64,000 bases of DNA, from contig CBDCLE010000017.1 of NCBI GenBank assembly GCA_965218585.1, positions 71,470 through 135,469 of the forward strand. The letters run 5' to 3'. The position numbers and the translations under genes were made by a program. Positions 1 through 64,000 of this stretch are shown here, in pieces. A model generated the notes under the pieces. That model worked only from the letters and a program-made list of their open reading frames with translations, was not told the origin of the DNA and did not search any database. The stretch is from Terriglobia bacterium (lineage in GTDB: Bacteria; Acidobacteriota; Terriglobia; 20CM-2-55-15). Every line of letters begins with the position of its first letter. Within the stretch, counting starts at the first letter, position 1.

Positions 1-61
1 TCAGAAAATATCCGTGTCCCAGGAGAATGTCGGTCACCGCGTCGCTCCTATCGAAGCTGGT

Positions 62-1023
62 CTAAAAACCCTCAAGTTCCGGTTGTCTGTATCGAAACAA
101 TCGATTGGCAACGAATCGAAGTTCGTATGGCGCTCGGTAAAAACGCGTCCGATAGCGCCAGGCGCCCAGCGCTTTCATAGCCACTGCCTGCCAGGCTTTT
201 AGTTTGATATCCGATATCGTGGGATACCTCGCGTTGAGCACTATCTCGAAGTTCTGAATCCGCCTCAGGTGTGATGTTTTCAGCCAGGGCGTTGATGGAC
301 TTTTTCTCAGATCAAACTCTTTCCATTCCGGATCCATCCACTCCTCTAGCCGGGATGGGAAGCTGAAACCGTATTCTTGCGCCATCTGAAATAATCCAGC
401 ATCGTCAAAATGCACGGGGGAATAGACATAGATGACGATTTCTGCACTCGGATTCACTTTCTTGATTTTCCGGATATACCGAATGTCACGATCGATCTGG
501 GCATCCACGTCGGCGCCCGGAGTTCCCAGCACGAATGAAAACTCCGGCACGACACCAAACTTCCCTGCCCGATCCGCGAGTTCAAGCACCATCTCCGGAG
601 TCTGCGTGCCACCTTTATTCATGTTTTCCAAGACGTCGGAAGAACTCGACTCGACGCCGAAAAACACCATCTGAAGACCGCTTCGCGACATCTGGCGCCA
701 CGTTCTGTCGGTAAACCCCATCATGGTGTCGGGGCGCGCTTCCCCCCACCACTTTAATCCTGAACCTGACAAGCGTTTCGACGAATCCTCCAGATTGGCC
801 TGTTGCTCCGGGCATTGAAGGGCAGATCGAGGTCTCCGGAACCAAACCGTTCAGCCTCGCGAATCCGCTCGAACACTTCAACGAAATTCGAATACTGTGA
901 CTCCTGCCCGGGAGTCATGAGATCCAATATACCGTCTGAATGTTTTGGACAGAATCCACAACCGCAGGCCGCATGACCGATGAGGGGTTTCCGACAGGAA
1001 GGACAACTTACGTTTACCTTCAT
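62..1023 (-). CDS. radical SAM domain protein, split into two overlapping frames (754..1023 N-terminal Cys-rich part, 62..772 C-terminal part)
   Basis: The 62..772 frame has a GVESSSSDVLENMNKG and VLGTPG segment typical of radical SAM TIM-barrel cores. The 754..1023 frame has a Cys cluster (CPSC...CGCGFC) about 100 aa upstream, where the SAM-cluster motif is expected. The two frames overlap at 754-772, implying a frameshift or indel. Confidence 0.5.
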
Positions 1024-1082
1024 GACGATTTACCTTCACCCACCCACGTGTCCGGTAACGTCACGCATTCGGGGCAGGACGA

Positions 1083-2315
1083 TTACTGCGTAAAGGGCGG
1101 CACACTTGTGAATATTGAAAAATCGTTTAGGAAACGCAAGGCCACCACTGTCAAAGCGACATCGCTGAAAATCTGCATCGTGCCGCTGAGATCAGTCGTA
1201 TTGCTGAACAACTGGAATACGAACTGAGACATGTGGTTCAGGGGGGCCAGCGTCGTTGTTGTCATGTCGATGGTCTGACCCTCAGCGTTGAGCAGCGTAA
1301 ACGTGATGCTCGCCGTTTGACTCTCGGACGGGTTCGCATACGCGAACGCGGTCAGAAATCCTGCCTCGTCCACGAAAATGGACTGCGACGTGGCCGTAGA
1401 GGACGGGTCGACGCCAGCCTTAGCAATCAGAGTCGAACCGGAGAACTGGGAAAAGATAGCGCTGCCCGTCACTGCGATATCGGACGCCACCTTGGCGAAG
1501 CCCACGCCAATCGCACCCGAGGCGGCTGTTGAAACCAGTCGTCGACTTTTCCCACCCCCAAGCTCGAAGCTGATGGTTCCCGAAAACTGCTGGCCGGTGT
1601 TGTCGAGGAAGGCCGGCACGATCGTGTTGCCTTCCGAATCCCCAAAATCGTTAAACGTGATTGTAACGTTGGCAGTAGTGCTCGTCGCCCCCGGGTTCGT
1701 TATGAACAGCGTGGTCTTGAAACCACCACCGTCTGCAACATGAGGAAAGTAAAAGATCTCGTTCTGCGTGATCGTCGTGGCAGCAGAAACCGTGGTCTCG
1801 GCTGAATAAATGAAATCCCCCGATGACGCGAAGTTCCCATTGGCCGCGTTGCCGGCAACGTTGAAGCGAACATCTCCTGTGGAACTGCTCGAAGGAGATG
1901 TCCAGTCAAAGGAAAATGCAGCGGTATTGGTACCGGCTTTGGCAAAGGAATGCTCGATACCGCCCGGCGTTCCCAGATCAAGCTGGGTTCCACTACCAGC
2001 GGTAAAGGTTCCCGCATCCGCCCCGCCTGAATCAACAGCGGTCATCTGAAAGCCAAACAGGCTCTGACCCACGTGCATAACGGTAACGGTCAGTGGATAG
2101 GTCGTGCCAGGACTCCACTCCGAGGGCAACCCTCCGATCGTCACAGCTCCCGACCCAACGTTGACTGGCAGATCGTTATGGCACCCAAACGTGCTGCACG
2201 TGACGCCGTTCACCCCCGAACGATTCGACTCTGGACCAAGGGAATTACCCCATACAATTGCCGCCCAGGCGAGCAAGAGAACTGAAGCGAAAAACGACAG
2301 TCGATTCAGAGACAC
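1083..2315 (-). CDS. secreted hypothetical protein; N-terminal domain with CSTFGCH (CxxxxCH) plus two tandem ~110-aa beta-rich repeats (F-x-NP-type)
   Basis: N-terminal signal peptide (MSLNRLSFFASVLLLAWAAIVWG). The internal repeats FITNPGATSTTANVTITF and FAYANPSESQTASITFTL recur. It is a paralog of the adjacent 2513..3613 gene. Confidence 0.6.
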   Translation of the reverse strand: MSLNRLSFFASVLLLAWAAIVWGNSLGPESNRSGVNGVTCSTFGCHNDLPVNVGSGAVTIGGLPSEWSPGTTYPLTVTVMHVGQSLFGFQMTAVDSGGADAGTFTAGSGTQLDLGTPGGIEHSFAKAGTNTAAFSFDWTSPSSSSTGDVRFNVAGNAANGNFASSGDFIYSAETTVSAATTITQNEIFYFPHVADGGGFKTTLFITNPGATSTTANVTITFNDFGDSEGNTIVPAFLDNTGQQFSGTISFELGGGKSRRLVSTAASGAIGVGFAKVASDIAVTGSAIFSQFSGSTLIAKAGVDPSSTATSQSIFVDEAGFLTAFAYANPSESQTASITFTLLNAEGQTIDMTTTTLAPLNHMSQFVFQLFSNTTDLSGTMQIFSDVALTVVALRFLNDFSIFTSVPPFTQ

Positions 2316-2512
2316 CTTCTGACTTCCTCCATGTCCACCAAGAAATCTACTCCAGAACTATATCGAAAGGGCTTCCATCTGTTCCAAAGAAACGCATCGC
2401 ACCGTCGGCAGCCTGACCGGCGATACCGCTGAACAGGATCGCCTGTGTGGTCCATCCCCCACCGTCTACCAGATGCGGGAAGAACAGTTCGTTGGTCGTC
2501 GTCACGCCGCTT

Positions 2513-3613
2513 TCATTTGTCGGAGGCGTCGTTGCCCGACTGAATCGAACCTACAGCGCCCGGCTCACCGACCACCTCGACAGACGTCCTGAAGGCTGTG
2601 CCGAGTTCGGCCGGCGATATCGTCGCCTCGGAAATCGTCTGGAAATCGAGGTCCGCGTTGTCCAGAACAAGTTGGGCAATGGGCGCAACATTCCCTTCGT
2701 CCGGTACCAGCCGGAACGAACCGACTTGCGTGAGGGAAATAAAATCGGTCGCAACGAACTCTCTGAAACCTCTGGGGGCTAACGAGTACGTATGCACCCG
2801 TGCGGTGGCTCCGGTCAAAGCAATCGCGGTCGATTCCCCGAACGGCCTGAATTCCGAACCCTGGCTTATGAAGGCCATCGTGCCGGTAATTTCCTCATCG
2901 GTCGGATTGACTATGATCAACCGCGACGACCAGGGGCCGCCGAAAACGAAATGTGGCAGATACAGGGTGTCCGTCGAAGTCTCGGTGAGGTCCGCGACGG
3001 GCATACTGCTGAAGGTGAATTCCCCGGAATCTCGTAATGATTGTCTCAAAGCAACAACGGACACCGGCAGTGAGGCGGTAAACGTCAGCGCGCCTCGCGT
3101 TCCAGTCTCCGCATTGAACGGATCCTCCGATATAAACCGGGACGTCTGCTGGTTAGCCCCGACGGTAAAGGAGCCGGAACCGAAATCAATGTCTTCCCGG
3201 CGTGAATCCGAAAAAAAGAAATCGATTTGAACATCCTCGGCGTTGGGATTGACGATCGCCAGACCGGTATTGAGAATGTCTTCACTGAACGTGACGAATA
3301 CGCGGCCTCTCGTCACGAAGGGTGATGCAGCCACACCGGTCTCGGTCAAGAGCTCACCGGCGGAATTTCTAAACCCGAATATCCCGACGCCCGACGGCGT
3401 AGTACTGCCGGCGCCGGGCTGGATCCGTGTATACGTCACAGCAGGAACCGGCGCGCTCCCACTGGTTATCAGAGAAACGCCTCCGCGATCCACCATGGTA
3501 TAGGAACGTTCGGAACTGCCTGACTGCGGCATGGGCGCCACCCCCCACAGGAGGGCCCCGCCGCCAAGCAAGGCTATCACTGCCAGTACAACTACTCGAT
3601 TCACGACCACCAT
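2513..3613 (-). CDS. secreted hypothetical protein, paralog of the 1083..2315 gene (tandem beta-rich IxNP repeats)
   Basis: Signal peptide with a TM-like N-terminus (VVLAVIALLGGGALLWG). The repeats AIVNPNAEDVQIDFFF and LIIVNPTDEEITGTMAFI share their architecture with the neighbouring gene. Confidence 0.6.
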   Translation of the reverse strand: MVVVNRVVVLAVIALLGGGALLWGVAPMPQSGSSERSYTMVDRGGVSLITSGSAPVPAVTYTRIQPGAGSTTPSGVGIFGFRNSAGELLTETGVAASPFVTRGRVFVTFSEDILNTGLAIVNPNAEDVQIDFFFSDSRREDIDFGSGSFTVGANQQTSRFISEDPFNAETGTRGALTFTASLPVSVVALRQSLRDSGEFTFSSMPVADLTETSTDTLYLPHFVFGGPWSSRLIIVNPTDEEITGTMAFISQGSEFRPFGESTAIALTGATARVHTYSLAPRGFREFVATDFISLTQVGSFRLVPDEGNVAPIAQLVLDNADLDFQTISEATISPAELGTAFRTSVEVVGEPGAVGSIQSGNDASDK

Positions 3614-3708
3614 CCACTTCCCCCTAACTACGCTGCACGATCAAAGAACCTATATTTTTTCATATTCGGTCTAACATCCGCCACACACCATCAAACGAAG
3701 CCGGTTCG

Positions 3709-4413
3709 TCAGGGTTTCCGCGTCGGCCGCATGACAACTTCACTGATGAAGCTGTTGGCCTCGGCGGCCACCAGCATTCGGACGGCATGGGCCACGTCCC
3801 CCGGCTGCAACATGCGTTCTCTGGATTTCCCCTCCGTTTCCTTGGGCGAAAACGTCGTATTGGTTGAACCCGGACAAAGGACAGACACACGAACCCCGTG
3901 TTCACGCACCTCCTGGTAGAGCGCTTCTGAAAATCCAACGACGCCAAACTTGGACGCACAATAAAGGGCGCGGCCGGCTGATCCAACCTTGCCGGCAATC
4001 GAAGCGATGTTGATGATGTGCCCCCGTTCCCTTTCCTTCATCTGCGGCAGGACGAATCGGCAAGTGAGGAAGAGTCCCTTGAGGTTGGTATCGATGACGC
4101 GATCGAAATCGTCCAATACAGACTCGGTCACCTCACCGAAGTGGTAGACACCTGCTGAATTCACCAGAACGTCAGCGGGACCCAAATGCCTCTCGGCCTG
4201 TTCGAAGGCCTGCTGAACTTCACTCTCAACTCGCAAGTCCGCAGGAAGGACCATCGAACCCGGCACCTCGGCCGAGGTCTCCTCCAACTCGGATCGCGTG
4301 CGCGAAACCAGGACCACGCGCATCCCCAGTCGGCCCAGTTCGACGGCAACGGCCCTGCCGATCCCTCGGCCCGCGCCTGTCACTATCGCAACTTGATTTT
4401 CCAACGAAATCAT
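3709..4413 (-). CDS. SDR family oxidoreductase (short-chain dehydrogenase/reductase)
   Basis: VAIVTGAGRGIG Rossmann motif, NSAG, and the catalytic YCASK (YxxxK). The internal Met at 4413 is preferred over the upstream ORF start at 4455. Confidence 0.85.
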   Translation of the reverse strand: MISLENQVAIVTGAGRGIGRAVAVELGRLGMRVVLVSRTRSELEETSAEVPGSMVLPADLRVESEVQQAFEQAERHLGPADVLVNSAGVYHFGEVTESVLDDFDRVIDTNLKGLFLTCRFVLPQMKERERGHIINIASIAGKVGSAGRALYCASKFGVVGFSEALYQEVREHGVRVSVLCPGSTNTTFSPKETEGKSRERMLQPGDVAHAVRMLVAAEANSFISEVVMRPTRKP

Positions 4414-4565
4414 AGAACTAACCACCGGGGCGCAGAGACATAGAACACACCGCAAAGACGCTTAGACGCAAAGGACCTTGATTCGATTTCCCCAGCGTTC
4501 TTCTTGGCGCCTTTGCGGTGAAAATCCGTCTCTCTGCCTTCGTGCCTCTGTGGTTCATAGTCTCT

Positions 4566-6347
4566 CTAGTCACCTTGAACCGTTGCGAGCTCCTGCTCCT
4601 TGTACTGCAACTGATAGAGTTTGAAATACAGTCCTCTCTGGGCGAGAAGTTCCTGATGGGAGCCGATCTCCCGGATCCGTCCCGTGTGCATGACGATAAT
4701 TTTGTCACACCGTTGGATCGTCGACAGCCGGTGCGCGATGATTATCGACGTCCGTCCACGCATCAGTCGTTCGATCGCCCTTCCGATCTGGCCTTCGGTC
4801 TCCGTATCCACGCTTGAGGTCGCCTCGTCCAAAATCAGGATCTCCGGATCGTGTGCGAGGGCACGAGCAAAAGCGAGGAGCTGTCGCTGTCCAACGGATA
4901 AGGTGGTCCCCCGCTCGTTGACGGGGTGTTCCAGGCCCTTTTCAAGTGAACGGATGAAAGGCCCCAGATTCACGTCTTCGGTTGCCTGTCGAATTTTTTC
5001 CGTTGATATGTCGGAACCGAGCCGAATGTTGGACTCCAGAGTTCCGGAAAACACGAATACATCCTGCAATACAACGGCAAACCGACGGCGCATGTCGTCC
5101 AGATCCATAGTTGAAATATCGACACTGTCGAGCAGGATGCGGCCCTTCTGGATATCGTAGAAACGCGTCAGAAGACTGGTCACGGTTGTCTTCCCCGCAC
5201 CCGTGTGGCCGACAATCGCAACGGACTCGCTTTGCCGGACACTGAACGAGAGATCTTTCAGTACCCAATCCTCGTCGTTGTAAGCAAACCAGACATCCTG
5301 AAATTCGATCTCTCCTCGAGCTTCGGCGATCGCGCTTGGTGTGGGAGGAGAAAGAACCGTCGGGGCGGTGTCGAGCAGTCTGAAGATCCGTTCGGAACTG
5401 GCCATGGCCGACTGCAGGATGTTGTATTTTTCACTGAGGTCCGCGATGGGACGAAAAAACCGCTGCGAATACTGAATGAAGGCGATCAGGGCTCCCAGGG
5501 TGAGAATACCGGTCAGGACCTGTCCCCCACCGTACCAGATGATCAGCGCAATCGCTGTCGCGCTCAGAAGTTCGACGATGGGATAGAAGATTGCGTAGGC
5601 CATGATGGAATCGAGGTTCGCCTGCAGGTGCTCACGGTTGATGAGGTCGAACCTCTCGGCGCTCTTGCGCTCACGGTTGTAGAGCTGAACCACGCTCATC
5701 CCCGTAATGTGTTCGTGGAGGAAGGCGTTGATTTTCGCGATCGCGATCCGGACACGGCGGTAACCGTCTCTCGCCTTCATCCGGAAAATTGCAGTGGTCA
5801 CGCCGATAAACGGGACGATTGCCAGGACGATCAGGCCCAGACGCCAGTCCAGAACCAGCAGCACGATCATGATGCCGGTCAGAGTAAATATGTCTCCAAA
5901 AACGGAGACGATACCGGCGGAGAACATTTCATTGAGAACATCGACGTCCGTCGTAACGCGCGTGATAAGGCGCCCGACAGGATTGCGATCGAAGAAGCTG
6001 TTCGAGAGGCTCTGGATGTGGTTGAAGATCTGGCGCCTCATATCGAACATGATTCGCTGTCCCGTACTCTGGAGCGTGTAGGTCTGAAGGAAACCAATGC
6101 CATACTTCACTACGAGCAGACCAAAGTAAGCCGAAGCAATCAGCGAGAGCCCACCCATGTTGCCTTGAAGGATGTAGCGATCCACGGCGATCATCGTCAG
6201 CCACGGAAAACTGATTTCAATCAGCGACTCCACCATGATGAGAAGAAACGCGAACAGCACTATCTTGCGGTACGGCAGAAGGTAGACCATCAGCCGCCGC
6301 ATGAGCCGGGAGTCGTATGCTTTGCCTAGTACTTCTTCTTCCTGCAT
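4566..6347 (-). CDS. ABC transporter permease/ATP-binding protein (type I exporter half-transporter, MsbA/LmrCD-like)
   Basis: Six-TM N-terminal domain, Walker A GHTGAGKTT, signature LSVGQRQLLAFARAL, Walker B ILILDEATSSVD. Confidence 0.9.
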   Translation of the reverse strand: MQEEEVLGKAYDSRLMRRLMVYLLPYRKIVLFAFLLIMVESLIEISFPWLTMIAVDRYILQGNMGGLSLIASAYFGLLVVKYGIGFLQTYTLQSTGQRIMFDMRRQIFNHIQSLSNSFFDRNPVGRLITRVTTDVDVLNEMFSAGIVSVFGDIFTLTGIMIVLLVLDWRLGLIVLAIVPFIGVTTAIFRMKARDGYRRVRIAIAKINAFLHEHITGMSVVQLYNRERKSAERFDLINREHLQANLDSIMAYAIFYPIVELLSATAIALIIWYGGGQVLTGILTLGALIAFIQYSQRFFRPIADLSEKYNILQSAMASSERIFRLLDTAPTVLSPPTPSAIAEARGEIEFQDVWFAYNDEDWVLKDLSFSVRQSESVAIVGHTGAGKTTVTSLLTRFYDIQKGRILLDSVDISTMDLDDMRRRFAVVLQDVFVFSGTLESNIRLGSDISTEKIRQATEDVNLGPFIRSLEKGLEHPVNERGTTLSVGQRQLLAFARALAHDPEILILDEATSSVDTETEGQIGRAIERLMRGRTSIIIAHRLSTIQRCDKIIVMHTGRIREIGSHQELLAQRGLYFKLYQLQYKEQELATVQGD

Positions 6348-6415
6348 CTAACCTGCCGCTCTACTTTCCAGAATAGATCTTGCAATTCCCTGCATCTCAT
6401 CCGCTTCAAGAAACA

Positions 6416-8173
6416 TCATTCCGCTACGTCCAGTTCGTCTTCCAGAAGCTGGCGTTGATGGAGTTCGGCGTACTGCCCTTCAAGCGCCAGCAGTTGATCA
6501 TGAGTACCCCTCTCGACGATCTCCCCGCCGTCGAGAACTACGATTTCGTCCGCACCCTTGACGGTCGATACGCGATGGCTGATCAGGAGTGAAGTCCGGT
6601 CCTGCATCACGGTTCTCAGTTCGTCGAGGATCTGCTCTTCGGTATACGTGTCTACGCTCGACAACGCGTCGTCGAGAATGAGAATCCTGGGGTCTCGAAC
6701 CACGGCCCGGGATATTGCCGTCCGCTGCTTCTGCCCACCAGACAAGGTGATGCCACGTTCACCAACCAAAGTCTCAAAGCGTTTAGGAAACTGGTCTATA
6801 TCCTCGTATATGTTAGATATATGAGCTGCCTTCTCAACCTTAGCCTCAGATACTTCATCCACTCCAAAGGCGATGTTTTCAAAGATTGTCTCGCCGAACA
6901 GGAACGTGTCCTGGGGAATGAAACCGATCGAACGCCGGAGACGCTCGAGGGGAAACCGCTCTATAGGAATCCCGTCGACAAAGATCGACTTTTCGGGCGC
7001 GTTGTACAGGCGCGGGATAAGTTGCGCCAGAGTGGATTTTCCTGCACCTGTCGAACCCACAATCGCCAGCGTCTTGCCCTGGGGAATGGTCAGGGAAACA
7101 TCCCGCAGCACGGGCGTGCCGTTGTAAGCAAAGCTGAGGTTGCGCAGTTCAATTTCTCCCCGGATCTCGTTGTCCACACAGTCGGGCGAGTCTGCGATCT
7201 CGGGAACCGCATCGAGTATGTAGTTCAACCGCCTCATCGACGCCCGACCGCGTTCCAACAGGTTGACCACCCAACCCAACGCGATCATTGGAAAGGCCAG
7301 CATGCCCAGGTATACCGTGAACGCGACGAAGTCTCCCAGGGTGATAATTCCAGAGACGACCTGCCTTCCCCCAAACCAGATGACGGCGACCGTCGCAAAT
7401 CCAATCGTGAACTGCATCGTGGGGTAGAACAGACTGGTCACACGGATCAAATCCATGTTCTTGTCCTGCAAGCTATGGTTCAGCCCGTCGAACTCGGCTT
7501 TCTCGTGCTCCTCCTGCACGAAGACCTTTACGACACGGATCCCGGACAAGCTTTCCTGTACGCGGGCACTGAGGCTGGCCAGGCGCTGCTGCGATTCCTC
7601 GCTCAGGACATGGATGCGCGAACCGAATTGGCGCACACCGTAAGAAATCAGCGGCAGAGGAAGCAACGCCACGAGCGTCAACCTCCAGTCGATACTCAAC
7701 ATCAATCCAATGGCAATCGTCGTGGTGAGGACCGTATTCGCCGTGTACATGATTCCGGGACCGAGCAACATACGCACATTACTCAAATCGTTCGTCGCCC
7801 GCGACATGAGGTCCCCGGTAAAACTTTTCTGGAAGAACGAGAGTTCAAGCTTCTCCATGTGCGCGAACACGTCGCTCCGCAGGTGGTACTCGATCCGGCG
7901 GGAGACCCCGATCATGAGCCACCTCATGAGAAACCGGGAGATACCCTGGAAGACGGTCAGTCCGACGATCAGTCCGGCATACAAGAGGAGCCTGTCGCGG
8001 GTAATCTCCTCGCTGAGGCTGTCGATGCCATACCGGATGACCCAGGGGTTAGCCAGCGAGAAGGCCGACGTGGCGACGACACAGACCAACCCCGCCATCA
8101 TCCTGGACTTATATCTTTTGAGATAAACGATTAACCGGGATAAAGTACTGGTTTGGGACCTTTCGAGGGGCAT
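6416..8173 (-). CDS. ABC transporter permease/ATP-binding protein, partner half-transporter of a heterodimeric exporter
   Basis: Walker A GSTGAGKST, signature LSGGQKQRTAISRAV, Walker B ILILDDALSSVD. It lies 69 nt upstream of the second half-transporter gene on the same strand. Confidence 0.9.
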   Translation of the reverse strand: MPLERSQTSTLSRLIVYLKRYKSRMMAGLVCVVATSAFSLANPWVIRYGIDSLSEEITRDRLLLYAGLIVGLTVFQGISRFLMRWLMIGVSRRIEYHLRSDVFAHMEKLELSFFQKSFTGDLMSRATNDLSNVRMLLGPGIMYTANTVLTTTIAIGLMLSIDWRLTLVALLPLPLISYGVRQFGSRIHVLSEESQQRLASLSARVQESLSGIRVVKVFVQEEHEKAEFDGLNHSLQDKNMDLIRVTSLFYPTMQFTIGFATVAVIWFGGRQVVSGIITLGDFVAFTVYLGMLAFPMIALGWVVNLLERGRASMRRLNYILDAVPEIADSPDCVDNEIRGEIELRNLSFAYNGTPVLRDVSLTIPQGKTLAIVGSTGAGKSTLAQLIPRLYNAPEKSIFVDGIPIERFPLERLRRSIGFIPQDTFLFGETIFENIAFGVDEVSEAKVEKAAHISNIYEDIDQFPKRFETLVGERGITLSGGQKQRTAISRAVVRDPRILILDDALSSVDTYTEEQILDELRTVMQDRTSLLISHRVSTVKGADEIVVLDGGEIVERGTHDQLLALEGQYAELHQRQLLEDELDVAE

Positions 8174-8228
8174 CGGCCTACCATTCTACATTTATTGGAG
8201 TGGGCTTTTAAACCGGGCCCCCGGAAGT

Positions 8229-8256
8229 GGAGTCTAAAGTTATTGTAGGCGTTCCC
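8229..8256 (-). promoter_or_regulatory. candidate ECF-type promoter (GGAAC-N16-GACTC) upstream of the ABC/SDR/rSAM cluster
   Basis: The minus strand reads GGGAAC gcctacaataacttta GACTCC about 55 nt upstream of the ABC start at 8173. This is only a loose match to ECF -35/-10 consensus. Confidence 0.25.
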
Positions 8257-8376
8257 GATGGACGCCTGGAGACAGAACCACTGTCATACCAATAAGTTCG
8301 GGAATGTCGAGCAAGAAGACCATGGATCAGACCGCGATTACTGCCATGCCGGTTTCGACGACGGAAAGGGATGAGG

Positions 8377-9741
8377 GAGGTCGTTCCAATCGGTGTGTAA
8401 AAAGAGAAGGCGGTGTACGCTTTCGGTGAATCCGAAACCCTAAGCAATCCCGGCAGCAACCGGGAGAAAGGTACACCACCCATGAAGAAGAAGAACATAC
8501 CGGCATCAGTGGCGTCAACGAACGCGTATGAAGGTTTGGAGGACTGGGCGCGATCCCGGGTCCAAGTCTGGCTACAGGAGCTGCTCGAGGACGAAGTCAC
8601 TCAATTTCTGGGTCGGGAAAAGTCGGAGCGGAGTCCGAATCGACGAGGATACCGGAACGGTCACGGGAAGCCGCGACGCTTCGCAATGATGAACGGTACG
8701 ATGGAGGTTCGACGACCTCGGGTTCGAAACACCGCCGAGCGGTTCGAGAGTCAGATCCTGCCGTATTTTCGACGGAAATCGAAACAGCTGGGCGAGCTAC
8801 TTCCCGATCTCTACCTCCACGGTCTGGCCACAGGGGACTTCGAGCAGGCCATGCGCGGACTGCTTGGCGCTGGCGCTCCGTTGTCGCGAGCATCGATCCA
8901 ACGACTGAAATCGACCTGGCAGTTGGAGTATGACGAGTGGGTCCAGCAGGACCTGTCCGGCCTCGAGGTCGTGTACCAGTGGGCAGACAGCTTGTACGTG
9001 AAAGCGGGGATCGCGAAAGAGCGAGCGGCATTGCGGGTGATCATCGGAGCCTTGTCAGACGGGCGCAAAGTGGTGTTGGCCTGTGAGAGCGGGCAGCGGG
9101 AAAGCAAGGAGTCCTGGAGCCGCATTCTGCGCAATCTCCAGAGACGGGGCCTGAAGCTGGGACGGCTGACTGTCGCGGACGGTCACCTGGGCATCTGGTC
9201 CGCGCTGGCCGAGCAACAGCCCCAGGGCCAGGAACAACGCTGCTGGAACCACAAGTCGATCAACGTGGTCGATCATCTGCCGAAGACCGAGCAGCCCGCG
9301 GCCAGACAGCTGCTCCATGGGATGGCCTTCGCGAACTCCCGCGCGGCCTGCGAACGAAAGCGGGATCAGTTCGTCCGCCGATATGAGAAGAACTATCCCA
9401 AAGCGGGTGAGACGCTGTTGCGGGACTGGGACCGGATGATTACTTTCTATGAGTTCCCGAAACAACACTGGGTGCATCTGAGAACAACCAACATCGTCGA
9501 ATCGCCTTTCGACATGGTTCGCCTCCGTACCAACGCCGCTCGCCGATTCAAGCGTGTCGAGAATGCAACGGCAATGATCTGGAAGCTACTACGTGTCGCT
9601 GAGAAGGCTTGGCGACACTTAAAAGGATCCGAACTCTTACAAGAGGTCTATGATGGTCAGCAATTCGCTGACGGCATCAGAGTCGTGATGAAATCGAAGG
9701 CCGCCGCCTGATGACTTTTACACACCTTTTGTAATGACCTC
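8377..9741 (+). mobile_element. IS256-family insertion sequence, complete copy (1365 bp) with imperfect terminal IRs and an 8-bp target-site duplication GGATGAGG
   Basis: IRL GAGGTCGTTCCAATCGGTGTGTAAAAAG versus the reverse complement of IRR GAGGTCATTACAAAAGGTGTGTAAAAG (about 22/26 identical). GGATGAGG occurs at 8369-8376 and again at 9742-9749. The element encodes an IS256/mutator-type transposase. Confidence 0.85.
8482..9711 (+). CDS. IS256-family transposase
   Basis: Typical C-terminal IS256 motifs (DRMITFYEFPKQHWVHLRTTNIVESPF). It is about 99% identical to the transposase at 56901..58130. The MKKK start at 8482 is preferred to the upstream extension at 8413. Confidence 0.9.
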   Translation: MKKKNIPASVASTNAYEGLEDWARSRVQVWLQELLEDEVTQFLGREKSERSPNRRGYRNGHGKPRRFAMMNGTMEVRRPRVRNTAERFESQILPYFRRKSKQLGELLPDLYLHGLATGDFEQAMRGLLGAGAPLSRASIQRLKSTWQLEYDEWVQQDLSGLEVVYQWADSLYVKAGIAKERAALRVIIGALSDGRKVVLACESGQRESKESWSRILRNLQRRGLKLGRLTVADGHLGIWSALAEQQPQGQEQRCWNHKSINVVDHLPKTEQPAARQLLHGMAFANSRAACERKRDQFVRRYEKNYPKAGETLLRDWDRMITFYEFPKQHWVHLRTTNIVESPFDMVRLRTNAARRFKRVENATAMIWKLLRVAEKAWRHLKGSELLQEVYDGQQFADGIRVVMKSKAAA

Positions 9742-10284
9742 GGATGAGGACAGAGACCTTGTATCCCGATACCTGTCTGGAGATATGATCGCCTTTGACG
9801 AGTTGATGACCCGCCACGAAAGGCAGATCTACAGACTCTGCTTCCGGTTTGTGAAGAACCCGGAAGACGCCATGGATCTGACTCAGGAAGTCTTCATCAA
9901 GGCCTTTGAGAAACTCACTGCTTTCCGGGGGATGCCCGGTTCAAAACATGGTTGTATCGCGTTGCGGTCAATCATTGCCTGAACCACGTAAAGAAAAACT
10001 CCCGGGAGTTTGTCGAAGTCAACGAAAGTATTGGAAGCGTCGGTCCGTCTTCTCATAACAGACTGCTTGAGAGAGAACGGCGCGATATCGTAAAGCAGCT
10101 CATGGGGAACCTCCCTCCGAAGCAGAAGGCGATTCTCGAGCTGCGAATGAACGACAATCTGAGCTACGAAGAGATTGCAGGCATACTGGGACGATCGGTT
10201 TCGACGGTCAAATCCAGCGTCTTCTTCGCGCTCACCAAGCTCAAGAAGATGGTCGCCCAACAGGCGGCTGCAGGCCAAATGTGA
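9734..10284 (+). pseudogene. ECF sigma factor (sigma-70 family), disrupted
   Basis: Region 2 (DLTQEVFIKAFEKLTAFRG / FKTWLYRVAVNHCLNH) and region 4 (LSYEEIAGILGRSVSTVKSSVFFALTKLK) are recognisable. The native start ATG 8346 plus about 10 codons is separated from the body by the IS256 insertion. In addition, a -1 frame break in a G5 run near 9927-9931 splits regions 2.1/2.2 into the ORFs 9734..9982 and 9952..10284. Confidence 0.8.
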
Positions 10285-10333
10285 TCCAGGCGGTATGAAC
10301 CAAATAGCAGGGCTATAACACTGGCAGATAACA

Positions 10334-10972
10334 ATGCTTAGCTACTTCAAAGGATTCAGGCATCTGAGGGCCAAAGAGTTCATGACCCTTCTCGATGGTC
10401 TCGACCTGGGGGGGGATCGCCGAACCCACCTCCGAGAGTGTGCCAACTGCAGAACGACTCTGGCTTCGATCGCAGAATTGGGGCAGGACATATCGGAATC
10501 CGAGGGCGTGGACGCTGATACCACCCACGCGGCGGTCGCGAATGCGGACTGGGTTCGGCTGCGTTCTTCAGTCAGGGACCGACTGCTTGCACGTGCCGTC
10601 AAGCGTGATTCGGTTCTGCAGCGATGGACAGGGTGGACCGGCCTGCCGACCCCGGTCTGGAGCCTCGCTCTCCTGGCCCTTGTTACCGGGATGGCCGTTG
10701 GTGGATTTTGGCAATATCAGACAGTTCAGCTGACGGATGAAATAACGGAGATTTCGTCGAACGAAGGCGTAAACTTGTCTTCGACCGAGTCCGGCTCCGA
10801 GTTCGGGCTGTTTCCCGGGGACGCCGAAATCATCGAGGCGGAAGCTCTGGCCTGGTCCCAGACCGAGATCTTCACTTCCCTGAACGAACTGGAATCGGGT
10901 GAAGAAGATGTGCTCCGGGAGCTGATTTCCCTGGCTTTTGCCGAAGCTTCGATCTTTGACGAGTCGAGGTAA
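10334..10972 (+). CDS. zinc-binding anti-sigma factor (ZAS-type, single TM)
   Basis: HLRECANCR (HxxxCxxC) motif at the N-terminus, a TM helix VWSLALLALVTGMAVGGFW, and an acidic periplasmic tail. It lies immediately downstream of the ECF sigma gene. Confidence 0.75.
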   Translation: MLSYFKGFRHLRAKEFMTLLDGLDLGGDRRTHLRECANCRTTLASIAELGQDISESEGVDADTTHAAVANADWVRLRSSVRDRLLARAVKRDSVLQRWTGWTGLPTPVWSLALLALVTGMAVGGFWQYQTVQLTDEITEISSNEGVNLSSTESGSEFGLFPGDAEIIEAEALAWSQTEIFTSLNELESGEEDVLRELISLAFAEASIFDESR

Positions 10973-10988
10973 TAGAAGCCGCGCGACA

Positions 10989-11552
10989 ATGAAAGTTCTA
11001 TCCATCGCCATAATGACGCTGACCATGCTCGTCGGGACGGGTCTGTCAGCGCAGTCGTCCCGGGAAGGTCCGGTCATCCTGAAGGTTCGGCCACAGCAAA
11101 GATCCGGACAGGGGAGAAACCTGCGCGCTCCGGATGTCGCATCAATCCAGGAAGTCATTGAGGGTTTCTACGTCAGCCGTTTTCAGATGGAACTGGAACT
11201 GGACGATGAACAGTTCGCGCGGGTGCTTCCGAGGCTGAGAAACTCGCTGAGGGAATGGAATGAGGCAGGACAGAGACATGCTCGAGCGCTCAATCAGCTA
11301 CGACAGGCGATGCGAGCCAATGCTCCTGACGACGAGATTGCCCGGCGAATCGAAGAAATAGACGAAAGCGACATCGCCCTGCGGGCCATCCAGGAAAACC
11401 TGTTGCGTTCGGTCGATCCCGACCTGTCTCCCCGGCAGCGTGCCCGCCTGCGCATCGTCCAGCCCAACCTTGAAGAGCGGATCCGAAATATGATCGAGCG
11501 TTCCCGCGGCCGCCCCCCTCAACCCCCGCGTCCCCCCCAACCTCCTCGATAA
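10989..11552 (+). CDS. secreted/periplasmic hypothetical protein (possible Spy/CpxP-like LTxxQ-type helical protein) with a Pro-rich C-terminus
   Basis: Signal peptide MKVLSIAIMTLTMLVGTGLSAQS, Arg/Glu-rich helical repeats, a PRQRARLRIVQPNLEE motif and a PPQPPRPPQPPR tail. It is the third gene of the sigma/anti-sigma module. Confidence 0.45.
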   Translation: MKVLSIAIMTLTMLVGTGLSAQSSREGPVILKVRPQQRSGQGRNLRAPDVASIQEVIEGFYVSRFQMELELDDEQFARVLPRLRNSLREWNEAGQRHARALNQLRQAMRANAPDDEIARRIEEIDESDIALRAIQENLLRSVDPDLSPRQRARLRIVQPNLEERIRNMIERSRGRPPQPPRPPQPPR

Positions 11553-11719
11553 GAACAAACAGAGAGGCGCAGAGACGCGGAGGTGCAGACTTCTCGCGAA
11601 TCCCTCTGTTCCCACGTTTAAGGTATTCCGATAACTTCCTCGCCACCCCGAACTCGGGATTAGGGACGCGTTGGCCTCCCATTTTTCTCCGCGCCTCTGC
11701 GTTGGCGTCTTTTCTTCCT

Positions 11720-13039
11720 TTAGCCGACCAGGATTATCTGGAGGTCCATCAGGTTGGTTTGTGTGGGGCCGGTCGTGATCAAGTCGCGGACGGACTTCAG
11801 GAAGGTAAACGAATCGTTCGCTCGAAGAAATTTCATTGGCTCGAGGTTCATTTCGATCGCGCGCGAACACGTGAAGGGATCGACCAGGCCTCCAGCGGCG
11901 GTGGTCGGCCCGTCGGTGCCATCGGTCGCAACACTTGCAAAACAGGCCGGTTTCTTCCATGACTGCATCTTCAGAGCCCACGCGAGGGCCATTTCCTGAT
12001 TGCGGCCTCCCTGGCCCGGACCTCTGACAGTCACCGTCGTTTCCCCGGCGGCGAGCACACATGCCGGGGGTGCAACCGGTTGGCCACTCGAACCGATTTC
12101 ACGCGCAATCGACGCAAAAAAACGGCCTACGTCCCGCGCTTCACCCTCGATCTCCGAGCTGAGCACCATGGTCTTGAAGCCCAATTCCTTCGCCCTTTCG
12201 GAAGCCGAGGCCAGCAGAAGACGGTTATCAGCGATGATGTGATTGCTGACACGCTCAAAGAGCACGTCACCCTGCTTGGGGGTTTCTCCGATCTCACCTC
12301 TCCCACCCCGCTCAAAACGATCCTCCACAGCTGACGGAACGGAGATTCCATATTTCCTGACAATTGCGAGCGCGTCAGCAAACGTTGTCGTGTCGGGTGC
12401 AGTTGGACCTGAAGAAATGAAGTCGAGGGGATTGCCGATCACGTCAGACATGATCAGGGACACAACCCGAGCAGGGGCCGCCCACCTCAACAACTGTCCG
12501 CCTTTGATCGAGGAGAGATGCTTTCGAACCGCGTTGAGTTCACGAATCGTGGCTCCTGCCCGAAGCAGGTTGGACGTGACGTGCTGCTTCTCACCCAACG
12601 TGATCCCCTCCGCTGGTGAAGGCAGAAGCGCTGAGCCACCCCCCGAAAACAGGCACAGCACCAGGTCCTCCGAATTCAGGTCACGCAGAAGCTCCCGCAA
12701 TCCCTCGACGGCCAACTCTCCTGAGCGGTCCGGTACCGGATGTCCGGCCTCGAACACTTGAATGCGATCGGTCGGCAGTCGGTGGCCATACTTCGTAATC
12801 ACAAGGCCGGAAGATATCCGGTCGTTAAAGATCCCCTCGACAACCTGGGCCATTCCGGCGCCGGCTTTCCCCGCTCCAACGACGATGAGCCGTCCGGTAA
12901 TCTCAAATTCCTGATCGTCTACGGTGAAACCATTCGGCGTCACGCGGACGGCATTTGGAATGCAGATTTCTGGCCGAGCCGCATCGAGCGCCGACTGCCA
13001 GATCTCCTTGGCCGCTCGACGTAACTGGGAAATCGTCAT
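11720..13039 (-). CDS. glycerate kinase (MOFRL family, glycerate 2-kinase GckA-like)
   Basis: LIVVGAGKAGAGMA N-terminal motif and a MOFRL C-terminal domain. The internal Met MTISQLRRAAKEIW is the likely start. Confidence 0.75.
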   Translation of the reverse strand: MTISQLRRAAKEIWQSALDAARPEICIPNAVRVTPNGFTVDDQEFEITGRLIVVGAGKAGAGMAQVVEGIFNDRISSGLVITKYGHRLPTDRIQVFEAGHPVPDRSGELAVEGLRELLRDLNSEDLVLCLFSGGGSALLPSPAEGITLGEKQHVTSNLLRAGATIRELNAVRKHLSSIKGGQLLRWAAPARVVSLIMSDVIGNPLDFISSGPTAPDTTTFADALAIVRKYGISVPSAVEDRFERGGRGEIGETPKQGDVLFERVSNHIIADNRLLLASASERAKELGFKTMVLSSEIEGEARDVGRFFASIAREIGSSGQPVAPPACVLAAGETTVTVRGPGQGGRNQEMALAWALKMQSWKKPACFASVATDGTDGPTTAAGGLVDPFTCSRAIEMNLEPMKFLRANDSFTFLKSVRDLITTGPTQTNLMDLQIILVG

Positions 13040-13272
13040 ACGAGGCTCTCTTCTATCACGGGGTCCGACCCAACCAAAAACGTTTCCCGTATAGTGGATC
13101 AATCCCGAACAGGTAAACTAGTGATCTGTAGCACCCGTATCGGGCCCAGTGTTGCGGTCAAACGGCATTGGATTCTAGGAGTCACCGACGAGGAAATGCC
13201 CTGCATTGTGAGGAGCTGACGACAACGAAGACGATGCCATTTCGCAGCAATCGCTGGCAGATGGAGAGGCAG

Positions 13273-13806
13273 ATGGAGCATACGTTGCGAGAGGGCGTCC
13301 TGATTTCAGAGTCGGACATCGCGGGACGAATCACCGACATCGCGAGGGGGCTCTCGGGCGACTTCGCCGGACGCGAACTGTTTGCTGTCATTGTTCTTGG
13401 CGGCGGCTTCATATTCGCCGGGGATTTGCTGCGCAAGATAGATTCCACTGTGAAGGTGCGCCTTGGTTTCATATCGGCGAGTAGTTACGGTTCAGAAACA
13501 GTGTCATCGGGAGACGTTCGGGTCGCAGTTGACCTTGCGGTTTCGGTAGCGGGAGCAGACGTGCTTGTCATAGACGACATTCTGGAAACTGGAGAGACAT
13601 TGACCCGGATTCGGGATCTCATTCAAGAACGCGGTGCCGCTTCGGTACGCGTGGCCACGCTGCTTCACAAGAAGGGCAAACTGAAGCGTCCGTTCACCGC
13701 GGATTACGTTGGATTCGAGATTCCTGACGTGTTCGTTGTGGGTTACGGTCTGGATTTCGCAGAGTACTATCGAAACCTTCCAGACATAAGGATCTTGGAC
13801 GAATGA
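13273..13806 (+). CDS. hpt: hypoxanthine phosphoribosyltransferase
   Basis: PRTase motif VLVIDDILETGETL, and VGYGLDFAEYYRNLPDI typical of Hpt. The alternative start is ATG 13261. Confidence 0.8.
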   Translation: MEHTLREGVLISESDIAGRITDIARGLSGDFAGRELFAVIVLGGGFIFAGDLLRKIDSTVKVRLGFISASSYGSETVSSGDVRVAVDLAVSVAGADVLVIDDILETGETLTRIRDLIQERGAASVRVATLLHKKGKLKRPFTADYVGFEIPDVFVVGYGLDFAEYYRNLPDIRILDE

Positions 13807-13843
13807 ATAATCGAGTTACAGCCTCGAGGAGATACGCCGCACC

Positions 13844-15601
13844 GTGAGCCAGAAACCCGAACTGCATTTCTCGGATACTCGTTTTCTTTCGGACATCCTC
13901 GAAATAAACCACGAGATCACGGCGATCCTCGACCTGGATCCCTTACTCAAGAAGATCGCCGAAACGACTCGTGGGTTCATCCCATACCAGGTGTTTGCCA
14001 TCCTGTTAGTCGACGAATCAACCGACGAACTCTTTTATCGCTTTTCGATGGGCCACCCTGAGGAGGTCGTTGACAACCTCAGGGTTCCGATCGGCCAGGG
14101 AATCATCGGCACCGCCGCCAAAGAAAGACGCCCTGTGGTCGTCGACGATGTATCCGAGGATTCACGGTACATCAACGTTGTGGCCGGAACTCGATCGGAA
14201 CTGGCCGTGCCGCTGATCAGCAAAGGACGTGTCCTGGGTGTCCTCGACATCGAAAGCCCGGAGGTCGGATTTTTTCGCGAGGAACAGGTGCGGATGCTCG
14301 ATCTGTTGGCGAGCCAGATCGCGATCGCGATCGAAAACGCCAATCTCTATGAAAGTGAGCGGCGTAACCACGAGCGGCTCTCTCTGCTTCGCGACATCAG
14401 CCTCGAGATCGCGTCCACCCTTGAGGTGGAACAAGTGATCAACAAGATCGCTGAAGGCGTCAAATCGACCGTCGATTACCATATTTTCTCGATCCTTCAA
14501 CTGGACGAATCCAAGAACATGCTGCGGCCCCGCATGGTCTTTCGACACGACGAACAGGCGCACGAAAAATACGACGTACCGCTTGGTCAAGGCCTCATCG
14601 GTATCGCAGCGCTTCAGAACCAGGCCGTCCGCGTCGGCGATGTCAGCAACGATTCACGTTACATCAACGTACACAGCGAGACCGTGTCGGAAATGGTTAT
14701 TCCTCTTGCCTACAAGGGGCGGGTTATCGGCGCGCTCGACCTGGAGAGCCCGAAACCGAATCACTTCACCGAATATGACGAGCGCCTTCTGATGACACTG
14801 GCGACGCGGATCGCATCCGCCCTGGTGAACGCTGAGTTGTACGAAAAGGTTGCAGAAAACGAAAGACGGCTGGATAACGAACTGGAGATTGCCCGTGAGA
14901 TCCAGATCGGCCTGTTACCAGAGGAACTACCTTCGATCGGTGGATTGGACGTGGCTGTTTCGTTTACTCCGGTCGCACACCTGGGAGGCGATCTCTACGA
15001 TGTGCTTCGCTTCGATGACGGTCGGTTTGCCATCACCGTAGGAGATGTCTCGGGCAAGGGAGCTCCGGCGGCTCTCTACGGGGCTTTGGCGAGCGGCGTC
15101 ATCCGAACTCGGGCCACACGAAAATACCCGCCTGCCCAGATGCTGGAACTGGTCAACAAGTCCTTACAACAGCGCCCGATCGCGACCCAATATGTTGCGT
15201 TGGTCTACGCTGTGTACGATCCCGAAAAAAGGCAATTGACGTTTTCCAATTCGGGATTGCCGTATCCCATCCGCAGCCTGGGAAGCGGCGACGGTGCCGG
15301 ATTTCTGGATCTTGCAGGAATACCGATTGGGTTGCTGCCCGACTCGAAATATGAAGAACGCGTCATTGAATTAAGCGCCGGAGACCTCATCGTGTTCTAC
15401 ACCGATGGCATCGCCGAAAGACGAGATTCCAGTGGCGAAGAATTCGGACTCAAGCGGCTGGCGAGACTTGTCCAGGAAAACAGGGAGAAGACGCCCGATC
15501 AGATCATCGTCGCGATAGAGGCTGAATTGGAGGCCTACAGCGGGGGGAGTCCCGCCGACGACGATCAGACACTGCTGGTCATGAAGATGGACGGCGAATG
15601 A
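13844..15601 (+). CDS. GAF-GAF-PP2C protein serine phosphatase (SpoIIE/RsbU-like)
   Basis: Two GAF domains (GIIGTAAKERRPVVVDD; GLIGIAALQNQAVRVGD) followed by a PP2C/SpoIIE domain (DVSGKGAPAALYG ... IVFYTDGIAE). Confidence 0.8.
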   Translation: MSQKPELHFSDTRFLSDILEINHEITAILDLDPLLKKIAETTRGFIPYQVFAILLVDESTDELFYRFSMGHPEEVVDNLRVPIGQGIIGTAAKERRPVVVDDVSEDSRYINVVAGTRSELAVPLISKGRVLGVLDIESPEVGFFREEQVRMLDLLASQIAIAIENANLYESERRNHERLSLLRDISLEIASTLEVEQVINKIAEGVKSTVDYHIFSILQLDESKNMLRPRMVFRHDEQAHEKYDVPLGQGLIGIAALQNQAVRVGDVSNDSRYINVHSETVSEMVIPLAYKGRVIGALDLESPKPNHFTEYDERLLMTLATRIASALVNAELYEKVAENERRLDNELEIAREIQIGLLPEELPSIGGLDVAVSFTPVAHLGGDLYDVLRFDDGRFAITVGDVSGKGAPAALYGALASGVIRTRATRKYPPAQMLELVNKSLQQRPIATQYVALVYAVYDPEKRQLTFSNSGLPYPIRSLGSGDGAGFLDLAGIPIGLLPDSKYEERVIELSAGDLIVFYTDGIAERRDSSGEEFGLKRLARLVQENREKTPDQIIVAIEAELEAYSGGSPADDDQTLLVMKMDGE

Positions 15602-15604
15602 CGG

Positions 15605-16390
15605 TCATCGGTCTCTGTTCGCGATAGAGCCCAGCATCTGATCGTGAATCCGCCCGTTAGAGGCGACGATCTCTCCCGATTCCACTCGAAACCCATTTCC
15701 CATGAAATCTGTAACGCGTCCACCCGCCTCCTCCACGATCAACGTGCCCGCGGCCGTGTCCCAGGGCTGAAGATCCAATTCCCAGAAGCCATCACATCGA
15801 CCTGATGCGATGTAGCAGAGATCGAGAGCGGCAGAACCCGCTCGACGAACGGCTTGAGACCCGATGAGAAACGTGCGAAACAGGTCGAGGGCCGGACCCA
15901 CCTTCTCTCTAAAACCATACGGAAAGCCGGTCAACAGCAATCCATCTGAGAGTTCTCGAACGTCAGACACTGCGATCGGCTCACCGTTCAAAAACGCTCC
16001 GCCACCATGGCTGCCGGTAAACATTTCATCCCTTACCGGATCGTATACGGCGCCACAAACCATTCCACCATTCTGCTCGAAACCGATCGACACGCAATAC
16101 ATCGGAAACTGGTGCGTATAGTTGGTCGTGCCGTCAAGTGGGTCGATTATCCAGCGACCCGCAGAAGCGCCTTTCGAGACGCCAACAAGACCTGCCTCTT
16201 CGGCTAGAATGCCATGGTCCGGATACCGGGAACGGATCTCACCAACGATCAGCTCTTCGCTTTCGCGATCGGCTACGGTCACCAGGTCGGCCCGGCCCTT
16301 CAACTCCACATGCTTGTCACGTGATGCGTAGTGTTTAAGAATCTCACCCGCCGCACGCGCCAGTTCGTCGGCAAAAATCAGGTATTCCAC
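15605..16390 (-). CDS. suhB: inositol monophosphatase family protein (SuhB-like)
   Basis: IDPLDGTTNY and WDTAAG motifs. Confidence 0.8.
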   Translation of the reverse strand: MEYLIFADELARAAGEILKHYASRDKHVELKGRADLVTVADRESEELIVGEIRSRYPDHGILAEEAGLVGVSKGASAGRWIIDPLDGTTNYTHQFPMYCVSIGFEQNGGMVCGAVYDPVRDEMFTGSHGGGAFLNGEPIAVSDVRELSDGLLLTGFPYGFREKVGPALDLFRTFLIGSQAVRRAGSAALDLCYIASGRCDGFWELDLQPWDTAAGTLIVEEAGGRVTDFMGNGFRVESGEIVASNGRIHDQMLGSIANRDR

Positions 16391-16459
16391 TTGCGATGTG
16401 TGCTTTTTTTTAAGATGTGCGTCAGGGGCAGGTCAAAGGCAAGCGAGGAGCTTCCCTGC

Positions 16460-17695
16460 TCAGGACTGTTCTACAAGGACCCGCAGCTGAACAAACCGCT
16501 CGTCCCTGTTCAAGAAATCAAACACGGGGTCATCGAGCAGGTCGCTTTGAGAAAAACCCTGCTCCAGAGCCCGATACAGGAATGAAATCGCCCTGTCCCC
16601 ATCATCAACGTTCGCGAAGACCTTTGCGAGATAATAGCTCACCATGGCCTCGTTCTCCTGAGGCTGACGGACCAGGGTCCCAAAACCTCCACCGGAATTT
16701 TCGAACAATGTCGGATCGATCCGCAGCGCCGCAATAAAAAAGACCAAGCCGTCTTCATACCGTTCCAACGCAAACATGCAATAGCCCAGGTTCTGGAGCA
16801 CGGTCGGCGATTCCGGATTGACAATCAGTGCTCTTCGGAACCATTCACGCGCGACATCATAGCGTTCGCGACCCTGCTCGATAGAGCCGAGGTTATTCAG
16901 GGCAGGCAAGAAGTACTCATTGGCATCCACGGACCTTCGGTACTGCCTTTCCGCGTCTCTTATGTCCTGATTCTGGTGATATGCAATGCCCAGCTTGTTG
17001 ATCAACCTGGCGTTGTACTCATCGATTTCCGTTGCAGCCTCATAGACCTCGATAGCTTCCGGAAACAGCTTCCGAGCCATCAACGAATCTCCACGCAGCT
17101 CCTGGATTCGCAGATCTTCGATTACTTCAGCCCTCATGAGGAGAGACACTCTGATCAGGTCTACTTCACGGCCTTCGATCAACAGGGGATTCTCCACGTG
17201 TTCGGCAGCGATCACCGAATCGGCAATCCGCCCGTTTCTACGAGCGTGTTTCGCAGCACGAAGATTGTCCTGAATAAGGGGGTTCTCGGGATCCTGTTCG
17301 AGAGCGTCCTCGAACCGATCTTCCGCCTCCCGAAAGTCCTGCCGTGCGTAGTAGATCGCTCCAAGGTTATTGTGGCTCCCCGCAACACCCACATCGCGCC
17401 CCTGGACCAGCCGATAGATCCGTTCAGCTTCCGGGAGTCGATCGAGCAGGTGATAGGACGAGGCCAGCCTGCTTTGAATCTCGGGCGATAACTCGCTGGC
17501 GTCGAGGTTTTCATAGGCAGCAATCGCTGCTTCGAAATTCGACGCTTCAAAGGCCTGGTTCCCCGCGACCAGGGCCTCAGATTCTTGCACGGGAACTTCC
17601 TGGCCAAAATTCGCTACGGGCAGGCCGAGGAGTGACAGGACGACTAGTGAAAGGCTCACCTTAGCGGCATACTTCATAAGGGACGCTCCTTCCAA
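16460..17695 (-). CDS. secreted TPR-repeat protein
   Basis: Signal peptide, followed by multiple TPR-like repeats (AxxxYxxAL..DP). Confidence 0.7.
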   Translation of the reverse strand: MEGASLMKYAAKVSLSLVVLSLLGLPVANFGQEVPVQESEALVAGNQAFEASNFEAAIAAYENLDASELSPEIQSRLASSYHLLDRLPEAERIYRLVQGRDVGVAGSHNNLGAIYYARQDFREAEDRFEDALEQDPENPLIQDNLRAAKHARRNGRIADSVIAAEHVENPLLIEGREVDLIRVSLLMRAEVIEDLRIQELRGDSLMARKLFPEAIEVYEAATEIDEYNARLINKLGIAYHQNQDIRDAERQYRRSVDANEYFLPALNNLGSIEQGRERYDVAREWFRRALIVNPESPTVLQNLGYCMFALERYEDGLVFFIAALRIDPTLFENSGGGFGTLVRQPQENEAMVSYYLAKVFANVDDGDRAISFLYRALEQGFSQSDLLDDPVFDFLNRDERFVQLRVLVEQS

Positions 17696-17757
17696 AATTC
17701 TAACACTCGATGCCGCTCAAGGACGAATCCAATCGGACATCAGAACGAGACACGCAA

Positions 17758-19749
17758 TCAGACAATTTCCAACTGCTTTTCTTTTAGCACTTTAGCCCGG
17801 TCACGCAACTCCGCCGCACGCTCAAATTCAAACCTGCGGGCCGCTTCGCGCATTTCTTCCTCGACCTTTTCAATACGCTCCGCCAGTTTCGCCGGGTCAT
17901 CGATGTTGTCGTCCGCCGAAACGCTGACCGGGGGAGGATCGGAATAGTCCGCTTCAGACATTGAAACCAACGTCATGTCGACGGGCTTGATGATGGTTTC
18001 CGGTGTTATCCCGTTCACTCTGTTGTAGTCGAGCTGGATGCTCCGGCGTCGATCCGTTTCACCGATCGCCCGTTTCATCGAGTCGGTCATTCTGTCCGCA
18101 TACAGGATCGCCGTCCCGTTGACGTTGCGCGCGGCACGTCCAATAGTCTGAATCAGCGAACCGCTGGACCTGAGGAATCCCTCTTTATCAGCATCCAGAA
18201 TCGCAACAAGAGACACCTCGGGCAGATCCAGCCCTTCCCTGAGGAGATTTATTCCGATCAGGACATCGAAATCGCCACGCCGGAGCCCTCTGAGAACCTT
18301 GATCCGCTCGAGAGTTTCTATCTCCGAGTGGAGGTAACGGCAGCGGACCCCGACTTCGGTGTAGTATTCAGCCAGATCTTCAGACATGCGCTTGGTCAAT
18401 GTCGTCACCAGCACACGCTCTCCCACACCGACGCGTTCGCGAATCTCATGGAGGAGGTCGTCAATCTGACCGTTGACAGGACGCACATCGACATCCGGGT
18501 CGGTCAGGCCGGTCGGGCGAATCACCTGTTCGATCACCACGCCCGAAGACTTCGTCAGTTCGTAGGGTCCCGGCGTCGCCGAAACATAGATGACCTGATT
18601 CGCCCTCTCCTCGAATTCTCCAAAAGTCAAAGGGCGATTGTCTAATGCCGACGGCAGGCGGAATCCAAATTCAACCAGATTGGCTTTGCGGGACCGGTCA
18701 CCCTTATACATAGCTCCGAGCTGTGGCACCGTCTGGTGACTTTCGTCAATGAAGATCAGGGAGTCCCGGGGCAAGTAATCGAGAAGCGTGGGTGGAGCCT
18801 GACCCGGAGCCCGGCCGGTCAGGTGCCTCGAATAATTCTCAATTCCGTGGCAGTAGCCGACCTCCTTGACCATCTCCATGTCGAAGAGGGTTCGTTGATG
18901 AACCCGCTGCGCTTCCAGCAAGCGGCTCTGGCGTTCAAGCAGCGATTCCCAATCCTTGAGTTCGGCACGTATCGTCTTGATTGCGGCCTCGAGTCGGGAT
19001 CGTGGCATCACGAAATGGCTCTTCGGGTATACAGTCAACCGTTCGAACTTGTCGATGACATCGCCGGTAAGAGGATCAAAAGTGCTCAGCTGGTCGACCT
19101 CATCGCCCCACATCTCTATCCGATAGCCGATATTTTCATATGTGGAGAAGACTTCGACAGTGTCCCCCCGAACCCTGAAGGTTCCGCGCTTAAAATCTAT
19201 GTCGTTGCGTTCGTAGAGAATCTCAACGAGCTTGGACAACACTTCGCGCCGGGAAATCGTCTGCCCCCGTTCCAGCATGAGAAGCATCCCGTAATAAGCC
19301 TCCGGTGAGCCCAGGCCGTAGATACATGAAACCGACGCTACGATCACAACGTCGCGACGCTCAAACAGCGATCGCGTCGCCGAGAGGCGCAGACGGTCGA
19401 TTTCGTCGTTGATCGTCGATTCCTTCTCGATATAGGTGTCTGTCGAGGCGATATAGGCTTCAGGCTGGTAATAATCGTAGTAACTGACAAAATACTCGAC
19501 TGCGTTTCGGGGAAAGAAACCGCGAAACTCCTGATAGAGCTGTGCTGCCAGAGTCTTGTTGTGCGCAAGAACGAGCGCAGGACGGTCGAGGGCTTCAATG
19601 ACTTTGGCCATCGTGAAGGTTTTCCCCGACCCGGTAACTCCGAGAAGAACCTGATGGCGGTCTCCATCGTGCAAGCCGCGGAGAAGCGCGTCGATAGCAG
19701 TTTCCTGGTCTCCTCGCGGCACGTACGGTGATGCAAGTTCGAAGCTCAT
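17758..19749 (-). CDS. uvrB: excinuclease ABC subunit B
   Basis: 663 aa, helicase motifs GVTGSGKT, a beta-hairpin region, and a C-terminal UVR domain ([19 protein letters not shown]). Confidence 0.95.
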
Positions 19750-19851
19750 TGAAAACTTACATTTTACCAGTTAAGGGACAGGCAAGCGCCATCGTTCGCC
19801 ATTCTTGACACCAATCGACCCATCGCCTACCCTCAAATCCCTGAAGAACGG

Positions 19852-20715
19852 ATGGTTAACCCAGGGTTTACTGTGCAAACAACGGATTCTCTCCTCGCCG
19901 TGTCTCCCGAGATCCTCGGTGCCCTCCAGTGTCCTTCCTGCAGGTCCGAGACTCCCCTCGATCAGGGGCCCGAAGCTCTGCGCTGCCAGAGTTGCGGTTT
20001 GAAATATCCGTTCAGCGGCGGTTATCTCGATCTCCTTCCAGATTACGAAGAAAAAATAACGCCGATCCAGCACGTTCTTCAGTTCAAGCCGGCGATCCTG
20101 CTTTACGACAATGTGTGGCGACCTGTCGGGTATTTTCTGACCAGCGATCGATCGTTTTCTACAGACCTCGGCCGGATAACAAAATTGGTGGGACCGGATC
20201 GTCAGCGGTTGGTCCTGGATCTGGCGTGCGGTCCGGGAAATTTCACGCGCAGCATTGCGGGCTCGGGGGAGAACACCCGTGTAATCGGATTTGATTTGGC
20301 CCGGCAGATGCTGGACAGGGCGCGATATCTCACGGACGGAGACAGATATCCCAATGTAGAATTCATGCGCGGTAGTGCGCTGGCGCTACCTTTTCGCCCG
20401 GGTGTCTTTGATGCCGTGAACTGCTGCGGAGCATTGCAGCTGTTTACAGACTACGACCAGGCGTTATCGGAAATCTCACGTGTCCTGAAGGTGGGTGGCG
20501 ACTTCGTGTGCCAGACCGTCGTGGGACCTAAGACCACCCCTCTCTGGCTTCGAATGTCCGACCGTTTGATGAAATTCGGCCACTTCAAGATAGATGAGCT
20601 CAAGGGGCAGCTTCACGACCTGGGACTGGACATCGTCGATGAGGAGCTTTCAAGGGCCAGTTATATTTTCAGGGCCGCAAAAACCGAAGAACAGACCCGA
20701 TCTGCTGCTGGCTGA
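19852..20715 (+). CDS. class I SAM-dependent methyltransferase with an N-terminal Zn-ribbon (Trm112-like)
   Basis: CPSCRS...CQSCG zinc ribbon, then the DLACGPGNF SAM-binding motif (Methyltransf_11-like). Confidence 0.7.
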   Translation: MVNPGFTVQTTDSLLAVSPEILGALQCPSCRSETPLDQGPEALRCQSCGLKYPFSGGYLDLLPDYEEKITPIQHVLQFKPAILLYDNVWRPVGYFLTSDRSFSTDLGRITKLVGPDRQRLVLDLACGPGNFTRSIAGSGENTRVIGFDLARQMLDRARYLTDGDRYPNVEFMRGSALALPFRPGVFDAVNCCGALQLFTDYDQALSEISRVLKVGGDFVCQTVVGPKTTPLWLRMSDRLMKFGHFKIDELKGQLHDLGLDIVDEELSRASYIFRAAKTEEQTRSAAG

Positions 20716-20717
20716 AG

Positions 20718-21329
20718 CTAGTATGTAATCTCGGCACCGTCGGGTGTGAGGACAATCTCTTCGATGCCCCAGGGGATGAGGAAGCCCTCGTCCAGATCGA
20801 CTTCAGGAAATCGCGGGTTTACGAACCGGTCGATGAGAACCTCGACGACCACGATCGGAACAGGAAAACCATCCACACGCACCTGCTGCAACCGGAAGGT
20901 TCCTTCCCCGGCATGACCCTCCAGCGCACCCCTTACAAAGAGACTGTGCGGACTCTCGAGCAGGAGATCCACAATGGGATTTCCGGAACCTTCCTCGGAA
21001 TCAAATGTCAGTTCGGTGGCGGCTGCAATCGTTCCGGCCTCAACCGTCACATCGATCGAATCCACACGGGCAGGAATCTCATCCCCCATCGAAAAGAAGA
21101 CAAAAGATTCCATTTCCGTCTCTGTGACCAGGATCGTCGTGGCTTCATCAAGACCTCGGGTTGATGCATTTTCAGCATCACGTATGGCAACAATCTTGTC
21201 GAAAAGTGAGTTTGCCGCTTCCGGATTCAGACTGGGGGGAGAGTCAGACGATTGCCGGGCGTCGAGAGAAATCGACAGGAGAAAACTAAGAGAAACTGCG
21301 AGGAGAAAGAGCGGCCGAGGGCGAGGCAT
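20718..21329 (-). CDS. secreted hypothetical protein
   Basis: Signal peptide MPRPRPLFLLAVSLSFLLSISLDA. No recognisable domain. Last gene of the rnc-lepB string. Confidence 0.5.
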   Translation of the reverse strand: MPRPRPLFLLAVSLSFLLSISLDARQSSDSPPSLNPEAANSLFDKIVAIRDAENASTRGLDEATTILVTETEMESFVFFSMGDEIPARVDSIDVTVEAGTIAAATELTFDSEEGSGNPIVDLLLESPHSLFVRGALEGHAGEGTFRLQQVRVDGFPVPIVVVEVLIDRFVNPRFPEVDLDEGFLIPWGIEEIVLTPDGAEITY

Positions 21330-21332
21330 CAG

Positions 21333-22097
21333 CTATCGGATGATCATGAACGTTCGGCCCCATCGTGTCTTGCGGAAGAAGTTCAATCCAAGATCCGCGA
21401 TCTGCCCCACCCGACTCCCTGCACCCGCCTCGAGATATTCGTCTGTGTCGGTTTCGTAGGACCAGTAGATGACCAGCGCCTTGCCGACGATGTCCGTCAT
21501 GGGGACGAATCCCCAGTAGCGACTGTCCGAGCTGTTGTCCCGGTTGTCGCCCATGGCGAAGTAGTGTCCTTCGGGCACCAGGATCTCATCGTCGACCATG
21601 TAGTCCTCATACCAGTACGGATCCTGATCCACACCTCCATAGCGCCGGCCGGGATGCGGCCTCGGGGGAAAATAGTCCCGGAACGGGTCTGCATAGGCGC
21701 CCGGTGGACTGATGTGCATCTTGTAGGGCTCGTTCAGGGGGCGATCGTCTACGAAAACCTGCTGCTCGATAATCCGAACGCGCTCGCCCGGAAGACCGAC
21801 CACCCGCTTCACGTAGTGTTTGGTGAGATCTCTTGGGTAGCGAAAAACGATGACGTCTCCTCGATCGACCTTGTTGAACGGAAGGACGGCATCGATCCAG
21901 GATCCTTCGTTTCCGAACGTAAACTTGTTGACAAGAAGATGGTCGCCGACAAGAAGGTTGTTTTCCATCGAAGGTGTGGGAATCTTGAACGCCTGGACGA
22001 TAAACGTCGTTCCGAAAAGCGCCAGAATCACCGTGATCACGAGTGACTCGAAGTATTCGCGGGCAGTTGATTTCGTGTAAGTCGGTTCGTCTGTCAT
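21333..22097 (-). CDS. lepB: signal peptidase I
   Basis: PTPSMENNL (catalytic Ser box), GDNRDNSSDSRYWG (box E), and an N-terminal TM segment. Confidence 0.9.
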   Translation of the reverse strand: MTDEPTYTKSTAREYFESLVITVILALFGTTFIVQAFKIPTPSMENNLLVGDHLLVNKFTFGNEGSWIDAVLPFNKVDRGDVIVFRYPRDLTKHYVKRVVGLPGERVRIIEQQVFVDDRPLNEPYKMHISPPGAYADPFRDYFPPRPHPGRRYGGVDQDPYWYEDYMVDDEILVPEGHYFAMGDNRDNSSDSRYWGFVPMTDIVGKALVIYWSYETDTDEYLEAGAGSRVGQIADLGLNFFRKTRWGRTFMIIR

Positions 22098-22272
22098 TCT
22101 GTTGCTCGAATCATCAGGCGGCCGGCCCAGGCCCGAATTCTCACTATATCGTTTCTGCTCAATTTGTTCCAGCTAAGAGACATACAGAGCAGGCCTTAGC
22201 GTAAGAATTCGGTGTTTCCGAGAACGAACAGCCTTTCGCTCGGTCGTTCAAACGGTCGTAAGAACCGACCAC

Positions 22273-22989
22273 TCAATCCCCATCCTTCTTCAACGCCTCC
22301 ATAGCCTGCATCGCCGCCGCCTGTTCGGCGGCCTTCTTAGTCAAGCCCCGGCCCCGGGCCAGACTCGAATTTCCGACAATGACCTCAACGATAAACAGTT
22401 TCTGGTGATCAGGACCCGCGGCTTCGATCAACTTGTAGTCGGCTGGCTTTTGGCCACGCGCCTGCAAGCCCTCCTGAAGTGCCGACTTGAAATCCGGAAC
22501 CTGGTCTGCGGCGTTCTCAACGTCTTCGATTTGAAGGGTGAAGAATCGAAGAATGACTTCCCTGACCCGATCCAGTCCACCATCGAGATAGATGGCCGCA
22601 ATGAGCGCTTCAAAGGCGTTTACCAACAGGGCCTGCTTCCGCCGGCCTCCGGTCTTCTCTTCACCCCTTCCCAGACGCAGATAGTGGCCCAACTGAATCT
22701 GCTCGGCACATTGAACGAGGTTCGCCGAACTCACAAGAAACCCCTTCAACTTGGACATCTGACCCTCGCTCAGATTCGGTTGTGCGCCACACAGAGCTTC
22801 GCTTACCAGAAATCCGAGGATCGAGTCACCCAGAAATTCGAGCCTCTCGTTGTCGTCCAGGGGGCCGAGATTGTTTTCGTGGGCGTATGAGCTGTGGGTC
22901 AGAGCCTGTTCGAGTAACTCGCGCCGGGCGAACCGGTAGCCCAGCGTCTGCTCTAGTTCATCCAGGTTCTTCATCGAATCAAAAGACAA
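22273..22989 (-). CDS. rnc: ribonuclease III
   Basis: RNase III signature ERLEFLGDS, and a C-terminal dsRBD. Confidence 0.92.
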   Translation of the reverse strand: MSFDSMKNLDELEQTLGYRFARRELLEQALTHSSYAHENNLGPLDDNERLEFLGDSILGFLVSEALCGAQPNLSEGQMSKLKGFLVSSANLVQCAEQIQLGHYLRLGRGEEKTGGRRKQALLVNAFEALIAAIYLDGGLDRVREVILRFFTLQIEDVENAADQVPDFKSALQEGLQARGQKPADYKLIEAAGPDHQKLFIVEVIVGNSSLARGRGLTKKAAEQAAAMQAMEALKKDGD

Positions 22990-22997
22990 TGGACCGC

Positions 22998-24512
22998 TCA
23001 GAAATCACAGCCGGGACCGAACGCCTGATCGACACCCTGGGCAGCAGCTCCCTGGGCTCCCTGAGTGTCGTCACCAACTTCGAGCGCAGACCGGTACTGC
23101 TGGACGGCCGCCTCGCGTTCGCACTGAAGATCGTAAATCCGTCCGAGATAGATATGAGACCACACGCGCATCGATGGTTCTGCACTCTGACTGTCCAGTG
23201 TGCGACTGAAGTACTCACTTGCCAGGAGGGGGTCTCCTTCCCGGCTGACGATCAGGGCCAGACCGTAAAGCGCCGGTCCATTGGAGGGATCGTACTCGGC
23301 CAGCACACGTTCAAAAGCGGATCGAGCGGCGTCATCTTCTCCGGCATTAAAGGCTTCCTGTGCCTCGCGCAAAACGCCCGGGATCGGATCGACCACGGGC
23401 GGTGCGGGCGGCACCTCTGCGGGCCTGATCTCTTCAACGACGAAAGGAATCGAATAAAACTGTTCCTCGAACCGGGCGATTTCGACGTCGACGTCGACCG
23501 AGGCCAGCATGTCGGGAAAGAAATTGCGAATACCGACTTCAGAAGTTTCGTATTCCAAGAGTCGTTCATGAAAAAACGGCACCAGCAGAAGCCCGCTCCG
23601 GTAAGCTGTGTCTATGACGGCATCGAGGTCGGTAACCGGGTCGTCCATGCGCAACTCCACAGCCCGAATCAACGATTCCGCGACCTGTATTTCGAAATCG
23701 TCGGCATAATCGGGTCGGACACCGTCGACCGCACCGATGAGTGACGTCAAGCGCTCTTCCCTCGACAGCTCAACTCTCTCACGAGCCACGATCGGATCCA
23801 GTAGCAGGTGCAGGTATGCGTGTCTGACGTCTTCTACTCGGGGAACGGTGGAGTCGCCCAGCACAATATAGAGATTCTCAGGGTAATTCCGCACGTTGAC
23901 GCTGTTGATCGGGGCCGCAAGTTCGAGAAAAATCACCAGCTGCCTGGGACCGGTCTGACCGAAGGGCCTTCTCACATAAGCGTCGCTCTGGAGAATCGTA
24001 TCCCGTATCGGAGGTCCCATCTGGTCGAGAGCCTCATCGTAACTGGGACCGAGCGCAGACCACAATTGGGTGATCCGGGCGGTATCATAGAATTCACGGA
24101 GCAGCGGAAGAAACCCTTCAAGTTCACGGGCGTCGGGCGGAATGAAGTCTTCGTCAAAGGCAAATTCCAGCGTCGGTGGGTCGGTCAGATTCAGGGCGAG
24201 CGAAAGGTATTTCGCAAGTTGAGTCTCGTCCAGATCACCTGCTCTGTGCTGGTCATAAAACTCACGGAGACGACGGACAAGGTCAGGATCCACTGTCCCT
24301 ACCGCGTCACGCATCTGTTGGCGGACCGGATGATACCGTGCGGCCAGTTCAACGTCGAAACCTGCGGCATTCAGAGCGGCGACCACGGAGAAAACCCTGA
24401 CATCGCGATCAATTACGGCGGTAACACCCTGCGCATGGGCGGCAGCGCTGCCAAGCCCCAGGCATAGGCAAACTACTAACCCAAGCTGTTTACGCAACAT
24501 GCAAAGCATCAT
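22998..24512 (-). CDS. secreted hypothetical protein with a C-terminal TPR-like region
   Basis: Signal peptide MMLCMLRKQLGLVVCLCLGLGSAAAHAQG at the internal Met. A ~400-aa unknown domain is followed by a TPR-like C-terminus. First gene of the hyp-rnc-lepB-hyp co-directional string. Confidence 0.5.
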   Translation of the reverse strand: MMLCMLRKQLGLVVCLCLGLGSAAAHAQGVTAVIDRDVRVFSVVAALNAAGFDVELAARYHPVRQQMRDAVGTVDPDLVRRLREFYDQHRAGDLDETQLAKYLSLALNLTDPPTLEFAFDEDFIPPDARELEGFLPLLREFYDTARITQLWSALGPSYDEALDQMGPPIRDTILQSDAYVRRPFGQTGPRQLVIFLELAAPINSVNVRNYPENLYIVLGDSTVPRVEDVRHAYLHLLLDPIVARERVELSREERLTSLIGAVDGVRPDYADDFEIQVAESLIRAVELRMDDPVTDLDAVIDTAYRSGLLLVPFFHERLLEYETSEVGIRNFFPDMLASVDVDVEIARFEEQFYSIPFVVEEIRPAEVPPAPPVVDPIPGVLREAQEAFNAGEDDAARSAFERVLAEYDPSNGPALYGLALIVSREGDPLLASEYFSRTLDSQSAEPSMRVWSHIYLGRIYDLQCEREAAVQQYRSALEVGDDTQGAQGAAAQGVDQAFGPGCDF

Positions 24513-24573
24513 AGCATGTGGGGGGCATGAAGAGTCATGAGGGGTCGGACCCCATGGGACCGGTACGCTAAAG

Positions 24574-25431
24574 ATGAACTTCGGCATTTCAACCTATGCT
24601 TTCGGCGACGAGGAAATTTCCCCCCGGCTCCTGGATCACCTTCTCCGGGCGGGCTTCACGCGGATCGAACTATTTGCCAACCGCCCGCACTGGAACTACC
24701 ACGACAGAGGCCTCACAAAAGAACTGGCCCGATGGTTTCAGACCAACGATGTCGAGCCTCCGTTCCTGCATCTTCCGTTCTTCGAACAAAAAGGAAAAGG
24801 CGACGTTCGACCGATCTCAGCATTGGCAAACAACGAACGCGACCGGAAACACGCTATCGACGAAGTCAAGCGGGCACTCGAATTCACGGACCTGCAATCT
24901 GTAGCTCACGTCGTCGTGCACCTGGGTGTGCCCCGGCAGGAGTTCACTCCTCTCCTGTTCGAGCATGCATACGCTCTTATGCGACATATTTCGGAATTTG
25001 CCGGCGTAAACATCGTTATAGAAAACATCCCGAACGAAATATCGACGATAGAACGCATTGCCGAGTTCCTGAATGTGTCCCAACTTCCCGAGATTCGAAT
25101 CTGCTACGATACCGGCCACGGGCGCCTTCAGGGTCCGCTTCCCCAACTGGATGGAGTTGCCCAGATTCACCTCAGTGACAACAACGGCAGCCTGGACGAC
25201 CATCTGTGGCCGTTCGAAGGACAATTAAACTGGCCCGAGTTCGTCCGAGAACTTGTAAGATCAGGCTTTGCGGGCCCGATGGTGTTCGAAGCACTGAATC
25301 CGGACGTCGATCGCGGCCGGGAAGCTCGAAGCCGTTTGCAAGATTTGATCGACGAGGCGAGTCGGTCGGACGAGGAGTTTGCTAGAAAATACCGGCTGGA
25401 CCTGAACAACGATGACAACGACCTACATTGA
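24574..25431 (+). CDS. sugar phosphate isomerase/epimerase (xylose isomerase-like TIM barrel)
   Basis: Typical AP-endo2/XylA-like TIM-barrel sequence ([10 protein letters not shown]..., HLG..., ENIP..., TGHG). Confidence 0.7.
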
Positions 25432-26713
25432 AGATATCGGCAAGCACGTCGGCCAAGAAGTAACCGTTCGTGGTTGGCTTCACAATAAACGTTCGAGCGG
25501 AAAGCTCCGCTTTCTCATCGTTCGCGACGGTACGGGCTACATACAGGCCGTCGTCTTCAAGAAAGCCGTACCGGAAGAAACTTTCCAGGCCGCAACCGAT
25601 CTGACCCACGAGTCTTCGTTCACGGTAACGGGAACTGTTCGAGCCGACGAACGGGCACCCGGCGGGCACGAAATGGATGTCACCGCTATCGAGGCACTTC
25701 AGATCGTAGGGGCGGAGGAAGAATTCCCGATCACACCCAAGGAACACGGCATCGAGTTCCTTATGGACCACCGCCATCTCTGGATTCGTTCCAGGCGCCA
25801 ACGTGCAATCCTCAAGGTCCGGCACGAAATCATCCGCGCTGCGCGCGACTTCCTCGACGACGATGGGTTCACGCTCTGCGACACGCCCATCCTGACCCCG
25901 GCAGCCTGCGAAGGAACGACGACGCTTTTCGAGGTGGACTACTTTGACGAAAATGCCTTCCTCGCTCAATCGGGACAACTTTATGGCGAGGCTACTGCAG
26001 CGGCCCTGGGTAAGGTCTACAATTTCGGTCCCACCTTCAGGGCCGAAAAATCGAAGACGCGTCGTCATCTGACCGAATTCTGGATGGTCGAACCCGAAGT
26101 GGCCTACGCCACGGTAGAAGACATGATGGACCTCTCAGAAAGATACATCAGTCACATCGTCGGGCGTGTCCTCGATCGCAGAGGAGAAGAACTCAATGAC
26201 CTCGAGCGCGACGTATCTACTCTCGAGAAGATTTCCCCGCCGTTCCCCCGTATTTCCTACGACGAGGCCATCGAGATTCTTCAGAAAAACGGTTCAGAAA
26301 TTCAATGGGGAAGCGATTTCGGAGGAACGGACGAGACGATCCTGTCCGAACACTTTGAAAAACCTGTCCTGATCCACCGGTATCCGTCGGCGATCAAGGC
26401 CTTCTACATGGAACCAGACGCCGAAAGGCCCGAAGTTGCCCTGTGTCTGGACGTTCTGGCGCCGGAAGGTTACGGGGAGATCATCGGCGGGGGGCAACGA
26501 ACCGCCAACCATCAACTCCTTCTCGAGCGAATCGAGGAGCACGATCTCCCACGAAAGGATTTCGAGTGGTACCTGGATTTGAGGAAGTTCGGATCGGTAC
26601 CCCATTCCGGATTTGGAATGGGAATTGAACGCGTGGTCGCGTGGATCTGCCGTCTGGATCACGTGAGGGAAACAATCCCTTTTCCGCGGATGCTCTACAG
26701 GCTGAGCCCATAG
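25412..26713 (+). CDS. asnS: asparagine--tRNA ligase (class IIb aaRS; an Asp-type cannot be fully excluded)
   Basis: 433 aa, N-terminal OB anticodon-binding domain, class II motifs ([19 protein letters not shown]). Confidence 0.65.
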
Positions 26714-26726
26714 CCGTACTCTTACA

Positions 26727-26800
26727 CTGACGCCTCGGCTTCGCCTCGTTGTCCACCCGCACCGGAGGCCGGTGCGGGTCCTCCCCCTTGGTCAAAGTAT
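26727..26800 (+). repeat. ~75-nt intergenic repeat element, copy A (conserved 30-nt 5' block plus GC hairpin); copy B is at 32330..32400
   Basis: Both copies share ctgacgcctcggctYcgcctcgttgtccac, followed by a hairpin. Copy A is cccgcaccgg-agg-ccggtgcggg. Copy B is cctgcaccc-tcggaa-gggtgcggg, with compensatory changes and a wobble. Confidence 0.6.
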
Positions 26801-27077
26801 CGATGAGTCCTGAAAGGGCTTCCAATCAGTATGATTGCGTGGGGGGACCGGACCGGCATTCGAGTTCCCGAGCAACATCGAATCGCGAAAAGGTCAGTGC
26901 ACTCTCGACGGTTTGGGTTATTGGGGGACGGTGGGCCCGGCGCTAATGACGTCAGCGAGCTGCGCCGGTCGTTCGGCCACGATGGCCGTCTGAACAACCG
27001 AGCGCAATCTTTCAGCCAACGGGGAGGGGCCTCCATCTCTAAGCGTCGACCGAAGGACGAGTGGCAACTCTCGGAAT

Positions 27078-27100
27078 GGACAGAGCTGTCCGCCCCTTTT
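27078..27100 (+). terminator. Rho-independent terminator-like hairpin + T-run (GGACAGAGCUGUCC GCCCCUUUU)
   Basis: 6-bp GC stem ggacag/ctgtcc with a 3-nt loop, followed by gcccctttt. It sits about 365 nt downstream of the asnS stop and abuts the convergent coaE stop. Confidence 0.5.
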
Positions 27101-27101
27101 C

Positions 27102-27710
27102 CTACTCTCCCACCAACCTCACCAGCTCAGCGTAAACCTCTTCGACACGCCTCCGTGTATCTTCCAGCGACCCCGAATTATCCACAACGAAATCAGCGTG
27201 TCCTGCCTTTTCCTCGAGAGGCATCTGGGATTCAATCCTGGCCTCAATGGCCTCGGGCGTCAAACCGGGGCGCCCAGCAAGACGGTTCCGTTGCTGCTGG
27301 GGCTGGCAGGTCACCACCACCAGTCGATCGAATCGTTTGTAGCCTCCTGACTCGACCATCAACGCTGCATCGACAATAGCAATGGCGTTCGGATCTTCAC
27401 GTCGGACACTTTCCAGAAATGCGTCCTGGCGCGCCTTGACTGCAGGATGCACAAGCGAATTCAGTGTTTCTCGTTGGGAACGCTCACTGAAGACGATGGC
27501 AGCCAGCTTTGACCTGTCGATCCCTCCTCCCTCATCGAGAATCCCGGGACCGAATTCGGCAACGACCGCCTCATGCACTTCTTCGCCGGCTTCAAATAAC
27601 TCGTGTGTGATCTGGTCAGAATCGATCAGGCGACAACCCAGTGCGACGAACATCTCCCCGACGCGCGTCTTGCCACAGCCGATCCCTCCTGTGAGACCGA
27701 CGCTCAGCAC
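27102..27710 (-). CDS. coaE: dephospho-CoA kinase
   Basis: P-loop GLTGGIGCGKT. The ORF has an N-terminal extension; the start is likely GTG/ATG near 27710. Confidence 0.8.
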   Translation of the reverse strand: MLSVGLTGGIGCGKTRVGEMFVALGCRLIDSDQITHELFEAGEEVHEAVVAEFGPGILDEGGGIDRSKLAAIVFSERSQRETLNSLVHPAVKARQDAFLESVRREDPNAIAIVDAALMVESGGYKRFDRLVVVTCQPQQQRNRLAGRPGLTPEAIEARIESQMPLEEKAGHADFVVDNSGSLEDTRRRVEEVYAELVRLVGE

Positions 27711-27981
27711 GAGTGACCTGTACCACCCATATTGGGACCAGCGCCGATGGGTCCTGCGGGTGAGATCGCGGCGGGAGACGGAAGTCGATGTTTTCGCATC
27801 GACGACGGCTCGCAACAAAGATATCGCCCGCAATCCCCATCGGCCCGGAGGGTTGAGGCGAAACGGCGCCGTCTTCGTTGTCGTCGACTCGTCGGAATGA
27901 GGAGCATTCCCTCCTCATCGACTCCTAGAATCCGGAGTCGTTTGGCCGCAACGCTGGTCCCAATATGGGTGGTACAGGTCA

Positions 27982-28920
27982 CTAGATGTCTCTCCGCAGG
28001 CGGGCTCCGGTTATCGTGTTCTTCATCAGTACCGCTATCGTCATGGGTCCGGCGCCACCGGGAACAGGAGACAACATCGACGCAACTTCCAGTGCATCCC
28101 GCTCATGAACGTCGCCCGCCCAGATGTAGCCCCTCTTGTCGAATTGGTCGAGCCGCGGCGACTCTTCGCCGAACAACCGCTCGACCTCGTCCCGATCCGT
28201 CACCTGATTCGTCCCCACGTCAATGACGACGGCACCCGGCTTTATGAAATCGCCGGTCACCATCGCGAGGCGACCAATTGCTGCCACGACGATATCGGCC
28301 TCTCGTGTGACCGAAGCAAGATCCCTCGTCCGCGAGTGACAGATCGTGACCGTCGCGTGCCGGTGCATGAGCAGCATCGCCATGGGTTTGCCTACATCGT
28401 CACTACGGCCCAACACAACTGCCCGTGCTCCTTCGATCTGCACCCCGGACCTCTGAAGCATCTCCAGAACACCCAGAGGTGTACAGGCCACGAGGCCCTG
28501 GTGACCGAGAACAAGTGAGCCAATATTGGAGGAATGAAATCCATCGACGTCCTTGAGGGGAGCGACAGCCTCCAGAACCCTGTGTTTATCAACCTGCTCA
28601 GGCAGAGGCAACTGGACGAGAATGCCGTCGATCGAGTCGTCCTTATTCAGTTCGTCGATACGTTCAAGCAGTTCGGTCTCCCTGATGTCCTCGGGAAGAT
28701 CCAGTTTGAGGCTCCTCATCCCCAGCCGCTCGCACATTCGCGCTTTCATGCCGACATATGAAGCCGATGCCGGGTTGCTACCGACCAGGACGACCGCCAG
28801 ACCGGGTGTGACCCCTTTTCTCTTCAACATCTCAACGTCGGCGGCGACCTCTTCCTGTATCTGCTTGGCGATCCCGGTTCCGTTGATTAAGGTAGCTGCC
28901 ACAAAAAAACCTCTCTCCAT
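27982..28920 (-). CDS. folD: bifunctional methylenetetrahydrofolate dehydrogenase / methenyl-THF cyclohydrolase
   Basis: YVGMKARMCERLG, GILVQLPLP, and an NAD(P)-binding C-terminal domain. Confidence 0.9.
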   Translation of the reverse strand: MERGFFVAATLINGTGIAKQIQEEVAADVEMLKRKGVTPGLAVVLVGSNPASASYVGMKARMCERLGMRSLKLDLPEDIRETELLERIDELNKDDSIDGILVQLPLPEQVDKHRVLEAVAPLKDVDGFHSSNIGSLVLGHQGLVACTPLGVLEMLQRSGVQIEGARAVVLGRSDDVGKPMAMLLMHRHATVTICHSRTRDLASVTREADIVVAAIGRLAMVTGDFIKPGAVVIDVGTNQVTDRDEVERLFGEESPRLDQFDKRGYIWAGDVHERDALEVASMLSPVPGGAGPMTIAVLMKNTITGARLRRDI

Positions 28921-28972
28921 AAAATAGATCCCATCATACACTGCTTCCCAGTGGGTTAATTGGCTCCACAGA

Positions 28973-31081
28973 TTGACGATGACGACCCTGTTTACACTAC
29001 TGATAGCGATTACGCTCCCAACCGGTTTGATCGAGCGCGCGCTCGATTTCTTTGAGCGGGGAGACTATCGGACCTCGGCCGAACTGCTGGATGAGGCCGC
29101 TGCGGTTGATCCCGAAGAGTTTCAACTAAACAACCTGCACTACCTGCGCGGACGGATCGCTCTGGAAGAAGAAGATTGGTCGCGGGCGGAATCTGAGTTC
29201 GCACAAGTATCCGAGAGTAGCGTTCTCGGTGACCTTGCCTTGTGGCACCGCGGGCGCGTTGCACTTCGAGACAGTCGTAGTGGGGACACACTTCGGTTTC
29301 TGACCCTGCTGGGACCAGGTTTCCCCGACGCGCTCCGTCTCGAATTGGCCGAGGGCGCCCCAGAGGATGTCGCCCTGACCATTTACCGGTCGGTGTCGGG
29401 CCGAGAGTCGCAGTGGAAGCAGGCGTCGATCCTGGACGACGAAGACGCGATGTGGCAGCTCCTGAACCTCAGCCGCGGCGACGAATTCGCCCTTACAGGC
29501 AGCCAGAAGACTGGATGGAAGACCCGCGACTCCGGCCGAAAGCCTCCGGTTGGCGAAAACATTCCACACTCACCGCATCTTCGATCGGGCCGAAGCCATC
29601 TATTCGACGCTGCTCGAAGATCGCTCCGCGATCGGTGCCCAGGCCCATTACGAGTTGGGCCGGACTTACTTTCAAAGACTACGGTATGACGATGCCATCG
29701 CCGTATATCGGGCCACGACCGAAAGATTTCCCGACACCGACTGGGAACGCGAGGCGGATGAGCAGATCCCGCCGAATTACTGGCGCAGCCTGGACTACCC
29801 CAGGGCCATCGCGGCCTATGAGGCACTGATCGACAATACGACGATGACCCGGACCTCTATCAATCGGCGCTCCGCGACATGATCGACATCCGTCGCGCGA
29901 TGGGCGAGGTGGACCAAGCGCAGCGTTTGATCGACCAGGCACTGGCTGCGAGCCCCGATAGGAGGGACCGGGCCGTCCTCACCTTCACCCGGGCCAAGAT
30001 CCATCATGGCGAAGGACAGTACGCCGAAGCGCTCGGATCGTTTAGCCAGCTTCGCGGCGTGCGAACAGGCCGGGCAGCTAACGGAACGGATCAGACCGAA
30101 GTGCGGTTTTTTGAAGCGGCCAGCCTCGAAGCGCTAGGGCGCACCGACGAAGCACATGCGATCTGGACCGAGCTTTCCGAAGAGCCCTTCGGTTACTACG
30201 GCCTTCGATCTTTCGAGAAACTCGGCGACAGCTCAGCTCCTTCCGCCACACTGCAACAGATGGTCTCGAGGGCCAGGGAGACTCCTGCGGCCTCTCTATG
30301 CGGCGAGGCCTCCAACCTGGATTTCATCGATGTGGTTCGGCAGCGACGACTCTCAAGGACACGTGGTTTTCTCACACCGGGATCTGTAGAAACAGACCTG
30401 GTGGGAGAGCTGGTCTTTCTGCGTCAATGGGACGAAGCGTTCTACTGGGCAAACCGTGTCGCCTCCAGATGGAGAGACCAGGCACTGGCCGATTTGGCAT
30501 ATCTCGCTTCAGATTTCAGGCGCTCGATGCTTTACGCGGACCGTTTGAGACCGGTCGCCGACATAGGGTTGTTCTCACTGGACGCGGAGTATTCGCCTGA
30601 GACACGGGTTCTCATGGACATGCTCTACCCTACGGCGTTCCGGGATATCGTCTGTCGAGAAGCCCAAGCCGCGGCCGTCAATCCGCTCTGGTTACACGCC
30701 ATCATGTGGCAGGAGAGCCGATACAACCCCGAGGCACTCTCCAGCGCGTCGGCCCGAGGCCTGATGCAGTTCATCCCGGAAACAGCGACTCGCATCGCCA
30801 ACGAAGTTGGGCTGACGGACTTCATGCTGGACGACCTGTACCGGTCCGAGATCAGCATTCGCCTCGGCGCGCGTTACTGGGCCGAACTGATTGAAGTGTT
30901 CGGAAGTCCCGAACTGGCACTGGCCGCATACAACGGCGGTGAAAGAAACGTCGAGCGTTGGCGGGCAAAATCAGAGCTGGAAGATACGGAAAGCTTCGTC
31001 TCCGACATCGGTTTCACCCAAACGAAGGCCTACGTTCGCGAAGTCTTCGGACTCTTCGCGAAATATGCCCATCTTCTTTAG
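28973..31081 (+). CDS. soluble lytic murein transglycosylase (Slt-like: N-terminal superhelical TPR-like domain + C-terminal SLT domain), reading frame broken twice
   Basis: SLT catalytic block AIMWQESRYNPEALSSASARGLMQFIP...AAYNGG lies in the frame 29879..31081. The N-terminal helical domain is spread over the frames 28973.., 29550.. and 29879.., with single-base frame changes near 29500 and near 29840. Confidence 0.75.
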
Positions 31082-31105
31082 CGGATCTCGGCTCCGGACA
31101 TTTTC

Positions 31106-31881
31106 ATGAACAAGCCATTCAACTGGAAGCTTTTCTTCATCGTCTGGGGTGCGGCCCTGGTTGGGGCGGTGGCGATCATACCGTTTGCCCTAACAATTCA
31201 GGCCCCTCTCCTGGAGGCCACTGATCTCCCACTGCCCCTATGGCAGCTCATCGTTCTTGGATTGGTTCAAAGTATGGTGTTGGTGAGCCTGGCTGCCGGC
31301 ATAGGCCTCTTGCTTGCCGGCAAGGTCGGTCTTGGGCTTCCGCTGGTGGAAGCCTGGCTACGGAAAGAACCTCTCCAGAAACAGGCGGTACTAGGCCTGC
31401 CGTAATCGGCGGCGTTGCCGCTGCATTAGTCATCGTCGGCCTCGAACTGGCCCTCTTCGCTCCCCTGCTCGGAGGGAGCGGCATCACGTTCCCCGAAAAC
31501 GCACAGCCTGCCGTTTGGCAGGGCCTTCTGGCGGCGTTTTATGGCGGAATCACCGAAGAAGTTCTGGTTCGCCTCTTCCTGATGACCTTACTGGTCTGGA
31601 TCGGCTCTCTGCTGACACGGTCCCAGCACGGCTCCGTAGTCCTGTGGATTGCAATCGTTCTGGCTGCAGTCGCATTCGGACTGGGTCACCTTCCGGCAAC
31701 TGCAGCGTTGGGAATACCGCTGAACGGGCTGGTCATCACCCGAGCGATCGTGCTCAACGGAGTGGGAGGATTGTTGTTTGGTTGGTTGTATGCCAGACGC
31801 GGACTCGAAAGCGCCGTGGTCGCGCACTACTCGGCCGACATCATGCTCCTCGTTGTATTGCCTCTGACAGGACTCTTGTAG
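31106..31881 (+). CDS. CPBP family intramembrane metalloprotease (CAAX protease/Abi-like), frame broken once near 31390
   Basis: Motifs EExxxR (ITEEVLVR), FxxxH (FGLGH) and HYSAD, and multiple TM helices. Two overlapping ORFs, 31106..31405 and 31240..31881. Confidence 0.7.
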
Positions 31882-31898
31882 CTTCCGGCGAATACGAA

Positions 31899-32282
31899 CT
31901 ACTGCCCACGCACACGGTCAGGCGTGATCGTGATGACGACGCGAACCTCACCCGGCGGGTCCAGGTCGTACCGGTCTTTTCCCAGGAAGCGCTGGGCCAG
32001 CGAGTCGACAAACGCGTTGTCGATGTCGTCTTCTATAGTGGCCTTGCCGCGAATCTCGACGTAGTGTCCTCCGTTGTCGGGATCGGAGACCTCGATCGTG
32101 ACCGTTGGATTCGCACTCAGGTTCTTGAACTTCTGCCGGCTCTTGCCCGTGCTTATCTTGACAACATCGCCGTCGCGAGCGACAAGGACGGGTGTGATCT
32201 GGATGCTGCCGTTCGGCATAAGAGTCCCGACGTGACCGATGGTTTTCTTCTCAAAAATGTCATTGAACTGCGCTGGGATCAT
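31899..32282 (-). CDS. pyridoxamine 5'-phosphate oxidase family protein (FMN-binding split barrel / PPOX class F420-dependent-like)
   Basis: TIGHVGTLMPNGSIQITPV...VKISTGKSRQKFKNLSANP pattern typical of the PNPOx-like fold. Confidence 0.55.
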   Translation of the reverse strand: MIPAQFNDIFEKKTIGHVGTLMPNGSIQITPVLVARDGDVVKISTGKSRQKFKNLSANPTVTIEVSDPDNGGHYVEIRGKATIEDDIDNAFVDSLAQRFLGKDRYDLDPPGEVRVVITITPDRVRGQ

Positions 32283-32329
32283 TCCTGTCTCCTTCTTCTA
32301 TTGATGCCGTAATTTGTGCAGCGACTATT

Positions 32330-32400
32330 CATATTATTCTGACGCCTCGGCTCCGCCTCGTTGTCCACCTGCACCCTCGGAAGGGTGCGGGTCCTTCTCC
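32330..32400 (+). repeat. copy B of the intergenic repeat element (see 26727..26800)
   Basis: ctgacgcctcggctccgcctcgttgtccac + hairpin cctgcaccc/gggtgcggg, located between the thrC stop and the PPOX-family gene start. Confidence 0.6.
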
Positions 32401-32432
32401 GGGATCAATTAAACCCTCCGCACGATCATCCG

Positions 32433-33614
32433 TTAATCTCCCAGCGAAGCCTCCCATGCCTCGCCATACTTGTATCCGCTTCCCGTATTGAACAGAACCA
32501 CGGTCTCGTCGGGTTGGATCTTTCCCTGCCCGACAAGTTTCTCCACGGCCACGAGCCCGGCACCGCCCTCCGGTGCGGCAAAGACACCCTCGAGTCGGGC
32601 CATGTTCCGGCACGCCGTCATCGTCTCCTCGTCGGTGGCGGCAACAGCCGCACCCTGGCTCTCATAGAGGGCGTCCAGAATGAGAAAGTCGCCCAGCGCC
32701 TTGGGTACGCGGAGACCCGCGGCCAGCGTGGCGGCGTTGTCCCAGAACTCACTGCTGTCGCTGTGCTGCTCGAACGCTCTTACGATAGGGGCACAGCCGG
32801 CCGCCTGCGCCGAAATCATGCGTGGACGCCTGGAGTCTATCCAACCCATGGTTTCCATCTCCTCGAAGGCCTTCCACATTCCGATCATGCCGACACCCCC
32901 GCCGGTGGGATAGACAATTACGTCCGGCAGTCTTCCCCCAAACCTCTCCCAGAGCTCGTAACCCATCGTCTTCTTGCCTTCGATCCGGTACGGCTCCTTG
33001 AGAGTAGACACTTCGAACCAACCCTCCCGGTCCTTATGCTCCGCAATGAACTTTCCACAATCAGAAATCAGGCCGTCGATCTCGCGCACATCCGCCCCGA
33101 AGGCACGGGACTCGAGGACATTGGCTGCCGGTGTGTCCCCGGGCATCGCGATCACGCAACCCAGTCCCGCCTTTGCCGCGTATGCTGCCGCCGCCCCCCC
33201 GGCGTTTCCCGCCGTGGGGACGGCCAGGGTCGTCGCTCCAAGAGCTTTGGCCATCGTAACCGCTGCCGAAAGTCCACGGGCCTTGAACGAGCCTGTCGGA
33301 TTGAGTCCCTCGTCCTTTATGTAAAGACCACCGAGTCCCAGGTGTTCACCGAGTCGGCGAGCGTGAACCAGGGGCGTCATGCCCTCCCCCAGGCTAACCG
33401 GTGGTCCGTCGGGCAGGACTTCTTCGTACCGCCACATCGTGTGGGTGCGCGTTTGAAGGGTGTCCAGTGTCAGCGTCTCTTTTGCAATCGACAGGTCATA
33501 GCGGGCAAGCAGGGGTGAGTTGCAGACGGGGCACAGGTTCTGTAAGGAGGAGTATGCGACCTCTTCCCCGCAAGCCGAACGTGAACACTGAAGGTTTCGA
33601 AGAGTGGAAGACAT
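32433..33614 (-). CDS. thrC: threonine synthase
   Basis: N-terminal Zn-ribbon CSRSACGE...CPVCNS, the PLP-lysine motif SFKARGLSAAV, and a GNAGGA loop. Confidence 0.88.
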   Translation of the reverse strand: MSSTLRNLQCSRSACGEEVAYSSLQNLCPVCNSPLLARYDLSIAKETLTLDTLQTRTHTMWRYEEVLPDGPPVSLGEGMTPLVHARRLGEHLGLGGLYIKDEGLNPTGSFKARGLSAAVTMAKALGATTLAVPTAGNAGGAAAAYAAKAGLGCVIAMPGDTPAANVLESRAFGADVREIDGLISDCGKFIAEHKDREGWFEVSTLKEPYRIEGKKTMGYELWERFGGRLPDVIVYPTGGGVGMIGMWKAFEEMETMGWIDSRRPRMISAQAAGCAPIVRAFEQHSDSSEFWDNAATLAAGLRVPKALGDFLILDALYESQGAAVAATDEETMTACRNMARLEGVFAAPEGGAGLVAVEKLVGQGKIQPDETVVLFNTGSGYKYGEAWEASLGD

Positions 33615-33758
33615 CGGGACAGTTTACTAGGTTCGGTCGGTGATCGCATTTCTTGTTGTGCACTCATAGAGTGCACCTACAGAAACGATGGATATCTATT
33701 ATCGGAGGGGGCTGCTAACCTCTTGGCGAAACCTGCCCCGATCCTTAAGGAGTACCCG

Positions 33759-34679
33759 ATGAACCGGTCGATACCCACGAGCACCTTCGGAGCCAGGGCT
33801 AGGGCTCAAGATGTTGTCGGCGGGATGAATCTCGACGGGCAGGTTGCCCTCGTCACCGGTTGCAATTCGGGCATCGGGCTGGAAACCATGCGCGCACTGG
33901 TGGCATCCGGAGCACACGTCATCGGGACCGGCCGGTCCATAGAAAAAGCCACAACCGCCTGTGCGAACGTCGGCGGAAGGACAACGCCCATCGAACTGGA
34001 CTTGTCGGACTTCGAGTCGGTGGCGCGCGGAGCCGAGCAGGTAACAGCCATGAATCTGCCGATCGATATGTTGATCTGCAATGCCGGAATCATTGGTCCG
34101 GGGCGTCTGGAAATGATCAACGGAATCGAAAAAACCTTTTCAGTGAATCACCTGGGACACTTTGTTCTGGTACACCGGCTGCTCTCCTCCGTCTCCGCAG
34201 CCAAGGCGGGTCGGATTGTTCACGTCAGCAGCATGGCAGCCCTTCGCGGTGCACGAGACGGCATCAACTTCGACAATCTGCGCGGCAAGGGTCAATACAG
34301 TGTGTTTGGGGCTTATGGAGTTTCCAAACTTGCTAACGCGCTTTTTTCCAGGCAACTCGCGAAACGACTCCAGGACAGCAACGTGGCATCGAACGCCTTG
34401 CATCCGGGTTTCGTGAGAACCAACCTGGGCAGAGAGGTCCCCGTTGTCATGCGATTTGTGTTCAAAGCCATGGCGCGGCTGCTAGCTAAGAACACGGAGC
34501 AGGGAGCCGCCACGACCTGCTACGTCGCGGCCAGTCCGTTGCTCGACGGGGTCAGCGGCGAATTCTTTTCGGACTGCAATCCTCTGGTGACCAAGAACAA
34601 ATATCATATTGAGAACGACGACATGGCGGAAGAGCTATGGAAGGTGTCGGAGGAAATGACAGCGGATTACCTGACTTAG
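33759..34679 (+). CDS. SDR family oxidoreductase (retinol-DH/WWOX-like classical SDR)
   Basis: VALVTGCNSGIG, NAG, YGVSKLAN (YxxxK). A strong RBS AAGGAG lies 6 nt before ATG 33759. Confidence 0.8.
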   Translation: MNRSIPTSTFGARARAQDVVGGMNLDGQVALVTGCNSGIGLETMRALVASGAHVIGTGRSIEKATTACANVGGRTTPIELDLSDFESVARGAEQVTAMNLPIDMLICNAGIIGPGRLEMINGIEKTFSVNHLGHFVLVHRLLSSVSAAKAGRIVHVSSMAALRGARDGINFDNLRGKGQYSVFGAYGVSKLANALFSRQLAKRLQDSNVASNALHPGFVRTNLGREVPVVMRFVFKAMARLLAKNTEQGAATTCYVAASPLLDGVSGEFFSDCNPLVTKNKYHIENDDMAEELWKVSEEMTADYLT

Positions 34680-34708
34680 CAGCCGCGGAACGCAAGCCGG
34701 AACTGAAC

Positions 34709-36097
34709 TCACCCGGGCTCCTCGACTTCGTATTTCGCCGTAATCCAGGCGCCGGTTCCGCCCACCACGTTGTACACCTCACCGAAGCCTTCCCTTTCAA
34801 AAATGCTGGTCGCTGCACTCGAGCGATAGCCACTACCGCAAATAGCAACGATCGGAATCGAAGCATCGATTTCAGAAAGCATTCGATCCAGGTCAGCCAA
34901 CTGCAGGTTGACAGCACCCGGAACGTGACCGGCCGCGTACTCTGACGGACGGCGAACGTCGATAACCTGGAGCTGTCTGTCTTCATCACGACGTGTCTTG
35001 AGTTCGTCAACGGGCATCTGTGGTGTCTGGGCGAGGTCAAAACCCGCCTTGTCCCATGCATAGATACCACCGGCAAGAAAGCCTTCCACCGACTCCAGCC
35101 CCACCCGCGCCAGCCGCAAGACTGCTTCCTCTACACCACCTTCATCTTCTGCAACAACCACGATGCCGGTCGCTGCCGGGATCAAGCTACCCGCCCACGA
35201 AGCAAACTGTCCGCCCAGCCCGATGTTAATCGAACCCGGAACGTGACCGGTGCCGAACGCTGACGCGTTCCGAACATCCAGCACGATGCGTCCCTCGGTC
35301 TGAAGACGCTGGGTATCTTCGGCAGAAAGAGGTACCACTTCGCTCAACTCTTCGAGTCGAGATGCCCCGGTCCGGTTGATCTCCGCATCTCTGGAAAAGT
35401 AGGCCGGAACCTCGGGAAGATCCGTCGTCATCATCTTCACAAATTCTTCTCTCGGCATCGGATTCAGCGCGTAGTTGAACTTCCGTTGCTCTCCGATGGT
35501 CGACATGGTTTCGCGTGACATGTTCCGGCCACAGAGAGAGCCGGCGCCATGTGCCGGATAGACTTCTACTTCGTCCGGCAATTTCAGAAGCTTTTCATGC
35601 ACGCTGTCGTAGAGCATCCCGGCCATCTCCTCTGCAGAAAAACCTTTGGAGCCGACGAGATCGGGGCGGCCAACGTCGCCGATGAATAACGTGTCGCCGG
35701 TGAACAGACGCCGCGTTTCTTCACTTCGGGCAGTGTTCACAGCCAGAATCGAAATGCCTTCGGGTGTGTGTCCGGGCGTTTCCATCATGCGCAGGACGAC
35801 ACTGCCAACCCTGAGTTCGTCGCCGTCCTTGACGCCCAGACAGGAAAACGCGGCCCGCGCCTTTTCGCCGAAGACAATCTCGGCTCCGGTTCGGTCGGCC
35901 AGCTCGCGGTGACCGCTGACAAAATCTGAATGCAGGTGCGTTTCGATGACGTACTTGATCTCGAGACCATGAGCCGTAGCTTCATCGACATACTGATCGA
36001 CGTCCCGTTGCGGGTCGATGACTACAGCCTCTCGGTCAGAACCGATCAAATACGAAGCGTGTGCAAGACAACGCAGGTAGAACTGCTTGAAAATCAT
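34709..36097 (-). CDS. MBL-fold metallo-hydrolase fused to two rhodanese domains (persulfide dioxygenase/ETHE1-CstB-like)
   Basis: THLHSDFVSGH (HxHxDH), followed by two rhodanese modules with active-site Cys (CLFSGGGS..., CGSGYRSS). Confidence 0.7.
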   Translation of the reverse strand: MIFKQFYLRCLAHASYLIGSDREAVVIDPQRDVDQYVDEATAHGLEIKYVIETHLHSDFVSGHRELADRTGAEIVFGEKARAAFSCLGVKDGDELRVGSVVLRMMETPGHTPEGISILAVNTARSEETRRLFTGDTLFIGDVGRPDLVGSKGFSAEEMAGMLYDSVHEKLLKLPDEVEVYPAHGAGSLCGRNMSRETMSTIGEQRKFNYALNPMPREEFVKMMTTDLPEVPAYFSRDAEINRTGASRLEELSEVVPLSAEDTQRLQTEGRIVLDVRNASAFGTGHVPGSINIGLGGQFASWAGSLIPAATGIVVVAEDEGGVEEAVLRLARVGLESVEGFLAGGIYAWDKAGFDLAQTPQMPVDELKTRRDEDRQLQVIDVRRPSEYAAGHVPGAVNLQLADLDRMLSEIDASIPIVAICGSGYRSSAATSIFEREGFGEVYNVVGGTGAWITAKYEVEEPG

Positions 36098-36226
36098 CCG
36101 GATCTCCTTCGAGTACCGATTCTCGTCATCGCTGGTCGGAAGCGCAAGCCGGATTTCATCTTTCTTTTCTCTTCAGATACAGTCTACTTATTGGCCGTAT
36201 TCTTAGTCAGGATTGGGAACAAAACG

Positions 36227-38278
36227 ATGAGTACAGCTGAATCGAATGCACTCCTAGAAGAATGGACCGGTCCGAGTGGCGGAGTGCCCCCGTTCGATCG
36301 CATGAAACTCGAAGACCTGAAACCGGCCCTCGAGCGCGCGATGGCCCGGAGTCTGGACGAGATTGATGCCATTGGGAGCAATCCCGACCCGCCCACCTTT
36401 GAAAACACCATCGTTGCCCTGGAAAAATCCGGACGCCTATTGGATCGCGTCTACCCGTTTTTCGGCATCTGGAGTTCGAATCTGTCGACATCCACGTTCC
36501 GTGAGATCGAGCAGGAGATGGCGCCACGACTTGCGGAATTCGACTCGAAAATCAAGCAGAACGCCCAACTCTTCGCCAGGGTCAAGGCCGTCTATGAAGG
36601 AAACGAGAAGGATCGATTGACTCGGGAAGCGCAGAGGCTCGTCTGGCTTATCTACGACGACTTTGCGCGAAACGGGGCAACACTCGAAGGCGCTGCCAGA
36701 GAGCGCCACTCCGTCATCAATCAACGCCTCGCCGGGCTATACACGCGGTTTTCGAGCAACGTACTCGCAGACGAGGAAAACCATGTCCACTACCTGACTA
36801 AAGAGCAACTCGGCGGATTGCCCGAGTCATTCGTTGAATCCGCCGCGGCGGCGGCGACCGAACGCGGTCGCGACACCGAGTACGCCATCACCAACACGCG
36901 GTCGTCGGTGGATCCGTTCCTCACCTTCTCCACCCGGCGTGATCTGCGCGAACTCGTGTGGCGAACCTTTTGCAGTCGCGGCAACAACGACGATCGGCAT
37001 GACAACAACGCGATCATCACAGAAATACTCAAACTTCGGCATGAACGTGCACAACTCCTGGGCTATCCGAACTACGCAACGTGGCGCCTGGAAAACCGAA
37101 TGGCCCAGACCCCGGATCGTGCCCTCGAACTGATGGAAGCCGTGTGGCCTGCCGCCCTGGCGCGGGTTTCCGAGGAAGTTGCCGATATGCAGGAACTGGC
37201 GAGTTCCGAAGGCACGGACATCAGGATCGCTCCGTGGGACTACCGCTACTATGCGGAAAAGGTACGTGAGTCGCGATACTCGCTGGACTCAGATCGTGTA
37301 CGCCAATACCTGGAACTCGACAAGCTCCGAGAGGCGATGTTCTTCGTCGCGGAAGAACTGTTCGGCTACAGATTCACACCCGTTCTCGACGGATCAGTGC
37401 CGATTTTCCACGATGACGTGCGCGTGTGGGAAGTCGCCGACAAAGATTCGCGGCACAAGATCGGCGTCTGGTACCTCGACCCGTACGCTCGCCCGGGGAA
37501 ACAGTCCGGGGCCTGGGCCACAACGTATCGCAGCCACCAGAATATCGAAGGCGAATGGACGGTTCTCGGGTCGAACAATTCCAACTTCATCAAGGGCCGC
37601 GAAGGCGAGCCTGTCCTGGTTTCCTGGGATGACGCACGGACGCTCTTCCACGAATTCGGACACGCGTTGCACTACTTTTCCTCCGAGGTCGAGTATCCCG
37701 GCTTGAACGGGGCGCTCCGCGACTACGTTGAGTTCCAGTCCCAGCTGATGGAACACTGGCTTCTAACCGACGCGGTCATCGACAACTATCTCGTGCACCA
37801 TGAAACCGGCGCGCCGATGCCCCGGGATCTCGTAGCCAAGATCCGAAATGCCGCCACTTTCAATCAGGGTTTCGCGACAACGGAGTATCTGGCCTGTGCC
37901 CTGGTAGACATCCGCTACCACACGGTCGATCCGGCCGGTATCGATCCCCAGAAGTTCGAACGCGAGGTACTGACCGAGTTGAACATGCCCGATGAAGTTG
38001 CGATGCGCCATAGCAGCACCCAGTTTGCTCACGTTTTCTCGGGAGAAGCTTACGCAGCCGGATACTACAGCTACATCTGGGCCGACGTCCTGACAGCGGA
38101 TGCTGCCGAAGCGTTCGCCCAGGCTCCGGATGGCTTTTATGACAAGGATCTGGCCCGCAAGCTCGTCGACAGTCTTTTTACGCCGCAGAACTCCCTGGAC
38201 CCGGCAGAAGCCTATCGGATATTTCGGGGCAGAGATGCCCGAATAGAGGCGCTCATGCGGGACAGGGGTTTCCTGTAA
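36227..38278 (+). CDS. dcp: M3 family metallopeptidase (peptidyl-dipeptidase Dcp / oligopeptidase A-like)
   Basis: 683 aa, HEFGHALH zinc motif with a downstream Glu ligand, and M3 family length/architecture. Confidence 0.85.
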   Translation: MSTAESNALLEEWTGPSGGVPPFDRMKLEDLKPALERAMARSLDEIDAIGSNPDPPTFENTIVALEKSGRLLDRVYPFFGIWSSNLSTSTFREIEQEMAPRLAEFDSKIKQNAQLFARVKAVYEGNEKDRLTREAQRLVWLIYDDFARNGATLEGAARERHSVINQRLAGLYTRFSSNVLADEENHVHYLTKEQLGGLPESFVESAAAAATERGRDTEYAITNTRSSVDPFLTFSTRRDLRELVWRTFCSRGNNDDRHDNNAIITEILKLRHERAQLLGYPNYATWRLENRMAQTPDRALELMEAVWPAALARVSEEVADMQELASSEGTDIRIAPWDYRYYAEKVRESRYSLDSDRVRQYLELDKLREAMFFVAEELFGYRFTPVLDGSVPIFHDDVRVWEVADKDSRHKIGVWYLDPYARPGKQSGAWATTYRSHQNIEGEWTVLGSNNSNFIKGREGEPVLVSWDDARTLFHEFGHALHYFSSEVEYPGLNGALRDYVEFQSQLMEHWLLTDAVIDNYLVHHETGAPMPRDLVAKIRNAATFNQGFATTEYLACALVDIRYHTVDPAGIDPQKFEREVLTELNMPDEVAMRHSSTQFAHVFSGEAYAAGYYSYIWADVLTADAAEAFAQAPDGFYDKDLARKLVDSLFTPQNSLDPAEAYRIFRGRDARIEALMRDRGFL

Positions 38279-38307
38279 CGTAACAGCACCTGTTCCGAGG
38301 GCATCTG

Positions 38308-38346
38308 GGGCACCCGTTGCTTCAGTTCTCGTGCCCGCCTTTTGGT
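38308..38346 (+). terminator. possible terminator hairpin after dcp (GGGCAC...GUGCCC GCCUUUU)
   Basis: Stem gggcac/gtgccc with a long loop, followed by gcctttt, about 30 nt after the dcp stop. Weak. Confidence 0.3.
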
Positions 38347-38393
38347 GGTTCAGCTACGGCCGATTTCATCCACTACGCCACCCATCGGCGCAA

Positions 38394-39071
38394 TCAGTCG
38401 GCCGCGAAGCAGTACAACAAGCCGGCGCCTCCAGTACTAATGAGATTTTCCTGTGTGCAACCCGGGGTCGGGTGCGAGGAGTTCCAGGGAGAACCCGGCG
38501 TGGTGAAGGAGTAGCGGTCGGCGTGTCCTACCATTGCGCTTCCCTCGCCGTTGCTAGTCCAGTTACTGCATGTGCGGTCTTCGCCCGACGGAAACGCCGT
38601 GCCGTCAACGCGTGAGCCGGTGAGGACATCGTGTTCCGAAAAGTCGGGATCGCCATCTATGCGTGAGGCGAATTGGTTGCCGTTCTCGTCCAGCGCGTGT
38701 TCCCAATTGATATTCGAGTTGTCGAAATGCAAGTTTTCCACGCTGGAGGCAATGACGAGGCCTTCTGAATTGGCCCATGGTCCCGTACCTATGCGGTCGC
38801 GCGCATTGACCACTGCGTCCCCTTGAGTGCTCAAGTAGGCGCGCCACGTGCGGTTACCGGCGCCTGCCGCCGCAGCCAGCGACTGGCAATGTGCATCCGC
38901 GCCTTCCAGACCGCCCAGGTTGCCACCATCGCCAATGCCAACGCTGGTGACAAAGAAGCCAAGCTCGGGCGGCTGGCCGTCGTTCTGCGGCTGTGCTGCA
39001 ATCGAATTTCCAGACAATGCCAGCATCCCCATGGTGACAGTAACCACTATCAAGGCTCGTTTGCTATTCAT
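38394..39071 (-). CDS. secreted hypothetical protein (Cys-containing, Gly/Asn-rich)
   Basis: Signal peptide MNSKRALIVVTVTMGMLALSGNSIAA. Conserved Cys (HCQSL, CSNW, PGC, YCF). No recognised catalytic motif. Confidence 0.5.
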   Translation of the reverse strand: MNSKRALIVVTVTMGMLALSGNSIAAQPQNDGQPPELGFFVTSVGIGDGGNLGGLEGADAHCQSLAAAAGAGNRTWRAYLSTQGDAVVNARDRIGTGPWANSEGLVIASSVENLHFDNSNINWEHALDENGNQFASRIDGDPDFSEHDVLTGSRVDGTAFPSGEDRTCSNWTSNGEGSAMVGHADRYSFTTPGSPWNSSHPTPGCTQENLISTGGAGLLYCFAAD

Positions 39072-39125
39072 GCTTGTGTTCTCCCTAAGTTTATTTCAGC
39101 TGACTTTCTGGCCGCATAATTGTGG

Positions 39126-41506
39126 CTAATCCTGTCCCAACTCCTTTGGCTGTGCGTCCTTCACGAATCGTTCGAACCACAACATCATTTCGTACAACGT
39201 GTGTTCGACCGATTCACGCGCCGCGTACCCATGGGATTCCAACGGCAGGGTGACGAGCCTCGCGGTCGCACCGTGCCCAGCAAGGGCATGGTACATCCGG
39301 TCGGACTGGACGGGGAAGGTCCCCGCGTTGTTATCCTGCTCCCCGTGTGTCAGTAGGATCGGTTCGTTCACCTTGTCGGCGTGCATAAAAGGTGATACGG
39401 CAAAGTAAATTTCGGGTGCTTCCCAGAACGTGCGCTGTTCGCTCTGGAAACCAAAAGGAGTCAGCGAGCGGTTGTAAGCACCACTGCGTGCGATACCTGC
39501 ACGAAACAGATCGGAATGCGCGAGCAGATTTGCCGTCATGAAAGCGCCGTAGCTGTGCCCGGCGACTCCGACACGGTTCCGGTCGGTCACATCCAGCTCA
39601 ACTGCCCTGTCGATTGCCGCTTCGGCGCTCGTGACGATCTGTTCCACGAAGGTATCGTTCATCGTCATCGGATCACCAATGACCGGCATCGTGGCATTGT
39701 CAAGCAATGCATACCCGTTCAGCACAAAGAATAGCTGGGAGGTCCCCCGGATTGTCGTAAACCGCTCGGTCGACCCGCTGACCTGACCCGCTGTTCCCGC
39801 GTCGTTGTACTCCCTGGGGTAAGCCGAGACCACGGTCGGCAGGCGTGTTCCTTCCTCGTAATCGGGAGGCAGGTATAGCGTAAACGAGAGATCCACTCCA
39901 TCCTCCCTCTGATACTTGATCAACCGCTTCTTGATCTGTCGCAGCTCGGGCGTCGGGTCGGTAAAGGCGGTCAACGCCATCGTTCCCCCACCTTCGCCGA
40001 ACGTCCGAATCAGGTAGTTCGGCGGTTCGGTGGGTGTTTCCCGTCGTGTTATCCAGCGCGTTCCCCCGCCATCGGCAGGGCTGACGATGATTTCGTAGGT
40101 TCCCTTTGCGGCTTGGAACAGCCGCTCGGGTTCGAGCGTCAGAATGTTGAGACGATCCAGAAACGGATAGTCACCTTCGGGAGAGGAACCGTCGCCTTCG
40201 AGGAAGATGTAATCGCCCCTCGTCAGGACGGCCTGTTGGCCGTTCTCGAGCATCCGGGACATGGGATTTCCAGGATGGTTGTAACGATCCTGGGCGCTCA
40301 GGTCCCATACGAGGCGGGGCTCGGAGCCATCGGCCACCAGAAACGTCCGATTCCAGCGCCGGTCTCTGTCGTACTCAGTAACCAACGCCGCGTCCCCGGT
40401 GTCAAGCCACTCGATTCCGCGGTACCGATGTTCCGTGCGTATCAACTCACCTGGTGTGTCGCCGAATGGTGCGGCGAGAGTGAGAATGCTATCGCGGTGA
40501 TCGGCTTCGACATTCGGGTCTCCGCCGTCGAGTGCTTCGACCCAGATGAGCGTGGCGGGCGCGGTCGGTACCCAGACGTAGCTTCGCCGCTCCGTGGTTA
40601 CACCACCGATCGGAATTTTGTCCTGCAGCGGCGTGCGTGCGAGCGTGTGTTCGACGCGCGCGCTTCGGTCCCAGACCTCGACACTCTGTGGAAAAGACCG
40701 ATGCGTATAAAGATAGGAGTACGGCTTCAGGACCCGCGACACCAAGAAGTGGTTCCCGTCGGGCGAAATCCTAAGCGTCCGAAACAACGCTGGCTCACCG
40801 AAGTCACGGACACGGCCGCTTTCAAAGTCGACGAATGCGAGTTGGGCCGTGGCGTAGTAGTCGAACAACTCTGCGTCATGGGCGTCCCCAAGAAGATCCT
40901 GATACGTACGGACGGGTCCGGACGGCCCGGAGGTTTCCTGAACGTTCGGACCAGTCGGTACCCTTGCTTCTTCGGGCCCAGCGCCGCGTTCAGACGGCAC
41001 ACGCTGGATCAGTAGTGTGCTGCTGTCGGGCATCCACTGAACCTCGGTTCCGTACGCGGCGTTAATCGCCACTCCGTCGACTTTCCGAACCGTGCCACTT
41101 CGATCGCCCACCCACAACTCAATCCCGTCAGGGAGCGTGTTGGTGAACGCAAACCGATCGCCGTCTCGACCCCGTCGGGTATCGTCGTCAAAGTGTAGCC
41201 TGTGTAATAGCGTGGGCGGCTGGGCCCATTGGTAGCGGGATCGATCCGCAGCCCCGCAAGGCGCAGCATGGGCTGCGCATGGTCCCCAATCGAGGCATAA
41301 CCCGGCGAATCTGCCAGAATCATGAGATCCTGCTGAGGGCTGATGCTGACCTGCGGCGTCTCGGGTGCGTTCAGCACATCCATGATCGCTTGAGGTGGTT
41401 TCCGATACGGCTCCTGAGCCTCGAGCGTCACCGAAAGGGCGGCGACAAACAGGACGGCAAGGAGAATTCCCGCCCCGCGAACGAGCGTCTGTCGATTGAT
41501 GGTCAT
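39126..41506 (-). CDS. S9 family serine peptidase (prolyl oligopeptidase/acylaminoacyl-peptidase-like) with N-terminal beta-propeller, frame broken once near 41100
   Basis: GHSYGAFMT (GxSxG nucleophile) and a C-terminal His/Asp region. The signal peptide plus first ~120 aa are in ORF 41009..41506, and the remainder in 39126..41117. Confidence 0.75.
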
Positions 41507-49820: not shown

Positions 49821-52268
49821 CTATCGCAAGCGATCGGCAATCCCCTCCACGGTTGTGACCAGTTCTCGAAATCTGGTCTGTGTGGCGCCACTTCGACCGT
49901 CGCCCTCCTGGGCAAGCGCCCCAGCCACTGTTTCGAGTTGGTCCGCCACCGCGCGGTCGTTCCCCCCACTCGCCAGCGCATTTTCGGCGCCGTCGAGCGC
50001 GGCGGTCAGCGCTCCTGCCTGCGCCGCTGAAACGACGTTACTTCGGAGGAGCTGGTCCAGATACGCCCGTGCGACCACTGGCTCGGCCGGCCAGGTGTTC
50101 CGCCGTTGTGTCTGTGCGTTGACCACAGCATCCGGGTCCCTGAGCGATGCCGCTGCTATTTCGTTTTCGGTCAGATAATCGCTGGGGACCAGGGCCAACA
50201 CATCGAGACCGCGTGCGATTTCGGTGCCATAGATGAATCCACCGAACCAGTAGGCTGACCAATACCCACCCATGACAAGGTCATCGCCATTGATCGGACC
50301 ACGGTCAAAAAAGGCGATTTCGACCGGGTTCGCGGAGTCGGTAAAATCGATGACCGATATGCCTCCCTGGTACCAGGCCTGAACGAAAATGTCCCGACCG
50401 GGGACGGGTATGAGCGAGCCATTGTGAGCCACACAGTTTTCCTGGTCGCTCTGTGGCGCCGCCATCTTGTAGTGGCTCCGAAACTGCAACCGTCCATTGA
50501 CGATGTCGTAGATTGCATCCGCACCCCAATCCAACGGATCGGACGCGCGGCAACGCGGGCGGCCCCCGCCTCCCCATTCATCGGTAAAAAGCACTTTGGT
50601 TCCATCGTTGTTGAAAGTCGCGGAGTGCCAGTAGGCAAAGCCGGGATCGACCACCTGATCCAAACGGACCGGATTCACCGGATCGCTGATATCAAGAAGG
50701 ATTCCGTTGCCAGAGCAGGCACCGGCGGCCAGGCCAATCTCGGGGAAAGTCGTGATGTCGTGGCACTGATTGGTCAACCGTGTGGTCTGTGTGCCCTCCC
50801 CGTGATCGCCGCCTTCCCACAAACCTGCGATAACCCCCGAATTCGGGTCCGAGAATATGCGGGGGCGATTGATGATGCGGGCCTCCGCGGGTCGCGCCAC
50901 AGGAATCTCGATCACGTCGATACTGAACAGTGCGGTCTCGGCATCTTCAAAGGGTGATTCGTCTGAACAACCGTCGAGCTCCTCACTGGAACGGACCGAG
51001 CCGGTTCCTGACCCATAGACGTAGATGATTCCTTCATCGTCAGGGTCAGTCACGATGGTATGGGTATGGGAACCCCGGCAGGTCTGAACCGCCCCAACCT
51101 GACGAGGCGCTCGCAAGTCGCTGATGTCGAAGATTCGGATACCCCGGAAGCGATCTTCGCTTTCCGGTTCGGCGACTCCCTCGAGGCCACAGTCGAGCCG
51201 CCCCCTGGTTTGCTCGGCCGAATATATCAGGAGATTTCCGACTACCGACACATCGCCCTGTCCGCCCGGGCATACGACCGAACCAAGCAGCTCGGGTGAA
51301 CTTGGATTCACGATGTCGTAGGCATTGAATCCGTGATAATTCCCTGCAATGACGACATCACCTGCAAAGGCCAGGTCACTGTTGGCAAAGTTAAGGAGGC
51401 TGGGCCGTACCTGATCCTCTTCTTCGCCGTCCTCGGCCTCCGCACCCGGCGGTCTACGGGGTACACCCTCGGGGTTTTCCGGATCGAAGAACCCATTCGG
51501 CTTGGGAAGGGCGATGACCAGTTCCATGTTCAGAGAAGCCTGACCCGCATCGTCGAATCCAGCCGCCAGATTGACTCTCGGGTCGGGAGAGAAGCCTGCC
51601 AGCATGGCGTTCATGCGGTCGATTTCACTCGTCTGGTCCGAGGTGATGTCCGATGTAAATGCGAACAGCACCGAGTCCTGTGCCGAGCCTTGTTGATCAA
51701 GGAGATTCTCGACCATCGTCAGGGCGCCTGCGTGATGCTTGATCATGAGTTCAAGAAACAACGAGTCAAACTCAAATCCGTCGGCTTGCTCCAGCTGTTC
51801 TAACTCCTCGTTGGTCAGCATTCCCGGCATCAATCGAAATCCTGGAGCCTGATGAGCATCCTCGGCAGTCACGACGAGGCCCCGGTCACGCAACCAGCCC
51901 TGCATCATGTCGATTTCATCCTCCTGCGAGAGTTCTATGCGCTCGGACAGAAGTTGCATGACTTCGCGGTTACTCCGCTCCTCAACCAGGACAGTCATCT
52001 CCAAAGCCTGGGCATGATGGGAGATCATCCCTTGCATGAACCTCGCGTCGGCCTCGGTAAACTGGATGCTCGCCAGGTCTCCGGCCTCTTCGGCCGAAAT
52101 CTTCCGGCTCGCTTCCCCGGGTGCACCAGGCTGAATGATCGGTGCCTGGGCGGAGCTTTCCGTGACGGCGAACAGACCCAGGGCGGTGATGACTGCTATG
52201 TGAGCAGCCAGACGAAATACGAAGGACGGCAGGCAAGTCATAAGGTTCTCTCCAACAGGGTTTTTCAT
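49821..52268 (-). CDS. large secreted multidomain protein: tandem DUF305 (HHxxA four-helix metal-binding) domains + beta-propeller-like repeats + C-terminal Ala-rich helical domain
   Basis: Signal peptide. MISHHAQALEM and MIKHHAGALTM (DUF305 signature, twice). A long Gly/Asp-rich beta region follows. The C-terminus is AYLDQLLRSNVVSAAQAGALTAALDGAENALASGG (FIMAH-like). Confidence 0.55.
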   Translation of the reverse strand: MKNPVGENLMTCLPSFVFRLAAHIAVITALGLFAVTESSAQAPIIQPGAPGEASRKISAEEAGDLASIQFTEADARFMQGMISHHAQALEMTVLVEERSNREVMQLLSERIELSQEDEIDMMQGWLRDRGLVVTAEDAHQAPGFRLMPGMLTNEELEQLEQADGFEFDSLFLELMIKHHAGALTMVENLLDQQGSAQDSVLFAFTSDITSDQTSEIDRMNAMLAGFSPDPRVNLAAGFDDAGQASLNMELVIALPKPNGFFDPENPEGVPRRPPGAEAEDGEEEDQVRPSLLNFANSDLAFAGDVVIAGNYHGFNAYDIVNPSSPELLGSVVCPGGQGDVSVVGNLLIYSAEQTRGRLDCGLEGVAEPESEDRFRGIRIFDISDLRAPRQVGAVQTCRGSHTHTIVTDPDDEGIIYVYGSGTGSVRSSEELDGCSDESPFEDAETALFSIDVIEIPVARPAEARIINRPRIFSDPNSGVIAGLWEGGDHGEGTQTTRLTNQCHDITTFPEIGLAAGACSGNGILLDISDPVNPVRLDQVVDPGFAYWHSATFNNDGTKVLFTDEWGGGGRPRCRASDPLDWGADAIYDIVNGRLQFRSHYKMAAPQSDQENCVAHNGSLIPVPGRDIFVQAWYQGGISVIDFTDSANPVEIAFFDRGPINGDDLVMGGYWSAYWFGGFIYGTEIARGLDVLALVPSDYLTENEIAAASLRDPDAVVNAQTQRRNTWPAEPVVARAYLDQLLRSNVVSAAQAGALTAALDGAENALASGGNDRAVADQLETVAGALAQEGDGRSGATQTRFRELVTTVEGIADRLR

Positions 52269-52395
52269 CATGGAATTCTTCGAAAGACGCATTTGCACCG
52301 GGGCACCGCGATGTATTGCGATAAATTGCATCCCAGTCAAAGATTGAGACAAAGCGTCGGGATCCGGTTCATGTAATCACGAGCCGCCTGGGCTT

Positions 52396-53547
52396 TTAAT
52401 CGGCCGGTTCCAGGCGAACCACAGACGTCGTCTCGCCACCGCGATCGTCGATGGCCACGTAGATGTAACCGTCGGGTCCCTGGTGGAGGTCCCGGATACG
52501 GCCGTTTCCGTGAAAGAGCGTCTCCTCATGAACGACACTCGTGTCTTCGGTGACAAGGCGCGCGATCTGTTCGCCTGCCATACCGCCTGCGAACATGTTC
52601 CCTTTCCACTCAGGAAAGCGGTCGCCGGTATAAACCATCAGGCCAGAAGTGGCGATTGACGGAACCCAGACATGTACGGGTGACTCCATGCCCTCGCGCC
52701 GCGTACCCTCGTGAATCGCCAGGCCGCTCCCATAGTTGACGCCGTAACCGATGACCGGCCAACCGTAGTTCAAGCCCCTCTGCACCAGATTGAGTTCGTC
52801 GCCACCCTGCGGTCCGTGCTCGGTAATCCAGACGTCGCCGGTCTCGGGGTGGACGACCAGCCCCTGAGGATTGCGGTGCCCGTAGCTCCAGATCTCGGGA
52901 CGTGCGCCGGGGGTATCGACAAAGGGATTGTCCGACGGAACACGCCCGTCGTCATGCAACCTGACGACCACCCCGTGATGGTTCGAAATGTCCTGGGCGG
53001 GATGCGCCATAAGGTCGCCCGTTGCCGGGGCCTGACGCTCACCAACGGTGATGAAAAGGTAGCCGTCACCGTCGAAAGCAAGCCGCGAACCGTAATGCCC
53101 GCGTCCGCGCGATGCGGCCTCGAAAATCTCCTCGACGTTTGTCAGGCGATCATCTTCGAGGCGGCCGCGCACGACAGCCGTGGTCGACTCACCCTCGGGC
53201 AGTGGCTTTGAGAAGCTCAGGTAGAGCATCTGGTTCGATGCAAAGTCGGGATGGAGCGCTATGTCGAGCAGCCCGCCCTGTCCCTGGGCGAAGACTTCCG
53301 GAACACCGGCCACGGGATCGGCAAGGAGTTGCCCGTACCGGACGATTCGCAGCCGGCCGGGACGTTCGGAGATCAGGATGTCTCCGTCAGCAAGCGCCGC
53401 GACCGACCACGGGTTCAAGAGACCCTCCGCCACGGTGACGACGCGATAATCGTGGTCGGTTGACCGCATGAGGGGTGATTGGGCAAACGCCTGTGTCACG
53501 GCGACGAACACGAAAAGCGTCGCCAGTGCCCAGAATGTACGACTCAT
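52396..53547 (-). CDS. PQQ-dependent sugar dehydrogenase (soluble aldose sugar dehydrogenase YliI-like)
   Basis: Signal peptide, 6-bladed propeller motifs, and characteristic GLLNPWSVAAL, HHGVVVRL and YGHRNPQGL segments. Confidence 0.75.
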   Translation of the reverse strand: MSRTFWALATLFVFVAVTQAFAQSPLMRSTDHDYRVVTVAEGLLNPWSVAALADGDILISERPGRLRIVRYGQLLADPVAGVPEVFAQGQGGLLDIALHPDFASNQMLYLSFSKPLPEGESTTAVVRGRLEDDRLTNVEEIFEAASRGRGHYGSRLAFDGDGYLFITVGERQAPATGDLMAHPAQDISNHHGVVVRLHDDGRVPSDNPFVDTPGARPEIWSYGHRNPQGLVVHPETGDVWITEHGPQGGDELNLVQRGLNYGWPVIGYGVNYGSGLAIHEGTRREGMESPVHVWVPSIATSGLMVYTGDRFPEWKGNMFAGGMAGEQIARLVTEDTSVVHEETLFHGNGRIRDLHQGPDGYIYVAIDDRGGETTSVVRLEPAD

Positions 53548-53773
53548 GAAGATCTCCTTTTGGCCGTTGGGCCTCGTGACTCGGATGGAAGGGACCAAAC
53601 CTATCCCCTCCAGGGGACTCGCCTACCTTGAACTACGCCGGGAGCAAAGCCCCAATAGCTTATATCACCACGAATCTGTTGCAAATCAGGAATCGACCCG
53701 GGCCCTCAGATCGTTCTTCGCTTCTCCAGCGCTGTGTGCGGATGGGAGACACGATGTCGTGGTTCCACAGACT

Positions 53774-54145
53774 TCATACGTGCTGATCAACCAGGATCGG
53801 ATTTCCGTCCGGGTCCAGGGCGATGAAACTTGCCGGCCCGGTGGTGGTCTCGTCCGCCTCGGCAAGTAATGGTACGCCTTGCGCCTTCAACTGGCGCTGA
53901 AGGTCGCGCACGTCGGTAAACGTAGCGAGTTCGCCGGCGTTGCTGTCCCAGCCCGGATTAAAGGTCAGCGTATTCTTTTCGAACATGCCCTCGAAGAGAC
54001 CTATGGCGTGATCACCGTTCTTCAGGATCAGCCAGTTCTCGGAGGCCTCTCCGGCAAAAACCTTGAAGCCGAATTTTTCGTAGAAAACCTTCGAAGCCTG
54101 GAGATCGGTGACGGCCAGGCTGATCGAAAATGTGCCGAGTTCCAT
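53774..54145 (-). CDS. VOC family protein (glyoxalase/bleomycin-resistance fold)
   Basis: 123 aa with a beta-alpha-beta-beta-beta pattern (FSISLAVTDLQASKVFYEKFGF...DPDGNPI). Confidence 0.7.
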   Translation of the reverse strand: MELGTFSISLAVTDLQASKVFYEKFGFKVFAGEASENWLILKNGDHAIGLFEGMFEKNTLTFNPGWDSNAGELATFTDVRDLQRQLKAQGVPLLAEADETTTGPASFIALDPDGNPILVDQHV

Positions 54146-54215
54146 ATGTGCTCCTTAGTTGCGGCCGGCTTGCCGGCCGACACAAGAATCGGTTTGTAGC
54201 TATGACAATAGCGAA

Positions 54216-56067
54216 TCAATGCGAAGGCGCAGTTTCGATTTTTACGGCCGGTCCGACATGTTCGGGCTCCCGGATCTGATCGACCAGGTCGCGTGTAGCG
54301 GAACTCGGAGGCGGGAAAAACCCTGTAAGCCCAAGGGTGACGGCAAAGTTCAGCATCATGCCGACCGACCCGATCCCCTGCGGGTCGATCCCGTTCGTGA
54401 ACAATCCGAAGGTCCAGCGGTCCATTCCAAAGAAGACAGTCGCGATGATGTAAAACGCGGTGAAGGAAATCCCTGCGATCATGCCCGCAACTGCCGGAAC
54501 GGTTCCAACCCGTTTGCTGAAGATACCCAGAACGATCGCCGGGAAAAAAACTGGCTGCCGCCAGACCAAAGGCAAAAGCGACGACCTGGCTGACAAACCC
54601 GGGTGGATAGATGCCGAAGATTCCCGCGATAACGACGGCAACACCGATGACTCCACGTCCAACCCTCAGGCGTTGGGCTTCGCTGGCTTCGGGCCGCAGG
54701 ATCCGAAAATAGAGGTCGTGAGCGACACTGGAGGAGATCACCAGCAGAAGACCGCTCGCCGTCGAAAGTGCAGCCGCGAGACCTCCAGCCGCAACAAGCG
54801 CAATGATCCAGTTCGCCAGCTCGGCCATTTCAGGCGTTGCAAGAACGATGATATCCCTGTCGGGCCCGGAGAGTCCGGCGTCCCTCAAAGCGATTCTTGC
54901 ATCCAGACCGGCCGTGCCTCCGGTGTCGAGCCACTGTTGATGCGAAGCTCTGAGCGAAGCCAGTTCCGCTGTGGCCAACGTTCCGTTACGGAAGACCTCG
55001 TTATCCTCGCCCGCAGCATAGAGAACCTGCCCGTCGCCGTTATCGAGCCATAGAATCAGACCGGTCCGTTCCCAGTTCTCGAACCACTCGGGTAGCTCTT
55101 CAGCCCTCTGCCCATTCAGGCTGTCGATCATGAAGTAACGCGCAAATGCGGCGGTTGCCGGGGCCGTCAGGTACAGCATCGAAATAAAGAAAAGCGCCCA
55201 AAACGCACTCCACCGCGCAGCCTTGACCGACTTGACCGTGTAAAAACGGACGATCACATGAGGCAGGCCTGCGGTGCCCACCATCAGGGCCAGAGCAACC
55301 AGAAAGACGTTGACCTTGTCCCAACCTCCGACGAACGTATCCGTGTAGGCTGCAAAACCCAGATCCGTATGTATCTGATTCAGTCGTTCCAACAGGTAGA
55401 CGCTGGTTCCATCATCCGCGCCGATCAGTTCGCCTCCAAGGCCAACCTGGGGCAGCAGATCTCCGGTCAGTCGGATACTAATTGCGATTGCGGGTATGAG
55501 AAAGGCCGTGATCAGGACCCAGTATTGGGCCACCTGCGTCCAGGTTATTCCCTTCATGCCGCCGAGCGTCGCGTAGACAAAAACGATCGCCATGCCGATG
55601 ACGACACCCACGTTGATATCCACTTCCAGAAAACGGCTGAAGACCACGCCCACGCCGCGCATCTGTCCGGCGACATAGGTGAACGAGATAAAGATGGCAC
55701 AGACCACTGCGGTCATTCGTGCCACGTTCGATTCGTAGCGATCACCGATGAAATCCGGAACCGTGTAGTGTCCGAACTTTCTCAGGTATGGGGCGAGCAG
55801 GAGGGCCAACAGGACAAACCCTCCGGTCCAGCCCATGAGATAGATCCCTCCCGCATATCCCATGGTCGAGATCAGGCCCGCCATCGAAATGTACGACGCG
55901 GCGCTCATCCAGTCCGCTGCGGTGGCCATTCCGTTCGCACCGGCAGGCACTCCCTGTCCGGCGACGTAAAAACCCCTGGTGTCGGTGACACAGCTCAACC
56001 AGGCGATCGTCAGATAGAGACCAAAGGTGAGGCCGACGAAGAGGTAGGTCCAGCCCTGTACGCTCAT
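54216..56067 (-). CDS. sodium:solute symporter family transporter (cation/acetate ActP-like), frame broken in an A7 run near 54541-54555
   Basis: SSF TM topology and motifs. The N-terminal ~500 aa are in frame 54028..56325 from Met 56067, and the C-terminal 148 aa are in ORF 54216..54662. Repairing one base in the A7/T7 run gives ...GLAAASFFPAIVLGIFSKRVGTVPA... Confidence 0.8.
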
Positions 56068-56381
56068 CGGGCATCTCCACGGCGGCTCTCGTCGATCTCC
56101 CGGTGGTGTGCAGCATCCAGCCGATTCATCAAGAGGCAGTAAACGAGGATGAGGAGAACAAAGGCGATAATGCTGCCCTGTTGCGCAAACCAGAATCCGA
56201 GTGGATATCCGGTTCCGGGAAGCCTGTAGGTGTTCAGCACGTCGGCGAAAAGGACGCCGGCCCCCAGTCCCGCCAACGCCCAACCGAAGAGAAGAGTGAC
56301 CATGATGCGCACGTTGCGCCGCCAATACGACTGGAGCAGTGTTCTGGTGTCGGGTTTCGCCTGTGGGGATTCAGCGTTCAT
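56064..56381 (-). CDS. DUF4212 small membrane protein (putative solute:sodium symporter small subunit)
   Basis: 105 aa, two TM helices, always found upstream of ActP-like symporters. Its stop overlaps the symporter start (ATGA). Confidence 0.7.
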   Translation of the reverse strand: MNAESPQAKPDTRTLLQSYWRRNVRIMVTLLFGWALAGLGAGVLFADVLNTYRLPGTGYPLGFWFAQQGSIIAFVLLILVYCLLMNRLDAAHHREIDESRRGDAR

Positions 56382-56504
56382 GGGGATCAGAAAAGCGCTG
56401 CGATTCTATCGGAGGGGATTAGCAAGGTCAACGGACACGTGAGACTCCGATTGCTTCCAACTTCTTAGTTCTACTATCATTTGCCAAGAAGGAGGCCGGG
56501 ATCG

Positions 56505-56870
56505 TTGACAGATCGAAAAACCCTCGAATCTCTCGACTTAGAAGAAATCTATGAGACAGCACCCGTGGGCTTGTGCGTCTTTGATACGGACGTTCGGTAC
56601 GTTCGCATCAACCGATACCTGGCAGCGATCAACGGCAAACCGGCTTCCGAACACGTTGGTCGATCGATTGAGGAAATGGCGCCCGAGGTGGCACCCACGG
56701 TGACACCGATGATCAAGAAGGTAATCGACACGGGTGAGCCGGTCTTCAATTGGGAAGTCATCAAACGAACGAACACGGGCGATTCTGAAACAGCTCAAGT
56801 TTTCCTTTGCACTTACCACCCACTCAGGACAGTCGACGGCGAGATAGTTGGCATTTCGTCTGTTGTGCAG
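56505..56870 (+). pseudogene. PAS-domain signalling protein, 3'-truncated by IS256 copy 2
   Basis: PAS fold (APVGLCVFDTDVRYVRINRYLAAINGKPASEHVGRS...). A strong RBS AAGGAGG lies 9 nt before TTG 56505. The ORF runs into the IS end at 56871 and terminates inside the IS. Confidence 0.7.
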
Positions 56871-58147
56871 GAGGTCATTACAAAAGGTGTGTAAAAGTCA
56901 TCAGGCGGCGGCCTTCGATTTCATCACGACTCTGATGCCGTCAGCGAATTGCTGGCCATCATAGACCTCTTGTAAGAGTTCGGATCCTTTTAAGTGTCGC
57001 CAAGCCTTCTCAGCGACACGTAGTAGCTTCCAGATCATTGCCGTTGCATTCTCGACACGCTTGAATCGGCGAGCGGCGTTGGTGCGGAGACGAACCATGT
57101 CGAAGGGCGATTCGACGATGTTGGTCGTTCTCAGATGCACCCAGTGTTGTTTCGGGAACTCATAGAAAGTAATCATCCGGTCCCAGTCCCGCAACAGCGT
57201 CTCACCCGCTTTGGGATAGTTCTTCTCATATCGGCGGACGAACTGATCCCGCTTTCGTTCGCAGGCCGCGCGGGAGTTCGCGAAGGCCATCCCATGAAGC
57301 AGCTGTCTGGCCGCGGGCTGCTCGGTCTTCGGCAGATGATCGACCACGTTGATCGACTTGTGGTTCCAGCAGCGTTGTTCCTGGCCCTGGGGCTGTTGCT
57401 CGGCCAGCGCGGACCAGATGCCCAGGTGACCGTCCGCGACAGTCAGCCGTCCCAGCTTCAGGCCCCGTCTCTGGAGATTGCGCAGAATGCGGCTCCAGGA
57501 CTCCTTGCTTTCCCGCTGCCCGCTCTCACAGGCCAACAGCACTTTGCGCCCGTCTGACAAGGCTCCGATGATCACCAGCAATGCCGCTCGCTCTTTCGCG
57601 ATCCCCGCTTTCACGTACAAGCCGTCTGCCCACTGGTACACGACCTCGAGGCCGGACAGGTCCTGCTGGACCCACTCGTCATACTCCAACTGCCAGGTCG
57701 ATTTCAGTCGTTGGATCGATGCTCGCGACAACGGAGCGCCAGCGCCAAGCAGTCCGCGCATGGCCTGCTCGAAGTCCCCTGTGGCCAGACCGTGGAGGTA
57801 GAGATCGGGAAGTAGCTCGCCCAGCTGTTTCGATTTCCGTCGAAAATACGGCAGGATCTGACTCTCGAACCGCTCGGCGGTGTTTCGAACCCGAGGTCGT
57901 CGAACCTCCATCGTACCGTTCATCATTGCGAAGCGTCGCGGCTTCCCGTGACCGTTCCGGTATCCTCGTCGATTCGGACTCCGCTCCAACTTTTCCCGAC
58001 CCAGAAATTGAGTGACTTCGTCCTCGAGCAGCTCCTGTAGCCAGACTTGGACCCGGGATCGCGCCCAGTCCTCCAAACCTTCATACGCGTTCGTTGACGC
58101 CACTGATGCCGGTATGTCCTTCTTCTTCATGGGTGGTGTACCTTTCT
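56871..58147 (-). mobile_element. IS256-family element, second copy (inverted relative to copy 1), missing about 88 bp of its left end including IRL
   Basis: Right end GAGGTCATTACAAAAGGTGTGTAAAAG is identical to copy 1. Identity to copy 1 stops 20 nt upstream of the transposase ATG (at 58147). No target duplication can be assessed. Confidence 0.8.
56901..58130 (-). CDS. IS256-family transposase (copy 2, ~99% aa identity to 8482..9711)
   Basis: Same protein as copy 1, with about 5 substitutions (e.g. EKSERS>EKLERS, ADSLYVK>ADGLYVK). Confidence 0.9.
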   Translation of the reverse strand: MKKKDIPASVASTNAYEGLEDWARSRVQVWLQELLEDEVTQFLGREKLERSPNRRGYRNGHGKPRRFAMMNGTMEVRRPRVRNTAERFESQILPYFRRKSKQLGELLPDLYLHGLATGDFEQAMRGLLGAGAPLSRASIQRLKSTWQLEYDEWVQQDLSGLEVVYQWADGLYVKAGIAKERAALLVIIGALSDGRKVLLACESGQRESKESWSRILRNLQRRGLKLGRLTVADGHLGIWSALAEQQPQGQEQRCWNHKSINVVDHLPKTEQPAARQLLHGMAFANSRAACERKRDQFVRRYEKNYPKAGETLLRDWDRMITFYEFPKQHWVHLRTTNIVESPFDMVRLRTNAARRFKRVENATAMIWKLLRVAEKAWRHLKGSELLQEVYDGQQFADGIRVVMKSKAAA

Positions 58148-58708
58148 TGCCCGCAACCAATCGATAACGAAAGGATCCCCGGACCCGGGCGGCAAGATGT
58201 CGCTGGTGCTGTCAATCCTGCTGTTTCCGGCAAAGAACATCAGCTTGTTGGGCTGAGTGCTGGTTGGCAAAGGCGCAAACCACTGGTCACAAACGGCGAA
58301 CTCGTTTGCCAGAAACGTTGTGATGGGCACGGCGCCCGGCCGTTGGAATCCCATCACTTCGGGTTCGGTCGGGTCAGGGATCTCGAAGCCTCTCTCTTGG
58401 GCATACTCGAAGTACGAACGGGCAAAGCCGTTCATACTGTGACCGTTGCCGCTTTTCGCAAGCTGGACGGCGATTCTCTCCCGTGCGTGTGGCGCATCGC
58501 CCGGCAACCACTTGTCTCCTGCTTCGAAGGGAAAGAACGACTTGCTGCCAAACCGATTCTCGTAGTCGGAGCGCTCAAGCGGGCGATGCAATCCGTTGAC
58601 GTCCCTGCCGAGGTCGTAGCTGAGGTGTCCCAGCATGTGGTCGAAGGAGCGGTCTTCGAACATCAGATAGACGATCGTGTCAACGAGTCTGGGGTCTGTC
58701 ATGAGCAC
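58148..58708 (-). pseudogene. phosphoesterase family protein (PlcC/AcpA-type phospholipase C/acid phosphatase) N-terminal fragment, 3'-truncated at the IS copy 2 boundary
   Basis: N-terminal motif TIVYLMFEDRSFDHMLGHL is typical of Pfam phosphoesterase (PF04185). Only about 185 aa remain before the IS sequence, whereas full-length members are 500-700 aa. Confidence 0.65.
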
Positions 58709-59066
58709 CTCACGATTTGCTGTCCTCTATTCACACCGAGCCATGACCAGCCGACGGCCTGTCTCACCACGGCGGCCCGCACTCGCCAGGTCTGTCATGA
58801 AACTGTGCCTCACTAATCAGATAGGACGTAATCTAACGCAAAATTCGTTTGGGAGCCTCGGGAAACTGGATCATATGCCGAGCTAAGCCACCTAAAAGAG
58901 CGGACCGTGAGAGACGGATCGAAAGCGGTATTTCTGAATAAAATCAGCTTCAAGTCTCACCCAAGAGATGGACACCTTAGCAGGAGTCTAAATCACTGAT
59001 TTAAAGGCTCAAAACGCGCTCCCCGCAAACCTACCCGCAAATAACCAATTTGCTTTACGGGTATTA

Positions 59067-64000: not shown

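Follow-up and report, generated by a model that had tools for sequence, protein, structure and literature searches.

A partly decayed Terriglobia locus with a probable three-layer organisation: ECF sigma module, ABC exporter/dehydrogenase core and modular surface proteins

The window (the whole stretch of 64,000 nucleotides that was analysed) contains a locus conserved in soil Acidobacteria (Terriglobia) that probably consists of three separable layers, a regulator, an ABC-SDR core and surface proteins, partly decayed in this strain (Table 1); a rough probability of 0.6 is given to this reading. The first layer would be an extracytoplasmic stress-sensing device made of an autoregulated ECF sigma factor, a membrane zinc (HxxxCxxC) anti-sigma factor and a CpxP/Spy-like periplasmic protein. 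The second, divergent from the same intergenic region of about 150 nt, would comprise an ABC1/ABC2 heterodimer of the MsbA and SmdAB class and a short-chain dehydrogenase/reductase (SDR). Our best guess is that this core exports, from the cytoplasmic membrane, a lipid or a small molecule that is lipophilic or derived from the envelope, and that the SDR reduces or oxidises the substrate; the core would then be a pump for detoxification or envelope maintenance and not a system for secreting proteins. In the third layer, one or two Sec-exported proteins would combine a choice-of-anchor V head with a promiscuous acidobacterial beta-sandwich module; their genes follow the core in part of the clade, and the proteins would not be cargo of the pump. 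The decay affects the sigma gene, interrupted by an insertion sequence (IS) and frameshifted, and a truncated gene for a 508-aa surface protein. A preliminary description of this DNA had proposed one system uniting a radical SAM (rSAM) enzyme, an SDR, an exporter and secreted paralogs. The six open reading frames (ORFs) on which it was built are present, but the rSAM enzyme, an intact second secreted protein and an uninterrupted sigma module are not; as one system that interpretation does not hold, and overall it is partly supported.

Table 1. Features of the locus (positions in the window).
Position	Strand	Feature	Basis
62..772	-	236-codon 3' remnant of B12-binding radical SAM gene; pseudogene fragment	
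754..1023	-	89-aa ORF; 5' remnant (~83 homologous codons) of class I SAM methyltransferase gene	
1083..2315	-	410-aa secreted/surface protein; signal sequence, choice-of-anchor V (Reeler-like, CX4CH) domain, 2 beta-sandwich domains	
2347..3613	-	Second secreted protein gene; intact = 508 aa; window ORF 2513-3613 = 366 aa	
3709..4413	-	Classical SDR, 234 aa; called ORF = 3709-4455	
4566..6347	-	ABC exporter half-transporter 2 (ABC2), 593 aa; Walker B DEATS (consensus), signature LSVGQ (deviant)	
6416..8173	-	ABC exporter half-transporter 1 (ABC1), 585 aa; Walker B ILILDDALS without catalytic glutamate	
8183..8212	-	Sigma-70-like promoter candidate for ABC operon, TTTAAA-N18-TAGAAT	consensus scan
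8210..8237	+	ECF-type promoter motif AAACC-N17-GTCTAA, directed at sigma gene	
8322..8376	+	ECF sigma gene 5' end, first 18 codons; cut off by IS	
8377..9741	+	IS256-family insertion sequence, 1365 bp; transposase ORF 8413/8482-9711	
9742..10284	+	Rest of ECF sigma gene; -1 frameshift in G-run 9927-9931	
10382..10972	+	196-aa anti-sigma factor, zinc type (HxxxCxxC), membrane-anchored	
10989..11552	+	187-aa periplasmic protein; weak CpxP/Spy/ZraP similarity, Pro-rich tail	

The six co-directional minus-strand ORFs (62-8173) are indeed separated by short gaps (59-197 nt), and no terminator-like site was found in any intergenic gap of this block; from these two features alone the ORFs may be co-transcribed. 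The assignment of two ABC exporter half-transporters and an SDR was corroborated by Pfam and NCBIfam. Both ABC proteins carry ABC_membrane and ABC_tran domains, and their best NCBIfam families are MsbA (TIGR02203), the top match of both halves (460.7 bits for ABC2 and 448.6 bits for ABC1; cutoff 602), and, as the best subunit-specific matches, SmdA (441.2 bits with ABC1; cutoff 845) and SmdB (418.5 bits with ABC2; cutoff 746), all of them below the equivalog cutoffs and the Smd scores far below. The DD in Walker B of ABC1 and the signature LS[VS]GQ of ABC2 are present in the window and in 7/7 orthologs checked. Because ABC1 lacks the catalytic Glu and the ABC2 signature is deviant, one ATP site would be consensus and the other degenerate, and the two proteins are predicted to form an obligate heterodimeric exporter with one catalytically degenerate site. 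TM287/288, BmrCD, LmrCD and EfrCD, as well as SmdAB/MdlAB by NCBIfam, have the same adjacent pair of half-transporters with one degenerate ATP site; what sets the Terriglobia pair apart from these known exporters is its tight coupling to an SDR gene and its divergent linkage with an ECF sigma module. The SDR matches Pfam adh_short (E 9.5e-58) and contains the motifs TGAGRGIG, NSAG and YCASK. Its NCBIfam matches, none of which reaches the equivalog cutoff, are headed by FabG-type 3-ketoacyl reductase models. Its orthologs start at MISLENQ, and the true start is probably at 4413.

The arrangement of this core is conserved, as a gene-neighbourhood comparison revealed. The periplasmic-protein, anti-sigma and sigma genes run divergently from ABC1, ABC2, SDR, in some cases a toast-rack gene, and one or more surface-protein genes (L001-L004, L007-L012, L017, L018, L023, L028 and L033). 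This order recurs in 13 syntenic Terriglobia/Acidobacteriota loci, with ABC identity down to about 65-72%; as it was the surface protein that served to retrieve these loci, the frequency with which it co-occurs is biased upward. The view that the unit is system-like and lacks a characterised counterpart therefore stands for the ABC1-ABC2-SDR-secreted-protein block divergent from the sigma module, but not for the rSAM part. The tight core is ABC-ABC-SDR, which occurs also without surface proteins in two short metagenome contigs (L087 and L088), where the ABC2-SDR spacing is 3-4 nt and no toast-rack or choice-of-anchor V gene follows. In deeper-branching relatives a LiaF-like lipoprotein (Pfam Toast_rack_N and LiaF-like_C) comes directly after the SDR, whose stop its gene overlaps by 4 nt in L017. 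It shares both domains with the toast-rack proteins of the Lia and Psp-associated systems; in contrast to these, no LiaRS or PspA/PspC partner was seen, and neither the window nor its closest relatives have the gene.

Downstream of the locus, a cluster for envelope modification (GT87 membrane protein, B12-rSAMs, methyltransferases and sulfotransferase) follows directly in L004, L011, L017 and L023. Together with the MsbA and FabG-type profiles that top the matches of both ABC halves and of the SDR, this brings to mind envelope lipid or glycolipid biogenesis: an MsbA-like heterodimer would flip or export a lipid (an LPS precursor, a hopanoid or another membrane lipid of acidobacteria) and the SDR would reduce its head group or chain, in cooperation with the methyltransferase/GT87/B12-rSAM/O-antigen-ligase-like cluster that is intact in relatives. 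This alternative is considered rather unlikely. Every MsbA and FabG score is under its equivalog cutoff, and the cluster is missing from L002/L003, could not be found within 10 kb in L008, L028 or L033, and is mostly deleted in the window, where ABC and SDR genes are intact. A further point against it is that heterodimers with a degenerate site are typical of drug exporters (TM287/288, BmrCD), whereas MsbA is a homodimer.

Regarding the regulatory layer, the divergent position of the ECF sigma/anti-sigma/periplasmic-protein module is as first described, but an IS256-family element that had been overlooked divides the sigma gene in two. This element has 26-nt terminal inverted repeats, is flanked by an 8-bp target duplication (GGATGAGG, at 8369-8376 and 9742-9749) and encodes a transposase matching Pfam Transposase_mut (E 7.7e-60); a second copy, 99% identical, lies at about 56871-58235 of the window. 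Without the IS and one copy of the target duplication, the sequence can be aligned over its full length with the sigma gene of L003, which is intact (196 aa) and relative to which 1 nt is deleted in the G-run. In the remainder of the gene, ORFs 9734-9982 and 9952-10284 overlap and are in different frames, and an 82-aa fragment carries Sigma70_r2, whereas intact orthologs carry r2 and r4. Sigma control has probably been lost in this strain. The G-run frameshift, as well as a 260-nt indel in the second secreted gene, could have arisen as errors in assembling long reads of low coverage (the contig name of L001 indicates 4x); the presence of the frameshift in two assemblies with five SNPs between them counts against assembly error.

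The anti-sigma factor contains the motif H-LRE-C-AN-C and one hydrophobic segment; its match to an NCBIfam anti-sigma model is weak (E 0.0015), and the gene is syntenic in 9 loci. The 187-aa periplasmic protein, whose similarity to Pfam Metal_resist (E 0.0038) is below the cutoff, accompanies the sigma/anti-sigma pair in synteny in relatives as well. The ECF-type motif is the sole match in the 64-kb window (0.18 expected by chance), and its relaxed form AAAC[CT]-N16-18-GTC[CT]AA is found once per locus in 13/13 syntenic loci, in the sigma-ABC intergenic region and always facing sigma; its GTTTA is invariant in alignment A2. These modules resemble those of the RpoE-RseA type (with the zinc motif: RsrA, RslA, ChrR) in Sigma70_r2 and r4, HxxxCxxC, a single membrane segment and a promoter that looks autoregulatory, its -35 element containing AAC and its -10 element GTC. 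They differ in the CpxP/Spy-like third gene and in the lack of a second promoter copy before the neighbouring operon, besides the IS-split and frameshifted sigma gene of the window. Before the ABC operon there is a sigma-70-like candidate, conserved among closer relatives in alignment A2, with 9 nt between the end of its -10 element and the ATG of ABC1; judging by its consensus match, it may act as the promoter of this operon. A motif search of the window and the 13 syntenic loci found no ECF-type promoter upstream of the ABC operon, so the functional link between sigma and pump is drawn from conserved divergent synteny alone. The ECF dependence for which a search upstream of 8173 had been advised was not borne out, and of the envelope-stress-regulated secretion or modification module once suggested, the envelope-stress flavour fits the toast-rack lipoprotein of deeper relatives, but the ECF motif faces only sigma.

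The ORF at 62-772 was rejected as an rSAM enzyme, as its catalytic half and both defining elements, located in the N-terminal 281 residues, are deleted. Its alignment is confined to residues 282-517 of a 517-aa B12-rSAM ortholog in L017 (75% identity), which carries B12-binding and Radical_SAM domains, and it has neither the B12-binding domain nor the cluster motif (GCPFLCGFC; CxxxCxxC). Its Radical_SAM match covers only profile positions 90-154 and scores 21.8 bits, below the 29.5-bit cutoff, and NCBIfam B12-rSAM families give weak, partial matches (E 1.8e-6 to 1e-2); the weak similarity is to the C-terminal part of class B rSAM methyltransferases (HpnJ, PhpK, RiPP C-methyltransferases). Upstream of this remnant and overlapping it, ORF 754-1023, with an N-terminal Cys-rich zinc-ribbon-like segment, corresponds by tblastn to the first ~81 residues of 293-aa methyltransferases encoded after the secreted-protein genes in L004, L007, L009, L011, L012, L017 and L018; the full-length L017 protein matches Methyltransf_11/25. 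The junction lies at about 757-781, and the ~5.5 kb that L017 has from this point of the methyltransferase to rSAM codon 281 are missing in the window. A deletion took ~5.5 kb of the neighbouring cluster (two methyltransferases, a GT87-type membrane glycosyltransferase and B12-rSAMs), fusing the 5' end of the methyltransferase gene to the 3' end of the rSAM gene. The supposed radical SAM enzyme is a dead fragment and does not belong to the ABC/SDR unit: the rSAM gene is absent from this neighbourhood in the closest relatives (L002/L003), and in others it lies 7-9 kb away within a separate methyltransferase/GT87/B12-rSAM cluster.

These results bear directly on a single six-gene system, in which rSAM and SDR would modify the secreted paralogs or a bound product, the ABC pair would export them and the ECF sigma factor would exert control. 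Co-directional genes with short gaps, the conserved ABC/SDR/secreted-protein synteny and the B12-rSAM and methyltransferase genes downstream in L004, L011, L017 and L023 would agree with it. For this window, however, it is largely refuted and is held to be very improbable, given the loss of the catalytic half of the rSAM, its complete absence in L002/L003 and the orientation of the ECF motif. It is also unlikely that the exporter is dedicated to these secreted proteins, which bear N-terminal hydrophobic Sec-type signal sequences. As in type I secretion (HlyB/HlyD/TolC, PrtDEF), an ABC exporter, with HlyB/PrtD-type models among its NCBIfam matches, adjoins genes for large secreted beta-rich proteins; unlike type I systems, there are no adjacent membrane-fusion or outer-membrane genes and no C39 peptidase or CLD domain, and the candidate cargo lacks C-terminal secretion signals. 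Moreover, ABC-ABC-SDR is found without secreted proteins, and the surface-protein families are widespread without ABC genes.

The choice-of-anchor V domain of the surface layer has a Reelin-N/cytochrome f-like fold, and all examined family members with a complete N-terminus carry C-x(2-4)-CH; there is also an invariant second His. From the invariant motif and the fold, the domain probably binds heme c. The Reelin-N domain of F-spondin lacks both the C...CH segment and the conserved His, and cytochrome f is a membrane-anchored b6f subunit, whereas choice-of-anchor V is a soluble head fused to varied anchors, with heme predicted. These proteins could be surface or periplasmic monoheme c-type cytochromes served by a CydDC-like ABC heterodimer that exports reductant or heme for cytochrome maturation, with the SDR supplying or recycling an exported redox compound. 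The invariant residues and fold, the thiol/zinc (ZAS) type of the anti-sigma factor and the presence of CydD and CydC among the NCBIfam matches would be in line with this redox role, which is nonetheless judged improbable: the CydD/CydC scores (295/233 bits for ABC2 and 251/230 for ABC1) are well below the cutoffs and the MsbA/Smd scores, heme binding is itself a prediction, the ABC-SDR core occurs without a choice-of-anchor V gene, and most of the ~4000 cluster representatives of this family are not beside such ABC genes in the loci examined.

The description of the two surface proteins as paralogs is correct as far as weak homology is concerned (21% identity; BLASTP E 8e-5, or 5e-11 without composition correction) and a repeated beta-sandwich domain is common to both, but their architectures differ and the 366-aa allele is truncated. 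The window has 12 nt (2523-2534) where L001, a second assembly of the same strain (99.96% identical) that encodes 508 aa, has 272 nt; this net deletion of 260 nt frameshifts the gene, and the C-terminal 55 codons persist in another frame. Orthologs have 505-542 aa. In the advised profile searches the 508-aa type had no Pfam or NCBIfam match, and the rSAM remnant stayed below its cutoff. P410-type genes (53% identity) occur in unrelated contexts, and the module of the 508-aa protein is found, at 40-45% identity, behind unrelated N-terminal heads of dozens of kinds (LRR, NHL, cyclophilin, proteases, cellulase and lipase); the surface proteins belong to a large modular acidobacterial family.

An ECF sigma module facing a heterodimeric ABC exporter and an SDR, with a toast-rack lipoprotein in part of the loci, constitutes a conserved and wholly uncharacterised neighbourhood of Terriglobia. 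The preliminary description had presented positions 62-8173 as one operon-like unit, in which a radical SAM enzyme, an SDR, an exporter and secreted paralogs stand divergently from an ECF sigma / zinc anti-sigma / periplasmic-protein module. The six co-directional minus-strand ORFs are present as described, with gaps of 59-197 nt, and intrinsic terminators are absent from the gaps between the six genes, all terminator-like matches lying inside ORFs. The two half-transporters and the SDR are likewise confirmed, since Pfam and NCBIfam agree on them (ABC_membrane plus ABC_tran twice, and a classical SDR). The idea of a new system in which radical SAM enzyme, SDR and exporter act on the secreted paralogs does not hold.

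Features of the locus and of related elements elsewhere in the window
Feature	Position (nt)	Strand	Remarks
Radical SAM 3' fragment	62-772	minus	TTG start
Methyltransferase fragment	754-1023		89 codons
P410, 410-aa surface protein	1083-2315	minus	
Choice-of-anchor V (choice-V) / Reeler-like domain	1746-2246	minus	P410 residues 24-190; homologs P0001-P0374
508-type surface protein, second of the pair	2513-3613	minus	366 aa
SDR	3709-4455	minus	
ABC2	4566-6347	minus	
ABC1	6416-8173	minus	
IS256-family element	8377-9741		splits the sigma gene
8-bp direct repeat GGATGAGG (target site duplication)	8369-8376 and 9742-9749		read directly from sequence
IS256-family inverted repeats	8377-8402 and 9716-9741		26 nt
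Mutator-family transposase			between ABC1 and sigma ORFs; PF00872, E 7.7e-60
Anti-sigma ORF	10334-10972		zinc motif H32-LRE-C36-AN-C39
Second copy of the IS256-family element	56871-58235	minus	99% identical
Third Mutator-family transposase ORF	62033-63325	minus	430 aa, different
Copies of a ~140-nt sequence	13118-13250 and 27853-27985	plus and minus	

The proteins of the window were compared by tblastn with 85 fetched loci, and the relatives carrying the locus are MAGs of Terriglobia/Acidobacteriota. The order periplasmic protein, anti-sigma and sigma on one side, and ABC1, ABC2, SDR and surface protein(s) on the other, both sides reading away from each other, is conserved in L001-L004, L007-L012, L017, L018, L023, L028 and L033, with ABC identities down to 65-72%. 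The deeper-branching loci (L011, L017, L018, L023, L028 and L033) have between the SDR and the surface protein a lipoprotein of ~285 aa that matches Toast_rack_N and LiaF-like_C, and whose gene overlaps the SDR stop codon in L017. A single chain of 670-850 aa, in which a choice-V head is followed by a 508-type module, makes up the surface protein of L017, L018, L023, L028 and L033. Two loci contain an extra CHRD-domain protein inserted between ABC2 and SDR (L004, 4766-7219; L009, 4717-7168), whose C-terminus shows the GGG.W.T...NP beta-sandwich repeat also present in the surface proteins; the L009 gene is broken into several ORFs.

A scan of metagenomes with the SDR profile provided three true orthologs only (L086-L088), the other 77 loci containing unrelated SDRs of at most 45% identity. 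In two of these orthologous loci, L087 and L088, ABC2 and SDR are separated by 3-4 nt, and neither a toast-rack nor a choice-V gene comes after the SDR. Conversely, P410-type genes of about 53% identity are found in unrelated neighbourhoods (L005, L006, L013 and L016). Taken together, these two observations define the tight core as ABC1-ABC2-SDR facing the sigma module, and the surface proteins often accompany it downstream but are dispensable.

ABC1 and ABC2 are distinct half-transporters that both possess a transmembrane domain (PF00664, E 1e-52 to 1e-55) and a nucleotide-binding domain (PF00005, E about 1e-29), as is proper to a heterodimer. The Walker B of ABC1 (ILILDDALS) is devoid of the catalytic glutamate, and the signature of ABC2 is deviant (LSVGQ; LS[VS]GQ in orthologs), its own Walker B being consensus (DEATS). 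This asymmetry, kept in seven orthologous pairs, is the one that marks exporters working as obligate heterodimers with a single degenerate ATP site, such as TM287/288 and BmrCD. Among the NCBIfam models, MsbA, SmdA and SmdB score best, though all of them well under their cutoffs (MsbA 461 and 449 vs the equivalog cutoff of 602; SmdA 441 vs 845; SmdB 418 vs 746), and CydD (295 vs 435) and CydC (233 vs 329) also remain below, so the pair is not assigned as an equivalog of SmdAB, MsbA or CydDC. The SDR is a classical one, with TGAGRGIG, NSAG and YCASK in the translation and a PF00106 match of E 9.5e-58; its cofactor, NSAG and catalytic residues are invariant in eight orthologs.

It had been proposed that the exporter was dedicated to the secreted proteins; type I secretion was considered as well. 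In such systems the signal of the cargo is C-terminal, whereas both surface proteins of the window have an N-terminal hydrophobic signal sequence of the Sec type. Neither a peptidase nor a CLD domain was found in ABC1 or ABC2, and no genes for membrane-fusion (HlyD family) or outer-membrane-factor proteins were found in the window region or in 13 syntenic loci. Type I secretion is ruled out by the missing genes and the Sec signals of the candidate cargo, and a dedicated exporter is unlikely. We infer the function of the locus, its substrate and the co-transcription of its genes; the first layer would be an ECF stress sensor, the second a heterodimeric ABC exporter plus SDR, most likely for efflux of a small molecule or lipid and envelope maintenance, and the third would consist of Sec-dependent surface proteins riding downstream of ABC-SDR. 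The neighbourhood is a concrete target for work on envelope stress in a phylum where genetics is almost lacking.

The ECF module proposed for the first layer lies divergently, as the preliminary description had it, and in conserved synteny, but the sigma gene of the window itself is split and frameshifted. The element within it possesses a Mutator-type DDE transposase, inverted repeats and a target site duplication within the 8-9 bp that characterise the IS256 family. When the element and one copy of the repeat are excised, what remains can be aligned over its full length with the intact sigma gene (196 aa) of L003, from the closest other species, which places the IS after sigma codon 18 (start 8322). 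Besides, one G is missing in the run 9927-9931 with respect to L003. The missing G explains why two overlapping sigma ORFs in different frames are seen. The intact 196-aa orthologs carry Sigma70_r2 and r4, and the copy at this locus in the window is no longer such an uninterrupted gene with regions 2 and 4; the HxxxCxxC zinc motif of the anti-sigma is present. IS elements are abundant in this stretch of the genome.

The second surface-protein gene is damaged as well. At 2523-2534 the window has 12 nt; the corresponding stretch in L001, a second assembly of the window's strain that is 99.96% identical over 12 kb, is 272 nt long, and the L001 gene encodes 508 aa; orthologs have 505-542 aa. In the window the frame is broken after 366 codons, and the last 55 codons persist in another frame. 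The sigma gene and this surface-protein gene are therefore predicted to be inactivated in the window's strain, where the locus represents a documented case of decay through IS256 insertion, frameshift and deletions. In L002 (2594-3841 and 3993-5435), of the same species as L003, an IS256-family transposase lies between sigma and ABC1, at the 5' end of ABC1, which is called there at 480 aa vs 561-585 aa; L003, the second strain of that species, has no IS at the locus. L002 seems to have received its IS at this locus independently, which suggests that the locus is either dispensable or a frequent IS target.

Regulation of the operon by the ECF sigma factor had also been suggested. The sigma-ABC intergenic region contains, in an alignment covering it, an invariant GTTTA inside a conserved motif that reads AAACC-N17-GTCTAA towards sigma. 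This fits the AAC/GTC pattern of ECF promoters, as in the E. coli sigma-E consensus. Against an expectation of 0.18 matches, it is the sole one across the 64 kb of the window, and the motif occurs once per locus, in the same place and orientation, in 13 out of 13 syntenic loci. The pattern search of the window and these 13 loci found no ECF-type motif facing the ABC, SDR or surface-protein genes; a relaxed pattern added three scattered matches (L003, L009 and L033), none of them near the operon. ABC1 is faced by a sigma-70-like candidate promoter, TTTAAA-N18-TAGAAT, whose -10 ends 9 nt before the ATG and whose -35 overlaps that of the ECF motif on the opposite strand. Since the ECF motif faces sigma only, ECF control of the operon is unsupported by the motif evidence, and the putative link between sigma and operon rests on conserved divergent synteny.

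The participation of a radical SAM enzyme has to be abandoned. The match of ORF 62-772 to the Radical_SAM profile is confined to the distal part (PF04055 positions 90-154; 21.8 bits vs the Pfam cutoff of 29.5), and the B12-binding domain (PF02310) gave no match in it in the Pfam search. By tblastn it corresponds, at 75% identity, to residues 282-517 of the 517-aa B12-binding radical SAM protein of L017, where the B12-binding domain and the GCPFLCGFC motif both lie upstream of residue 282. The CxxxCxxC [4Fe-4S] motif, like GCPFLCGFC upstream of the deletion point, thus has no counterpart in the window, so that the cluster motif, the B12 domain and a full Radical_SAM match above the gathering score, all proper to class B enzymes, are lacking in this ORF. 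Overlapping it, the ORF 754-1023 shows homology to the N-terminal ~81 residues, and no more, of a 293-aa methyltransferase, whose gene comes after the secreted-protein genes in L004, L007, L009, L011, L012, L017 and L018. Between the two homologous points, L017 has ~5.5 kb containing the remainder of this methyltransferase, a second methyltransferase, a GT87+PD40 membrane protein and another B12-binding radical SAM protein. The partial homology of both ORFs and the intervening ~5.5 kb indicate that the window carries a deletion scar, with its junction at ~757-781, which is also present in L001. In L002 and L003, the closest relatives, glnD/glnE come immediately after a 412-aa gene, and a radical SAM gene is absent. 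A role of this protein as RiPP or modification enzyme for the secreted proteins is ruled out by the 3'-fragment nature of the ORF and by the absence of the radical SAM gene from the closest relatives; this gene belongs to a neighbouring envelope-modification cluster, largely deleted in the window's strain. The next downstream gene (L001 12279-13711; from window position 37, minus, running off the window) is another B12-binding radical SAM gene; in the 4x-coverage assembly it is split, its B12-binding part (198-aa ORF) and its Radical_SAM part (281-aa ORF) standing in separate frames, which means either a further pseudogene or a homopolymer error.

The two surface proteins of the window are only distantly paralogous. 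Dozens of unrelated heads (LRR, NHL propellers, cyclophilin, reprolysin and trypsin proteases, cellulase, lipase) carry the 508-type module behind them at 40-45% identity, which makes it a promiscuous acidobacterial C-terminal module and not a locus-specific partner. This module, of ~470 aa, always ends in a highly conserved half-domain, FPHLV.GGG..TQ..LFSG.AGQ...G..RF...G..F...L, formed by the last ~50 residues (L001 8443-9969, window 2347-3613; also the C-termini in L017, L023, L028 and L033). It is too short for a full beta-sandwich and may serve either to complete a further domain or as a sorting signal.

P410 is headed by a choice-V domain (NCBIfam NF041895, 91.8 bits vs a cutoff of 42, residues 14-173; Pfam Reeler matches weakly), and AlphaFold gives three beta-sandwich domains, with pLDDT 81 for the whole protein and 90.5 for residues 24-190. 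It combines the two properties expected of a c-type cytochrome, namely extracytoplasmic location (signal sequence) and a Cys-Xn-Cys-His motif, CSTFGCH (CX4CH) at residues 40-46. Among the first 120 choice-V matches, 106 have C-x(2-5)-CH (81 CX4CH, 23 CXXCH), the other 14 being N-terminally truncated fragments or lacking the domain. In the N-terminally complete homologs the motif is located ~16 residues past the predicted signal cleavage site, and an alignment of 60 sequences shows no variation at C40, C45 and H46, nor at a second histidine, H122. A full phmmer scan of 1.84 billion representatives (clusters at 50% identity) gave 4049 family members. The motif is present in 137 of 144 new representatives (73 CX2CH, 56 CX4CH, 8 CX3CH); the remaining seven comprise five N-terminally truncated sequences, one CX6CH and one unexplained.

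Heme c attachment sites combine variable spacing with an invariant terminal Cys-His, unlike disulfides or metal sites. The choice-V fold matches Reelin-N and cytochrome f, and from the motif pattern and this fold covalent heme binding by the domain is predicted as likely. Choice-V / Reeler-like domains would then probably be an unrecognised family of c-type heme domains. The wider reading joins two claims: that choice-V is an unrecognised family of surface monoheme cytochromes (at least ~4000 representatives, Reelin-N/cytochrome f-like, with varied anchors), and that it is coupled to the ECF-sensed ABC/SDR as a redox/stress device; this combination is tentative, with a probability of roughly 0.3. 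The literature search found no paper describing heme binding by this domain, and the parts of the literature seen on choice-V and on Acidobacteria ECF, ABC and SDR proteins, including PMC7826278 (ECF reclassification), hold nothing specific to the locus or the domain. Confirmation of heme binding would turn thousands of surface proteins now called hypothetical, in Acidobacteriota and further phyla, into annotated cytochromes.

Outside the locus, Rfam and tRNA scans of the window gave no matches. The two copies of the ~140-nt sequence, which has no Rfam match even at E<=1, are about 80% identical, the repeat scan giving 78% and the alignment 84%. With the same orientation, one immediately precedes an hpt-like ORF (to 13806) and the other an unrelated coaE-like ORF (27102-27833); they may represent a leader common to both genes, a regulatory element or a small repeat.

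Follow-up and report, generated by a model that had tools for sequence, protein, structure and literature searches.

In cytochrome f, the distal ligand of the haem is the N-terminal amino group. Elsewhere, a cellulose-binding module is found joined to the fungal cytochrome domain of the cellobiose-dehydrogenase type. Ferric-chelate reductase 1 combines a Reeler domain with DOMON and cytochrome b561 domains; we know of no cofactor of the eukaryotic Reeler domain itself. The family libraries that we searched give neither a function nor a cofactor for the choice-of-anchor V domain (NCBIfam NF041895), and our literature search returned no paper connecting haem or cytochrome f with bacterial Reeler or choice-of-anchor V domains. 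The modules of the ASRAH superfamily (TM1070/ASRT), on the other hand, are predicted to bind sugar at the clefts between paired modules (PMC2739507). Strand 2 of these modules ends in an Asn, the modules occur in pairs or fours, and their secreted versions are associated with glycosyltransferase genes (De Souza, Iyer and Aravind 2009, PMC2739507).

Here we describe two genes, A and B, from a 64,000-nucleotide stretch of Terriglobia DNA (the window). On the basis of sequence and predicted structure, on which the whole of this analysis is founded, we propose that a Cys-Cys-His motif in the N-terminal domain of A carries covalent haem, a reading to which we assign a probability of about 0.6.

Results

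Gene organisation of the locus

The preliminary description of this DNA had reported two open reading frames on a common strand, and both were located where it had placed them. Gene A has a GTG start codon with a ribosome-binding site, GGAGGA, 9-14 nt upstream, and a relative of equal length (P0001) at 96 % identity. The genes, the N-terminal features of A and the upstream neighbours are arranged as follows:

1083..2315, minus strand: gene A, 410 aa; signal peptide, Reeler-like domain with Cx4CH, and an alpha-beta module pair
2247..2315, minus strand: A residues 1-23, predicted signal peptide (MSLNR, a hydrophobic helix, then VWG), from the model helix and homologues
1776..2246, minus strand: A residues 24-180, choice-of-anchor V / Reeler-like beta-sandwich domain
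2178..2198, minus strand: C40-S-T-F-G-C45-H46, candidate covalent haem-c attachment motif (Cx4CH variant), from conservation
1950..1952, minus strand: H122, second conserved His (the 'E-H' position), invariant among close relatives
2513..3613, minus strand: gene B, 366 aa as present in the window; truncated allele of a 508-512 aa protein
3709..4455, minus strand: short-chain dehydrogenase (SDR) gene, upstream, in the conserved neighbourhood (Pfam adh_short, E 1e-57)
4566..8173, minus strand: two ABC exporter genes (4566..6347 and 6416..8173), in the conserved neighbourhood

The syntenic order runs from an ECF sigma gene through the two ABC exporters, the SDR, B and A to methyltransferase, B12-radical-SAM and glycosyltransferase genes, and ABC_membrane and ABC_tran domains were found in the syntenic genes of relatives' loci (L001, L002 and L093). 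Wzy_C, glycosyltransferase and modification enzymes are abundant around A and B in syntenic loci. The co-oriented pair A and B is probably co-transcribed, and we infer that both encode exported cell-envelope proteins of this Terriglobia (Acidobacteriota) bacterium, located at its surface.

A Reeler-like N-terminal domain in A

In line with the signal peptides that had been proposed for both proteins, the structure models contain a signal-like hydrophobic N-terminal helix, at residues 2-23 of A and residues 4-19 of a B-like protein, and in A this N-terminus is conserved among homologues. The domain behind it belongs to NF041895, which matches residues 14-173 with 91.8 bits against a cut-off of 42 (E 4.3e-26), and lies borderline above the gathering threshold of the Pfam family Reeler (PF02014; 21.2-23 bits against a cut-off of 21), a family that is matched by 25/33 of the family members with a best E of 2.4e-8. 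Structural comparisons agree with this assignment: the model of A (pLDDT 91.8) yields a Foldseek match between its N-terminal domain and the Reeler structure 2ZOT (E 3e-6), and a PDB profile search with the domain returned F-spondin (E 1e-4). The model of the B-like protein has no N-terminal Reeler-like domain, and neither cytochrome f nor F-spondin is among its 60 best fold matches. The statement in the preliminary description that the family was not recognisable thus has to be given up for the N-terminal domain (NF041895, borderline Reeler) and for the fold of the modules (TM1070/ASRT, see below), and stands for the sequence of the modules, which has no family match.

Other members of NF041895 end in PEP-CTERM-like, secretion-tail-like, dockerin-like or transmembrane tails. 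A itself matched no family for such a C-terminal signal in Pfam or NCBIfam, whether for sorting or for anchoring (PEP-CTERM, type IX secretion tail or similar).

Conservation and spacing of the Cys-Cys-His motif

The heptapeptide CSTFGCH is present at residues 40-46 of A, as had been noted before. A C-x(n)-C-H motif was found in 245/245 complete domains (103 + 142), with a spacing of 2, 3 or 4 in 243 of them and two outliers with x5 and x6; it occupies the same alignment column in all complete domains examined, just behind the signal peptide, and its second Cys and His are adjacent in every case. The two Cys and the His show no variation across 107 aligned domains and are kept in 143/143 representatives, and the only sequences that lack the motif are N-terminally cut fragments or paralogues without the domain. 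Such conservation goes far beyond what chance can account for.

The spacing itself varies across the family. Among the first 120 matches listed, 81 have x4, 22 have x2, and x3 and x5 occur once each, while one further sequence matched as x6 contains an inner x2 motif, CNGCH. A set of 142 diverse representatives gave a different balance, with x2 in 98, x3 in 9 and x4 in 35, which makes the canonical haem-c motif CxxCH the majority form in the wider family (98/142) and the Cx4CH of the window a subfamily variant. In these 142 sequences the domain starts at residues 21-98 and the first Cys has a median position of 45. The wider family comprises 8,989 clusters (50 % identity, E <= 1e-3).

The preliminary description had offered haem c, a metal site or a disulfide as explanations, and had named the conservation of Cys and His in homologues as the point on which they could fail. 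That comparison has now been run and the residues are conserved. Because variable Cys-Cys spacing is typical of natural haem-c motifs and is not expected of a structural disulfide, the conservation, together with the switch between spacings of 2, 3 and 4, favours the first of the three.

We also looked for a second haem ligand. At the position of H122, the wider family has His in 85 % and Gln in 15 % (Gln in 22/143 representatives), and no change compensating for the Gln was found among the representatives. H122 is thus not an obligatory haem ligand, and it was dropped as a candidate for the obligatory distal one. The family alignment contains no invariant distal ligand and no conserved Met; Y170 is conserved at 98 %. 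Confidence in the model of A is lowest around the motif (pLDDT 70-87), where the chain shows no regular secondary structure.

Profile comparison with cytochrome f

As modelled, the N-terminal domain of A would combine the large-domain fold of cytochrome f with an N-terminal haem motif, raising the possibility that it is a true homologue of the cytochrome f large domain, and the family its long-missing bacterial relatives, rather than a Reeler domain that gained a haem motif independently. For this comparison the cytochrome f query was checked against the PDB, and since a protein search gave only plant cytochrome f (86-94 % identity), the profile was extended with 35 more diverse sequences from metagenome loci. 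In both proteins the haem motif lies N-terminal to the first strand, and the profiles align collinearly over 119-123 columns, pairing CxxCH with CANCH, GF with GF, and AP..V.F..GN..G with AP..VHF..GGNRGRG. The alignment is not significant, however (hhalign E 0.085-0.2, probability <1 %), and its score was equalled by 14/200 column shuffles. In addition, Pfam Apocytochr_F (PF16639 / PF01333) remained unmatched even at E <= 10, and cytochrome f is absent from the 50 best Foldseek matches. We therefore rejected sequence homology to cytochrome f as a finding, and regard common descent of the two domains as unlikely.

The modules of A and B

The remainder of A, and the whole of B behind its signal peptide, consists of modules that are predicted to form eight-stranded beta-sandwiches of TM1070 topology (TM1070/ASRT fold):

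1410..1769, minus strand: A residues 183-302, alpha-type ASRT-fold module (FYFPHVADGGGFKTTLFITNP…)
1086..1409, minus strand: A residues 303-410, beta-type ASRT-fold module (…FLTAFAYANPS…VVALRF…), by hhalign
3323..3523, minus strand: B residues 31-97, the 5 strands that make up the C-terminal half of a split alpha-type module, by hhalign
2996..3325, minus strand: B residues 97-206, beta-type module a (…NTGLAIVNPN…), by hhalign; N122 nearly invariant
2609..2977, minus strand: B residues 213-335, alpha-type module b (LYLPHFVFGGPWSSRLIIVNPT…), by hhalign; W228 and N236 nearly invariant
2534..2608, minus strand: B residues 336-360, start of beta-type module c (25 residues), interrupted at the deletion junction 2534/2535
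2350..2547, minus strand: final 66 codons of B, surviving out of frame (…ELFFPHLVDGGGWTTQAILFSG…DIVLE); they encode the N-terminal half of the split alpha module, by tblastn

The F-x-NP segments that had drawn attention to these proteins correspond to four x-N-P sites, N207 and N328 in A and N122 and N236 in B, the latter two conserved at >= 90 %. Likewise, the proposed paralogy of A and B was borne out, clearly so only by profile comparison: plain BLASTP gives E 8e-5, while in hhalign module 1 of A matches module b of B with E 2.5e-13, and module 2 of A matches modules a and c of B with E 1.2e-18 and 1.3e-16, respectively. The two copies of a single module that had been described for each protein, on the other hand, are two distinct types, alpha and beta, whose profiles match each other at E 0.004-0.26 and which have in common essentially the strand-2/Asn turn. 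Self-BLAST detected no internal repeats in A or B, and the module types were resolved by profile comparison only.

The modules alternate in type, and A contains one alpha-beta pair. In B, residues 31-97 align with columns 65-120 of A module 1 (hhalign E 1.7e-8), and when they are joined to the tail of B, the resulting permuted module matches module b with E 2e-31 over 114 columns. The intact relatives of B thus appear to be circularly permuted alpha-beta tetrads, (alpha-beta)x2, in which the fourth module is split between the two chain ends; the tetrad model (pTM 0.88) is consistent with a closed, compact body. Relatives of 660-680 aa carry the haem-motif domain directly joined to a B-like tetrad, and one such fusion gene lies in the same gene neighbourhood.

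Family searches with the modules were largely negative. Pfam and NCBIfam scans of B gave no match, six isolated modules matched neither the ASRT family PF07100 at E <= 10 nor any other Pfam family, and a PDB search with the B-family profile returned nothing except a spurious YceI. The A and B of the window also fall below every threshold for PF18986 (DUF5719), a family of no known function, of which positions 48-131 are matched by relatives of A and B, in both module types, with E 1e-6 to 1e-8. Through DUF5719, these relatives provide the only sequence-profile link between the modules and ASRT, and an indirect one. DUF5719 may be identical to the actinobacterial ASRAH lipoproteins of PMC2739507.

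Truncation of B

The relatives of B at 91-94 % identity are 510-512 aa long. In the window, 266 bp are missing at position 2534/2535, a deletion that shifts the frame and brings the B reading frame to a stop at 2513; the out-of-frame remnant beyond it is 85 % identical to residues 445-510 of one relative (P0121) by tblastn. The preliminary description had missed this truncation. Through the deletion, B as it stands here has lost module c and its chain-closing strands, and the truncated protein is most likely non-functional in this window.

A real, if lesser, possibility is that the truncation is an artefact of assembly and that the organism has an intact B of 508 aa. Such a gene is found on a contig that is 99.9 % identical to the window over 5 kb, and the out-of-frame remnant has not decayed. 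Nevertheless, the truncated 366-aa product is recorded on a separate 269-kb contig (NCBI, ENA), and the junction has no long repeat that could cause collapse. Furthermore, a 6-bp indel next to the junction also separates the window from the 99.9 % identical contig, which indicates that the two are distinct sequences.

Discussion

Taken together, these data lead us to propose that the C-x4-C-H of A would take up covalently bound haem in the periplasm, with H46 as its proximal ligand and the haem placed against the edge of the beta-sandwich, as in cytochrome f. The haem may be five-coordinate, or ligated by the N-terminal amine. On this reading A is a redox protein with a single haem, tethered to glycans at the cell surface or in the periplasm, and the alignments suggest that it would represent a large unrecognised family of cell-surface haem proteins. 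No source annotates proteins of the A/B family as cytochromes. We found no redox partner domains fused to the family, the fused domains being of the adhesion or Ig type, and no cytochrome c maturation gene among 20 large open reading frames of the window.

The Cys-Cys-His could instead form a non-haem site, either a small loop closed by a disulfide, with the His beside it, or a Cu, Zn or Fe site made up of C40, C45 and H46 with H122 (or Gln), which would make the domain an adhesin head that binds metal or is purely structural. The His/Gln variation at H122 fits this, being more typical of a hydrogen-bonding residue or a weak metal ligand than of a haem axial ligand, as do the adhesion-type fusion partners and the eukaryotic Reeler domain, which to our knowledge is cofactor-free. 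We nevertheless consider such a site doubtful, as disulfides and metal sites of fixed geometry rarely combine a spacing of 2, 3 or 4 with a strictly adjacent Cys-His, a pattern typical of haem c, the majority form is the canonical CxxCH, and the members are all exported. It seems less probable still that A and B are structural or matrix proteins (S-layer or exopolysaccharide scaffolds) in which the modules serve protein-protein assembly rather than sugar binding and the N-terminal domain is non-redox. The compactness of the tetrad model would be in keeping with this, as would the tetrameric state of TM1070 and ASRT (PMC2739507) and the occurrence of the modules behind many unrelated N-terminal domains (NHL, SBBP, LRR, FG-GAP and peptidase S41); yet it leaves the invariant Cys-Cys-His unexplained, and a neighbourhood rich in glycosyltransferase, Wzy_C and modification enzymes fits a glycan ligand for the modules. 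By analogy with ASRAH, we suggest that the modules of A and B bind sugar.

Should haem indeed be bound at the motif, thousands of proteins now named 'choice-of-anchor V domain' or 'hypothetical' would be redox proteins, displayed on soil and sediment bacteria such as Acidobacteriota and Bacteroidota, and this would matter for extracellular electron transfer, for iron chemistry and for the oxidative breakdown of polymers. They would form a second class of beta-sandwich c-type cytochromes beside cytochrome f, and make the origin of cytochrome f testable. The boldest version of this proposal, which we think unlikely to hold in full, is that the choice-of-anchor V/bacterial Reeler-like domain defines a very large and so far unrecognised family (~9,000 clusters at 50 % identity) of c-type cytochromes with a single haem and a beta-sandwich fold at the cell surface, related to the cytochrome f large domain as its first known relatives and tethered in Terriglobia to a glycan-binding ASRT-fold scaffold. 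The alpha-beta modules, for their part, bring many secreted proteins of acidobacteria into the TM1070/ASRT superfamily and reveal a circularly permuted four-module form.

Comparison with known systems

The N-terminal domain of A is closest to NF041895 and Reeler (F-spondin reeler structures 2ZOT, 2ZOU and 3COO), with which it shares an identical beta-sandwich fold and the conserved motifs GF, W-x-A-P, AGNAANG and GD-x-IY; its HMM score for NF041895 is well above the cut-off and, as in choice-of-anchor V proteins, it lies directly behind the signal peptide. The eukaryotic Reeler domain, however, has neither the N-terminal Cys-x(n)-Cys-His segment nor the His of 'E-H', and A differs from NF041895 in ending in two ASRT-fold modules with no recognisable C-terminal sorting signal. 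With the large domain of cytochrome f (2JXM, 4OGQ, 1HCZ; PF16639), a c-type cytochrome, the domain has in common a beta-sandwich and a haem-type motif, CxxCH in cytochrome f, that follows the signal-peptide cleavage site by ~20 residues and immediately precedes the first strand. In contrast to cytochrome f, A lacks both a small domain and a C-terminal membrane anchor, continues beyond residue 180 into its two ASRT-fold modules, and is not part of a b6f complex, and the sequence similarity between them is not significant.

The carbohydrate-binding cytochromes and ferric-chelate reductase 1 resemble A in that a beta-sandwich domain associated with haem or redox chemistry is coupled to a module for glycan binding or for the cell surface. 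This is a functional analogy only, as their haem is either a non-covalent haem b in another fold or sits in a membrane domain, and the proposed haem site of A is not homologous to it. Finally, the modules of A and B share with ASRAH (TM1070, 1NC7; Anabaena sensory rhodopsin transducer, 2II7) an Asn where strand 2 ends and an arrangement in pairs or fours, A having a pair and intact B four modules, one of them split. The Trp of strand 1 and the His/Cys residues of the pocket, both features of the ASRT-like family, are not kept in them; instead, strand 1 begins with F, Y or L (FYFPH, LYLPH, RVFVTF) and a conserved Trp, W228, stands at the start of strand 2. Unlike ASRAH, A and B also have two diverged module types in fixed alternation, and the circular permutation of the B family leaves one of its modules split between the chain ends. 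Thus, the domains of A and B are of known kinds, and it is their arrangement that is new, together with a new and testable haem prediction.

A predicted haem-attachment domain in A

The neighbouring genes A and B lie in the window as follows.

1083..2315, minus strand: gene A, 410 aa, GTG start
2513..3613, minus strand: gene B as present in the window, 366 aa

Both ORFs of the preliminary description were recovered at these positions, and a GGAGGA ribosome-binding site lies 9-14 nt upstream of the A start. The proposed signal peptides are likewise borne out, since both N-termini (A, MSLNR…VWG; B, MVVVNR…LWG) consist of a short charged stretch followed by a hydrophobic helix that is also present in the structure models of A and of a B-like protein. 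In the two families, homologs included, this start (A residues 1-23, B residues 1-26) is unusually alike: M-x-x-N-R leads into a helix that ends in W-G/A, a hint that export or processing may follow a shared route.

The N-terminal domain of A, whose family had not been recognised earlier, belongs to an already known one. Its family and fold are established by the match of residues 14-173 to NCBIfam NF041895 'choice-of-anchor V domain' (91.8 bits, cut-off 42), by a Pfam Reeler score at threshold (21.2-23 bits, cut-off 21), by a family-profile search of the PDB by sequence that returned the F-spondin reeler domain only (E 1e-4), and by a Foldseek search with the confident AlphaFold2 model of A (pLDDT 91.8), in which the same reeler domain ranked first (E 3e-6).

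The CSTFGCH noticed earlier lies at residues 40-46. Among 120 listed A homologs, every complete N-terminal domain holds C-x(n)-C-H, with a Cys-Cys spacing of x4 in 81, x2 in 22, x3 in one and x5 in one; one further homolog was matched as x6 and holds an inner x2 motif (CNGCH), and the 14 that do not hold it are either fragments cut at the N-terminus or short paralogs in which the domain is wholly absent. A profile of the domain, searched against 1.84 billion representatives, retrieved 8,989 proteins at E <= 1e-3 (6,452 at E <= 1e-10), in which the domain nearly always follows immediately after the signal peptide. The motif is present in all 142 new representatives (CxxCH in 98, Cx3CH in 9, Cx4CH in 35; median position of the first Cys, 45), and the Cx4CH of the window is thus a subfamily variant of a mostly canonical haem-c attachment motif. 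G88, F89, G102, W138, P141, the AGNAANG segment, D167 and Y170 are likewise invariant or almost so. H122 is invariant among close relatives; in the wider family 85 % have His at this position and 15 % Gln, and no other position changes to compensate, which rules H122 out as an obligatory axial ligand.

The motif is confined to exported proteins, its second Cys and its His are strictly adjacent and its Cys-Cys spacing varies. This combination is the pattern expected for covalent haem attachment in c-type cytochromes; a structural disulfide or a metal site of fixed geometry does not show this pattern. From these sequence patterns, we put the probability that the N-terminal domain of A carries a covalent haem at roughly 0.6. 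The main rival explanation, a non-haem Cys/His site in the same domain, seems rather unlikely. The adhesion-type domains and varied anchors to which the domain is fused across its family point to 'surface', not to 'redox'; in the literature searched, no paper tied the choice-of-anchor V / Reeler-like family to haem or cytochrome f, and no cytochrome c maturation gene was found among 20 large ORFs of the window.

Module architecture of A and B

The preliminary description also proposed a module present in two copies. A does carry a module pair, and the four 'x-N-P' segments were located (A N207 and N328, B N122 and N236), but profile comparisons sorted the modules into distinct alpha and beta types, with cross-type E values of 0.004-0.26. 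BLASTP between A and B gave a weak match (E 8e-5), and self-BLAST detected no internal repeat in either protein.

Modules of A and of P0121, an intact 510-aa relative of B
Type; A residues; P0121 residues; within-type E
alpha; 183-302; 213-335; 2.5e-13
beta; 303-410; 97-206 and 336-453; 1e-16 to 1e-31

The TM1070/ASRT fold of these modules defines the ASRAH superfamily (De Souza, Iyer and Aravind, PMC2739507), whose members are eight-stranded sandwiches, have an almost invariant Asn at the end of strand 2 and occur in pairs or fours; sugar binding was predicted at the cleft formed by the pair interface, and a secreted actinobacterial branch was linked to a glycosyltransferase. The 'N-P' is this Asn turn at the end of strand 2, whereas the published strand-1 Trp is not retained in the modules of A and B. 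Pfam searches of isolated modules gave no match; in relatives, modules of both types gave weak DUF5719 matches.

The C-terminal 49 residues of P0121 and its residues 31-97 join into a full alpha module, which in this permuted form matches module b of B (E 2e-31 over 114 columns) and the first module of A (E 5e-14). Intact B thus runs half-alpha, beta, alpha, beta, half-alpha, a predicted body of four modules in which one module, divided between the two termini, closes the structure; the high pTM of the B-like model agrees with such closure. This module grammar, established by the profile comparisons, also covers A, which has a single alpha-beta pair; relatives of 660-680 aa, in which the haem-motif domain is fused directly to a B-like tetrad; and short 295-aa paralogs (P0030, P0034, P0035), which consist of a signal peptide and one alpha-beta pair 60-70 % identical to that of A. 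These three paralogs each share a contig with a full-length A homolog; the window holds none. The fusions with a complete four-module body are P0047, P0054 and P0068 (L093 8001..10040).

B as present in the window is truncated relative to close relatives. Those at 91-94 % identity have 510-512 aa, and compared with a contig of that identity the window lacks 266 bp at 2534/2535. The loss shifts the frame, the ORF stops at 2513, and the last 66 codons are intact in another frame (2350..2547), this remnant ending 34 nt before A. Contig L094, which over 5 kb is 99.9 % identical to the window, encodes an intact 508-aa B, and the 366-aa product is on record from a separate 269-kb contig; the deletion is therefore either particular to this strain or an artefact of assembly. 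A genuine deletion would take out module c together with the strands that close the chain, and would be expected to prevent folding.

Gene neighbourhood

Among genome records, the nearest are metagenome-assembled genomes of Terriglobia (Acidobacteriota). In several lineages, an ECF sigma factor is followed by two ABC exporters, a short-chain dehydrogenase, B and A, and A in turn by methyltransferases, a number of B12-binding radical-SAM genes and genes for glycosyltransferases or Wzy_C; a relative with 53 % identity is located outside this neighbourhood. In the two relatives checked, on contigs L002 and L001, 31-92 nt separate B from A. On a third contig, L093, one fusion gene replaces the B and A pair, behind a Toast_rack_N protein. 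After the A homolog in Terriglobia genomes (L001, L002; L093 10929..16858) stand several B12-binding radical-SAM genes together with genes for SAM methyltransferases, a sulfotransferase, Wzy_C and GT4/GT87, which could form a lipid or exopolysaccharide modification cluster. At ~777 the window lacks 3.7 kb relative to a 91-94 % identical relative (L002 11540..15230), a stretch that there holds a methyltransferase, a B12-radical-SAM gene and a portion of another; what is left of a radical-SAM gene in the window is its C-terminal part, ORF 62..772. Because L094 is in the same state, the absence of the 3.7 kb is a lineage difference. The relative on L001 has an inserted gene at 4766..7219, for an 817-aa protein with a CHRD domain, which separates the dehydrogenase from the ABC exporters; CHRD is another beta-rich domain of unknown function.

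The remainder of the window holds housekeeping genes and three transposase genes of the Mutator family (IS256-like); L001 and L093 also have a copy flanking the same gene cluster.

8413..9711: Mutator-family transposase
56901..58160: Mutator-family transposase
62033..63325: Mutator-family transposase

An 843-aa protein (49821..52352) carries a DUF305 domain at residues 102-251, its other ~590 residues having no Pfam match at E <= 1e-5; its gene adjoins a glucose/sorbosone dehydrogenase gene (52396..53598).

Comparison with cytochrome f

With a covalent haem, A would be a glycan-tethered single-haem envelope protein and B its all-module partner. Both domain kinds have been described previously; the apparent novelty lies in the haem prediction for the very large choice-of-anchor V family, in the cytochrome f-like geometry of its domain and in the alternation of alpha and beta modules, with a tetrad that is circularly permuted.

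The B-like model, which is without the choice-of-anchor V / Reeler-like domain, had neither cytochrome f nor F-spondin among its top 60 structural matches, and the cytochrome f match is therefore assigned to the N-terminal domain of A. The initial cytochrome f query matched the spinach and turnip proteins in the PDB almost exactly; the profile was a non-redundant alignment of 35 sequences from metagenome loci. Profile-profile alignment of the two families is collinear over 119-123 columns and pairs their haem motifs, their invariant G-F, and AP…V.F…GN..G with AP…VHF…GGNRGRG. It is not significant (E 0.085-0.2, a score reached by 14 of 200 column shuffles), and Pfam cytochrome f models match no members of the domain family; homology is thus possible but unproven, and the likeness is structural and positional. 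In cytochrome f, as in the N-terminal domain of A, the haem motif, there CxxCH, lies ~20 residues past the cleavage site, directly ahead of the first strand.

Follow-up and report, generated by a model that had tools for sequence, protein, structure and literature searches.

What has become of an ECF sigma factor gene in an uncultured Terriglobia lineage (Acidobacteriota) that carries an insertion sequence (IS) near its 5' end: has the gene been rewired or has it been lost? We addressed this question in one window, by which we mean the whole 64-kb stretch of DNA analysed. The reading that we favour, with a probability of about 0.85, is that an IS256-family insertion in codon 19 together with a –1 frameshift in a run of G has given a recently formed sigma pseudogene, an allele fixed in this lineage. 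The overall interpretation of an earlier note on this DNA is supported by our analysis, with the changes described below.

The interrupted sigma gene and its operon

The IS interrupts an ECF sigma factor gene of 196 codons that is conserved across Terriglobia and belongs to a conserved unit of a sigma gene, a putative anti-sigma gene and a gene for a 187-aa protein. Its parts and its neighbours lie as follows.

8274–8300, plus strand: candidate ECF-type promoter of the sigma gene (AGAAC-N17-GTTCG), tentatively assigned
8322–8376, plus strand: 5' stump of the sigma gene (MDQTAITAMPVSTTERDE), codons 1–18 and the first base of codon 19
9750–10284, plus strand: rest of the sigma gene, from the remainder of codon 19 to the stop, in two reading frames
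10334–10972, plus strand: putative membrane anti-sigma factor, with H-x3-C-x2-C and one hydrophobic segment in its translation
10989–11552, plus strand: third gene of the unit, 187 aa, syntenic in related loci, possibly CpxP/Spy-like (weak evidence)

The N-terminus MxxTATTIMP is conserved among orthologues, and the DNA alignment there varies at synonymous third positions. The conserved start codon is ATG 8322 (MDQTAITAMPV...), which places the IS in codon 19 of 196. The earlier note had started the gene at ATG 8346 and put the IS after about codon 10; the reading frame that it proposed upstream of the IS is conserved in homologues and reaches eight codons further, to ATG 8322, so the frame stands and the start and codon number do not. 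In a tblastn search with an intact orthologue, residues 1–18 align at 8322–8375 with 100% identity, residues 17–79 in frame 2 (9743–9931) and residues 76–196 in frame 1 (9919–10281). Deleting the IS and one repeat copy in silico gives ...MPVSTTERDEDRDLVSRYLSGDM..., as in intact orthologues such as P0001, in agreement with the earlier proposal that reading across the repeat restores the sigma N-terminus.

The window's gene matches the ECF profile only after removal of the IS and restoration of one G. Repaired in this way, the protein is 96–97% identical to intact orthologues over its full length, matches the Pfam families Sigma70_r2, Sigma70_r4_2 and Sigma70_ECF, as does P0001, and scores 115 bits against TIGR02937 (cutoff 42.9). 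It reaches the cutoff of none of the named NCBIfam equivalogs (RpoE, SigW, SigM and others), and we therefore assign it to an unclassified Terriglobia-specific ECF group. The locus resembles RpoE/SigW/SigM-type modules, which pair an ECF (group IV) sigma factor with a co-transcribed membrane anti-sigma factor of the zinc-binding type, in that the sigma factor has no domains other than sigma-2 and sigma-4, the downstream gene encodes H-x3-C-x2-C and a transmembrane segment, and a GGAAC-N17-GTT-like motif lies upstream; unlike in those modules, the sigma gene is disrupted in this lineage. Relative to the nearest intact orthologue (L004) we counted 26 synonymous and 5 non-synonymous codon differences, indicating that the inactivation is recent relative to lineage divergence. 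These differences, together with the perfect duplication described below, bear out the earlier description of the event as recent.

In 16 related loci the anti-sigma candidate gene directly follows the sigma gene. Its product has no Pfam match and reaches the NCBIfam anti-sigma profile only at E = 0.0015 (18.6 bits, cutoff 100), and the 187-aa protein matches Pfam Metal_resist below cutoff (E = 0.0038). Exact look-up of the anti-sigma, ABC and 187-aa proteins led to only one near-identical contig, ERZ25067264, in which the IS is present; the same look-up of the 585-aa ABC ORF gave no identical record. By a polar or read-through effect, the IS might act on the anti-sigma and 187-aa genes. Upstream of the start codon, the GAAC and GTTCG blocks are kept in most orthologous loci, and the IS now cuts the candidate promoter off from most of the sigma gene. 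Within the window the motif GAAC-N16-18-GTTCG is not enriched (4 occurrences, 3.7 expected), and no regulon can therefore be inferred from it.

The insertion element and its target site

The element, its ends, the flanking repeats and a second copy are these.

8369–8376, no strand: target-site duplication GGATGAGG, left copy, abutting the left tip of the IS
8377–9741, plus strand: IS256-family insertion sequence, 1,365 bp, in the orientation of the sigma gene
8377–8402, plus strand: left terminal inverted repeat (GAGGTCGTTCCAATCGGTGTGTAAAA), with a subterminal TGTAAA motif
8482–9711, plus strand: transposase gene, intact, 409 aa, the sole ORF of the IS
9716–9741, plus strand: right terminal inverted repeat, including an outward TTTACA (9717–9722) and an in-frame ATG (9734)
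9742–9749, no strand: target-site duplication GGATGAGG, right copy, abutting the right tip of the IS
56871–58147, minus strand: second copy of the IS, 99.1% identical, truncated by 88 bp at its start, so that the left inverted repeat is missing

The longest inverted repeat within 8200–9900 pairs 8377–8402 with 9716–9741 (26 nt, 85% complementary). Its arms touch both 8-mers with zero gap, which sets the size of the element at the 1,365 bp given in the earlier note, and both arms contain TGTAAA, a conserved subterminal motif at IS256-family ends (PMC7780238). The family assignment made earlier from the letters holds: the transposase matches Pfam PF00872 (Transposase_mut) with E = 6.7e-60 (203.4 bits, cutoff 21) and NCBIfam NF033543 (transpos_IS256) with 272.1 bits (cutoff 150). 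A phmmer comparison with the ISCth4 transposase (6xg8) gives E = 3.6e-28 over residues 19–354. The putative catalytic residues of the transposase in the window are D169, D233 and E340, accompanied by C254-x2-H257; in ISCth4, D175, D241 and E348 are catalytic and the pair is C262/H265 (PMC7780238). In the alignment to 6xg8, D233, E340 and C254/H257 line up with the ISCth4 motifs caDa, tiEs and RCivH, and D169 (WADSLYVK) was placed by motif, the HMMER alignment being shifted by 2 residues there. The element thus combines a match to a curated family profile, a DDE triad with the C/DxxH motif of the alpha-helical insertion domain, a compact size within the family range of about 1.2–1.5 kb, most of it taken up by one ORF, imperfect repeats and a target duplication of 8 bp, the family producing 8–9 bp.

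Like IS256 of Staphylococcus and Enterococcus and ISCth4 of Clostridium thermocellum (PDB 6XG8), it encodes a single Mutator-type DDE transposase, belongs to the size class of about 1.3–1.5 kb and has imperfect repeats with TGTAAA and an 8-bp target duplication (PMC7780238). The CxxH motif is common to this transposase and that of ISCth4. However, the similarity to ISCth4 is distant, the host is an uncultured acidobacterium, and the TTTACA –35-like hexamer lies 20–25 bp from the tip here and 6–11 bp from it in ISCth4. By analogy with the family, transposition would be copy-out/paste-in via a circular intermediate, and the IRR-IRL junction of the circle would read ...TGTAATGACCTC-N-GAGGTCGTTCC.... 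The IS is multi-copy and common, as seen from the second, 99.1% identical copy in the window and from the 286 member sequences in the 90%-identity cluster of its transposase; IS256-family copies in the window number three in all. Exact protein look-up of the window's transposase found no identical record. The IS is probably active and probably as yet unnamed.

As a word, GGATGAGG is not rare in the window, with 7 occurrences against 3.35 expected. The chance of identical 8-mers exactly at both IS tips is about 4^-8, or 1.5e-5. What decides the matter is the empty site: the IS is missing as a single block from three syntenic relatives (L004, L087 and L088), all metagenome contigs with 92–95% nucleotide identity. 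In L004, window positions 6353–8376 align to 6031–8055 and window positions 9742–13245 to 8048–11532, so that both aligned blocks overlap on one GGATGAGG; the 8-bp overlap is identical in L087 and L088. The empty site carries a single GGATGAGG in L004 and L087 and the variant GGATGAGGG once in L088. Because these three IS-free relatives carry the site once, and none carries both copies, the 8-bp duplication is a real target-site duplication; the perfect 8-bp repeat at 8369–8376 and 9742–9749 reported in the earlier note is confirmed by its coordinates, by its abutment on the IS and by the empty sites.

The multi-copy nature of the IS, the source of the sequence in a metagenome assembly and the frequency of the 8-mer in the window could all be taken to mean that the IS was misassembled at a repeat and that the flanking 8-mers match by chance. 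We regard this as highly improbable: three assemblies, each from a different sample, share the same junctions, duplication and flanks; the 8-mers sit directly against the tips of the inverted repeats and are single in the empty sites; and a chance match at both tips has the low probability given above. On the reading that we favour, an IS256-family element of 1,365 bp transposed into codon 19 of the sigma gene, and staggered integration would have duplicated the 8-bp target GGATGAGG; 1,373 bp now separate the promoter region and codons 1–18 from the remainder of the gene. We found no empty allele of the same lineage at >99% identity, and the insertion is therefore not closely datable.

The G run and the reading frame downstream of the element

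Two features decide what the downstream part of the gene can encode.

9734–9982, plus strand: 82-aa chimeric ORF, with Met-Thr-Ser from the IS end, sigma residues 17–76, an out-of-frame tail and a stop
9927–9931, plus strand: run of five G (G5), which shifts the sigma reading frame by –1 at about codon 77; six G (G6) in intact relatives

The earlier note had overlooked the change from G6 to G5 at 9927–9931. The intact relatives L004, L087 and L088 have G6, and G5 is found in the window and also in L001–L003 and L006. This frameshift is a second lesion of the gene, and any order of the two lesions would be an inference. The IS, the duplication and the G5 run all recur in ERZ25067264 and ERZ25072670, giving three assemblies with that of the window; the presence of both lesions in two more, independent assemblies makes it probable that they are real and fixed. 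Of the 12 other genes in the 16-kb neighbourhood, 11 are collinear with L004 in a single frame and the twelfth has a block deletion of about 272 bp with no homopolymer slip, which argues that the window consensus is not generally error-ridden. The data are metagenome assemblies, some at 2–4x coverage according to their contig names, and a 4x contig splits several neighbouring genes, raising the idea that the frameshift is a low-coverage error. We set this aside as less likely: the window is 99.95% identical to the 4x contig, yet the split genes are intact in it, and G5 is found in all assemblies. A small chance is left that the G run is miscalled systematically as a homopolymer; with a true G6, the sigma-2 and sigma-4 domains would both still be encoded in full 3' of the IS.

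The ATG at 9734 lies within the terminal repeat of the IS and is in frame, as claimed in the earlier note. The ORF that it initiates is only 82 aa long because of the –1 frameshift, and an identical 82-aa product is called on contigs of two other assemblies. It stops short of the end of region 2 and includes nothing of region 4. The downstream fragment does begin at ATG 9734, but the frameshift makes it an 82-aa stump and not a usable sigma factor. With the frameshift on top of the IS insertion, this is most probably an ordinary dead gene, and sigma function would, from the sequence, have been lost.

IS256-family ends can carry half-promoters (PMC7780238), and staphylococci and enterococci offer examples of IS256-mediated gene inactivation and promoter rewiring, one of them upstream of walKR (PMC6702299). 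The present locus is like the staphylococcal and enterococcal cases in that an IS256-family element in or beside a regulatory gene may sever it from its own promoter (PMC6702299). It differs from them in the position of the IS within the coding sequence, in having no outward promoter that could be detected and in the additional, independent frameshift of the target gene; what results here is a pseudogene and not overexpression. A promoter and terminator scan of 8100–10400 found no plus-strand promoter-like site in the IS or at its end, and no Shine-Dalgarno-like sequence precedes ATG 9734. By eye, the best hybrid promoter candidate was TTTACA-N17-TCGGAT, a weak one whose –10 hexamer matches at 3 of 6 positions and which would initiate transcription 3' of ATG 9734. 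Joining the two IS ends gave no convincing –35/–10 pair by eye; no complementary –10 was seen, and a junction or hybrid promoter is therefore not evident. The hint in the earlier note of IS-driven expression or fusion is unsupported, since the right end shows no detectable sigma-70-like outward or hybrid promoter and the ORF is an 82-aa stump, and the matter is probably moot.

Rewiring would require the G5 run to be a consensus error or to be bypassed, so that a near-full-length sigma factor is made from ATG 9734 or from Met31 (ATG 9785). The IS would then take away only a poorly conserved 18-residue N-terminal tail, and transcription through transposase read-through or a weak hybrid promoter would uncouple the sigma factor from autoregulation. 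Several observations are compatible with this. ATG 9734 is in frame; the Sigma70_r2 match begins at residue 29 of the 188-aa reconstruction from Met9, which is full-length residue 37, so the sigma domains lie 3' of the insertion; no plus-strand terminator-like site was found between the transposase stop and the sigma fragment; the right inverted repeat has its outward TTTACA, half-promoters being known at such ends (PMC7780238); and coverage is low in some assemblies. We nevertheless consider rewiring unlikely. G5 is identical in three separate assemblies as against G6 in the three nearest relatives, and no other gene of the 16-kb neighbourhood has a homopolymer frameshift relative to L004; nor is a sigma-70-like promoter predicted at or near the right end, where the hybrid candidate is weak and would start transcription 3' of ATG 9734, an ATG that no Shine-Dalgarno-like sequence precedes. 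It is likewise unlikely that, where the frameshift is absent, the IS-supplied ATG and transposase read-through yield a deregulated, truncated sigma factor.

Insertions in related operons and significance of the probable pseudogene

Mobile elements have entered the orthologous operon elsewhere. In L008 the 3' end of the sigma gene contains an IS256-family IS other than the present one, in L027 an IS1-like/ParA element of 3.3 kb lies within the sigma gene, and in L016 two DDE_Tnp_1 elements lie within or beyond the anti-sigma gene. In L089 there is a breakpoint about 20 nt from the insertion site of this IS, and the 104 nt of unrelated DNA at its start had no match among the sequences gathered for this analysis. 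These independent events could mean that inactivation of the ECF module is adaptive and recurrent in soil Terriglobia, the IS studied here being one of several parallel knock-outs and not a neutral accident. However, the genomes are generally IS-rich, as seen in the three IS256-family copies of the 64-kb window, one of which sits in the neighbouring ABC gene in L088, and 13 of the 18 orthologous loci are intact and conserved. A rough count gives 4 insertions in about 33 kb of operon as against a single one in the roughly 60 kb of ABC genes (binomial p ~0.06, not significant), a comparison confounded in that the sigma module is likely to be the more dispensable. We therefore hold an adaptive explanation to be doubtful, and it seems similarly improbable that the operon, in which at least four lineages (this one, L008, L027 and L016) carry independent insertions of different elements, is a recurrent mobile-element target because of repeated selection to switch off or rewire a stress regulon and not because of neutral IS load. 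If the recurrent insertions were non-random, they would suggest that regulation has been lost in parallel in a phylum about which little is known, but the present evidence does not establish non-randomness.

Beyond annotation the importance of the sigma pseudogene is very little: the sigma-like ORFs at 9734–9982 and 9952–10284 should be annotated as one pseudogene and not as genes. What is gained is a cleanly delimited IS256-family element of uncultured Terriglobia for which both ends, the target duplication and three empty sites are described, and the case illustrates that these long-read soil acidobacterial genomes contain several, probably active, IS256-family elements.

Ends and empty sites of the insertion sequence

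The insertion sequence (IS) in the ECF sigma gene (ATG 8322 to 10284) is bounded by the longest inverted repeat within 8200-9900, 26 nt with 85% complementarity. Because its outer ends abut two copies of the 8-mer GGATGAGG (8369-8376 and 9742-9749) with zero gap, the element is exactly 1,365 bp (8377-9741, + strand).

Terminal inverted repeats of the IS
8377-8402, left terminal inverted repeat, GAGGTCGTTCCAATCGGTGTGTAAAA
9716-9741, right terminal inverted repeat, TTTTACACACCTTTTGTAATGACCTC

The 8-mer is commoner than expected in the 64-kb window (7 copies observed, 3.35 expected), so its frequency is no proof of duplication; identical 8-mers exactly at both tips of the IS have a chance of about 4^-8 (1.5e-5). 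We reconstructed the sigma protein by removing the IS and one repeat copy and repairing a frameshift, and a search with this query returned four intact homologues (P0001-P0004; 194-202 aa, 96-97% identity, full length) and an N-terminally truncated one (P0005, 166 aa).

Related metagenome contigs encoding intact homologues
L004, encodes P0001, ERZ25074053
L087, encodes P0002, ERZ26167216
L088, encodes P0003, ERZ21829562

These three contigs have the gene order of the window (two opposite-strand ABC transporter genes, sigma, putative anti-sigma, a 187-aa gene and a MOFRL gene) at 92-95% DNA identity. On each of them the window flanks (left to 8376, right from 9742) overlap by 8 bp (8048-8055 in L004), and the overlap holds a single copy of GGATGAGG in L004 and L087 and one copy of a variant, GGATGAGGG, in L088. 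The earlier note had proposed a perfect 8-bp target-site duplication, to be doubted if IS-free relatives also had both copies; the copies at both tips and the single copy at each empty site bear the proposal out, and the duplication arose through insertion of the IS.

The sole ORF of the IS (8482-9711, + strand) encodes a 409-aa transposase that matches Pfam Transposase_mut (PF00872, E = 6.7e-60) and scores above the cutoff of the curated NCBIfam IS256-family model NF033543 (272.1 bits vs 150). The element also resembles the family in size, single ORF, imperfect inverted repeats and 8-bp duplication, all consistent with the assignment first made from the sequence. The only relative with a solved structure is the IS256-family ISCth4 transposase (6xg8; E = 3.6e-28), in which the corresponding residues are D175/D241/E348 and C262/H265 (PMC7780238). 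D233 (the second aspartate), E340 and the CxxH motif (C254/H257) align with these catalytic positions, and the putative first aspartate, D169, is placed by the motif WADSLYVK. Subterminal TGTAAA, a hallmark of the family (PMC7780238), is present in both inverted repeats. By analogy, the element, which is probably unnamed, would transpose by copy-out/paste-in. Two substitutions, G170S (8989), adjoining the putative catalytic D169, and L185R (9035), occur only in this copy; G and L are kept in L001, which carries the same insertion in another assembly, and in the second copy in the window. They reflect either a consensus difference or a very recent change.

The interrupted gene and its operon

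Intact orthologues contain Sigma70_r2 and Sigma70_r4_2 and no other domains. They exceed the ECF superfamily cutoff (TIGR02937, 115 bits vs 42.9), and none reaches the cutoff of a named NCBIfam equivalog. Their N-termini (MDQTAITAMPV or MxxTATTIMP) correspond to ATG 8322, eight codons upstream of the ATG 8346 proposed earlier, and the DNA alignment of orthologues has third-position synonymous changes in the added codons. The proposed frame is thus conserved in homologues, with a corrected start, and the IS interrupts codon 19 of 196 behind its first base rather than following codon ~10; the duplicated 8 bp span parts of codons R16, D17, E18 and D19.

A genome scan located the gene in uncultured members of the Terriglobia (Acidobacteriota), among Solibacteraceae-like MAGs, and the synteny of divergent ABC genes, sigma gene and genes for 212-aa and 187-aa proteins recurs at 16 further loci with sigma identity down to 56%. 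The 212-aa protein has an H-x3-C-x2-C motif and a hydrophobic segment, which make it a putative zinc-binding-type anti-sigma; its match to an anti-sigma profile is sub-threshold. Upstream of the sigma gene, AGAAC-N17-GTTCG (8274-8300) is partly conserved among orthologues and resembles ECF autoregulated promoters. The motif is not enriched in the window, so we list it only as a candidate promoter. An intergenic block at 8184-8215 (CATTCTACATTTATT ... CTTTTAAACC) is near-invariant at every orthologous locus examined. Its - strand contains a promoter-like site, TTTAAA-N18-TAGAAT, which would probably serve the divergent ABC transporter operon.

A frameshift downstream of the insertion

The earlier note placed the start of the downstream sigma fragment at ATG 9734, inside the IS. 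An ORF does begin there, and it stops at 9982 after only 82 aa, the remainder of sigma lying in another frame (ORF 9952-10284), because the run at 9927-9931 has five G; this frameshift had been missed. The corresponding run has six G in L004, L087 and L088 (TTC CGG GGG GAT), and tblastn with an intact orthologue places residues 1-18, 17-79 and 76-196 in three different frames or places of the window.

A sequencing error is disfavoured by the five-G run in other assemblies and by the intact, collinear neighbouring genes. The IS, the duplication and the G5 run are common to the window, a contig of ERZ25067264 and a third contig from ERZ25072670, and the 82-aa product, which requires both lesions, is on record from several assemblies. 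The window is 99.95% identical to, and distinct from, a 4x contig, and neighbouring genes split in that contig are whole in the window. Of the 12 other genes in the 16-kb neighbourhood, 11 align collinearly with L004 in a single frame, and the twelfth has a ~272-bp block deletion relative to L004 and no homopolymer slip. We regard the frameshift as very probably real. The ~272 bp, missing at window ~2522-2535 within a ~508-aa gene, are present in L004 and in a near-identical contig (L002 13568-13839), and the gap reflects either a genuine deletion variant or a difference in assembly.

The IS cuts off only the 18-residue N-terminal tail, and the Sigma70_r2 match begins beyond the insertion, near residue 37 in full-length numbering, so the IS alone need not have killed the sigma protein. 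A near-full-length sigma factor might then still be expressed downstream of the IS, uncoupled from its autoregulation. However, no sigma-70-like promoter is predicted within the IS or at its right end. The outward TTTACA at 9717-9722 is paired only with a 3/6 -10 hexamer (TCGGAT) whose start would fall downstream of ATG 9734, and this ATG has no preceding Shine-Dalgarno-like sequence. We therefore consider such rewiring improbable. Given the frameshift, what remains downstream is missing region 4 entirely as well as the end of region 2, and it cannot serve as a functional sigma factor. No + strand terminator-like site was found between the transposase gene and the sigma stump, and read-through into the putative anti-sigma gene may thus occur.

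The repaired sigma gene differs from that of L004 by 26 synonymous and 5 conservative non-synonymous codon differences, which indicates that purifying selection acted through most of the divergence of the two lineages and that inactivation is recent on that scale. Together with the perfect duplication, this agrees with the recent event proposed from the sequence. The inactivation is nonetheless not so recent as to be confined to one assembly: three share it.

Mobile elements in the window and in sister operons

Further IS256-family elements in the window
56871-58147, - strand, second copy of the 1,365-bp IS (99.1% identity), 409-aa transposase ORF intact
61998-63383, - strand, third, different element, 1,386 bp, transposase 35% identical to the first

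The IS is multi-copy, and 286 sequences belong to its transposase cluster at 90% identity. The second copy, whose first 88 bp are missing together with the left inverted repeat they contain, is neighboured by a truncated Phosphoesterase-family gene (58127-58708, - strand) and a truncated PAS-domain gene (56481-56894, + strand); this arrangement suggests deletion or rearrangement at the IS, or an assembly join. The third element, whose transposase ORF has 430 aa from a TTG start or ~415 aa from an ATG, is flanked on each side by one copy of a perfect 9-bp direct repeat, GACGTCAGT. Its relative (88% DNA identity) lies in an ABC transporter gene of L088, where the flanks overlap by 8 bp at the equivalent of window 7899-7906.

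Other mobile elements have independently disrupted this operon in sister Terriglobia. A distinct IS256-family IS lies within the sigma gene's 3' end in L008 (6578-8000), and in L027 the sigma gene contains a 3.3-kb element (6415-9722) that has inverted repeats of 25 nt and encodes an IS1-like transposase and a ParA-like ATPase. Two DDE_Tnp_1 (IS1182-like) elements lie in or after the anti-sigma gene of L016 (~6600-10900). The first 104 nt of L089 (1-104), up to its contig end, are unrelated DNA; sigma homology begins only after them, at the counterpart of window 9762, a breakpoint ~20 nt from the insertion site in the window. The counts suggest that the operon is hit more often than the neighbouring ABC genes (binomial p ~0.06, a rough count that is not significant and is confounded by dispensability).

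On our reading, insertion of the IS in codon 19 and the G5 frameshift would together have made the sigma gene a pseudogene, recently on the scale of the lineage split. The observation and core interpretation of the earlier note were right, apart from the start codon and the overlooked frameshift: this is an ordinary recent IS256-family insertion, and the ECF sigma gene, disrupted twice, is now a pseudogene of an uncultured acidobacterium rich in IS elements.

Follow-up and report, generated by a model that had tools for sequence, protein, structure and literature searches.

In the 64,000-nt stretch of a soil Acidobacteriota (Terriglobia) genome analysed here (the window), two near-identical 1.4-kb mobile-element copies lie in opposite orientation. 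We propose, with a probability of about 0.6, that the second of these (copy 2) is an immobile remnant seated on a genome-rearrangement breakpoint and that the first (copy 1) is a plain insertion in an ECF sigma-factor gene (Table 1). Overall, this is ordinary mobile-element wear and tear, and the broken copy opens no new biological question. The value of the locus is for annotation and assembly: (i) the ends, inverted repeats (IRs) and target duplication are now defined for an IS256-family element found widely among long-read Terriglobia MAGs; (ii) three pseudogenes, those of the ECF sigma factor, the PAS kinase and the phosphoesterase, are flagged.

Table 1. Coordinates of the features discussed, counted from the first nucleotide of the window
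Feature	Position	Strand	Evidence and remarks
IS copy 1, complete, 1365 bp	8377..9741	+	IRL 8377-8402, IRR 9716-9741; end-to-end matches in L002-L006
Copy 1 transposase gene, 409 aa	8482..9711	+	PF00872 E=8e-60; NF033543 272 bits
Left target duplication of copy 1, GGATGAGG, 8 bp	8369..8376		Direct reading; identical to 9742-9749
Right target duplication of copy 1, GGATGAGG, 8 bp	9742..9749		Direct reading
ECF sigma-factor gene, split by copy 1 after codon 10 (codon 10/11)	8346..10284	+	Sigma70_r2 and r4_2 matches
Extra 10.6 kb in the sister assembly	47005..47011		Coordinate offsets and junction sequences; flanked by CCGCATT/CCGGATT, 7-bp near-repeats
Multi-PAS hybrid histidine kinase gene, 5' fragment (first PAS domain)	56481..56870	+	PAS_4 E=3e-18; cut at the IS IRR
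IS copy 2, 1277-bp remnant (IS nt 89-1365)	56871..58147	-	IRR intact at 56871; IRL and 88 bp gone
Copy 2 transposase ORF, intact, 409 aa	56901..58130	-	5 aa differences from copy 1
PlcC/AcpA-type phosphoesterase gene, 5' fragment (~185 codons)	58148..58702	-	ORF continues into copy 2 at its truncated end
Fic-domain gene and M10/astacin-type metallopeptidase gene, accessory	59067..61559	+	Pfam; on the side of the breakpoint without synteny
Another IS256-family element, distinct from copies 1 and 2, 1386 bp	61998..63383	-	9-bp duplication ACTGACGTC at 61989-61997 and 63384-63392

The element and its complete copy

A repeat search of the window returned a single inverted pair (8465-9741 and 56871-58147) of 1277 nt, whose arms are 99% complementary and stand 47,129 nt apart; pairwise alignment of the two copies over this length gives 11 mismatches and no indels (99.1% identity), a likeness far beyond chance. 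The boundaries of the element, its IRs and its 8-9-bp target duplications were taken from many independent copies, the boundaries being fixed by more than 30 full-length ones. End-to-end matches to positions 1-1365 at 95-98% identity are present in five other Terriglobia MAGs (L002-L006), many more copies match at 82-86%, and partial copies occur at the MAG loci L044, L045, L049, L053, L059 and L060. So delimited, the element is 1365 bp long and codes for a single transposase in one 409-aa ORF. Its termini, IRL (GAGGTCGTTCCAATCGGTGTGTAAAA) and IRR (GAGGTCATTACAAAAGGTGTGTAAAA), are imperfect 26-bp inverted repeats (22/26 positions matching), and its target duplications measure 8 bp in copy 1, L004, L015, L021 and L029, and 9 bp in L007. 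Across copies the transposase matches the Pfam model PF00872 of Mutator/IS256-type DDE enzymes (E=1e-60 to 8e-60, that of copy 1 being scored on a longer GTG-start ORF, 8413-9711) and reaches 272-274 bits against the NCBIfam model NF033543, 'IS256 family transposase', for which the cut-off is 150.

The element hence combines a DDE transposase, a length within ~1.2-1.5 kb with a single ORF, imperfect terminal IRs and an 8-9-bp duplication, the features by which the IS256 family is recognized; the prototype, IS256 of Staphylococcus/Enterococcus, likewise has one DDE ORF, ~26-bp imperfect IRs and 8-9-bp target duplications. In a scan of genome contigs with the transposase the best match (98% identical) was again from another Terriglobia MAG, and the nearest plasmid-borne relative, from Allomeiothermus silvanus, is 54% identical at the protein level; at 82-98% nucleotide identity, the element has so far been seen only in Terriglobia MAGs. 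By these sequence features it is a new, unnamed member of the known IS256 family, representing a distinct lineage. The earlier note on this DNA had assigned both copies to IS256 and described them as a ~99%-identical inverted pair, and the profile matches and the alignment bear out both statements. It had also called copy 1 complete, which is likewise confirmed by matches to positions 1-1365 in other MAGs, both IRs and the 8-bp duplication.

The gene split by copy 1 carries a further lesion, a -1 frameshift in a G5 run (9927-9931). When 8377-9749 is removed and one G is added, a single 189-aa ECF sigma ORF is restored. The same 82-aa split call for this gene is found in a second assembly (ENA ERZ25067264 ctg830538, 99.94% identical). 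Copy 1 would then be a plain and fairly recent insertion into the 5' end of the ECF sigma gene. Look-ups of exact products matched for the shorter ORFs with clear starts; no such record was returned for the copy 1 transposase, the ABC transporter, the Fic ORF or the GAF/SpoIIE gene, probably as a result of start-codon or single-base differences.

The truncated copy and its two junctions

By alignment, the first IS nucleotide left in copy 2 is nt 89, at window position 58147, nt 1-88 being absent. Because it has no IRL, it cannot transpose and is predicted to be immobile. It resembles other truncated IS remnants and mini-IS/MITE derivatives in its 5' truncation but differs from them in that, though immobile, it retains a full-length transposase ORF (ATG at 58130, stop at 56901), the exact product of which is on record on three contigs.

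On one side, the complete IRR of copy 2 abuts the kinase gene at 56870/56871. The PAS ORF (start 56481/56505) reads through this point and ends at 56894, so that its native ...SSVVQ is followed by seven IS-encoded residues (EVITKGV) and a stop inside the IRR. In the related locus L067 (94% nucleotide identity) the orthologue, 80% identical at the amino acid level, runs ~2.3 kb further and goes on as PAS-PAS-HisKA-HATPase-REC, whereas the fragment in the window comprises one PAS domain only, without the HisKA and HATPase_c domains of a full-length hybrid kinase after it. Homology between the window and L067 ends at 56875, at most 4 nt from the IS end: L067, where the target is not interrupted, has GTTGTGCAG followed by GACGTAACC, and the window at the same point has GTTGTGCAG followed by GAGGTCATT.

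On the other side, the phosphoesterase ORF (58702-58127, minus strand) consists of ~185 native residues and six IS-encoded ones, and its TGA (58127-58129) forms the overlap ATGA with the transposase start codon. This fragment covers positions 1-143 of the 356 of PF04185, short of a full-length catalytic domain, and aligns to residues 14-176 of the 494-aa solved homologue NPC4 (PDB 8hav); no homologue more than 51% identical was found in the protein databases searched. The earlier note had read copy 2 from its sequence as lacking about 88 bp including IRL, with a PAS gene running incomplete into one IS end and a phosphoesterase cut at ~185 aa at the other, and each of these points holds against the alignment, the L067 orthologue and the phosphoesterase models, respectively.

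Beyond the phosphoesterase fragment, the Fic and M10 genes have no counterpart in any relative's locus compared, and the base composition of this side has no island signature (GC 0.56-0.58 against 0.57 overall). Homology-facilitated integration anchored on the second IS256-family element was considered and is ruled out by that element's own perfect 9-bp duplication.

The transposase ORF came through the truncation of copy 2 intact, as did its ribosome-binding site, and both now lie co-oriented directly behind the phosphoesterase 5' fragment. This arrangement, together with the ATGA overlap, raises the thought that copy 2 might serve as an immobile, host-promoter-driven source of transposase acting in trans on copy 1 and on mini-IS-type derivatives, which we regard as improbable. 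A scan for promoters and terminators around copy 2 gave no more sites than shuffled sequence did.

Gene order and the origin of the breakpoint

The gene order of relatives indicates what should lie beyond the kinase. In L067 the kinase gene directly abuts ETF-QO, which is followed by fabF, acpP, fabD and plsX. The ETF-QO and fabF-acpP-fabD-plsX-rpmF cluster is conserved in L067, L022 and L073; in the latter two ETF-QO adjoins DNA other than the kinase. The next block in L073, folD-coaE-asnS-...-rnc-lepB, is syntenic with window 21336-28902, and L073 is without the IS pair. Hence, the likely ancestral order, as judged from one close relative (L067, itself mosaic relative to the window on the other side) and two distant ones, would be fab/ETF-QO, kinase, SSF block and folD block. 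By tblastn, the remainder of the kinase, ETF-QO, the fab genes and the phosphoesterase C-terminus are absent from the window and from the source-contig loci L001, L071 and L072, and in the other ~1.2 Mb of loci compared the hits were limited to low-level resemblance of kinase domains (31-38%) and to the L022 fab/ETF-QO cluster. The cluster is also absent from the 4.7 kb beyond the window, and the far side of copy 2 is free of acpP and fabD for at least 10 kb. A protein search with the L067 ETF-QO gave nothing above 74% identity in an index that is incomplete for these samples and did not return L067's own protein either. The JGI data covered by the protein searches yielded no close relatives. 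Since the ETF-QO/fab DNA expected beyond the kinase is absent there, copy 2, as far as these relatives tell, is a synteny breakpoint.

We advance the following plausible course of events. In the first step, which the sequences show directly, the IS inserted into the kinase gene just after the first PAS domain, giving the precise IRR-target junction at 56870/56871. At the second junction, 58147/58148, IS nt 89 is fused to about codon 185 of the unrelated phosphoesterase gene; as this lies inside the IS (nt 88/89) and not at an end, it was evidently not made by the transposase. Classical IS-adjacent deletions keep the IS end intact, and a transposase-made adjacent deletion, which would have kept the IRL, is ruled out. 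The second step would therefore be a non-transposase joint that cost copy 2 its IRL and promoter-proximal 88 bp, and the kinase gene its 3' 2.3 kb. Whether one event or several, this was most likely a rearrangement by which the ETF-QO/fab side was moved elsewhere, and it might have taken one of two routes: (i) inversion or translocation by homologous recombination with another IS copy situated within the phosphoesterase gene, after which the IRL end was slightly eroded; or (ii) a single illegitimate recombination. Type II fatty-acid synthesis cannot do without two genes of the cluster, acpP and fabD, and the absence of such a cluster after the kinase makes a rearrangement with a non-transposase junction appear more likely than a plain deletion. 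The earlier note had left the choice between IS-associated deletion and rearrangement undecided and was right to invoke such an event; the relatives' gene order tips the balance toward rearrangement.

The strongest competitor, which we nevertheless hold to be rather unlikely, is a single local deletion from IS nt 88 through the 3' part of the kinase gene, and whatever DNA lay between, into a phosphoesterase gene that was just downstream in the immediate ancestor, with nothing relocated. With one insertion and one deletion it is the most economical in events, and the phosphoesterase/Fic/M10 block, being without counterpart in relatives, leaves its ancestral position unconstrained. However, in L067 the kinase directly abuts ETF-QO, with the fab genes next, L022 and L073 keep the fab/ETF-QO cluster as well (there next to DNA other than the kinase), and the essential acpP and fabD are missing from the far side over at least 10 kb. 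Microhomology-type deletions do occur in the same population, which also speaks for a local deletion: the second assembly differs from the window by a 10.6-kb indel, and within the extra DNA lies a 680-bp mini-copy of the 1365-bp IS (nt 1-466 and 1152-1365), with both IRs kept, a fresh 8-bp duplication (GATACGGA) and its internal deletion joined at a CG microhomology, comparable to non-autonomous mini-IS/MITE derivatives. The 10.6-kb indel, 10 kb from copy 2, is another illegitimate event in this population and, with the internally deleted IS copy, also fits the non-transposase joint of the course proposed above. Window 47-63 kb, rich in IS elements, is structurally plastic: two near-identical strains already differ there by 10.6 kb.

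That the boundary of copy 2 is false, with two loci or strains joined through the repeat or a repeat collapsed during assembly, we consider very unlikely. Both assemblies are low-coverage metagenome contigs ('4x' and '2.67x' in their names) with homopolymer indel errors, and copy 1 in the second assembly has copy 2 bases at two sites, which could be read cross-talk. Against this, a chimeric join through a repeat would give a complete IS, and the break at nt 88/89, lying where unique sequence passes into the repeat, must exist in the reads; moreover, the copy 2 junctions are identical in two assemblies, perhaps built from the same reads, between which there are SNPs and the 10.6-kb indel, and records from two contigs (P0001, P0011) contain the two fusion products, IS-encoded tails included.

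The interval between the copies

Tn4001 is a composite transposon in which inverted IS256 copies flank the cargo, and the window likewise has two inverted, 99%-alike IS256-family copies bracketing the intervening DNA. Unlike Tn4001, the pair in the window encloses 47 kb of conserved housekeeping genes, lacks one outer IR, includes a copy (copy 1) with a duplication of its own, and cannot be mobilized as a unit. Among these genes NCBIfam models identify uvrB, rnc, asnS and thrC, and Pfam identifies lepB, all five named in the earlier note; folD and coaE are also present. A composite transposon, which it had thought unlikely, is more firmly excluded on this structure because the IRL that copy 2 lacks would have been its outer terminus.

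For inversion, the prerequisite of inverted homologous copies of at least 300 bp is present (1277 bp, 99.1% identical), and because they share this length in inverted orientation, copy 2 should still be able to recombine with copy 1. The earlier suggestion that the pair might invert the 47 kb is therefore sound as to potential but not as to occurrence: the matching duplication of copy 1 and the single ECF sigma ORF rebuilt across it show that the interval has undergone no net inversion. Neither exchanged flanks nor mismatched duplications are seen, and the second assembly has the same orientation.

A large-scale precedent is Staphylococcus aureus OC8, in which oppositely oriented IS256 copies mediated a megabase inversion and deletions (PMC5065196). 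As in the window, oppositely oriented IS256-family copies there lie in an IS-rich 'hot spot', and IS copies sit at rearrangement breakpoints, with flanking 8-bp repeats that no longer match. In contrast to OC8, no inversion has taken place between the two copies in the window, the duplication of copy 1 being intact, and the breakpoint copy is truncated inside the element, which homologous recombination between full copies cannot give. Despite these parallels with Tn4001 and OC8, it is hardly credible that the pair forms a functional unit, either as a composite transposon with the 47 kb as cargo or as a segment programmed to invert, given the deleted outer end of copy 2, the sole insertion of copy 1 implied by its own duplication, a cargo whose order is common to L073 without the IS pair, and one orientation with unexchanged copy 1 flanks in both assemblies. 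The 1277-bp inverted repeat nonetheless constitutes a standing substrate for a 47-kb inversion, by which no further genes would be disrupted.

Two copies of an IS256-family element

The repeat search recovered one long inverted repeat in the window, with arms (8465-9741 and 56871-58147) of 1277 nt that are 99% complementary and 47,129 nt apart, and pairwise alignment of the two copies found 11 substitutions and no indels, confirming the inverted pair of ~99%-identical IS256 copies described in the earlier note. The limits of the element were set from other genomes through a transposase scan of species-representative genomes, which yielded 65 loci, mostly from a few long-read MAGs of Terriglobia (Acidobacteriota). 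Over window 8377-9741, positions 1-1365 align end to end at 95-98% identity in loci L002-L006 and at 82-86% in about 25 further loci. The termini, GAGGTCGTTCCAATCGGTGTGTAAAA and GAGGTCATTACAAAAGGTGTGTAAAA, are identical at 22 of 26 positions, and independent copies are flanked by target duplications of 8 bp (9 bp in one). Both transposases match PF00872 (E about 1e-60) and the NCBIfam model NF033543 'IS256 family transposase' (272-274 bits; cut-off 150), which bears out the family assignment, and the closest plasmid-borne relative is only 54% identical. The 1365 bp constitute an unnamed IS256-family element, new within a known family.

Copy 1 is complete, as first supposed, spanning the full 1365 bp between matching duplications. 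Excising it with one repeat puts the ATG at 8346 in frame with the downstream Sigma70_r2/r4 ORFs, and adding one G to the G5 run (9927-9931) after that excision yields a single 189-aa ECF sigma factor. Given the matching duplication and the rebuilt ORF, copy 1 is a simple insertion following codon 10 of an ECF sigma gene, and its flanks have never been exchanged since. The -1 frameshift in the G5 run, which divides the sigma gene 3' of copy 1 and gives the same split gene call in a second (sister) assembly, represents either a genuine second lesion, in a gene that the IS had already broken, or a systematic error at the homopolymer. At window 8989 and 9035, copy 1 of the sister assembly has the copy-2 bases, shared with all other genomes, rather than those of window copy 1; the two copies may have undergone gene conversion, the strains may differ there, or reads of the copies may have become mixed in assembly.

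Insertion sequences and associated features (window coordinates unless a locus is named; L075 lies in the sister assembly)
Feature	Coordinates	Strand	Remarks
IS copy 1, complete	8377-9741	+	end-to-end matches in other genomes
Target duplication GGATGAGG	8369-8376 and 9742-9749		flanks copy 1 on both sides
IS copy 2, remnant starting at IS nt 89	56871-58147	-	IRR complete; IRL and 88 promoter-proximal bases absent
Copy 2 transposase ORF, 409 aa	58130-56901	-	intact; 5 aa differences from copy 1
Second, different IS256-family element, 1386 bp	61998-63383		9-bp duplication ACTGACGTC at 61989-61997 and 63384-63392
Internally deleted IS copy, 680 bp	L075 4323-5002		nt 1-466 joined to 1152-1365; both IRs; 8-bp duplication GATACGGA

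The two junctions of copy 2

The alignment of copy 2 to copy 1 begins at IS nt 89, in keeping with the reported lack of ~88 bp including IRL. On the IRR side, a PAS-domain ORF reads ...SSVVQ, then seven IS-encoded residues, then a stop. The same gene is uninterrupted in L067, a metagenome contig of a close relative 94% identical to window 49775-56433: its target reads GTTGTGCAG followed by GACGTAACC, where the window has GTTGTGCAG followed by GAGGTCATT, and nucleotide homology between the two stops no more than 4 nt from the IS end. In L067 the gene, a multi-PAS hybrid histidine kinase, runs ~2.3 kb further through more PAS domains, HisKA, HATPase_c and a receiver domain (this being a 2.67x contig in which frameshifts divide the kinase into several gene calls). 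On the truncated side, a PlcC/AcpA-type phosphoesterase reads into the IS after about 185 codons; the fragment covers PF04185 positions 1-143 of 356 and aligns with residues 14-176 of a 494-aa solved homologue. The neighbours are hence both incomplete, as the earlier note had it, neither being full-length. The kinase-IRR junction has the precision that transposition produces, so the kinase gene was the target of the insertion. At the other junction the break falls within the element, and it was therefore made by something other than the transposase; classical IS-adjacent deletions leave the IS end intact.

The stop of the phosphoesterase fragment overlaps the copy-2 transposase start on the same strand (ATGA, 58127-58130), so the promoter of the fragment could drive the transposase, and the arrangement allows transcripts to read through, perhaps with translational coupling as well. 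A role for copy 2, itself immobile, in supplying transposase in trans is speculative and quite improbable. Between the DUF4212 gene and the kinase gene, L067 has ~396 bp (9535-9930, against window 56433-56435) with a 68-aa ORF call, where the window is almost empty.

Synteny and the origin of the truncated junction

In L067, the kinase is followed by convergent ETF-QO, fabF, acpP, fabD, plsX and yceD. The distant locus L073 has yceD-rpmF-plsX-fabD-acpP-fabF-ETF-QO, then folD-coaE-asnS-...-rnc-lepB, the latter block being syntenic with window 21336-28902. In L022, also distant, the same fab/ETF-QO cluster recurs and an 82% variant of the 1365-bp IS comes next. These gene orders suggest fab/ETF-QO, kinase, DUF4212-SSF block, about 20 kb and folD block as the likely ancestral arrangement. 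In the window, the fab side of copy 2 is replaced by the phosphoesterase fragment, a Fic gene, an M10/astacin peptidase, the second IS256-family element and hypothetical genes, with PQQ dehydrogenase and arylsulfotransferase genes within the 4.7 kb past the window. Tblastn found no match to the kinase remainder, ETF-QO, the fab genes or the phosphoesterase C-terminus in the window or the extra source-contig sequence.

Copy 2 probably marks a genome-rearrangement breakpoint (probability about 0.6), upholding the earlier proposal of an IS-associated deletion or rearrangement. After the IS had inserted into the kinase gene, it may have recombined with a further copy situated in the phosphoesterase gene, with slight erosion removing IRL, or one illegitimate recombination may have sufficed. 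A plain local deletion in an ancestor unlike L067 is less likely. As acpP and fabD are essential, a simple deletion starting from an L067-like order is unlikely, and the fab side has probably moved elsewhere. An assembly artefact at the copy-2 boundary is very improbable, as a chimeric repeat-mediated join is expected to leave a whole IS, whereas the break lies within the element, and identical junctions and fusion ORFs recur in a second assembly. Fusion proteins including the IS-encoded tails are recorded on two contigs, one of 269 kb and one of 136 kb. The latter (ENA ERZ25067264 ctg830538, the sister assembly) is 99.9% identical to the window, from which it departs by two larger indels, homopolymer indels and a few SNPs; copy 1 occupies the same site in it, and the junctions of copy 2 are identical. 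IS remnants of this kind, left at a rearrangement breakpoint and flanked by pseudogenes, are routine.

The 82% IS variant of L022 (7903-11260, MAG CBDCFM01) lies ~330 bp downstream of ETF-QO, the kinase position in L067; IS insertions or rearrangements may recur at the ETF-QO boundary. In another Terriglobia MAG (L068 10001-10657, CBDCKF01), the orthologous PAS gene (69% identity) is short at 218 aa, its resemblance to the L067 kinase ending within the second PAS domain, with a protein kinase gene next; this sensor kinase gene may have suffered an independent truncation there.

Inversion, plasticity and other repeats

The two copies are a good substrate for homologous inversion. In Staphylococcus aureus OC8, IS256 copies lying in opposite orientation gave rise to a 1-Mb inversion (PMC5065196); the window shares oppositely oriented IS256-family copies with that strain but bears no trace of a completed inversion between them, the copy-1 duplication matching, the sigma ORF being rebuilt and the orientation being the same in both assemblies. 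The composite transposon, earlier held unlikely, can be excluded more firmly: copy 2 has lost the IRL that would form its outer end, a separate duplication flanks copy 1, and the cargo is housekeeping in conserved order, with uvrB, rnc, asnS and thrC recognized by NCBIfam and lepB, folD and coaE by Pfam.

The 1386-bp element is separated by 3.85 kb from copy 2, on the side of its truncated end; its transposase matches NF033543 with 306 bits, and several loci of Terriglobia MAGs carry the element at 88-96% identity. At window 47005-47011, the sister assembly has 10.6 kb extra, bounded by CCGCATT/CCGGATT (from coordinate offsets; L075 1-7535, L071 21126-21230); the 7.5 kb over which its content was read encodes a Ser/Thr kinase (Pkinase)-PD40 protein, hypothetical proteins and a DDE_Tnp_1 transposase. 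Either the window strain lost this DNA by a short-homology deletion or the sister strain gained it by insertion. The same 7.5 kb contains the 680-bp copy, a non-autonomous mini-IS whose first 466 nt are 100% identical to copy 1. Together, the indel and the mini-IS show that IS decay, and probably short-homology deletion, occur in the population, in line with how the copy-2 junction is proposed to have arisen.

Single-base indels separate the assemblies at 54544, 60177, 60502, 63649, 13292, 14910, 15541, 18049 and 18368, mostly in short homopolymer runs; the one at 54544 puts the SSF transporter gene out of frame in the window alone. Sequencing error is the probable cause, which counsels caution on apparent frameshifts in the window. 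At 2522-2535 the sister assembly (L072 1275-1546) is ~260 bp longer, within or beside a hypothetical gene.

A conserved ~110-nt element has two inverted copies, 13140-13250 (+) and 27853-27985 (-), upstream of an hpt-like PRTase gene and of coaE, and further copies at 76-81% identity occur in several loci of Terriglobia MAGs, two of them in L026. Its predicted fold is a long imperfect hairpin with compensatory changes at 6 of 33 pairs; a search against Rfam gave no match even at E<=1, and a repetitive extragenic element and a structured RNA are both candidates for its nature. A 42-nt direct repeat, 90% identical, lies at 26722-26763 and 32334-32375, and two other loci (L017 and L034) also match these sites by blastn over ~60 nt at 85-90% identity.

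Follow-up and report, generated by a model that had tools for sequence, protein, structure and literature searches.

The two repeats in the asnS-coaE and thrC-PNPOx spacers of a 64,000-nt stretch of Terriglobia DNA (the window) are probably, with a likelihood of roughly 0.7, old, truncated and immobile remnants of a non-coding MITE of ~325 nt which is dispersed in Terriglobia (Acidobacteriota). Since the block is present in many copies, and full copies carry terminal inverted repeats and CTAG flanks at sites that are empty in relatives, the elements are regarded as a MITE family, in agreement with the REP/MITE-like option of the first-pass annotation. The family is a previously undescribed member of an already known kind of element; a literature search returned no paper describing it and none mentioning both Terriglobia and MITEs. 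More tentatively, and at somewhat less than even odds, the sequence comparisons suggest that its hairpins are retained at gene 3' ends in a structural role.

Exact pattern matching places the 30-nt block CTGACGCCTCGGCTYCGCCTCGTTGTCCAC at exactly two sites in the window, both on the + strand and one mismatch apart (Table 1). None of 100 dinucleotide-preserving shuffles matched the block with 3 mismatches allowed, which excludes chance. The first-pass annotation had reported the same two sites, with a coordinate for copy B (32330) that is 9 bases too low; the correct start is 32339. It had also described the gene context correctly. Copy A lies on the 3' side of asnS, its block 13 nt past the asnS stop (26713) and between the convergent genes asnS and coaE, while copy B lies between the thrC-like and PNPOx-family genes and, as both are encoded on the - strand, is antisense to both. 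Each block is followed on its 3' side by a GC-rich hairpin (P2) with paired changes between the copies, including one T.G wobble, and a T-run is found at neither, just as had been stated. The repeat had, however, been considered a two-copy unit of ~60 nt: block, hairpin and both window copies are real, but the unit measures ~325 nt and the family is multi-copy in related genomes.

Table 1 Features of the two element copies and their flanking genes (window coordinates)
Feature	Position	Strand	Description
asnS	25412..26713	+	Pfam tRNA-synt_2 and anticodon-binding domain; reads into copy A, sense orientation
Element copy A	26722..27015	+	left-truncated: without left arm and left inverted repeat; occupies most of the asnS-coaE spacer
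P1 of copy A	26727..26756	+	block with Y=T; CTGACGC, then small hairpin CTCGGC-TTC-GCCTCG, then TTGTCCAC
P2 of copy A	26755-26779	+	ACCCGCACCGG-AGG-CCGGTGCGGGT; 11 bp, loop AGG
P3 remnant of copy A	26823..26837	+	CAATCA-GTA-TGATTG; aligned to family and L038
Extra segment in copy A	26837..26954	+	~118 nt; missing in L038, the 95% relative; includes another, degenerate piece resembling the right end
P4 long hairpin and tail of copy A	26965..27015	+	CCGGTCGTTCGGCC-ACGA-TGGCCGTCTGAACAACCG, tail AGCGCAATCTTTCAG; right-arm HMM match
coaE	27102..27707	-	Pfam CoaE; convergent with asnS, enters copy A from the right
PNPOx-family gene	31899..32282	-	Pfam PNPOx_N; start 32282, 56 nt beyond the copy B block
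Element copy B	about 32300-32411	+	left-arm remnant, P1, P2, ~20 nt tail; right half missing
P1 (30-nt block) of copy B	32339..32368	+	block with Y=C; exact pattern match
P2 of copy B	32367-32392	+	ACCTGCACCCT-CGGA-AGGGTGCGGGT; 11 bp including one T.G wobble, loop CGGA
thrC-like PALP enzyme gene	32433..33614	-	Pfam PALP; reads into copy B, antisense orientation

In addition to block and hairpin, copies A and B have ~5 nt to the left and ~20 nt to the right in common. Past this shared part, copy A runs further for ~240 nt of family-specific sequence, to about 27015. It is matched by a module HMM and a covariance model at 26715-26786 and by a right-arm HMM at 26955-27015, and its orthologues in L038 and L033 align with it end to end, with identities of 96% (L038) and 89% (L033) for P4 and tail. 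In its P3 loop, the family motif AGGA is mutated to AGTA, L038 retaining CAGGATG; the AGGA loop of P4 is mutated as well, which speaks against a retained function of this copy. Among relatives, the asnS-coaE spacer harbours the element in L039, L038 and L033, as in the window, is empty (64 nt) in L035 and contains a different MITE in L036. The mechanical ORF of coaE extends to 27833, the CoaE proteins of relatives comprising 198-201 aa (188 aa for the L038 call). Copy B lacks its right half because the thrC stop lies at 32433. Its orthologue is identical in L039, and P2 has been deleted in L038; copy B is hence partly dispensable, another observation against retained function.

Both window copies belong to a family which is far more widely distributed. 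In 361 kb of sampled DNA, the covariance model identified 67 modules in 38 sources, only two of them in the window. An exact 21-mer search of species-representative genomes yielded 31 loci. Eleven exact copies each reside in the MAGs CBDCKF01 and JAJEEE01, both of which also contain diverged copies, and the 21-mer is likewise present in four more Terriglobia/Acidobacteria MAGs and in one MAG labelled Gammaproteobacteria (L001). A metagenome scan using a gapped pattern gave at least three true copies among the matches listed (L067, L104 and L158). The pattern was too loose, and its matches to an unrelated 24-mer, mostly on human-gut contigs, are not part of the family. Loci from Brevundimonas were taken as unrelated, too, as only a 22-mer is common, inside a different palindromic repeat. 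JAJEEE01 is special in that its modules form tandem arrays of 227-284 nt with two module types alternating in opposite orientation, an arrangement resembling REP/BIME clusters more than classic MITEs and thus speaking against the latter.

A full copy of ~325 nt, such as L035:16217-16541, is filled by four hairpins, and no conserved ORF was noticed in full copies, coding potential not having been formally scored. From left to right, it consists of the CTAG target, the left inverted repeat of ~20 nt (TGTCCTGAGTCAGAAGTTCG), a left arm rich in pyrimidines, P1, the GC hairpin P2 of 10-11 bp, a linker, the hairpins P3 and P4 with AGGA in their loops, the right inverted repeat and a second CTAG. The terminal inverted repeats read TGTTGTGAGTCACAAATTCG versus TGTCCTGAGTCAGAAGTTCC in L035 and TGTCCTCGGTTAAAAGT versus TGCCCTCGATTATAAGT in L028, and 15-17 of 18-20 positions match in L004 and L024. 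Neither window copy has a full pair of inverted repeats, as A lacks the left end and B the right one. The target is duplicated as CTAG on both sides in L035, L023 and L030 and as CTAG/CTAA in L028 and L004, so that the duplication comprises either 4 bp (CTAG) or 2 bp (TA); L024 and L005 are without a clean left target copy, and the window copies without a recognisable target duplication.

The family has been mobile in the past. In L035, the element sits at the junction of the OsmC and MFS genes as CTAG-TGTTGTGAGTCAC...CTCAGGACA-CTAG, while six related loci show the empty site, a single CTAA made up of the overlapping OsmC and MFS stop codons; the element is present only in L035. This locus provides a clear case of insertion into the overlapping CTAA/CTAG stop codons of convergent genes. 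Another copy, in L028, is flanked by CTAG and CTAA and harbours a nested IS5-family IS, itself CTAG-flanked, which was rejected as parent due to its different terminal repeat, though the CTAG target is common to both. At the sampled loci, an autonomous element whose inverted repeats match was not detected, and the 113 proteins encoded in the neighbourhood include no recurrent transposase. Neither blastn against plasmids and phages nor a viral contig scan returned a match to the element. A tRNA-derived att site was ruled out by a tRNA/tmRNA scan, which gave no match in the window.

P1 is a small hairpin with a variable tip between the conserved words CTGACGC and TTGTCCAC. It is regarded as a hairpin because its sequence variants keep this form: some have one base pair fewer, 4-nt loops or a perfect stem GGCGGCC/GGCCGCC, and all of the 28-nt, 31-nt, ~40-nt and 19-nt forms retain it. 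This variation in P1 length, from 19 to ~40 nt among copies, rules out an ECF-type promoter reading of GGACAA-N16-CGTC. A small - strand ORF ending at a shared TAA was discarded likewise, as the hairpins differ by 1 nt in length and the frame is lost. The structure of P2 is conserved beyond the two window copies. Across 65 distinct copies, it is 96.5% paired and 8 of the 10 pairs have changed on both sides; the covariation score amounts to 0.215, with shuffles reaching 0.074 and slid controls 0.046 at most. Among 52 copies, 23 distinct stems occur. Selection on structure, as proposed in the first-pass annotation from the paired changes, is in line with a structure kept throughout the family, but the difference between A and B is one between paralogous family members and not a change at these loci. 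No Rfam family accounts for the element: at gathering threshold, the window and six loci gave 0 matches, and at E<=10, one window copy and one full copy gave only chance matches (miRNA, snoRNA and the small sRNA family Bacillaceae-1). Neither of the two outcomes named in the first-pass annotation as refuting it, just two copies without a conserved structure or an explanatory Rfam match, was thus obtained.

The hairpin module also evolves slowly. Between the window and L038, 4-fold sites differ at 54 of 296 positions and P1-P2 plus P4 at 4 of 100 (Fisher p = 2e-4), with a linker identity of 70%. At the PCC-MeaB-epimerase locus, compared among three species, P1 is identical at 28/28 positions, against differences of 35-54% at 4-fold sites and a linker identity of 34-57%; P4' and P3' are identical at 70/73 positions for L016 versus L029 only, this part being replaced in L022 (~45% identical). 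Taking the two orthologous loci together, P1, P2 and P4 are 96-100% identical or re-paired by paired changes, with 4-fold sites 18-54% different and linkers scrambled. As the core has remained nearly unchanged while neighbouring neutral DNA diverged, it probably does something, as far as sequences can tell. The slow evolution of P1, P2 and P4 could also reflect gene conversion among copies rather than selection. Terminal repeats that are less well conserved than the internal core are atypical of a MITE and count against this classification.

The orientation of the element relative to genes is biased. With the element in + orientation, the two genes next to it form 20 convergent pairs, 13 pairs with both antisense, 9 divergent pairs and 1 pair with both sense, these counts being based on heuristic gene calls and including non-independent array members; for non-array loci only, a hand tally gave 11, 6, 3 and 0, respectively.

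From these data, we infer the following type of transposase and RNA-level role. By analogy with IS5-/IS630-type elements, which duplicate CTAG or TA, the copies probably owe their insertion to a DDE transposase provided in trans and acting at CTAG/CTAR words, which would often represent stop codons between convergent genes. After insertion, ends and linkers would decay, with P1, P2 and P4 staying nearly constant. The hairpins may then be transcribed within the 3' ends of neighbouring genes and kept for shaping those transcripts by 3'-end protection, pausing, polarity or factor binding. Such a role in 3'-end transcripts would account for the near absence of sense-oriented elements between co-directional genes.

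Alternatively, though this appears unlikely, the P1-P2 core with P3 and P4 could itself be a functional structured RNA whose loops bind protein or RNA and which transposon ends merely spread. The P1-P2 core plus P4 would then be a module of structured RNA, or of single-stranded DNA, that has been domesticated and is now selected as a 3'-end binding platform, an idea drawn from sequence features at an equally low probability. Covariation and strong pairing are consistent with this, and modules evolve 4-5 times slower than 4-fold sites at the two orthologous loci, even in copies without ends. Regarding loop motifs, the + strand displays GGA/AGGA like CsrA/Rsm sites and the - strand UCCU resembling an anti-Shine-Dalgarno sequence. 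GGA is found on the + strand in 56 of 65 distinct P2 loops, among them at least 15 different loop sequences, and TCC in 1 only; P3 and P4 loops carry AGGA (CAGGATG), and ACAGGAUGU matches the CsrA SELEX consensus. Furthermore, the unpaired positions of P1 are invariant and, on the - strand, would give rise to tandem G.A pairs. Together with the strand-specific GGA/UCCU loops, these pairs may indicate a specific partner, e.g. a CsrA-like regulator or Shine-Dalgarno/anti-Shine-Dalgarno pairing. However, the standard P1 loop motif lies on the strand opposite to the P2-P4 motifs, and P2 wobbles versus A.C mismatches (6 versus 9) reveal no strand preference. Copy A is without both AGGA loops, copy B without P3 and P4, and L038 without P2 at locus B. 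Rfam offers no match, and consensus scans of the window and L013 revealed neither a sigma-70 promoter in the element nor an intrinsic terminator at P2, the tails of which are pyrimidine-rich (TCCTTCT, TTGTTTT) with seldom 5 T in 8; this lack of promoter-like and terminator-like consensus also argues against retained function in general. A CsrA search in 460 kb of sampled DNA gave 0 matches, a sample uninformative on host CsrA.

Less probable still are REP/BIME-like single-strand DNA elements, in which a RAYT/TIRYT-type tyrosine (HUH) transposase would mobilise the P1-P2 hairpins. Hairpins with conserved flanking words, the clusters and arrays of JAJEEE01 with their inverted pairs of modules and an orientation bias that could arise from replication-strand-specific insertion would fit, and TIR-associated tyrosine transposases form a group of their own in Acidobacteria (PMC3733652). 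Yet a ~325-nt unit with terminal inverted repeats and duplicated CTAG is not a product of IS200/IS605-type transposition. REPs measure 20-40 bp, carry a tetranucleotide tag (GTAG/CGTC) at the end and are linked to RAYT genes, tagged REPs having 8-9-bp A/T-started stems (PMC3733652). P2 shows neither such stems nor this tag geometry, being flanked by TTGTCC and GGGTCC, with CGTC only within GCGTCAG, ~20 nt off across P1. The 113 neighbouring genes of the sampled loci represent 164 listed families, and Y1_Tnp is not among the 25 that recur most often.

It is very improbable that a host protein binds the block as double-stranded DNA, in which case the site would have been recruited to numerous intergenic regions and be recognised through the direct repeats GCCTCG-N5-GCCTCG or a DnaA-box-like TTGTCCAC. 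The block sequence is invariant across genera, non-paired positions included, and its two GCCTCG words are 11 nt apart, but this spacing varies with the P1 forms, or a perfect palindrome replaces the repeats, with the hairpin always kept. The CAC of TTGTCCAC changes (CAG, CCC, CAT) together with the P2 bases that it pairs with, ruling out the DnaA-box reading. Chance similarity, or two unrelated intrinsic terminators, for which only the position downstream of genes can be cited, is refuted by the shuffles, dozens of related copies with common flanks and the missing T-run.

Terriglobia are abundant soil bacteria, for which, to our knowledge, almost no repeat families or small RNAs have been described; canonical terminators are likewise scarce in the phylum Acidobacteria. 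As remnants of a MITE, the asnS-coaE and thrC-PNPOx spacers of the window would be transposon relics and not dedicated regulatory regions. As a marker, the family can be used to annotate and mask a ~325-nt element that recurs in acidobacterial MAGs, and its strongly conserved core bears on a possible co-option of MITE hairpins as 3'-end elements. If a domesticated module were involved after all, a mobile element would have joined unrelated genes by the dozen in a single post-transcriptional circuit.

Compared to known systems, the element resembles CsrB/RsmZ-type RNAs in several hairpins with GGA/AGGA loops on one strand. This is a resemblance only, as there are just three such loops per unit, no own promoter or terminator was seen and the architecture is that of a mobile element. 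With REP/BIME and GTAG/CGTC-tagged palindromes (PMC3733652) it shares GC-rich hairpins, mostly located between convergent or co-directional genes, and inverted clusters in one genome, whereas its hairpins lie inside a 325-nt unit with inverted repeats at both ends, and a tyrosine transposase is missing among the recurrent families nearby. Like the enterobacterial ERIC/IRU, it is an imperfect palindromic intergenic repeat that is probably transcribed. ERIC sequences persist at orthologous loci of different species and are more conserved than neutral evolution would predict, as is the case here, and orientation-dependent effects have been proposed for them; the present element differs by its unrelated sequence and phylum, ~2.5 times greater length, clear terminal repeats and CTAG duplication. 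From the IS5-/IS630-derived bacterial MITEs (Nezha, Correia/NEMIS, RUP) it is set apart by its two-hairpin core, more conserved than the ends, by tandem arrays in one genome, by the lack of a parent IS among the sampled loci and by having no similarity to the plasmid, phage or viral records searched. In common with IS5-/IS630-derived MITEs, it is small, non-coding, multi-copy and intergenic. Its terminal inverted repeats of ~20 nt, the duplication of a target containing CTAG/TA, the occurrence of filled and empty orthologous sites and the folding of the whole element into a long hairpin are further features of such MITEs.

The 30-nt block, written as the pattern CTGACGCCTCGGCTYCGCCTCGTTGTCCAC, has exactly two matches in the window, both on the + strand, while 0 of 100 dinucleotide-preserving shuffles contained a match with up to three mismatches allowed. 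The first-pass annotation had placed the block at two sites, which stands, except that its start for the second site (32330) was nine bases too low. Its further description holds as well: each block is joined directly to a GC-rich hairpin (P2), the stems of which differ between the copies yet remain paired; no T-run follows P2 at copy A or copy B, and a consensus scan flagged no terminator at these hairpins. The gene context it gave is likewise borne out by Pfam. Copy A starts 13 nt past the asnS stop codon and fills most of the spacer between the convergent genes asnS (+) and coaE (-). The genes on either side of copy B, a thrC-like PALP gene and a PNPOx gene, are both on the - strand, which makes copy B antisense to each of them. 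The Rfam search proposed there gave no match in the window at gathering threshold, and the window contains no tRNA. The extent tabulated for copy A follows from the match to the right-arm profile of the element described below. In copy A the left end is missing and an internal segment has been gained; copy B is without the right half and retains a left-arm remnant, the block, P2 and a tail of about 20 nt. Both are relics of one MITE family, and neither is still able to move. Their paired hairpin differences are differences between family members and reflect a family-wide need for the P2 stem.

Positions of the element copies and of neighbouring features (window coordinates unless preceded by an L handle, which denotes a sampled locus from another genome or metagenome contig)
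Feature	Position	Strand	Description
Block, copy A	26727-26756	+	
P2, copy A	26755-26779	+	ACCCGCACCGG-AGG-CCGGTGCGGGT
Right-arm profile match	26955-27015		
Copy A, extent	about 26722-27015		
Block, copy B	32339-32368	+	
P2, copy B	32367-32392	+	ACCTGCACCCT-CGGA-AGGGTGCGGGT, one T.G wobble
Element between folD and coaE	27712-27983		272 nt, perfect 32-nt inverted ends AGTGACCTGTACCACCCATATTGGGACCAGCG
Complementary segment	13118-13250		133 nt, 78% complementary to 27853-27985
IS copies, mutually inverted	8377-9741 and 56871-58147		99% identical over 1277 nt, 26-nt inverted ends
Transposase of this IS	8413-9711		432 aa, Mutator/IS256 family
Split TPR + SLT lytic transglycosylase	28973-29689/29879-31081		
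Different element in asnS-coaE spacer	L036:9303-9550 (and L037)		~245 nt, perfect 28-nt inverted ends GGGACAGTCTACTCAATACACCGAATTC
IS nested in element left arm	L028:6804-7610		~810 bp, IS5 family (DUF4096 + DDE_Tnp_1), two overlapping frames, ends GGCGTGTTAACACTAA, CTAG flanks
Toxin-antitoxin pair	L022:7084-7511		Unstab_antitox + ParE-like toxin
Tandem module arrays	L006:5906-6730; L015:500-1160; L011, L012, L014		227-nt period, 3-4 units, 93% matches
End similar to that of the folD/coaE element	L035, around 4818-4849		adjoins IS256-family transposase
Spacerless OsmC/MFS junction	L160-L165, around 2980 (or 2914)		CTAA

A scan in which each species was represented by one genome, with the 21 specified bases at the centre of the block as the query, returned 31 loci. 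Exact copies number 11 each in the MAGs CBDCKF01 (Terriglobia) and JAJEEE01 (Acidobacteria); others come from four more Terriglobia/Acidobacteria MAGs and from one labelled Gammaproteobacteria. Four Brevundimonas loci from two alphaproteobacterial MAGs (L003, L009, L019, L031) were treated as unrelated: they share only the 22-mer GCCTCGGCTGCGCCTCGTTGTC, which there belongs to another repeated palindrome (CCCCGGATCG...TCCGGGG) and has unrelated flanks, and chance or a common fragment could account for it. In a metagenome scan (L040-L159), the 24-mer GACGCCTCG(CTTTG/CGTTG)CTCGTTGTCC was very common among the matches listed, many on contigs labelled human gut; it is unrelated to the element. Alignment of the acidobacterial copies shows that conservation reaches well past the block. 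In window + orientation, the element consists of a left arm ending in GATCATCTTCTTACTCTAGAC, the block (P1), P2, a variable linker, hairpin P3 (CTCGCCATC-AGGA-TGATGGCGAG), the long hairpin P4 (CCGGTCGTTCAGAC-AGGA-TGTCTGAATGAACGACCG), and AGCGAAATCTTA with the right end. Inverted repeats of about 20 nt form its two ends (consensus TGTCCTGAGTCAGAAGTTCG), and the complete element folds back on itself. A covariance model of the P1-P2 module found 67 modules in 38 sources, in the window only the two known ones. In JAJEEE01, modules also occur in tandem arrays, the unit being a standard module plus, in opposite orientation, one with a perfect P1 stem (type 2).

Past mobility is recorded at several loci. 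A clean copy in L035 reads ...cgggCTAG/TGTTGTGAGTCAC...CTCAGGACA/CTAG (slashes marking the element boundaries). At the same position in six related-genome loci from several Terriglobia, convergent OsmC and MFS genes overlap without spacer by CTAA, the word forming both stop codons; hence, the element was inserted into that word in L035. A 28-nt left-end-like scrap ahead of the MFS stop there, however, means that its history was not one clean event. Another complete copy (L028) is flanked by CTAG and CTAA, and CTAG/CTAA words lie on both sides of the element in L023, L030 and L004. The L028 copy also carries an IS nested in a CTAG within its left arm, so that CTAG-targeting transposases are present in the same genome; as autonomous partner this IS was rejected since its ends differ from those of the element. 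An autonomous partner was looked for and not found, no transposase recurring among 113 genes near copies; plasmid, phage and viral collections contained no similar DNA, and literature searches turned up no description of such elements for Terriglobia. The combination of small size, ends in inverted repeat, duplication of a CTAG/CTAR target, numerous copies, and sites that are filled in some genomes and empty in others defines a MITE, and the element shows five of six MITE hallmarks. It is of a familiar kind; what is unusual is that its internal core is invariant and that in one genome it forms tandem arrays.

Gene order around copy A is conserved in relatives, while the content of the asnS-coaE spacer differs. 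The 388-nt spacer of the window, with the element, recurs identically in L039 (AsnS ~100% identical to that of the window). L038 (95%) holds an element without the ~118-nt internal segment, L033 and L034 (90%) a 293-nt spacer whose element has a left arm, L035 (87%) an empty spacer of 64 nt, and L036 and L037 (86%) a different MITE. The spacer seems to serve as an insertion site for more than one MITE family. On the other side of coaE, folD and coaE abut or overlap in L032-L036 and are separated by about 270-330 nt in the window, L038 and L039; the element found there in the window is probably a second, unrelated MITE. The lytic transglycosylase, a single ~699-aa gene in L032-L038, falls into two ORFs in the window and in near-identical L039, which could be a frameshift, a pseudogene or an assembly error.

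Copy A has the same left truncation in the window and in L038, which therefore inherited one insertion. Fourfold degenerate sites differ at 42/208 positions in asnS and 12/88 in coaE, compared with identities of 51/53 for P1-P2 and 45/47 for P4 plus tail (modules versus fourfold sites, Fisher p = 2e-4), and of only 33/47 for the P2-P3 linker. Against L033, 57% of fourfold sites differ, with modules 89-91% and the linker 31% identical. A neighbour-gene survey brought to light one more orthologous locus, which follows the propionyl-CoA carboxylase, MeaB and epimerase genes in three species (L016, L022, L029); all three have one degenerate left arm in common, and their fourfold sites differ by 35-54%. 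Here, P1 is identical in all three (28/28), P2 has two both-side changes with pairing kept, and P4'+P3' agree at 70/73 positions between L016 and L029, while linkers and flanks are 30-57% identical. In L022, P4'+P3' has been replaced (identity with L016 and L029 only ~45%); a toxin-antitoxin pair lies beside or within the element in place of P3-P4. The modules are kept either by selection or by gene conversion among copies. Copy B looks less protected: in L038 its block is kept with one substitution, and P2 and about 49 nt were lost by deletion between CC(T/C)GCAC repeats.

P1, the block, forms a hairpin of its own, and both it and P2 co-vary. Among copies not picked by the exact block, P1 occurs in its standard version (CTCGGC-TCC-GCCTCG), in a 28-nt version whose arms are each one base shorter (CTCGC-TCC-GCTCG), in versions with a loop of 4 nt (TACC, GGGG), in ~40-nt versions that contain an insertion, and as type 2 (GGCGGCC-CGGA-GGCCGCC), all bounded by the conserved words CTGACGC and TTGTCCAC. 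Two unpaired positions, invariant in the standard form and Watson-Crick only in type 2, would read U.C/C.U on the + and tandem G.A/A.G on the - strand. In a model-fitted alignment of 65 distinct modules, which leans to the model, 90.3% of cells pair versus 81.2% in shuffles, and the covariation score of 0.215 (reached by 0/500 shuffles) compares with 0.074 in shuffles and at most 0.046 with slid partners. P2 is 96.5% paired with both-side changes in 8/10 pairs; independently, 23 distinct P2 stems were counted in 52 copies, nearly all fully paired.

Gene orientation was scored with a simple GC3-based method that reproduced the known window genes. The counts, which depend on heuristic gene calling and in part include array members (non-array hand tally in brackets), are 20 (11) + elements between convergent genes, 13 (6) antisense to both genes as is copy B, 9 (3) between divergent genes and 1 (0) sense to both. 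Enrichment between convergent genes is as expected for insertion into stop-codon words; that sense copies hardly occur between co-directional genes suggests that a + element is polar, or does some other harm, when a gene follows it. Upstream of P2 the + strand is rich in C and poor in G, and a pyrimidine tract comes after P2; this is no consensus terminator, however. Among possible present roles a structural one is the likeliest, inferred from where the hairpins sit, from their orientation bias and from their slow evolution: they are probably part of the asnS, coaE and thrC transcript 3' ends. The first stable structures past the stop codons are P1-P2 (+) for asnS, P4 (-) for coaE and P2 (-) for thrC.

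P2 wobbles and A.C mismatches are balanced (6 versus 9), so the stems are silent on which strand matters. Loops, unlike stems, do carry strand information: 56 of 65 distinct P2 loops show GGA on the + strand, with at least 15 different loop sequences (TCC in one), P3 and P4 loops of family copies read CAGGATG, and the standard P1 loop has GGA on the opposite strand. A structured RNA in its own right, with GGA/UCCU motifs in its loops, is nevertheless less well supported; in window copy A, the AGGA loops are mutated (P3 AGTA, P4 ACGA), while L038 keeps both. This also applies to a REP-like repeat mobilised by a tyrosine transposase, although the JAJEEE01 array layout is more like REP clusters than MITEs. 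Less well supported, too, is a DNA-binding site. The element lacks the marks of a REP, an Rfam family or an intrinsic terminator. In behaviour it comes closest to ERIC-type repeats, which are likewise retained and conserved at orthologous loci.

Follow-up and report, generated by a model that had tools for sequence, protein, structure and literature searches.

Most of the broken genes in the 64,000-nucleotide stretch of DNA analysed here (the window) are probably genuinely dead, and we put at roughly 0.7 the probability that the window belongs to an IS-rich lineage that has recently been losing genes, with a small amount of assembly noise superimposed. Ten frame breaks listed in an initial annotation were compared with intact orthologues and with other public assemblies of the lineage. 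Nine of the ten sites lie on or close to a discontinuity, although the nature of the break was often other than the gain or loss of one base. Seven lesions, in the genes for an ECF sigma factor, an Slt-type transglycosylase (two), a CPBP protease, an S9 peptidase, an aspzincin-like peptidase and a radical-SAM (rSAM) protein, are identical in the window and in a second assembled strain, and we take them as real mutations because they recur in separately assembled strains. The direct observations behind this reading are the sharing of lesions between assemblies, the intact orthologues, and a difference in indel spectrum between shared and private lesions.

The source of the window is an uncultured soil-type Terriglobia (Acidobacteriota) population, a lineage seen so far only on ENA/NCBI metagenome contigs (e.g. 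ctg830538_4x_l, ctg122286_2x_l and ctg367202_1.86x_l), with coverage tags from 1.86x to 4x. The window would be part of a 269 kb contig from a long-read metagenome assembly of this population, a long-read origin being suggested by the names of related contigs. The long-read or low-coverage context proposed in the initial annotation fits the lineage's contigs, which are of low coverage and carry many private gene-breaking one-base insertions. One of them, ERZ25067264 ctg830538_4x_l (the ENA strain), spans the entire window at 99.9 % identity, with 31 SNPs (25 transitions; 12 synonymous, 13 non-synonymous and 6 intergenic), 14 one-base indels and structural differences of 9.7 kb and ~260 nt. Because of its SNPs and structural variants this contig is, on sequence grounds, a separate strain, and the differing ERZ accessions, together with those same variants, point to independent assemblies. 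A third assembly, ERZ25072670 ctg122286_2x_l (2x coverage), and a sister species, 92-94 % identical in nucleotide sequence and represented among others by a 4.0 Mb contig, were also compared. A scan of GTDB species genomes and JGI metagenomes with the Slt fragment returned one distant relative in each, at 57 % identity.

The gene for the Slt-type lytic transglycosylase, with TPR repeats and an SLT domain (28973..31081, forward strand), carries two frameshifts, an added T at 29493 (cta to ctta) and a missing G between 29836 and 29837, with a stop codon at 29687-29689 inside the shifted stretch. A 699-aa Solibacteraceae orthologue matches by tblastn with residues 3-172 in frame +2, residues 173-288 in frame +3, and residues 287-698 in frame +2 again, and the proteins of the sister species are intact at 700 aa. 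The CPBP/Rce1-like intramembrane protease gene (31106..31881, forward strand) has a one-base deletion that reduces C3 to C2 at 31399-31401 (-C at 31399); in intact 258-aa orthologues the motif GLPVIGG spans the junction, and the exact 99-aa truncated product is present on two contigs. The ENA strain is the same as the window at both Slt sites and at the CPBP lesion, and in the sister species with the 4.0 Mb contig both of these genes, the two that could be compared, are intact. Within a 15 kb DNA alignment against the sister species (~14 genes) the coding one-base indels number three, the two in Slt and the one in CPBP, and the remaining ~12 genes have no frame-breaking indel. After repair of the reading frames, dN/dS against the sister species is 0.186 for Slt and 0.083 for CPBP, with neighbouring genes at 0.07-0.34. 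We thus saw no relaxed selection, as a dN/dS raised above that of the neighbouring genes, in repaired Slt or CPBP relative to the sister species, and the lesions, if real, would therefore be very recent.

The ECF sigma-factor gene (9734..10284, forward strand), which has an IS256-family element directly upstream, has lost one G from a run that now reads G5 (9927-9931). As sequenced, one of its frames matches Pfam Sigma70_r2 at positions 1-42 (41 bits) and the second frame matches region 4; adding one G extends the Sigma70_r2 match to positions 1-70 of 71, at 72.7 bits. Its 82-aa truncated product occurs on three contigs, in two of which, from different ENA assemblies, the G5 run was read; the lesion is common to the window, ERZ25067264 and ERZ25072670 ctg122286_2x_l. 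A G5 run is also a place where a systematic error is conceivable. The aspzincin (M35-like) metallopeptidase gene (47377..47999, forward strand) has lost a C at 47659 (cgccga to cgcga), at the protein junction RRRLNRAH|RLSDK. Once repaired, it is covered over 100 % of its length by intact homologues (207-208 aa, 64-65 % identical), and in the ENA strain it is likewise split, into 101 and 102 aa. The N-terminal fragments of the S9, aspzincin and CPBP genes had no matches in NCBIfam or Pfam, and these three were therefore compared through homologue searches. For ECF, Slt (both sites), CPBP and aspzincin, the single-base breaks reported in the initial annotation were thus confirmed against intact orthologues or homologues, or against a Pfam profile.

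The earlier claim that one base added or removed restores the protein in every case does not hold for the S9 and rSAM genes. In the S9 family peptidase gene (39126..41506, reverse strand; homologues ~820 aa) the lesion is an out-of-frame internal deletion of ~45-50 nt at 41153-41167, by a repeated GACGG, and frameshift-aware alignment shows 14-17 conserved residues gone (PPGAK.S...WSP.G) together with the change of frame. What remains of the B12-binding rSAM gene is a 3' remnant (62..772, reverse strand) of 236 codons from a gene of ~491 aa, ending at a deletion junction at 777/778. Full-length homologues (P0151, 492 aa) align from residue 256 only, and the relative L015 aligns in two blocks, its 15..1128 on window 1890..777 and its 4818..5596 on window 777..1; 3.69 kb is thus absent from the window. 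The ENA strain equals the window at the S9 site and in the rSAM region. A single-base repair of rSAM was tried and gave a marginal Pfam gain (24.5 vs 21.8 bits, both under the cut-off). This model was ruled out, the upstream sequence being unrelated by tblastn, by frameshift-aware alignment with shuffled controls (the score of stretch 776-1120 was not above that of shuffled sequence), and by the comparison with L015.

A further listed break, at ~42690 in a 4Fe-4S protein gene, had been called because of a G5 run and turned out to be a false positive. The locus (41872..43360, forward strand) holds a Fer4-domain gene (41872-42723) in natural overlap with a conserved 221-aa gene that starts at a GTG (42695-43360). 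Of 3932 homologues of the 221-aa ORF, each of the best 120 is a protein standing on its own, 201-225 aa long (219-225 in most cases); in the sister species the two genes are arranged identically, and neither a junction indel nor a G5 run is present. The idea of one split gene was discarded on these two grounds, and, judged by homologues and layout, the locus is an ordinary overlapping gene pair with no frameshift. As in overlapping or translationally coupled pairs, the downstream GTG lies 29 nt within the upstream ORF, with a purine-rich stretch before it. Unlike the lesions elsewhere in the window, this overlap is no lesion and is kept in the sister species.

Three breaks in genes involve an indel found in the window only. 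The gene for the sodium/solute symporter SSF (VC_2705 family; 54216..56069, reverse strand) has, as first reported, a single-base break in an A run (A7 at 54544-54550), a +1 insertion relative to the A6 of the ENA strain, where the 616-aa gene is intact; the C-terminal fragment matches TIGR03648 at positions 447-547 of 547. An M10/astacin-like peptidase gene (60452..61559, forward strand), absent from the original list, has an added T (T3 at 60502-60504) 17 codons past its ATG; in the ENA strain the run is T2 and the ORF 368 aa long. The EEP-family remnant (63380..64000, forward strand) had been described as shifted at an A4 near 63636. The extra base in fact lies in a G run (G4 at 63649-63652), and the gene has also lost its N-terminus by an IS and contains a substitution-type TAG stop at 63525-63527. 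In three-frame translations of the window and L007, the TAG is common to the ENA strain and the added G is found in the window only. Together with an intergenic C4 at 60177, these make four window-only indels, all of them +1 extensions of a run and all within the last 10 kb of the window. SSF A7, M10 T3 and EEP G4 are probably assembly errors.

The window also holds several mobile elements. Two IS256-family (Transposase_mut) copies, one at 8413..9711 (forward strand; Pfam PF00872 on the called gene) and one at 56901..58160 (reverse strand), are 99.1-99.3 % identical over 8465-9741 and 56871-58147. The second adjoins a truncated phosphoesterase gene (58127-58708, reverse strand), of which profile positions 1-143 of 356 are left. 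A second type of IS256-family transposase (62033..63325, reverse strand; PF00872 on the called gene) lies just upstream of the EEP remnant. Transposases of ~400 aa with PF00872, in several near-identical copies, support the predicted assignment to the IS256 family. Two structural variants separate the window from the ENA strain: a segment of ~9.7 kb in that strain is missing at 47011/47012, where both flanks end in ATT and the junction truncates a T4-deiodinase-like gene, and a 12-nt stretch at 2523..2534 stands in place of ~272 nt of the ENA strain, whose version of the gene encodes 508 aa against 366 aa in the window.

The shared and private indels differ in kind. Private indels on the 4x, 2x and window contigs comprise 18 insertions and 1 deletion (14 insertions out of 15 on the 2x and 4x contigs), and each of the 18 insertions adds one base to an existing run; those in coding sequence that were checked disrupt ORFs intact in the other assembly. 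The shared single-base lesions comprise 1 insertion and 4 deletions (Fisher p = 0.0023 for private vs shared). Private indel density is lower the higher the coverage tag, at ~1.2/kb at 2x, 0.16/kb at 4x and 0.06/kb in the window. The earlier remark that several breaks lie in homopolymers holds for only two listed sites in runs of at least 5 bases; most of the shared lesions lie outside long homopolymers, in runs of 1-3 bases, and just 1 of the window's 34 homopolymers of at least 6 nt is linked to a break.

These observations are best accommodated by two kinds of lesion. The larger class would consist of genuine, recent inactivating mutations that arose in the population before the strains diverged: the one-base indels in ECF sigma, Slt (two), CPBP and aspzincin, the out-of-frame deletion of ~50 nt in S9, the 3.7 kb deletion that left the rSAM stump, the nonsense codon and IS-associated truncation of EEP, and the IS-truncated phosphoesterase. 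With three IS256-family copies and kilobase-scale deletions, this class would reflect ongoing gene loss in an IS-rich lineage. The smaller class would be a few consensus errors, one-base insertions that lengthen a run, in SSF (A7), EEP (G4), M10 (T3) and at the C4 at 60177. The private insertions of the window could also be real strain-specific mutations, which counts against this explanation. The proposal in the initial annotation that the breaks are assembly indels would accordingly be kept for SSF and EEP and dropped for the seven lesions shared with the second strain. Its advice to limit pseudogene calls to loci hit by IS elements looks too conservative, because the shared lesions recur identically in a different strain, are mostly deletions, unlike the insertion errors, and lie mostly outside long homopolymers.

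It is quite unlikely that essentially all of the breaks are indel errors of low-coverage or long-read data and that the genes are intact in the organism. The low coverage tags, the many private gene-breaking one-base indels on such contigs, the restriction of the SSF, EEP and M10 breaks to the window and to homopolymers, and the unraised dN/dS of Slt and CPBP would all suit that explanation. It is opposed by the recurrence of seven identical lesions in a second strain-level assembly and of one of the seven in a third, by a shared spectrum (deletions, ~50 nt, 3.7 kb) unlike the +1-insertion pattern (p = 0.002), by the short runs at most shared sites, and by the ~12 genes without a frame-breaking indel in the sister comparison. 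The opposite extreme, in which everything is real, the SSF, M10 and EEP insertions are strain-specific and the window is free of assembly errors, is unlikely. The lineage is demonstrably gathering lesions, homopolymers are natural slippage hotspots, and breaks are not in excess at the window's long runs; against this, each of the four window-only indels lengthens a run by one base, as do nearly all private indels on the 2x and 4x contigs, they cluster in the last 10 kb, and 14 one-base indels beside 31 SNPs looks too high for natural divergence on general expectation. That the frameshifted genes are functional, through programmed ribosomal frameshifting, transcriptional slippage or split genes, seems extremely improbable: some slippage is conceivable at the A7 and G5 runs, and an ATG at 29879 is available to the C-terminal ORF of Slt, but in close relatives one frame suffices for each of these proteins, which leaves the shifts unconserved, and most sites are without a slippery sequence (a slippery heptamer was sought at 29493, 29836, 31399 and 47659, and none was found). 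Furthermore, conserved sequence is gone from S9 and rSAM, and the Slt C-terminal fragment would be without its N-terminal leader.

Recent gene loss with a little assembly noise, our preferred reading, is chiefly a matter of annotation quality. Calling every break a long-read error would wrongly revive five or more probably dead genes, and calling every break a pseudogene would wrongly write off two or three probably intact genes (SSF, M10), over-count the EEP lesions and misannotate the normal Fer4/221-aa gene pair. As a rule for metagenome-assembled genomes from such data, indels shared by strain-level assemblies should be trusted and private +1 run extensions in low-coverage contigs distrusted. 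Our results suggest a lineage of the Acidobacteriota in which insertion sequences are active and genes have recently been lost, a combination already well known as a phenomenon. More tentatively, and at somewhat less than even odds in our estimate, the window may record early reductive evolution, with an IS256-family expansion and at least 8 of ~55 genes in 64 kb recently inactivated, among them those for an ECF sigma factor, a cell-wall lytic transglycosylase and several secreted peptidases, and with kilobase-scale deletions that vary between co-existing strains. Such a course, if true, would imply a recent ecological shift or a population bottleneck.

Recent genome erosion with a build-up of pseudogenes and insertion sequences is known from Shigella, Yersinia pestis, Mycobacterium ulcerans and Sodalis glossinidius. 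As in these bacteria, the window has several near-identical IS copies within 64 kb, and frameshifts, a nonsense codon, IS-associated truncations and kilobase-scale deletions affect otherwise well-conserved genes, whose orthologues are intact in a close sister species. The likeness extends to dN/dS, which shows no long-term rise here and so points to recent events; unlike in those bacteria, the comparison here covers 64 kb and lesions known from assembled sequence alone. Homopolymer and indel consensus errors of low-coverage long-read metagenomes, of the kind assessed with IDEEL-type tests (PMC13087279), offer the other comparison. Private one-base run extensions that truncate ORFs, and that become more frequent as the coverage tag falls (2x, 4x, window), resemble such errors and fit SSF, EEP and M10. 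Unlike them, most of the listed breaks recur in more than one assembly, consist mostly of deletions or larger lesions, and lie mostly outside long runs.

Each of the ten frame breaks that the initial annotation had listed as possible assembly indels was tested twice, against intact homologues for a real discontinuity, and against other assemblies of the same organism for reproduction of the break. Exact-protein look-ups placed the genes of the window on two contigs. One, of 269,345 bp (sources NCBI and ENA), has the alleles of the window itself; the other is an ENA contig of 136 kb (ERZ25067264 ctg830538_4x_l) that spans the whole window at ~99.9 % identity. The 136 kb contig differs by 31 SNPs (12 synonymous, 13 non-synonymous and 6 intergenic), 25 of which are transitions, and by structural differences of ~260 nt and ~9.7 kb, and we therefore regard it as a different natural strain and not as a copy of the same assembly. 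The smaller difference is a complex indel at 2523-2534, where 12 nt in the window replace ~272 nt of the ENA strain (L003, 1930-2201), so that a functionally uncharacterised secreted protein is shortened from 508 aa in the ENA strain to 366 aa. The larger one, at 47011/47012 (L005, 1-9068), is the absence of an IS-bearing segment of the ENA strain containing a DDE_5 transposase, a truncated IS256 copy, a Pkinase-PD40 gene and a tannase-like gene; each flank of the junction ends in ATT, suggesting that the segment was deleted by way of microhomology. Positions 6488-10569 are also spanned by a third contig (ERZ25072670 ctg122286_2x_l, 4.1 kb), the left end of the window is matched by a relative that is 96-97 % identical (ERZ26167216 ctg367202_1.86x_l), and a sister species with 92-94 % nucleotide identity to the window contributes three contigs, including one of 4.0 Mb. 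The names of the related contigs, with their coverage tags, presumably reflect metaMDBG output, which they resemble. Among named relatives, a Solibacteraceae MAG is the nearest, and homologues of the B12-binding radical-SAM (rSAM) gene carry the label Terriglobia. Scans of GTDB species genomes and JGI metagenomes with a Slt fragment found no short-read assembly of the same species.

Comparison with homologues, orthologues or a domain profile confirmed the single-base breaks listed in the genes for the lytic transglycosylase Slt (two breaks), the Rce1-like CPBP protease, the ECF sigma factor and the aspzincin-like protein, and at each of these sites the 136 kb strain has the same sequence as the window. 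A 699-aa Slt orthologue is colinear across frames +2, +3 and +2, and alignment to the sister species places the lesions as a T gained at 29493 and a G lost between 29836 and 29837. Being of opposite sign and 343 nt apart, the two restore the original frame downstream, but the product is still truncated by a stop at 29687-29689 within the shifted stretch. In CPBP, one C is lost at 31399-31401 (C3 to C2) relative to intact 258-aa orthologues; these three sites are the only coding one-base indels in a 15 kb alignment to the sister species covering ~14 genes. Adding one G to the G5 at 9927-9931 lengthens the Sigma70_r2 match of the ECF sigma factor from 1-42 to 1-70 of 71, and this G5 is identical in all three assemblies that cover it (window, 136 kb strain and 2x contig). 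The aspzincin-like gene has lost a C at 47659, and its repaired protein is fully covered by intact homologues of 207-208 aa.

Two further breaks had been described as one-base frame changes and proved to be larger lesions, both also present in the 136 kb strain. The rSAM break at ~780 is a deletion junction, where L015 (the 96-97 % identical relative) aligns from 15..1128 to window 1890..777 and from 4818..5596 to window 777..1; 3.69 kb are missing, and of a ~491-aa gene only the 3'-terminal 236 codons survive. L015 carries several rSAM genes in tandem. In the ENA contig, the stump is followed downstream (window 1-44; L013, 1-44) by a 198-aa gene whose only domain is a B12-binding one; it may be another fragment of a B12-rSAM gene cluster. 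In the S9 peptidase gene, ~14-17 conserved codons are lost out of frame at 41153-41167, beside a repeated GACGG.

The putative G5 frameshift in the 4Fe-4S gene was a false positive, the locus consisting of two overlapping genes: both ORFs occur in the sister species, with a junction free of any indel or G run. A 221-aa gene (42695-43360, +) overlaps the end of the Fer4-domain gene in both the window and the sister species. Its family is large and tightly conserved (3932 homologues, typically 223-224 aa and 66-88 % identical), and the best 120 all stand alone at 201-225 aa, mostly 219-225; the protein had no match in Pfam or NCBIfam. Near the 3' end of this gene, at ~11360 of L012 (the sister species' 4.0 Mb contig; window 43295), one T fewer (T2 to T1) alters the conserved Cys-containing C-terminus, which, even in so long a contig, could be either an error or a real change.

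Other breaks were restricted to the window. The sodium/solute symporter gene SSF has A7 at 54544-54550, against A6 in the other strain, where the 616-aa gene is intact, and EEP has G4 at 63649-63652 versus G3. The EEP gene also has a TAG stop at 63525, common to both strains, and has lost its N-terminus beside an IS. Two private +1 insertions had escaped listing: one makes a T3 at 60502-60504, 17 codons from the start of an M10-like peptidase gene, and the other an intergenic C4 at 60177. The M10/astacin-like peptidase (60555-61559, +) matches NCBIfam NF050131 ("beta-glucuronidase AbsR1") at 346 bits, far under the cut-off of 650, and the name seems odd given the zinc-peptidase motif. Private indels comprised four insertions in the window, five insertions within 4 kb in the 2x contig, and, relative to the window, ten one-base indels in the 4x contig (9 of 10 insertions), where those checked disrupt genes intact in the window, e.g. 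UvrB, HGPRT, GAF-SpoIIE and S9. Together the three contigs hold 18 private insertions versus 1 deletion, every insertion extending a base run by one, and density is lower at the higher coverage tag; sister-species assemblies show sporadic private indels of similar kind. The window-only +1 run extensions are most simply explained as assembly errors. Among homopolymers of at least 6 nt in the window, 1 of 34 is tied to a break.

Assembly error would most simply account for the SSF break and the EEP G4, but is not supported for the shared lesions in ECF, Slt (two), CPBP, aspzincin, S9 and rSAM. These we read as real mutations that became fixed before the strains diverged, since random consensus errors cannot recur at one base across assemblies of different strains, and since their spectrum differs: 1 insertion versus 4 deletions among the shared single-base lesions (Fisher p = 0.0023 against the private set), together with multi-base deletions and the nonsense codon of EEP. 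Neither Slt nor CPBP shows a raised dN/dS, and the inactivating events would therefore be recent.

Three IS256-family copies lie in the window; those at 8465-9741 and 56871-58147 are 99.1-99.3 % identical. The frameshifted ECF sigma gene begins 23 nt downstream of the end of the former, and its promoter region may therefore be disrupted as well. A PAS-domain-only ORF (56481-56894, +; 129-137 aa) stops 7 nt short of IS256 copy 2, and may be what is left of a sensor gene that the IS interrupted. By our own tally, from ORFs and the gene calls of related contigs, the window holds ~55 genes, ~15 % of them pseudogenes. The shared lesions, the IS256-family copies, a phosphoesterase gene truncated by an IS and the strain-specific kb-scale deletions fit a lineage that is losing genes. 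By comparison, a rate of a few indels per 100 kb is reported for mock data in the nanoMDBG paper, which adds that truncated proteins are mostly errors, with some genuine pseudogenes among them (PMC13087279).
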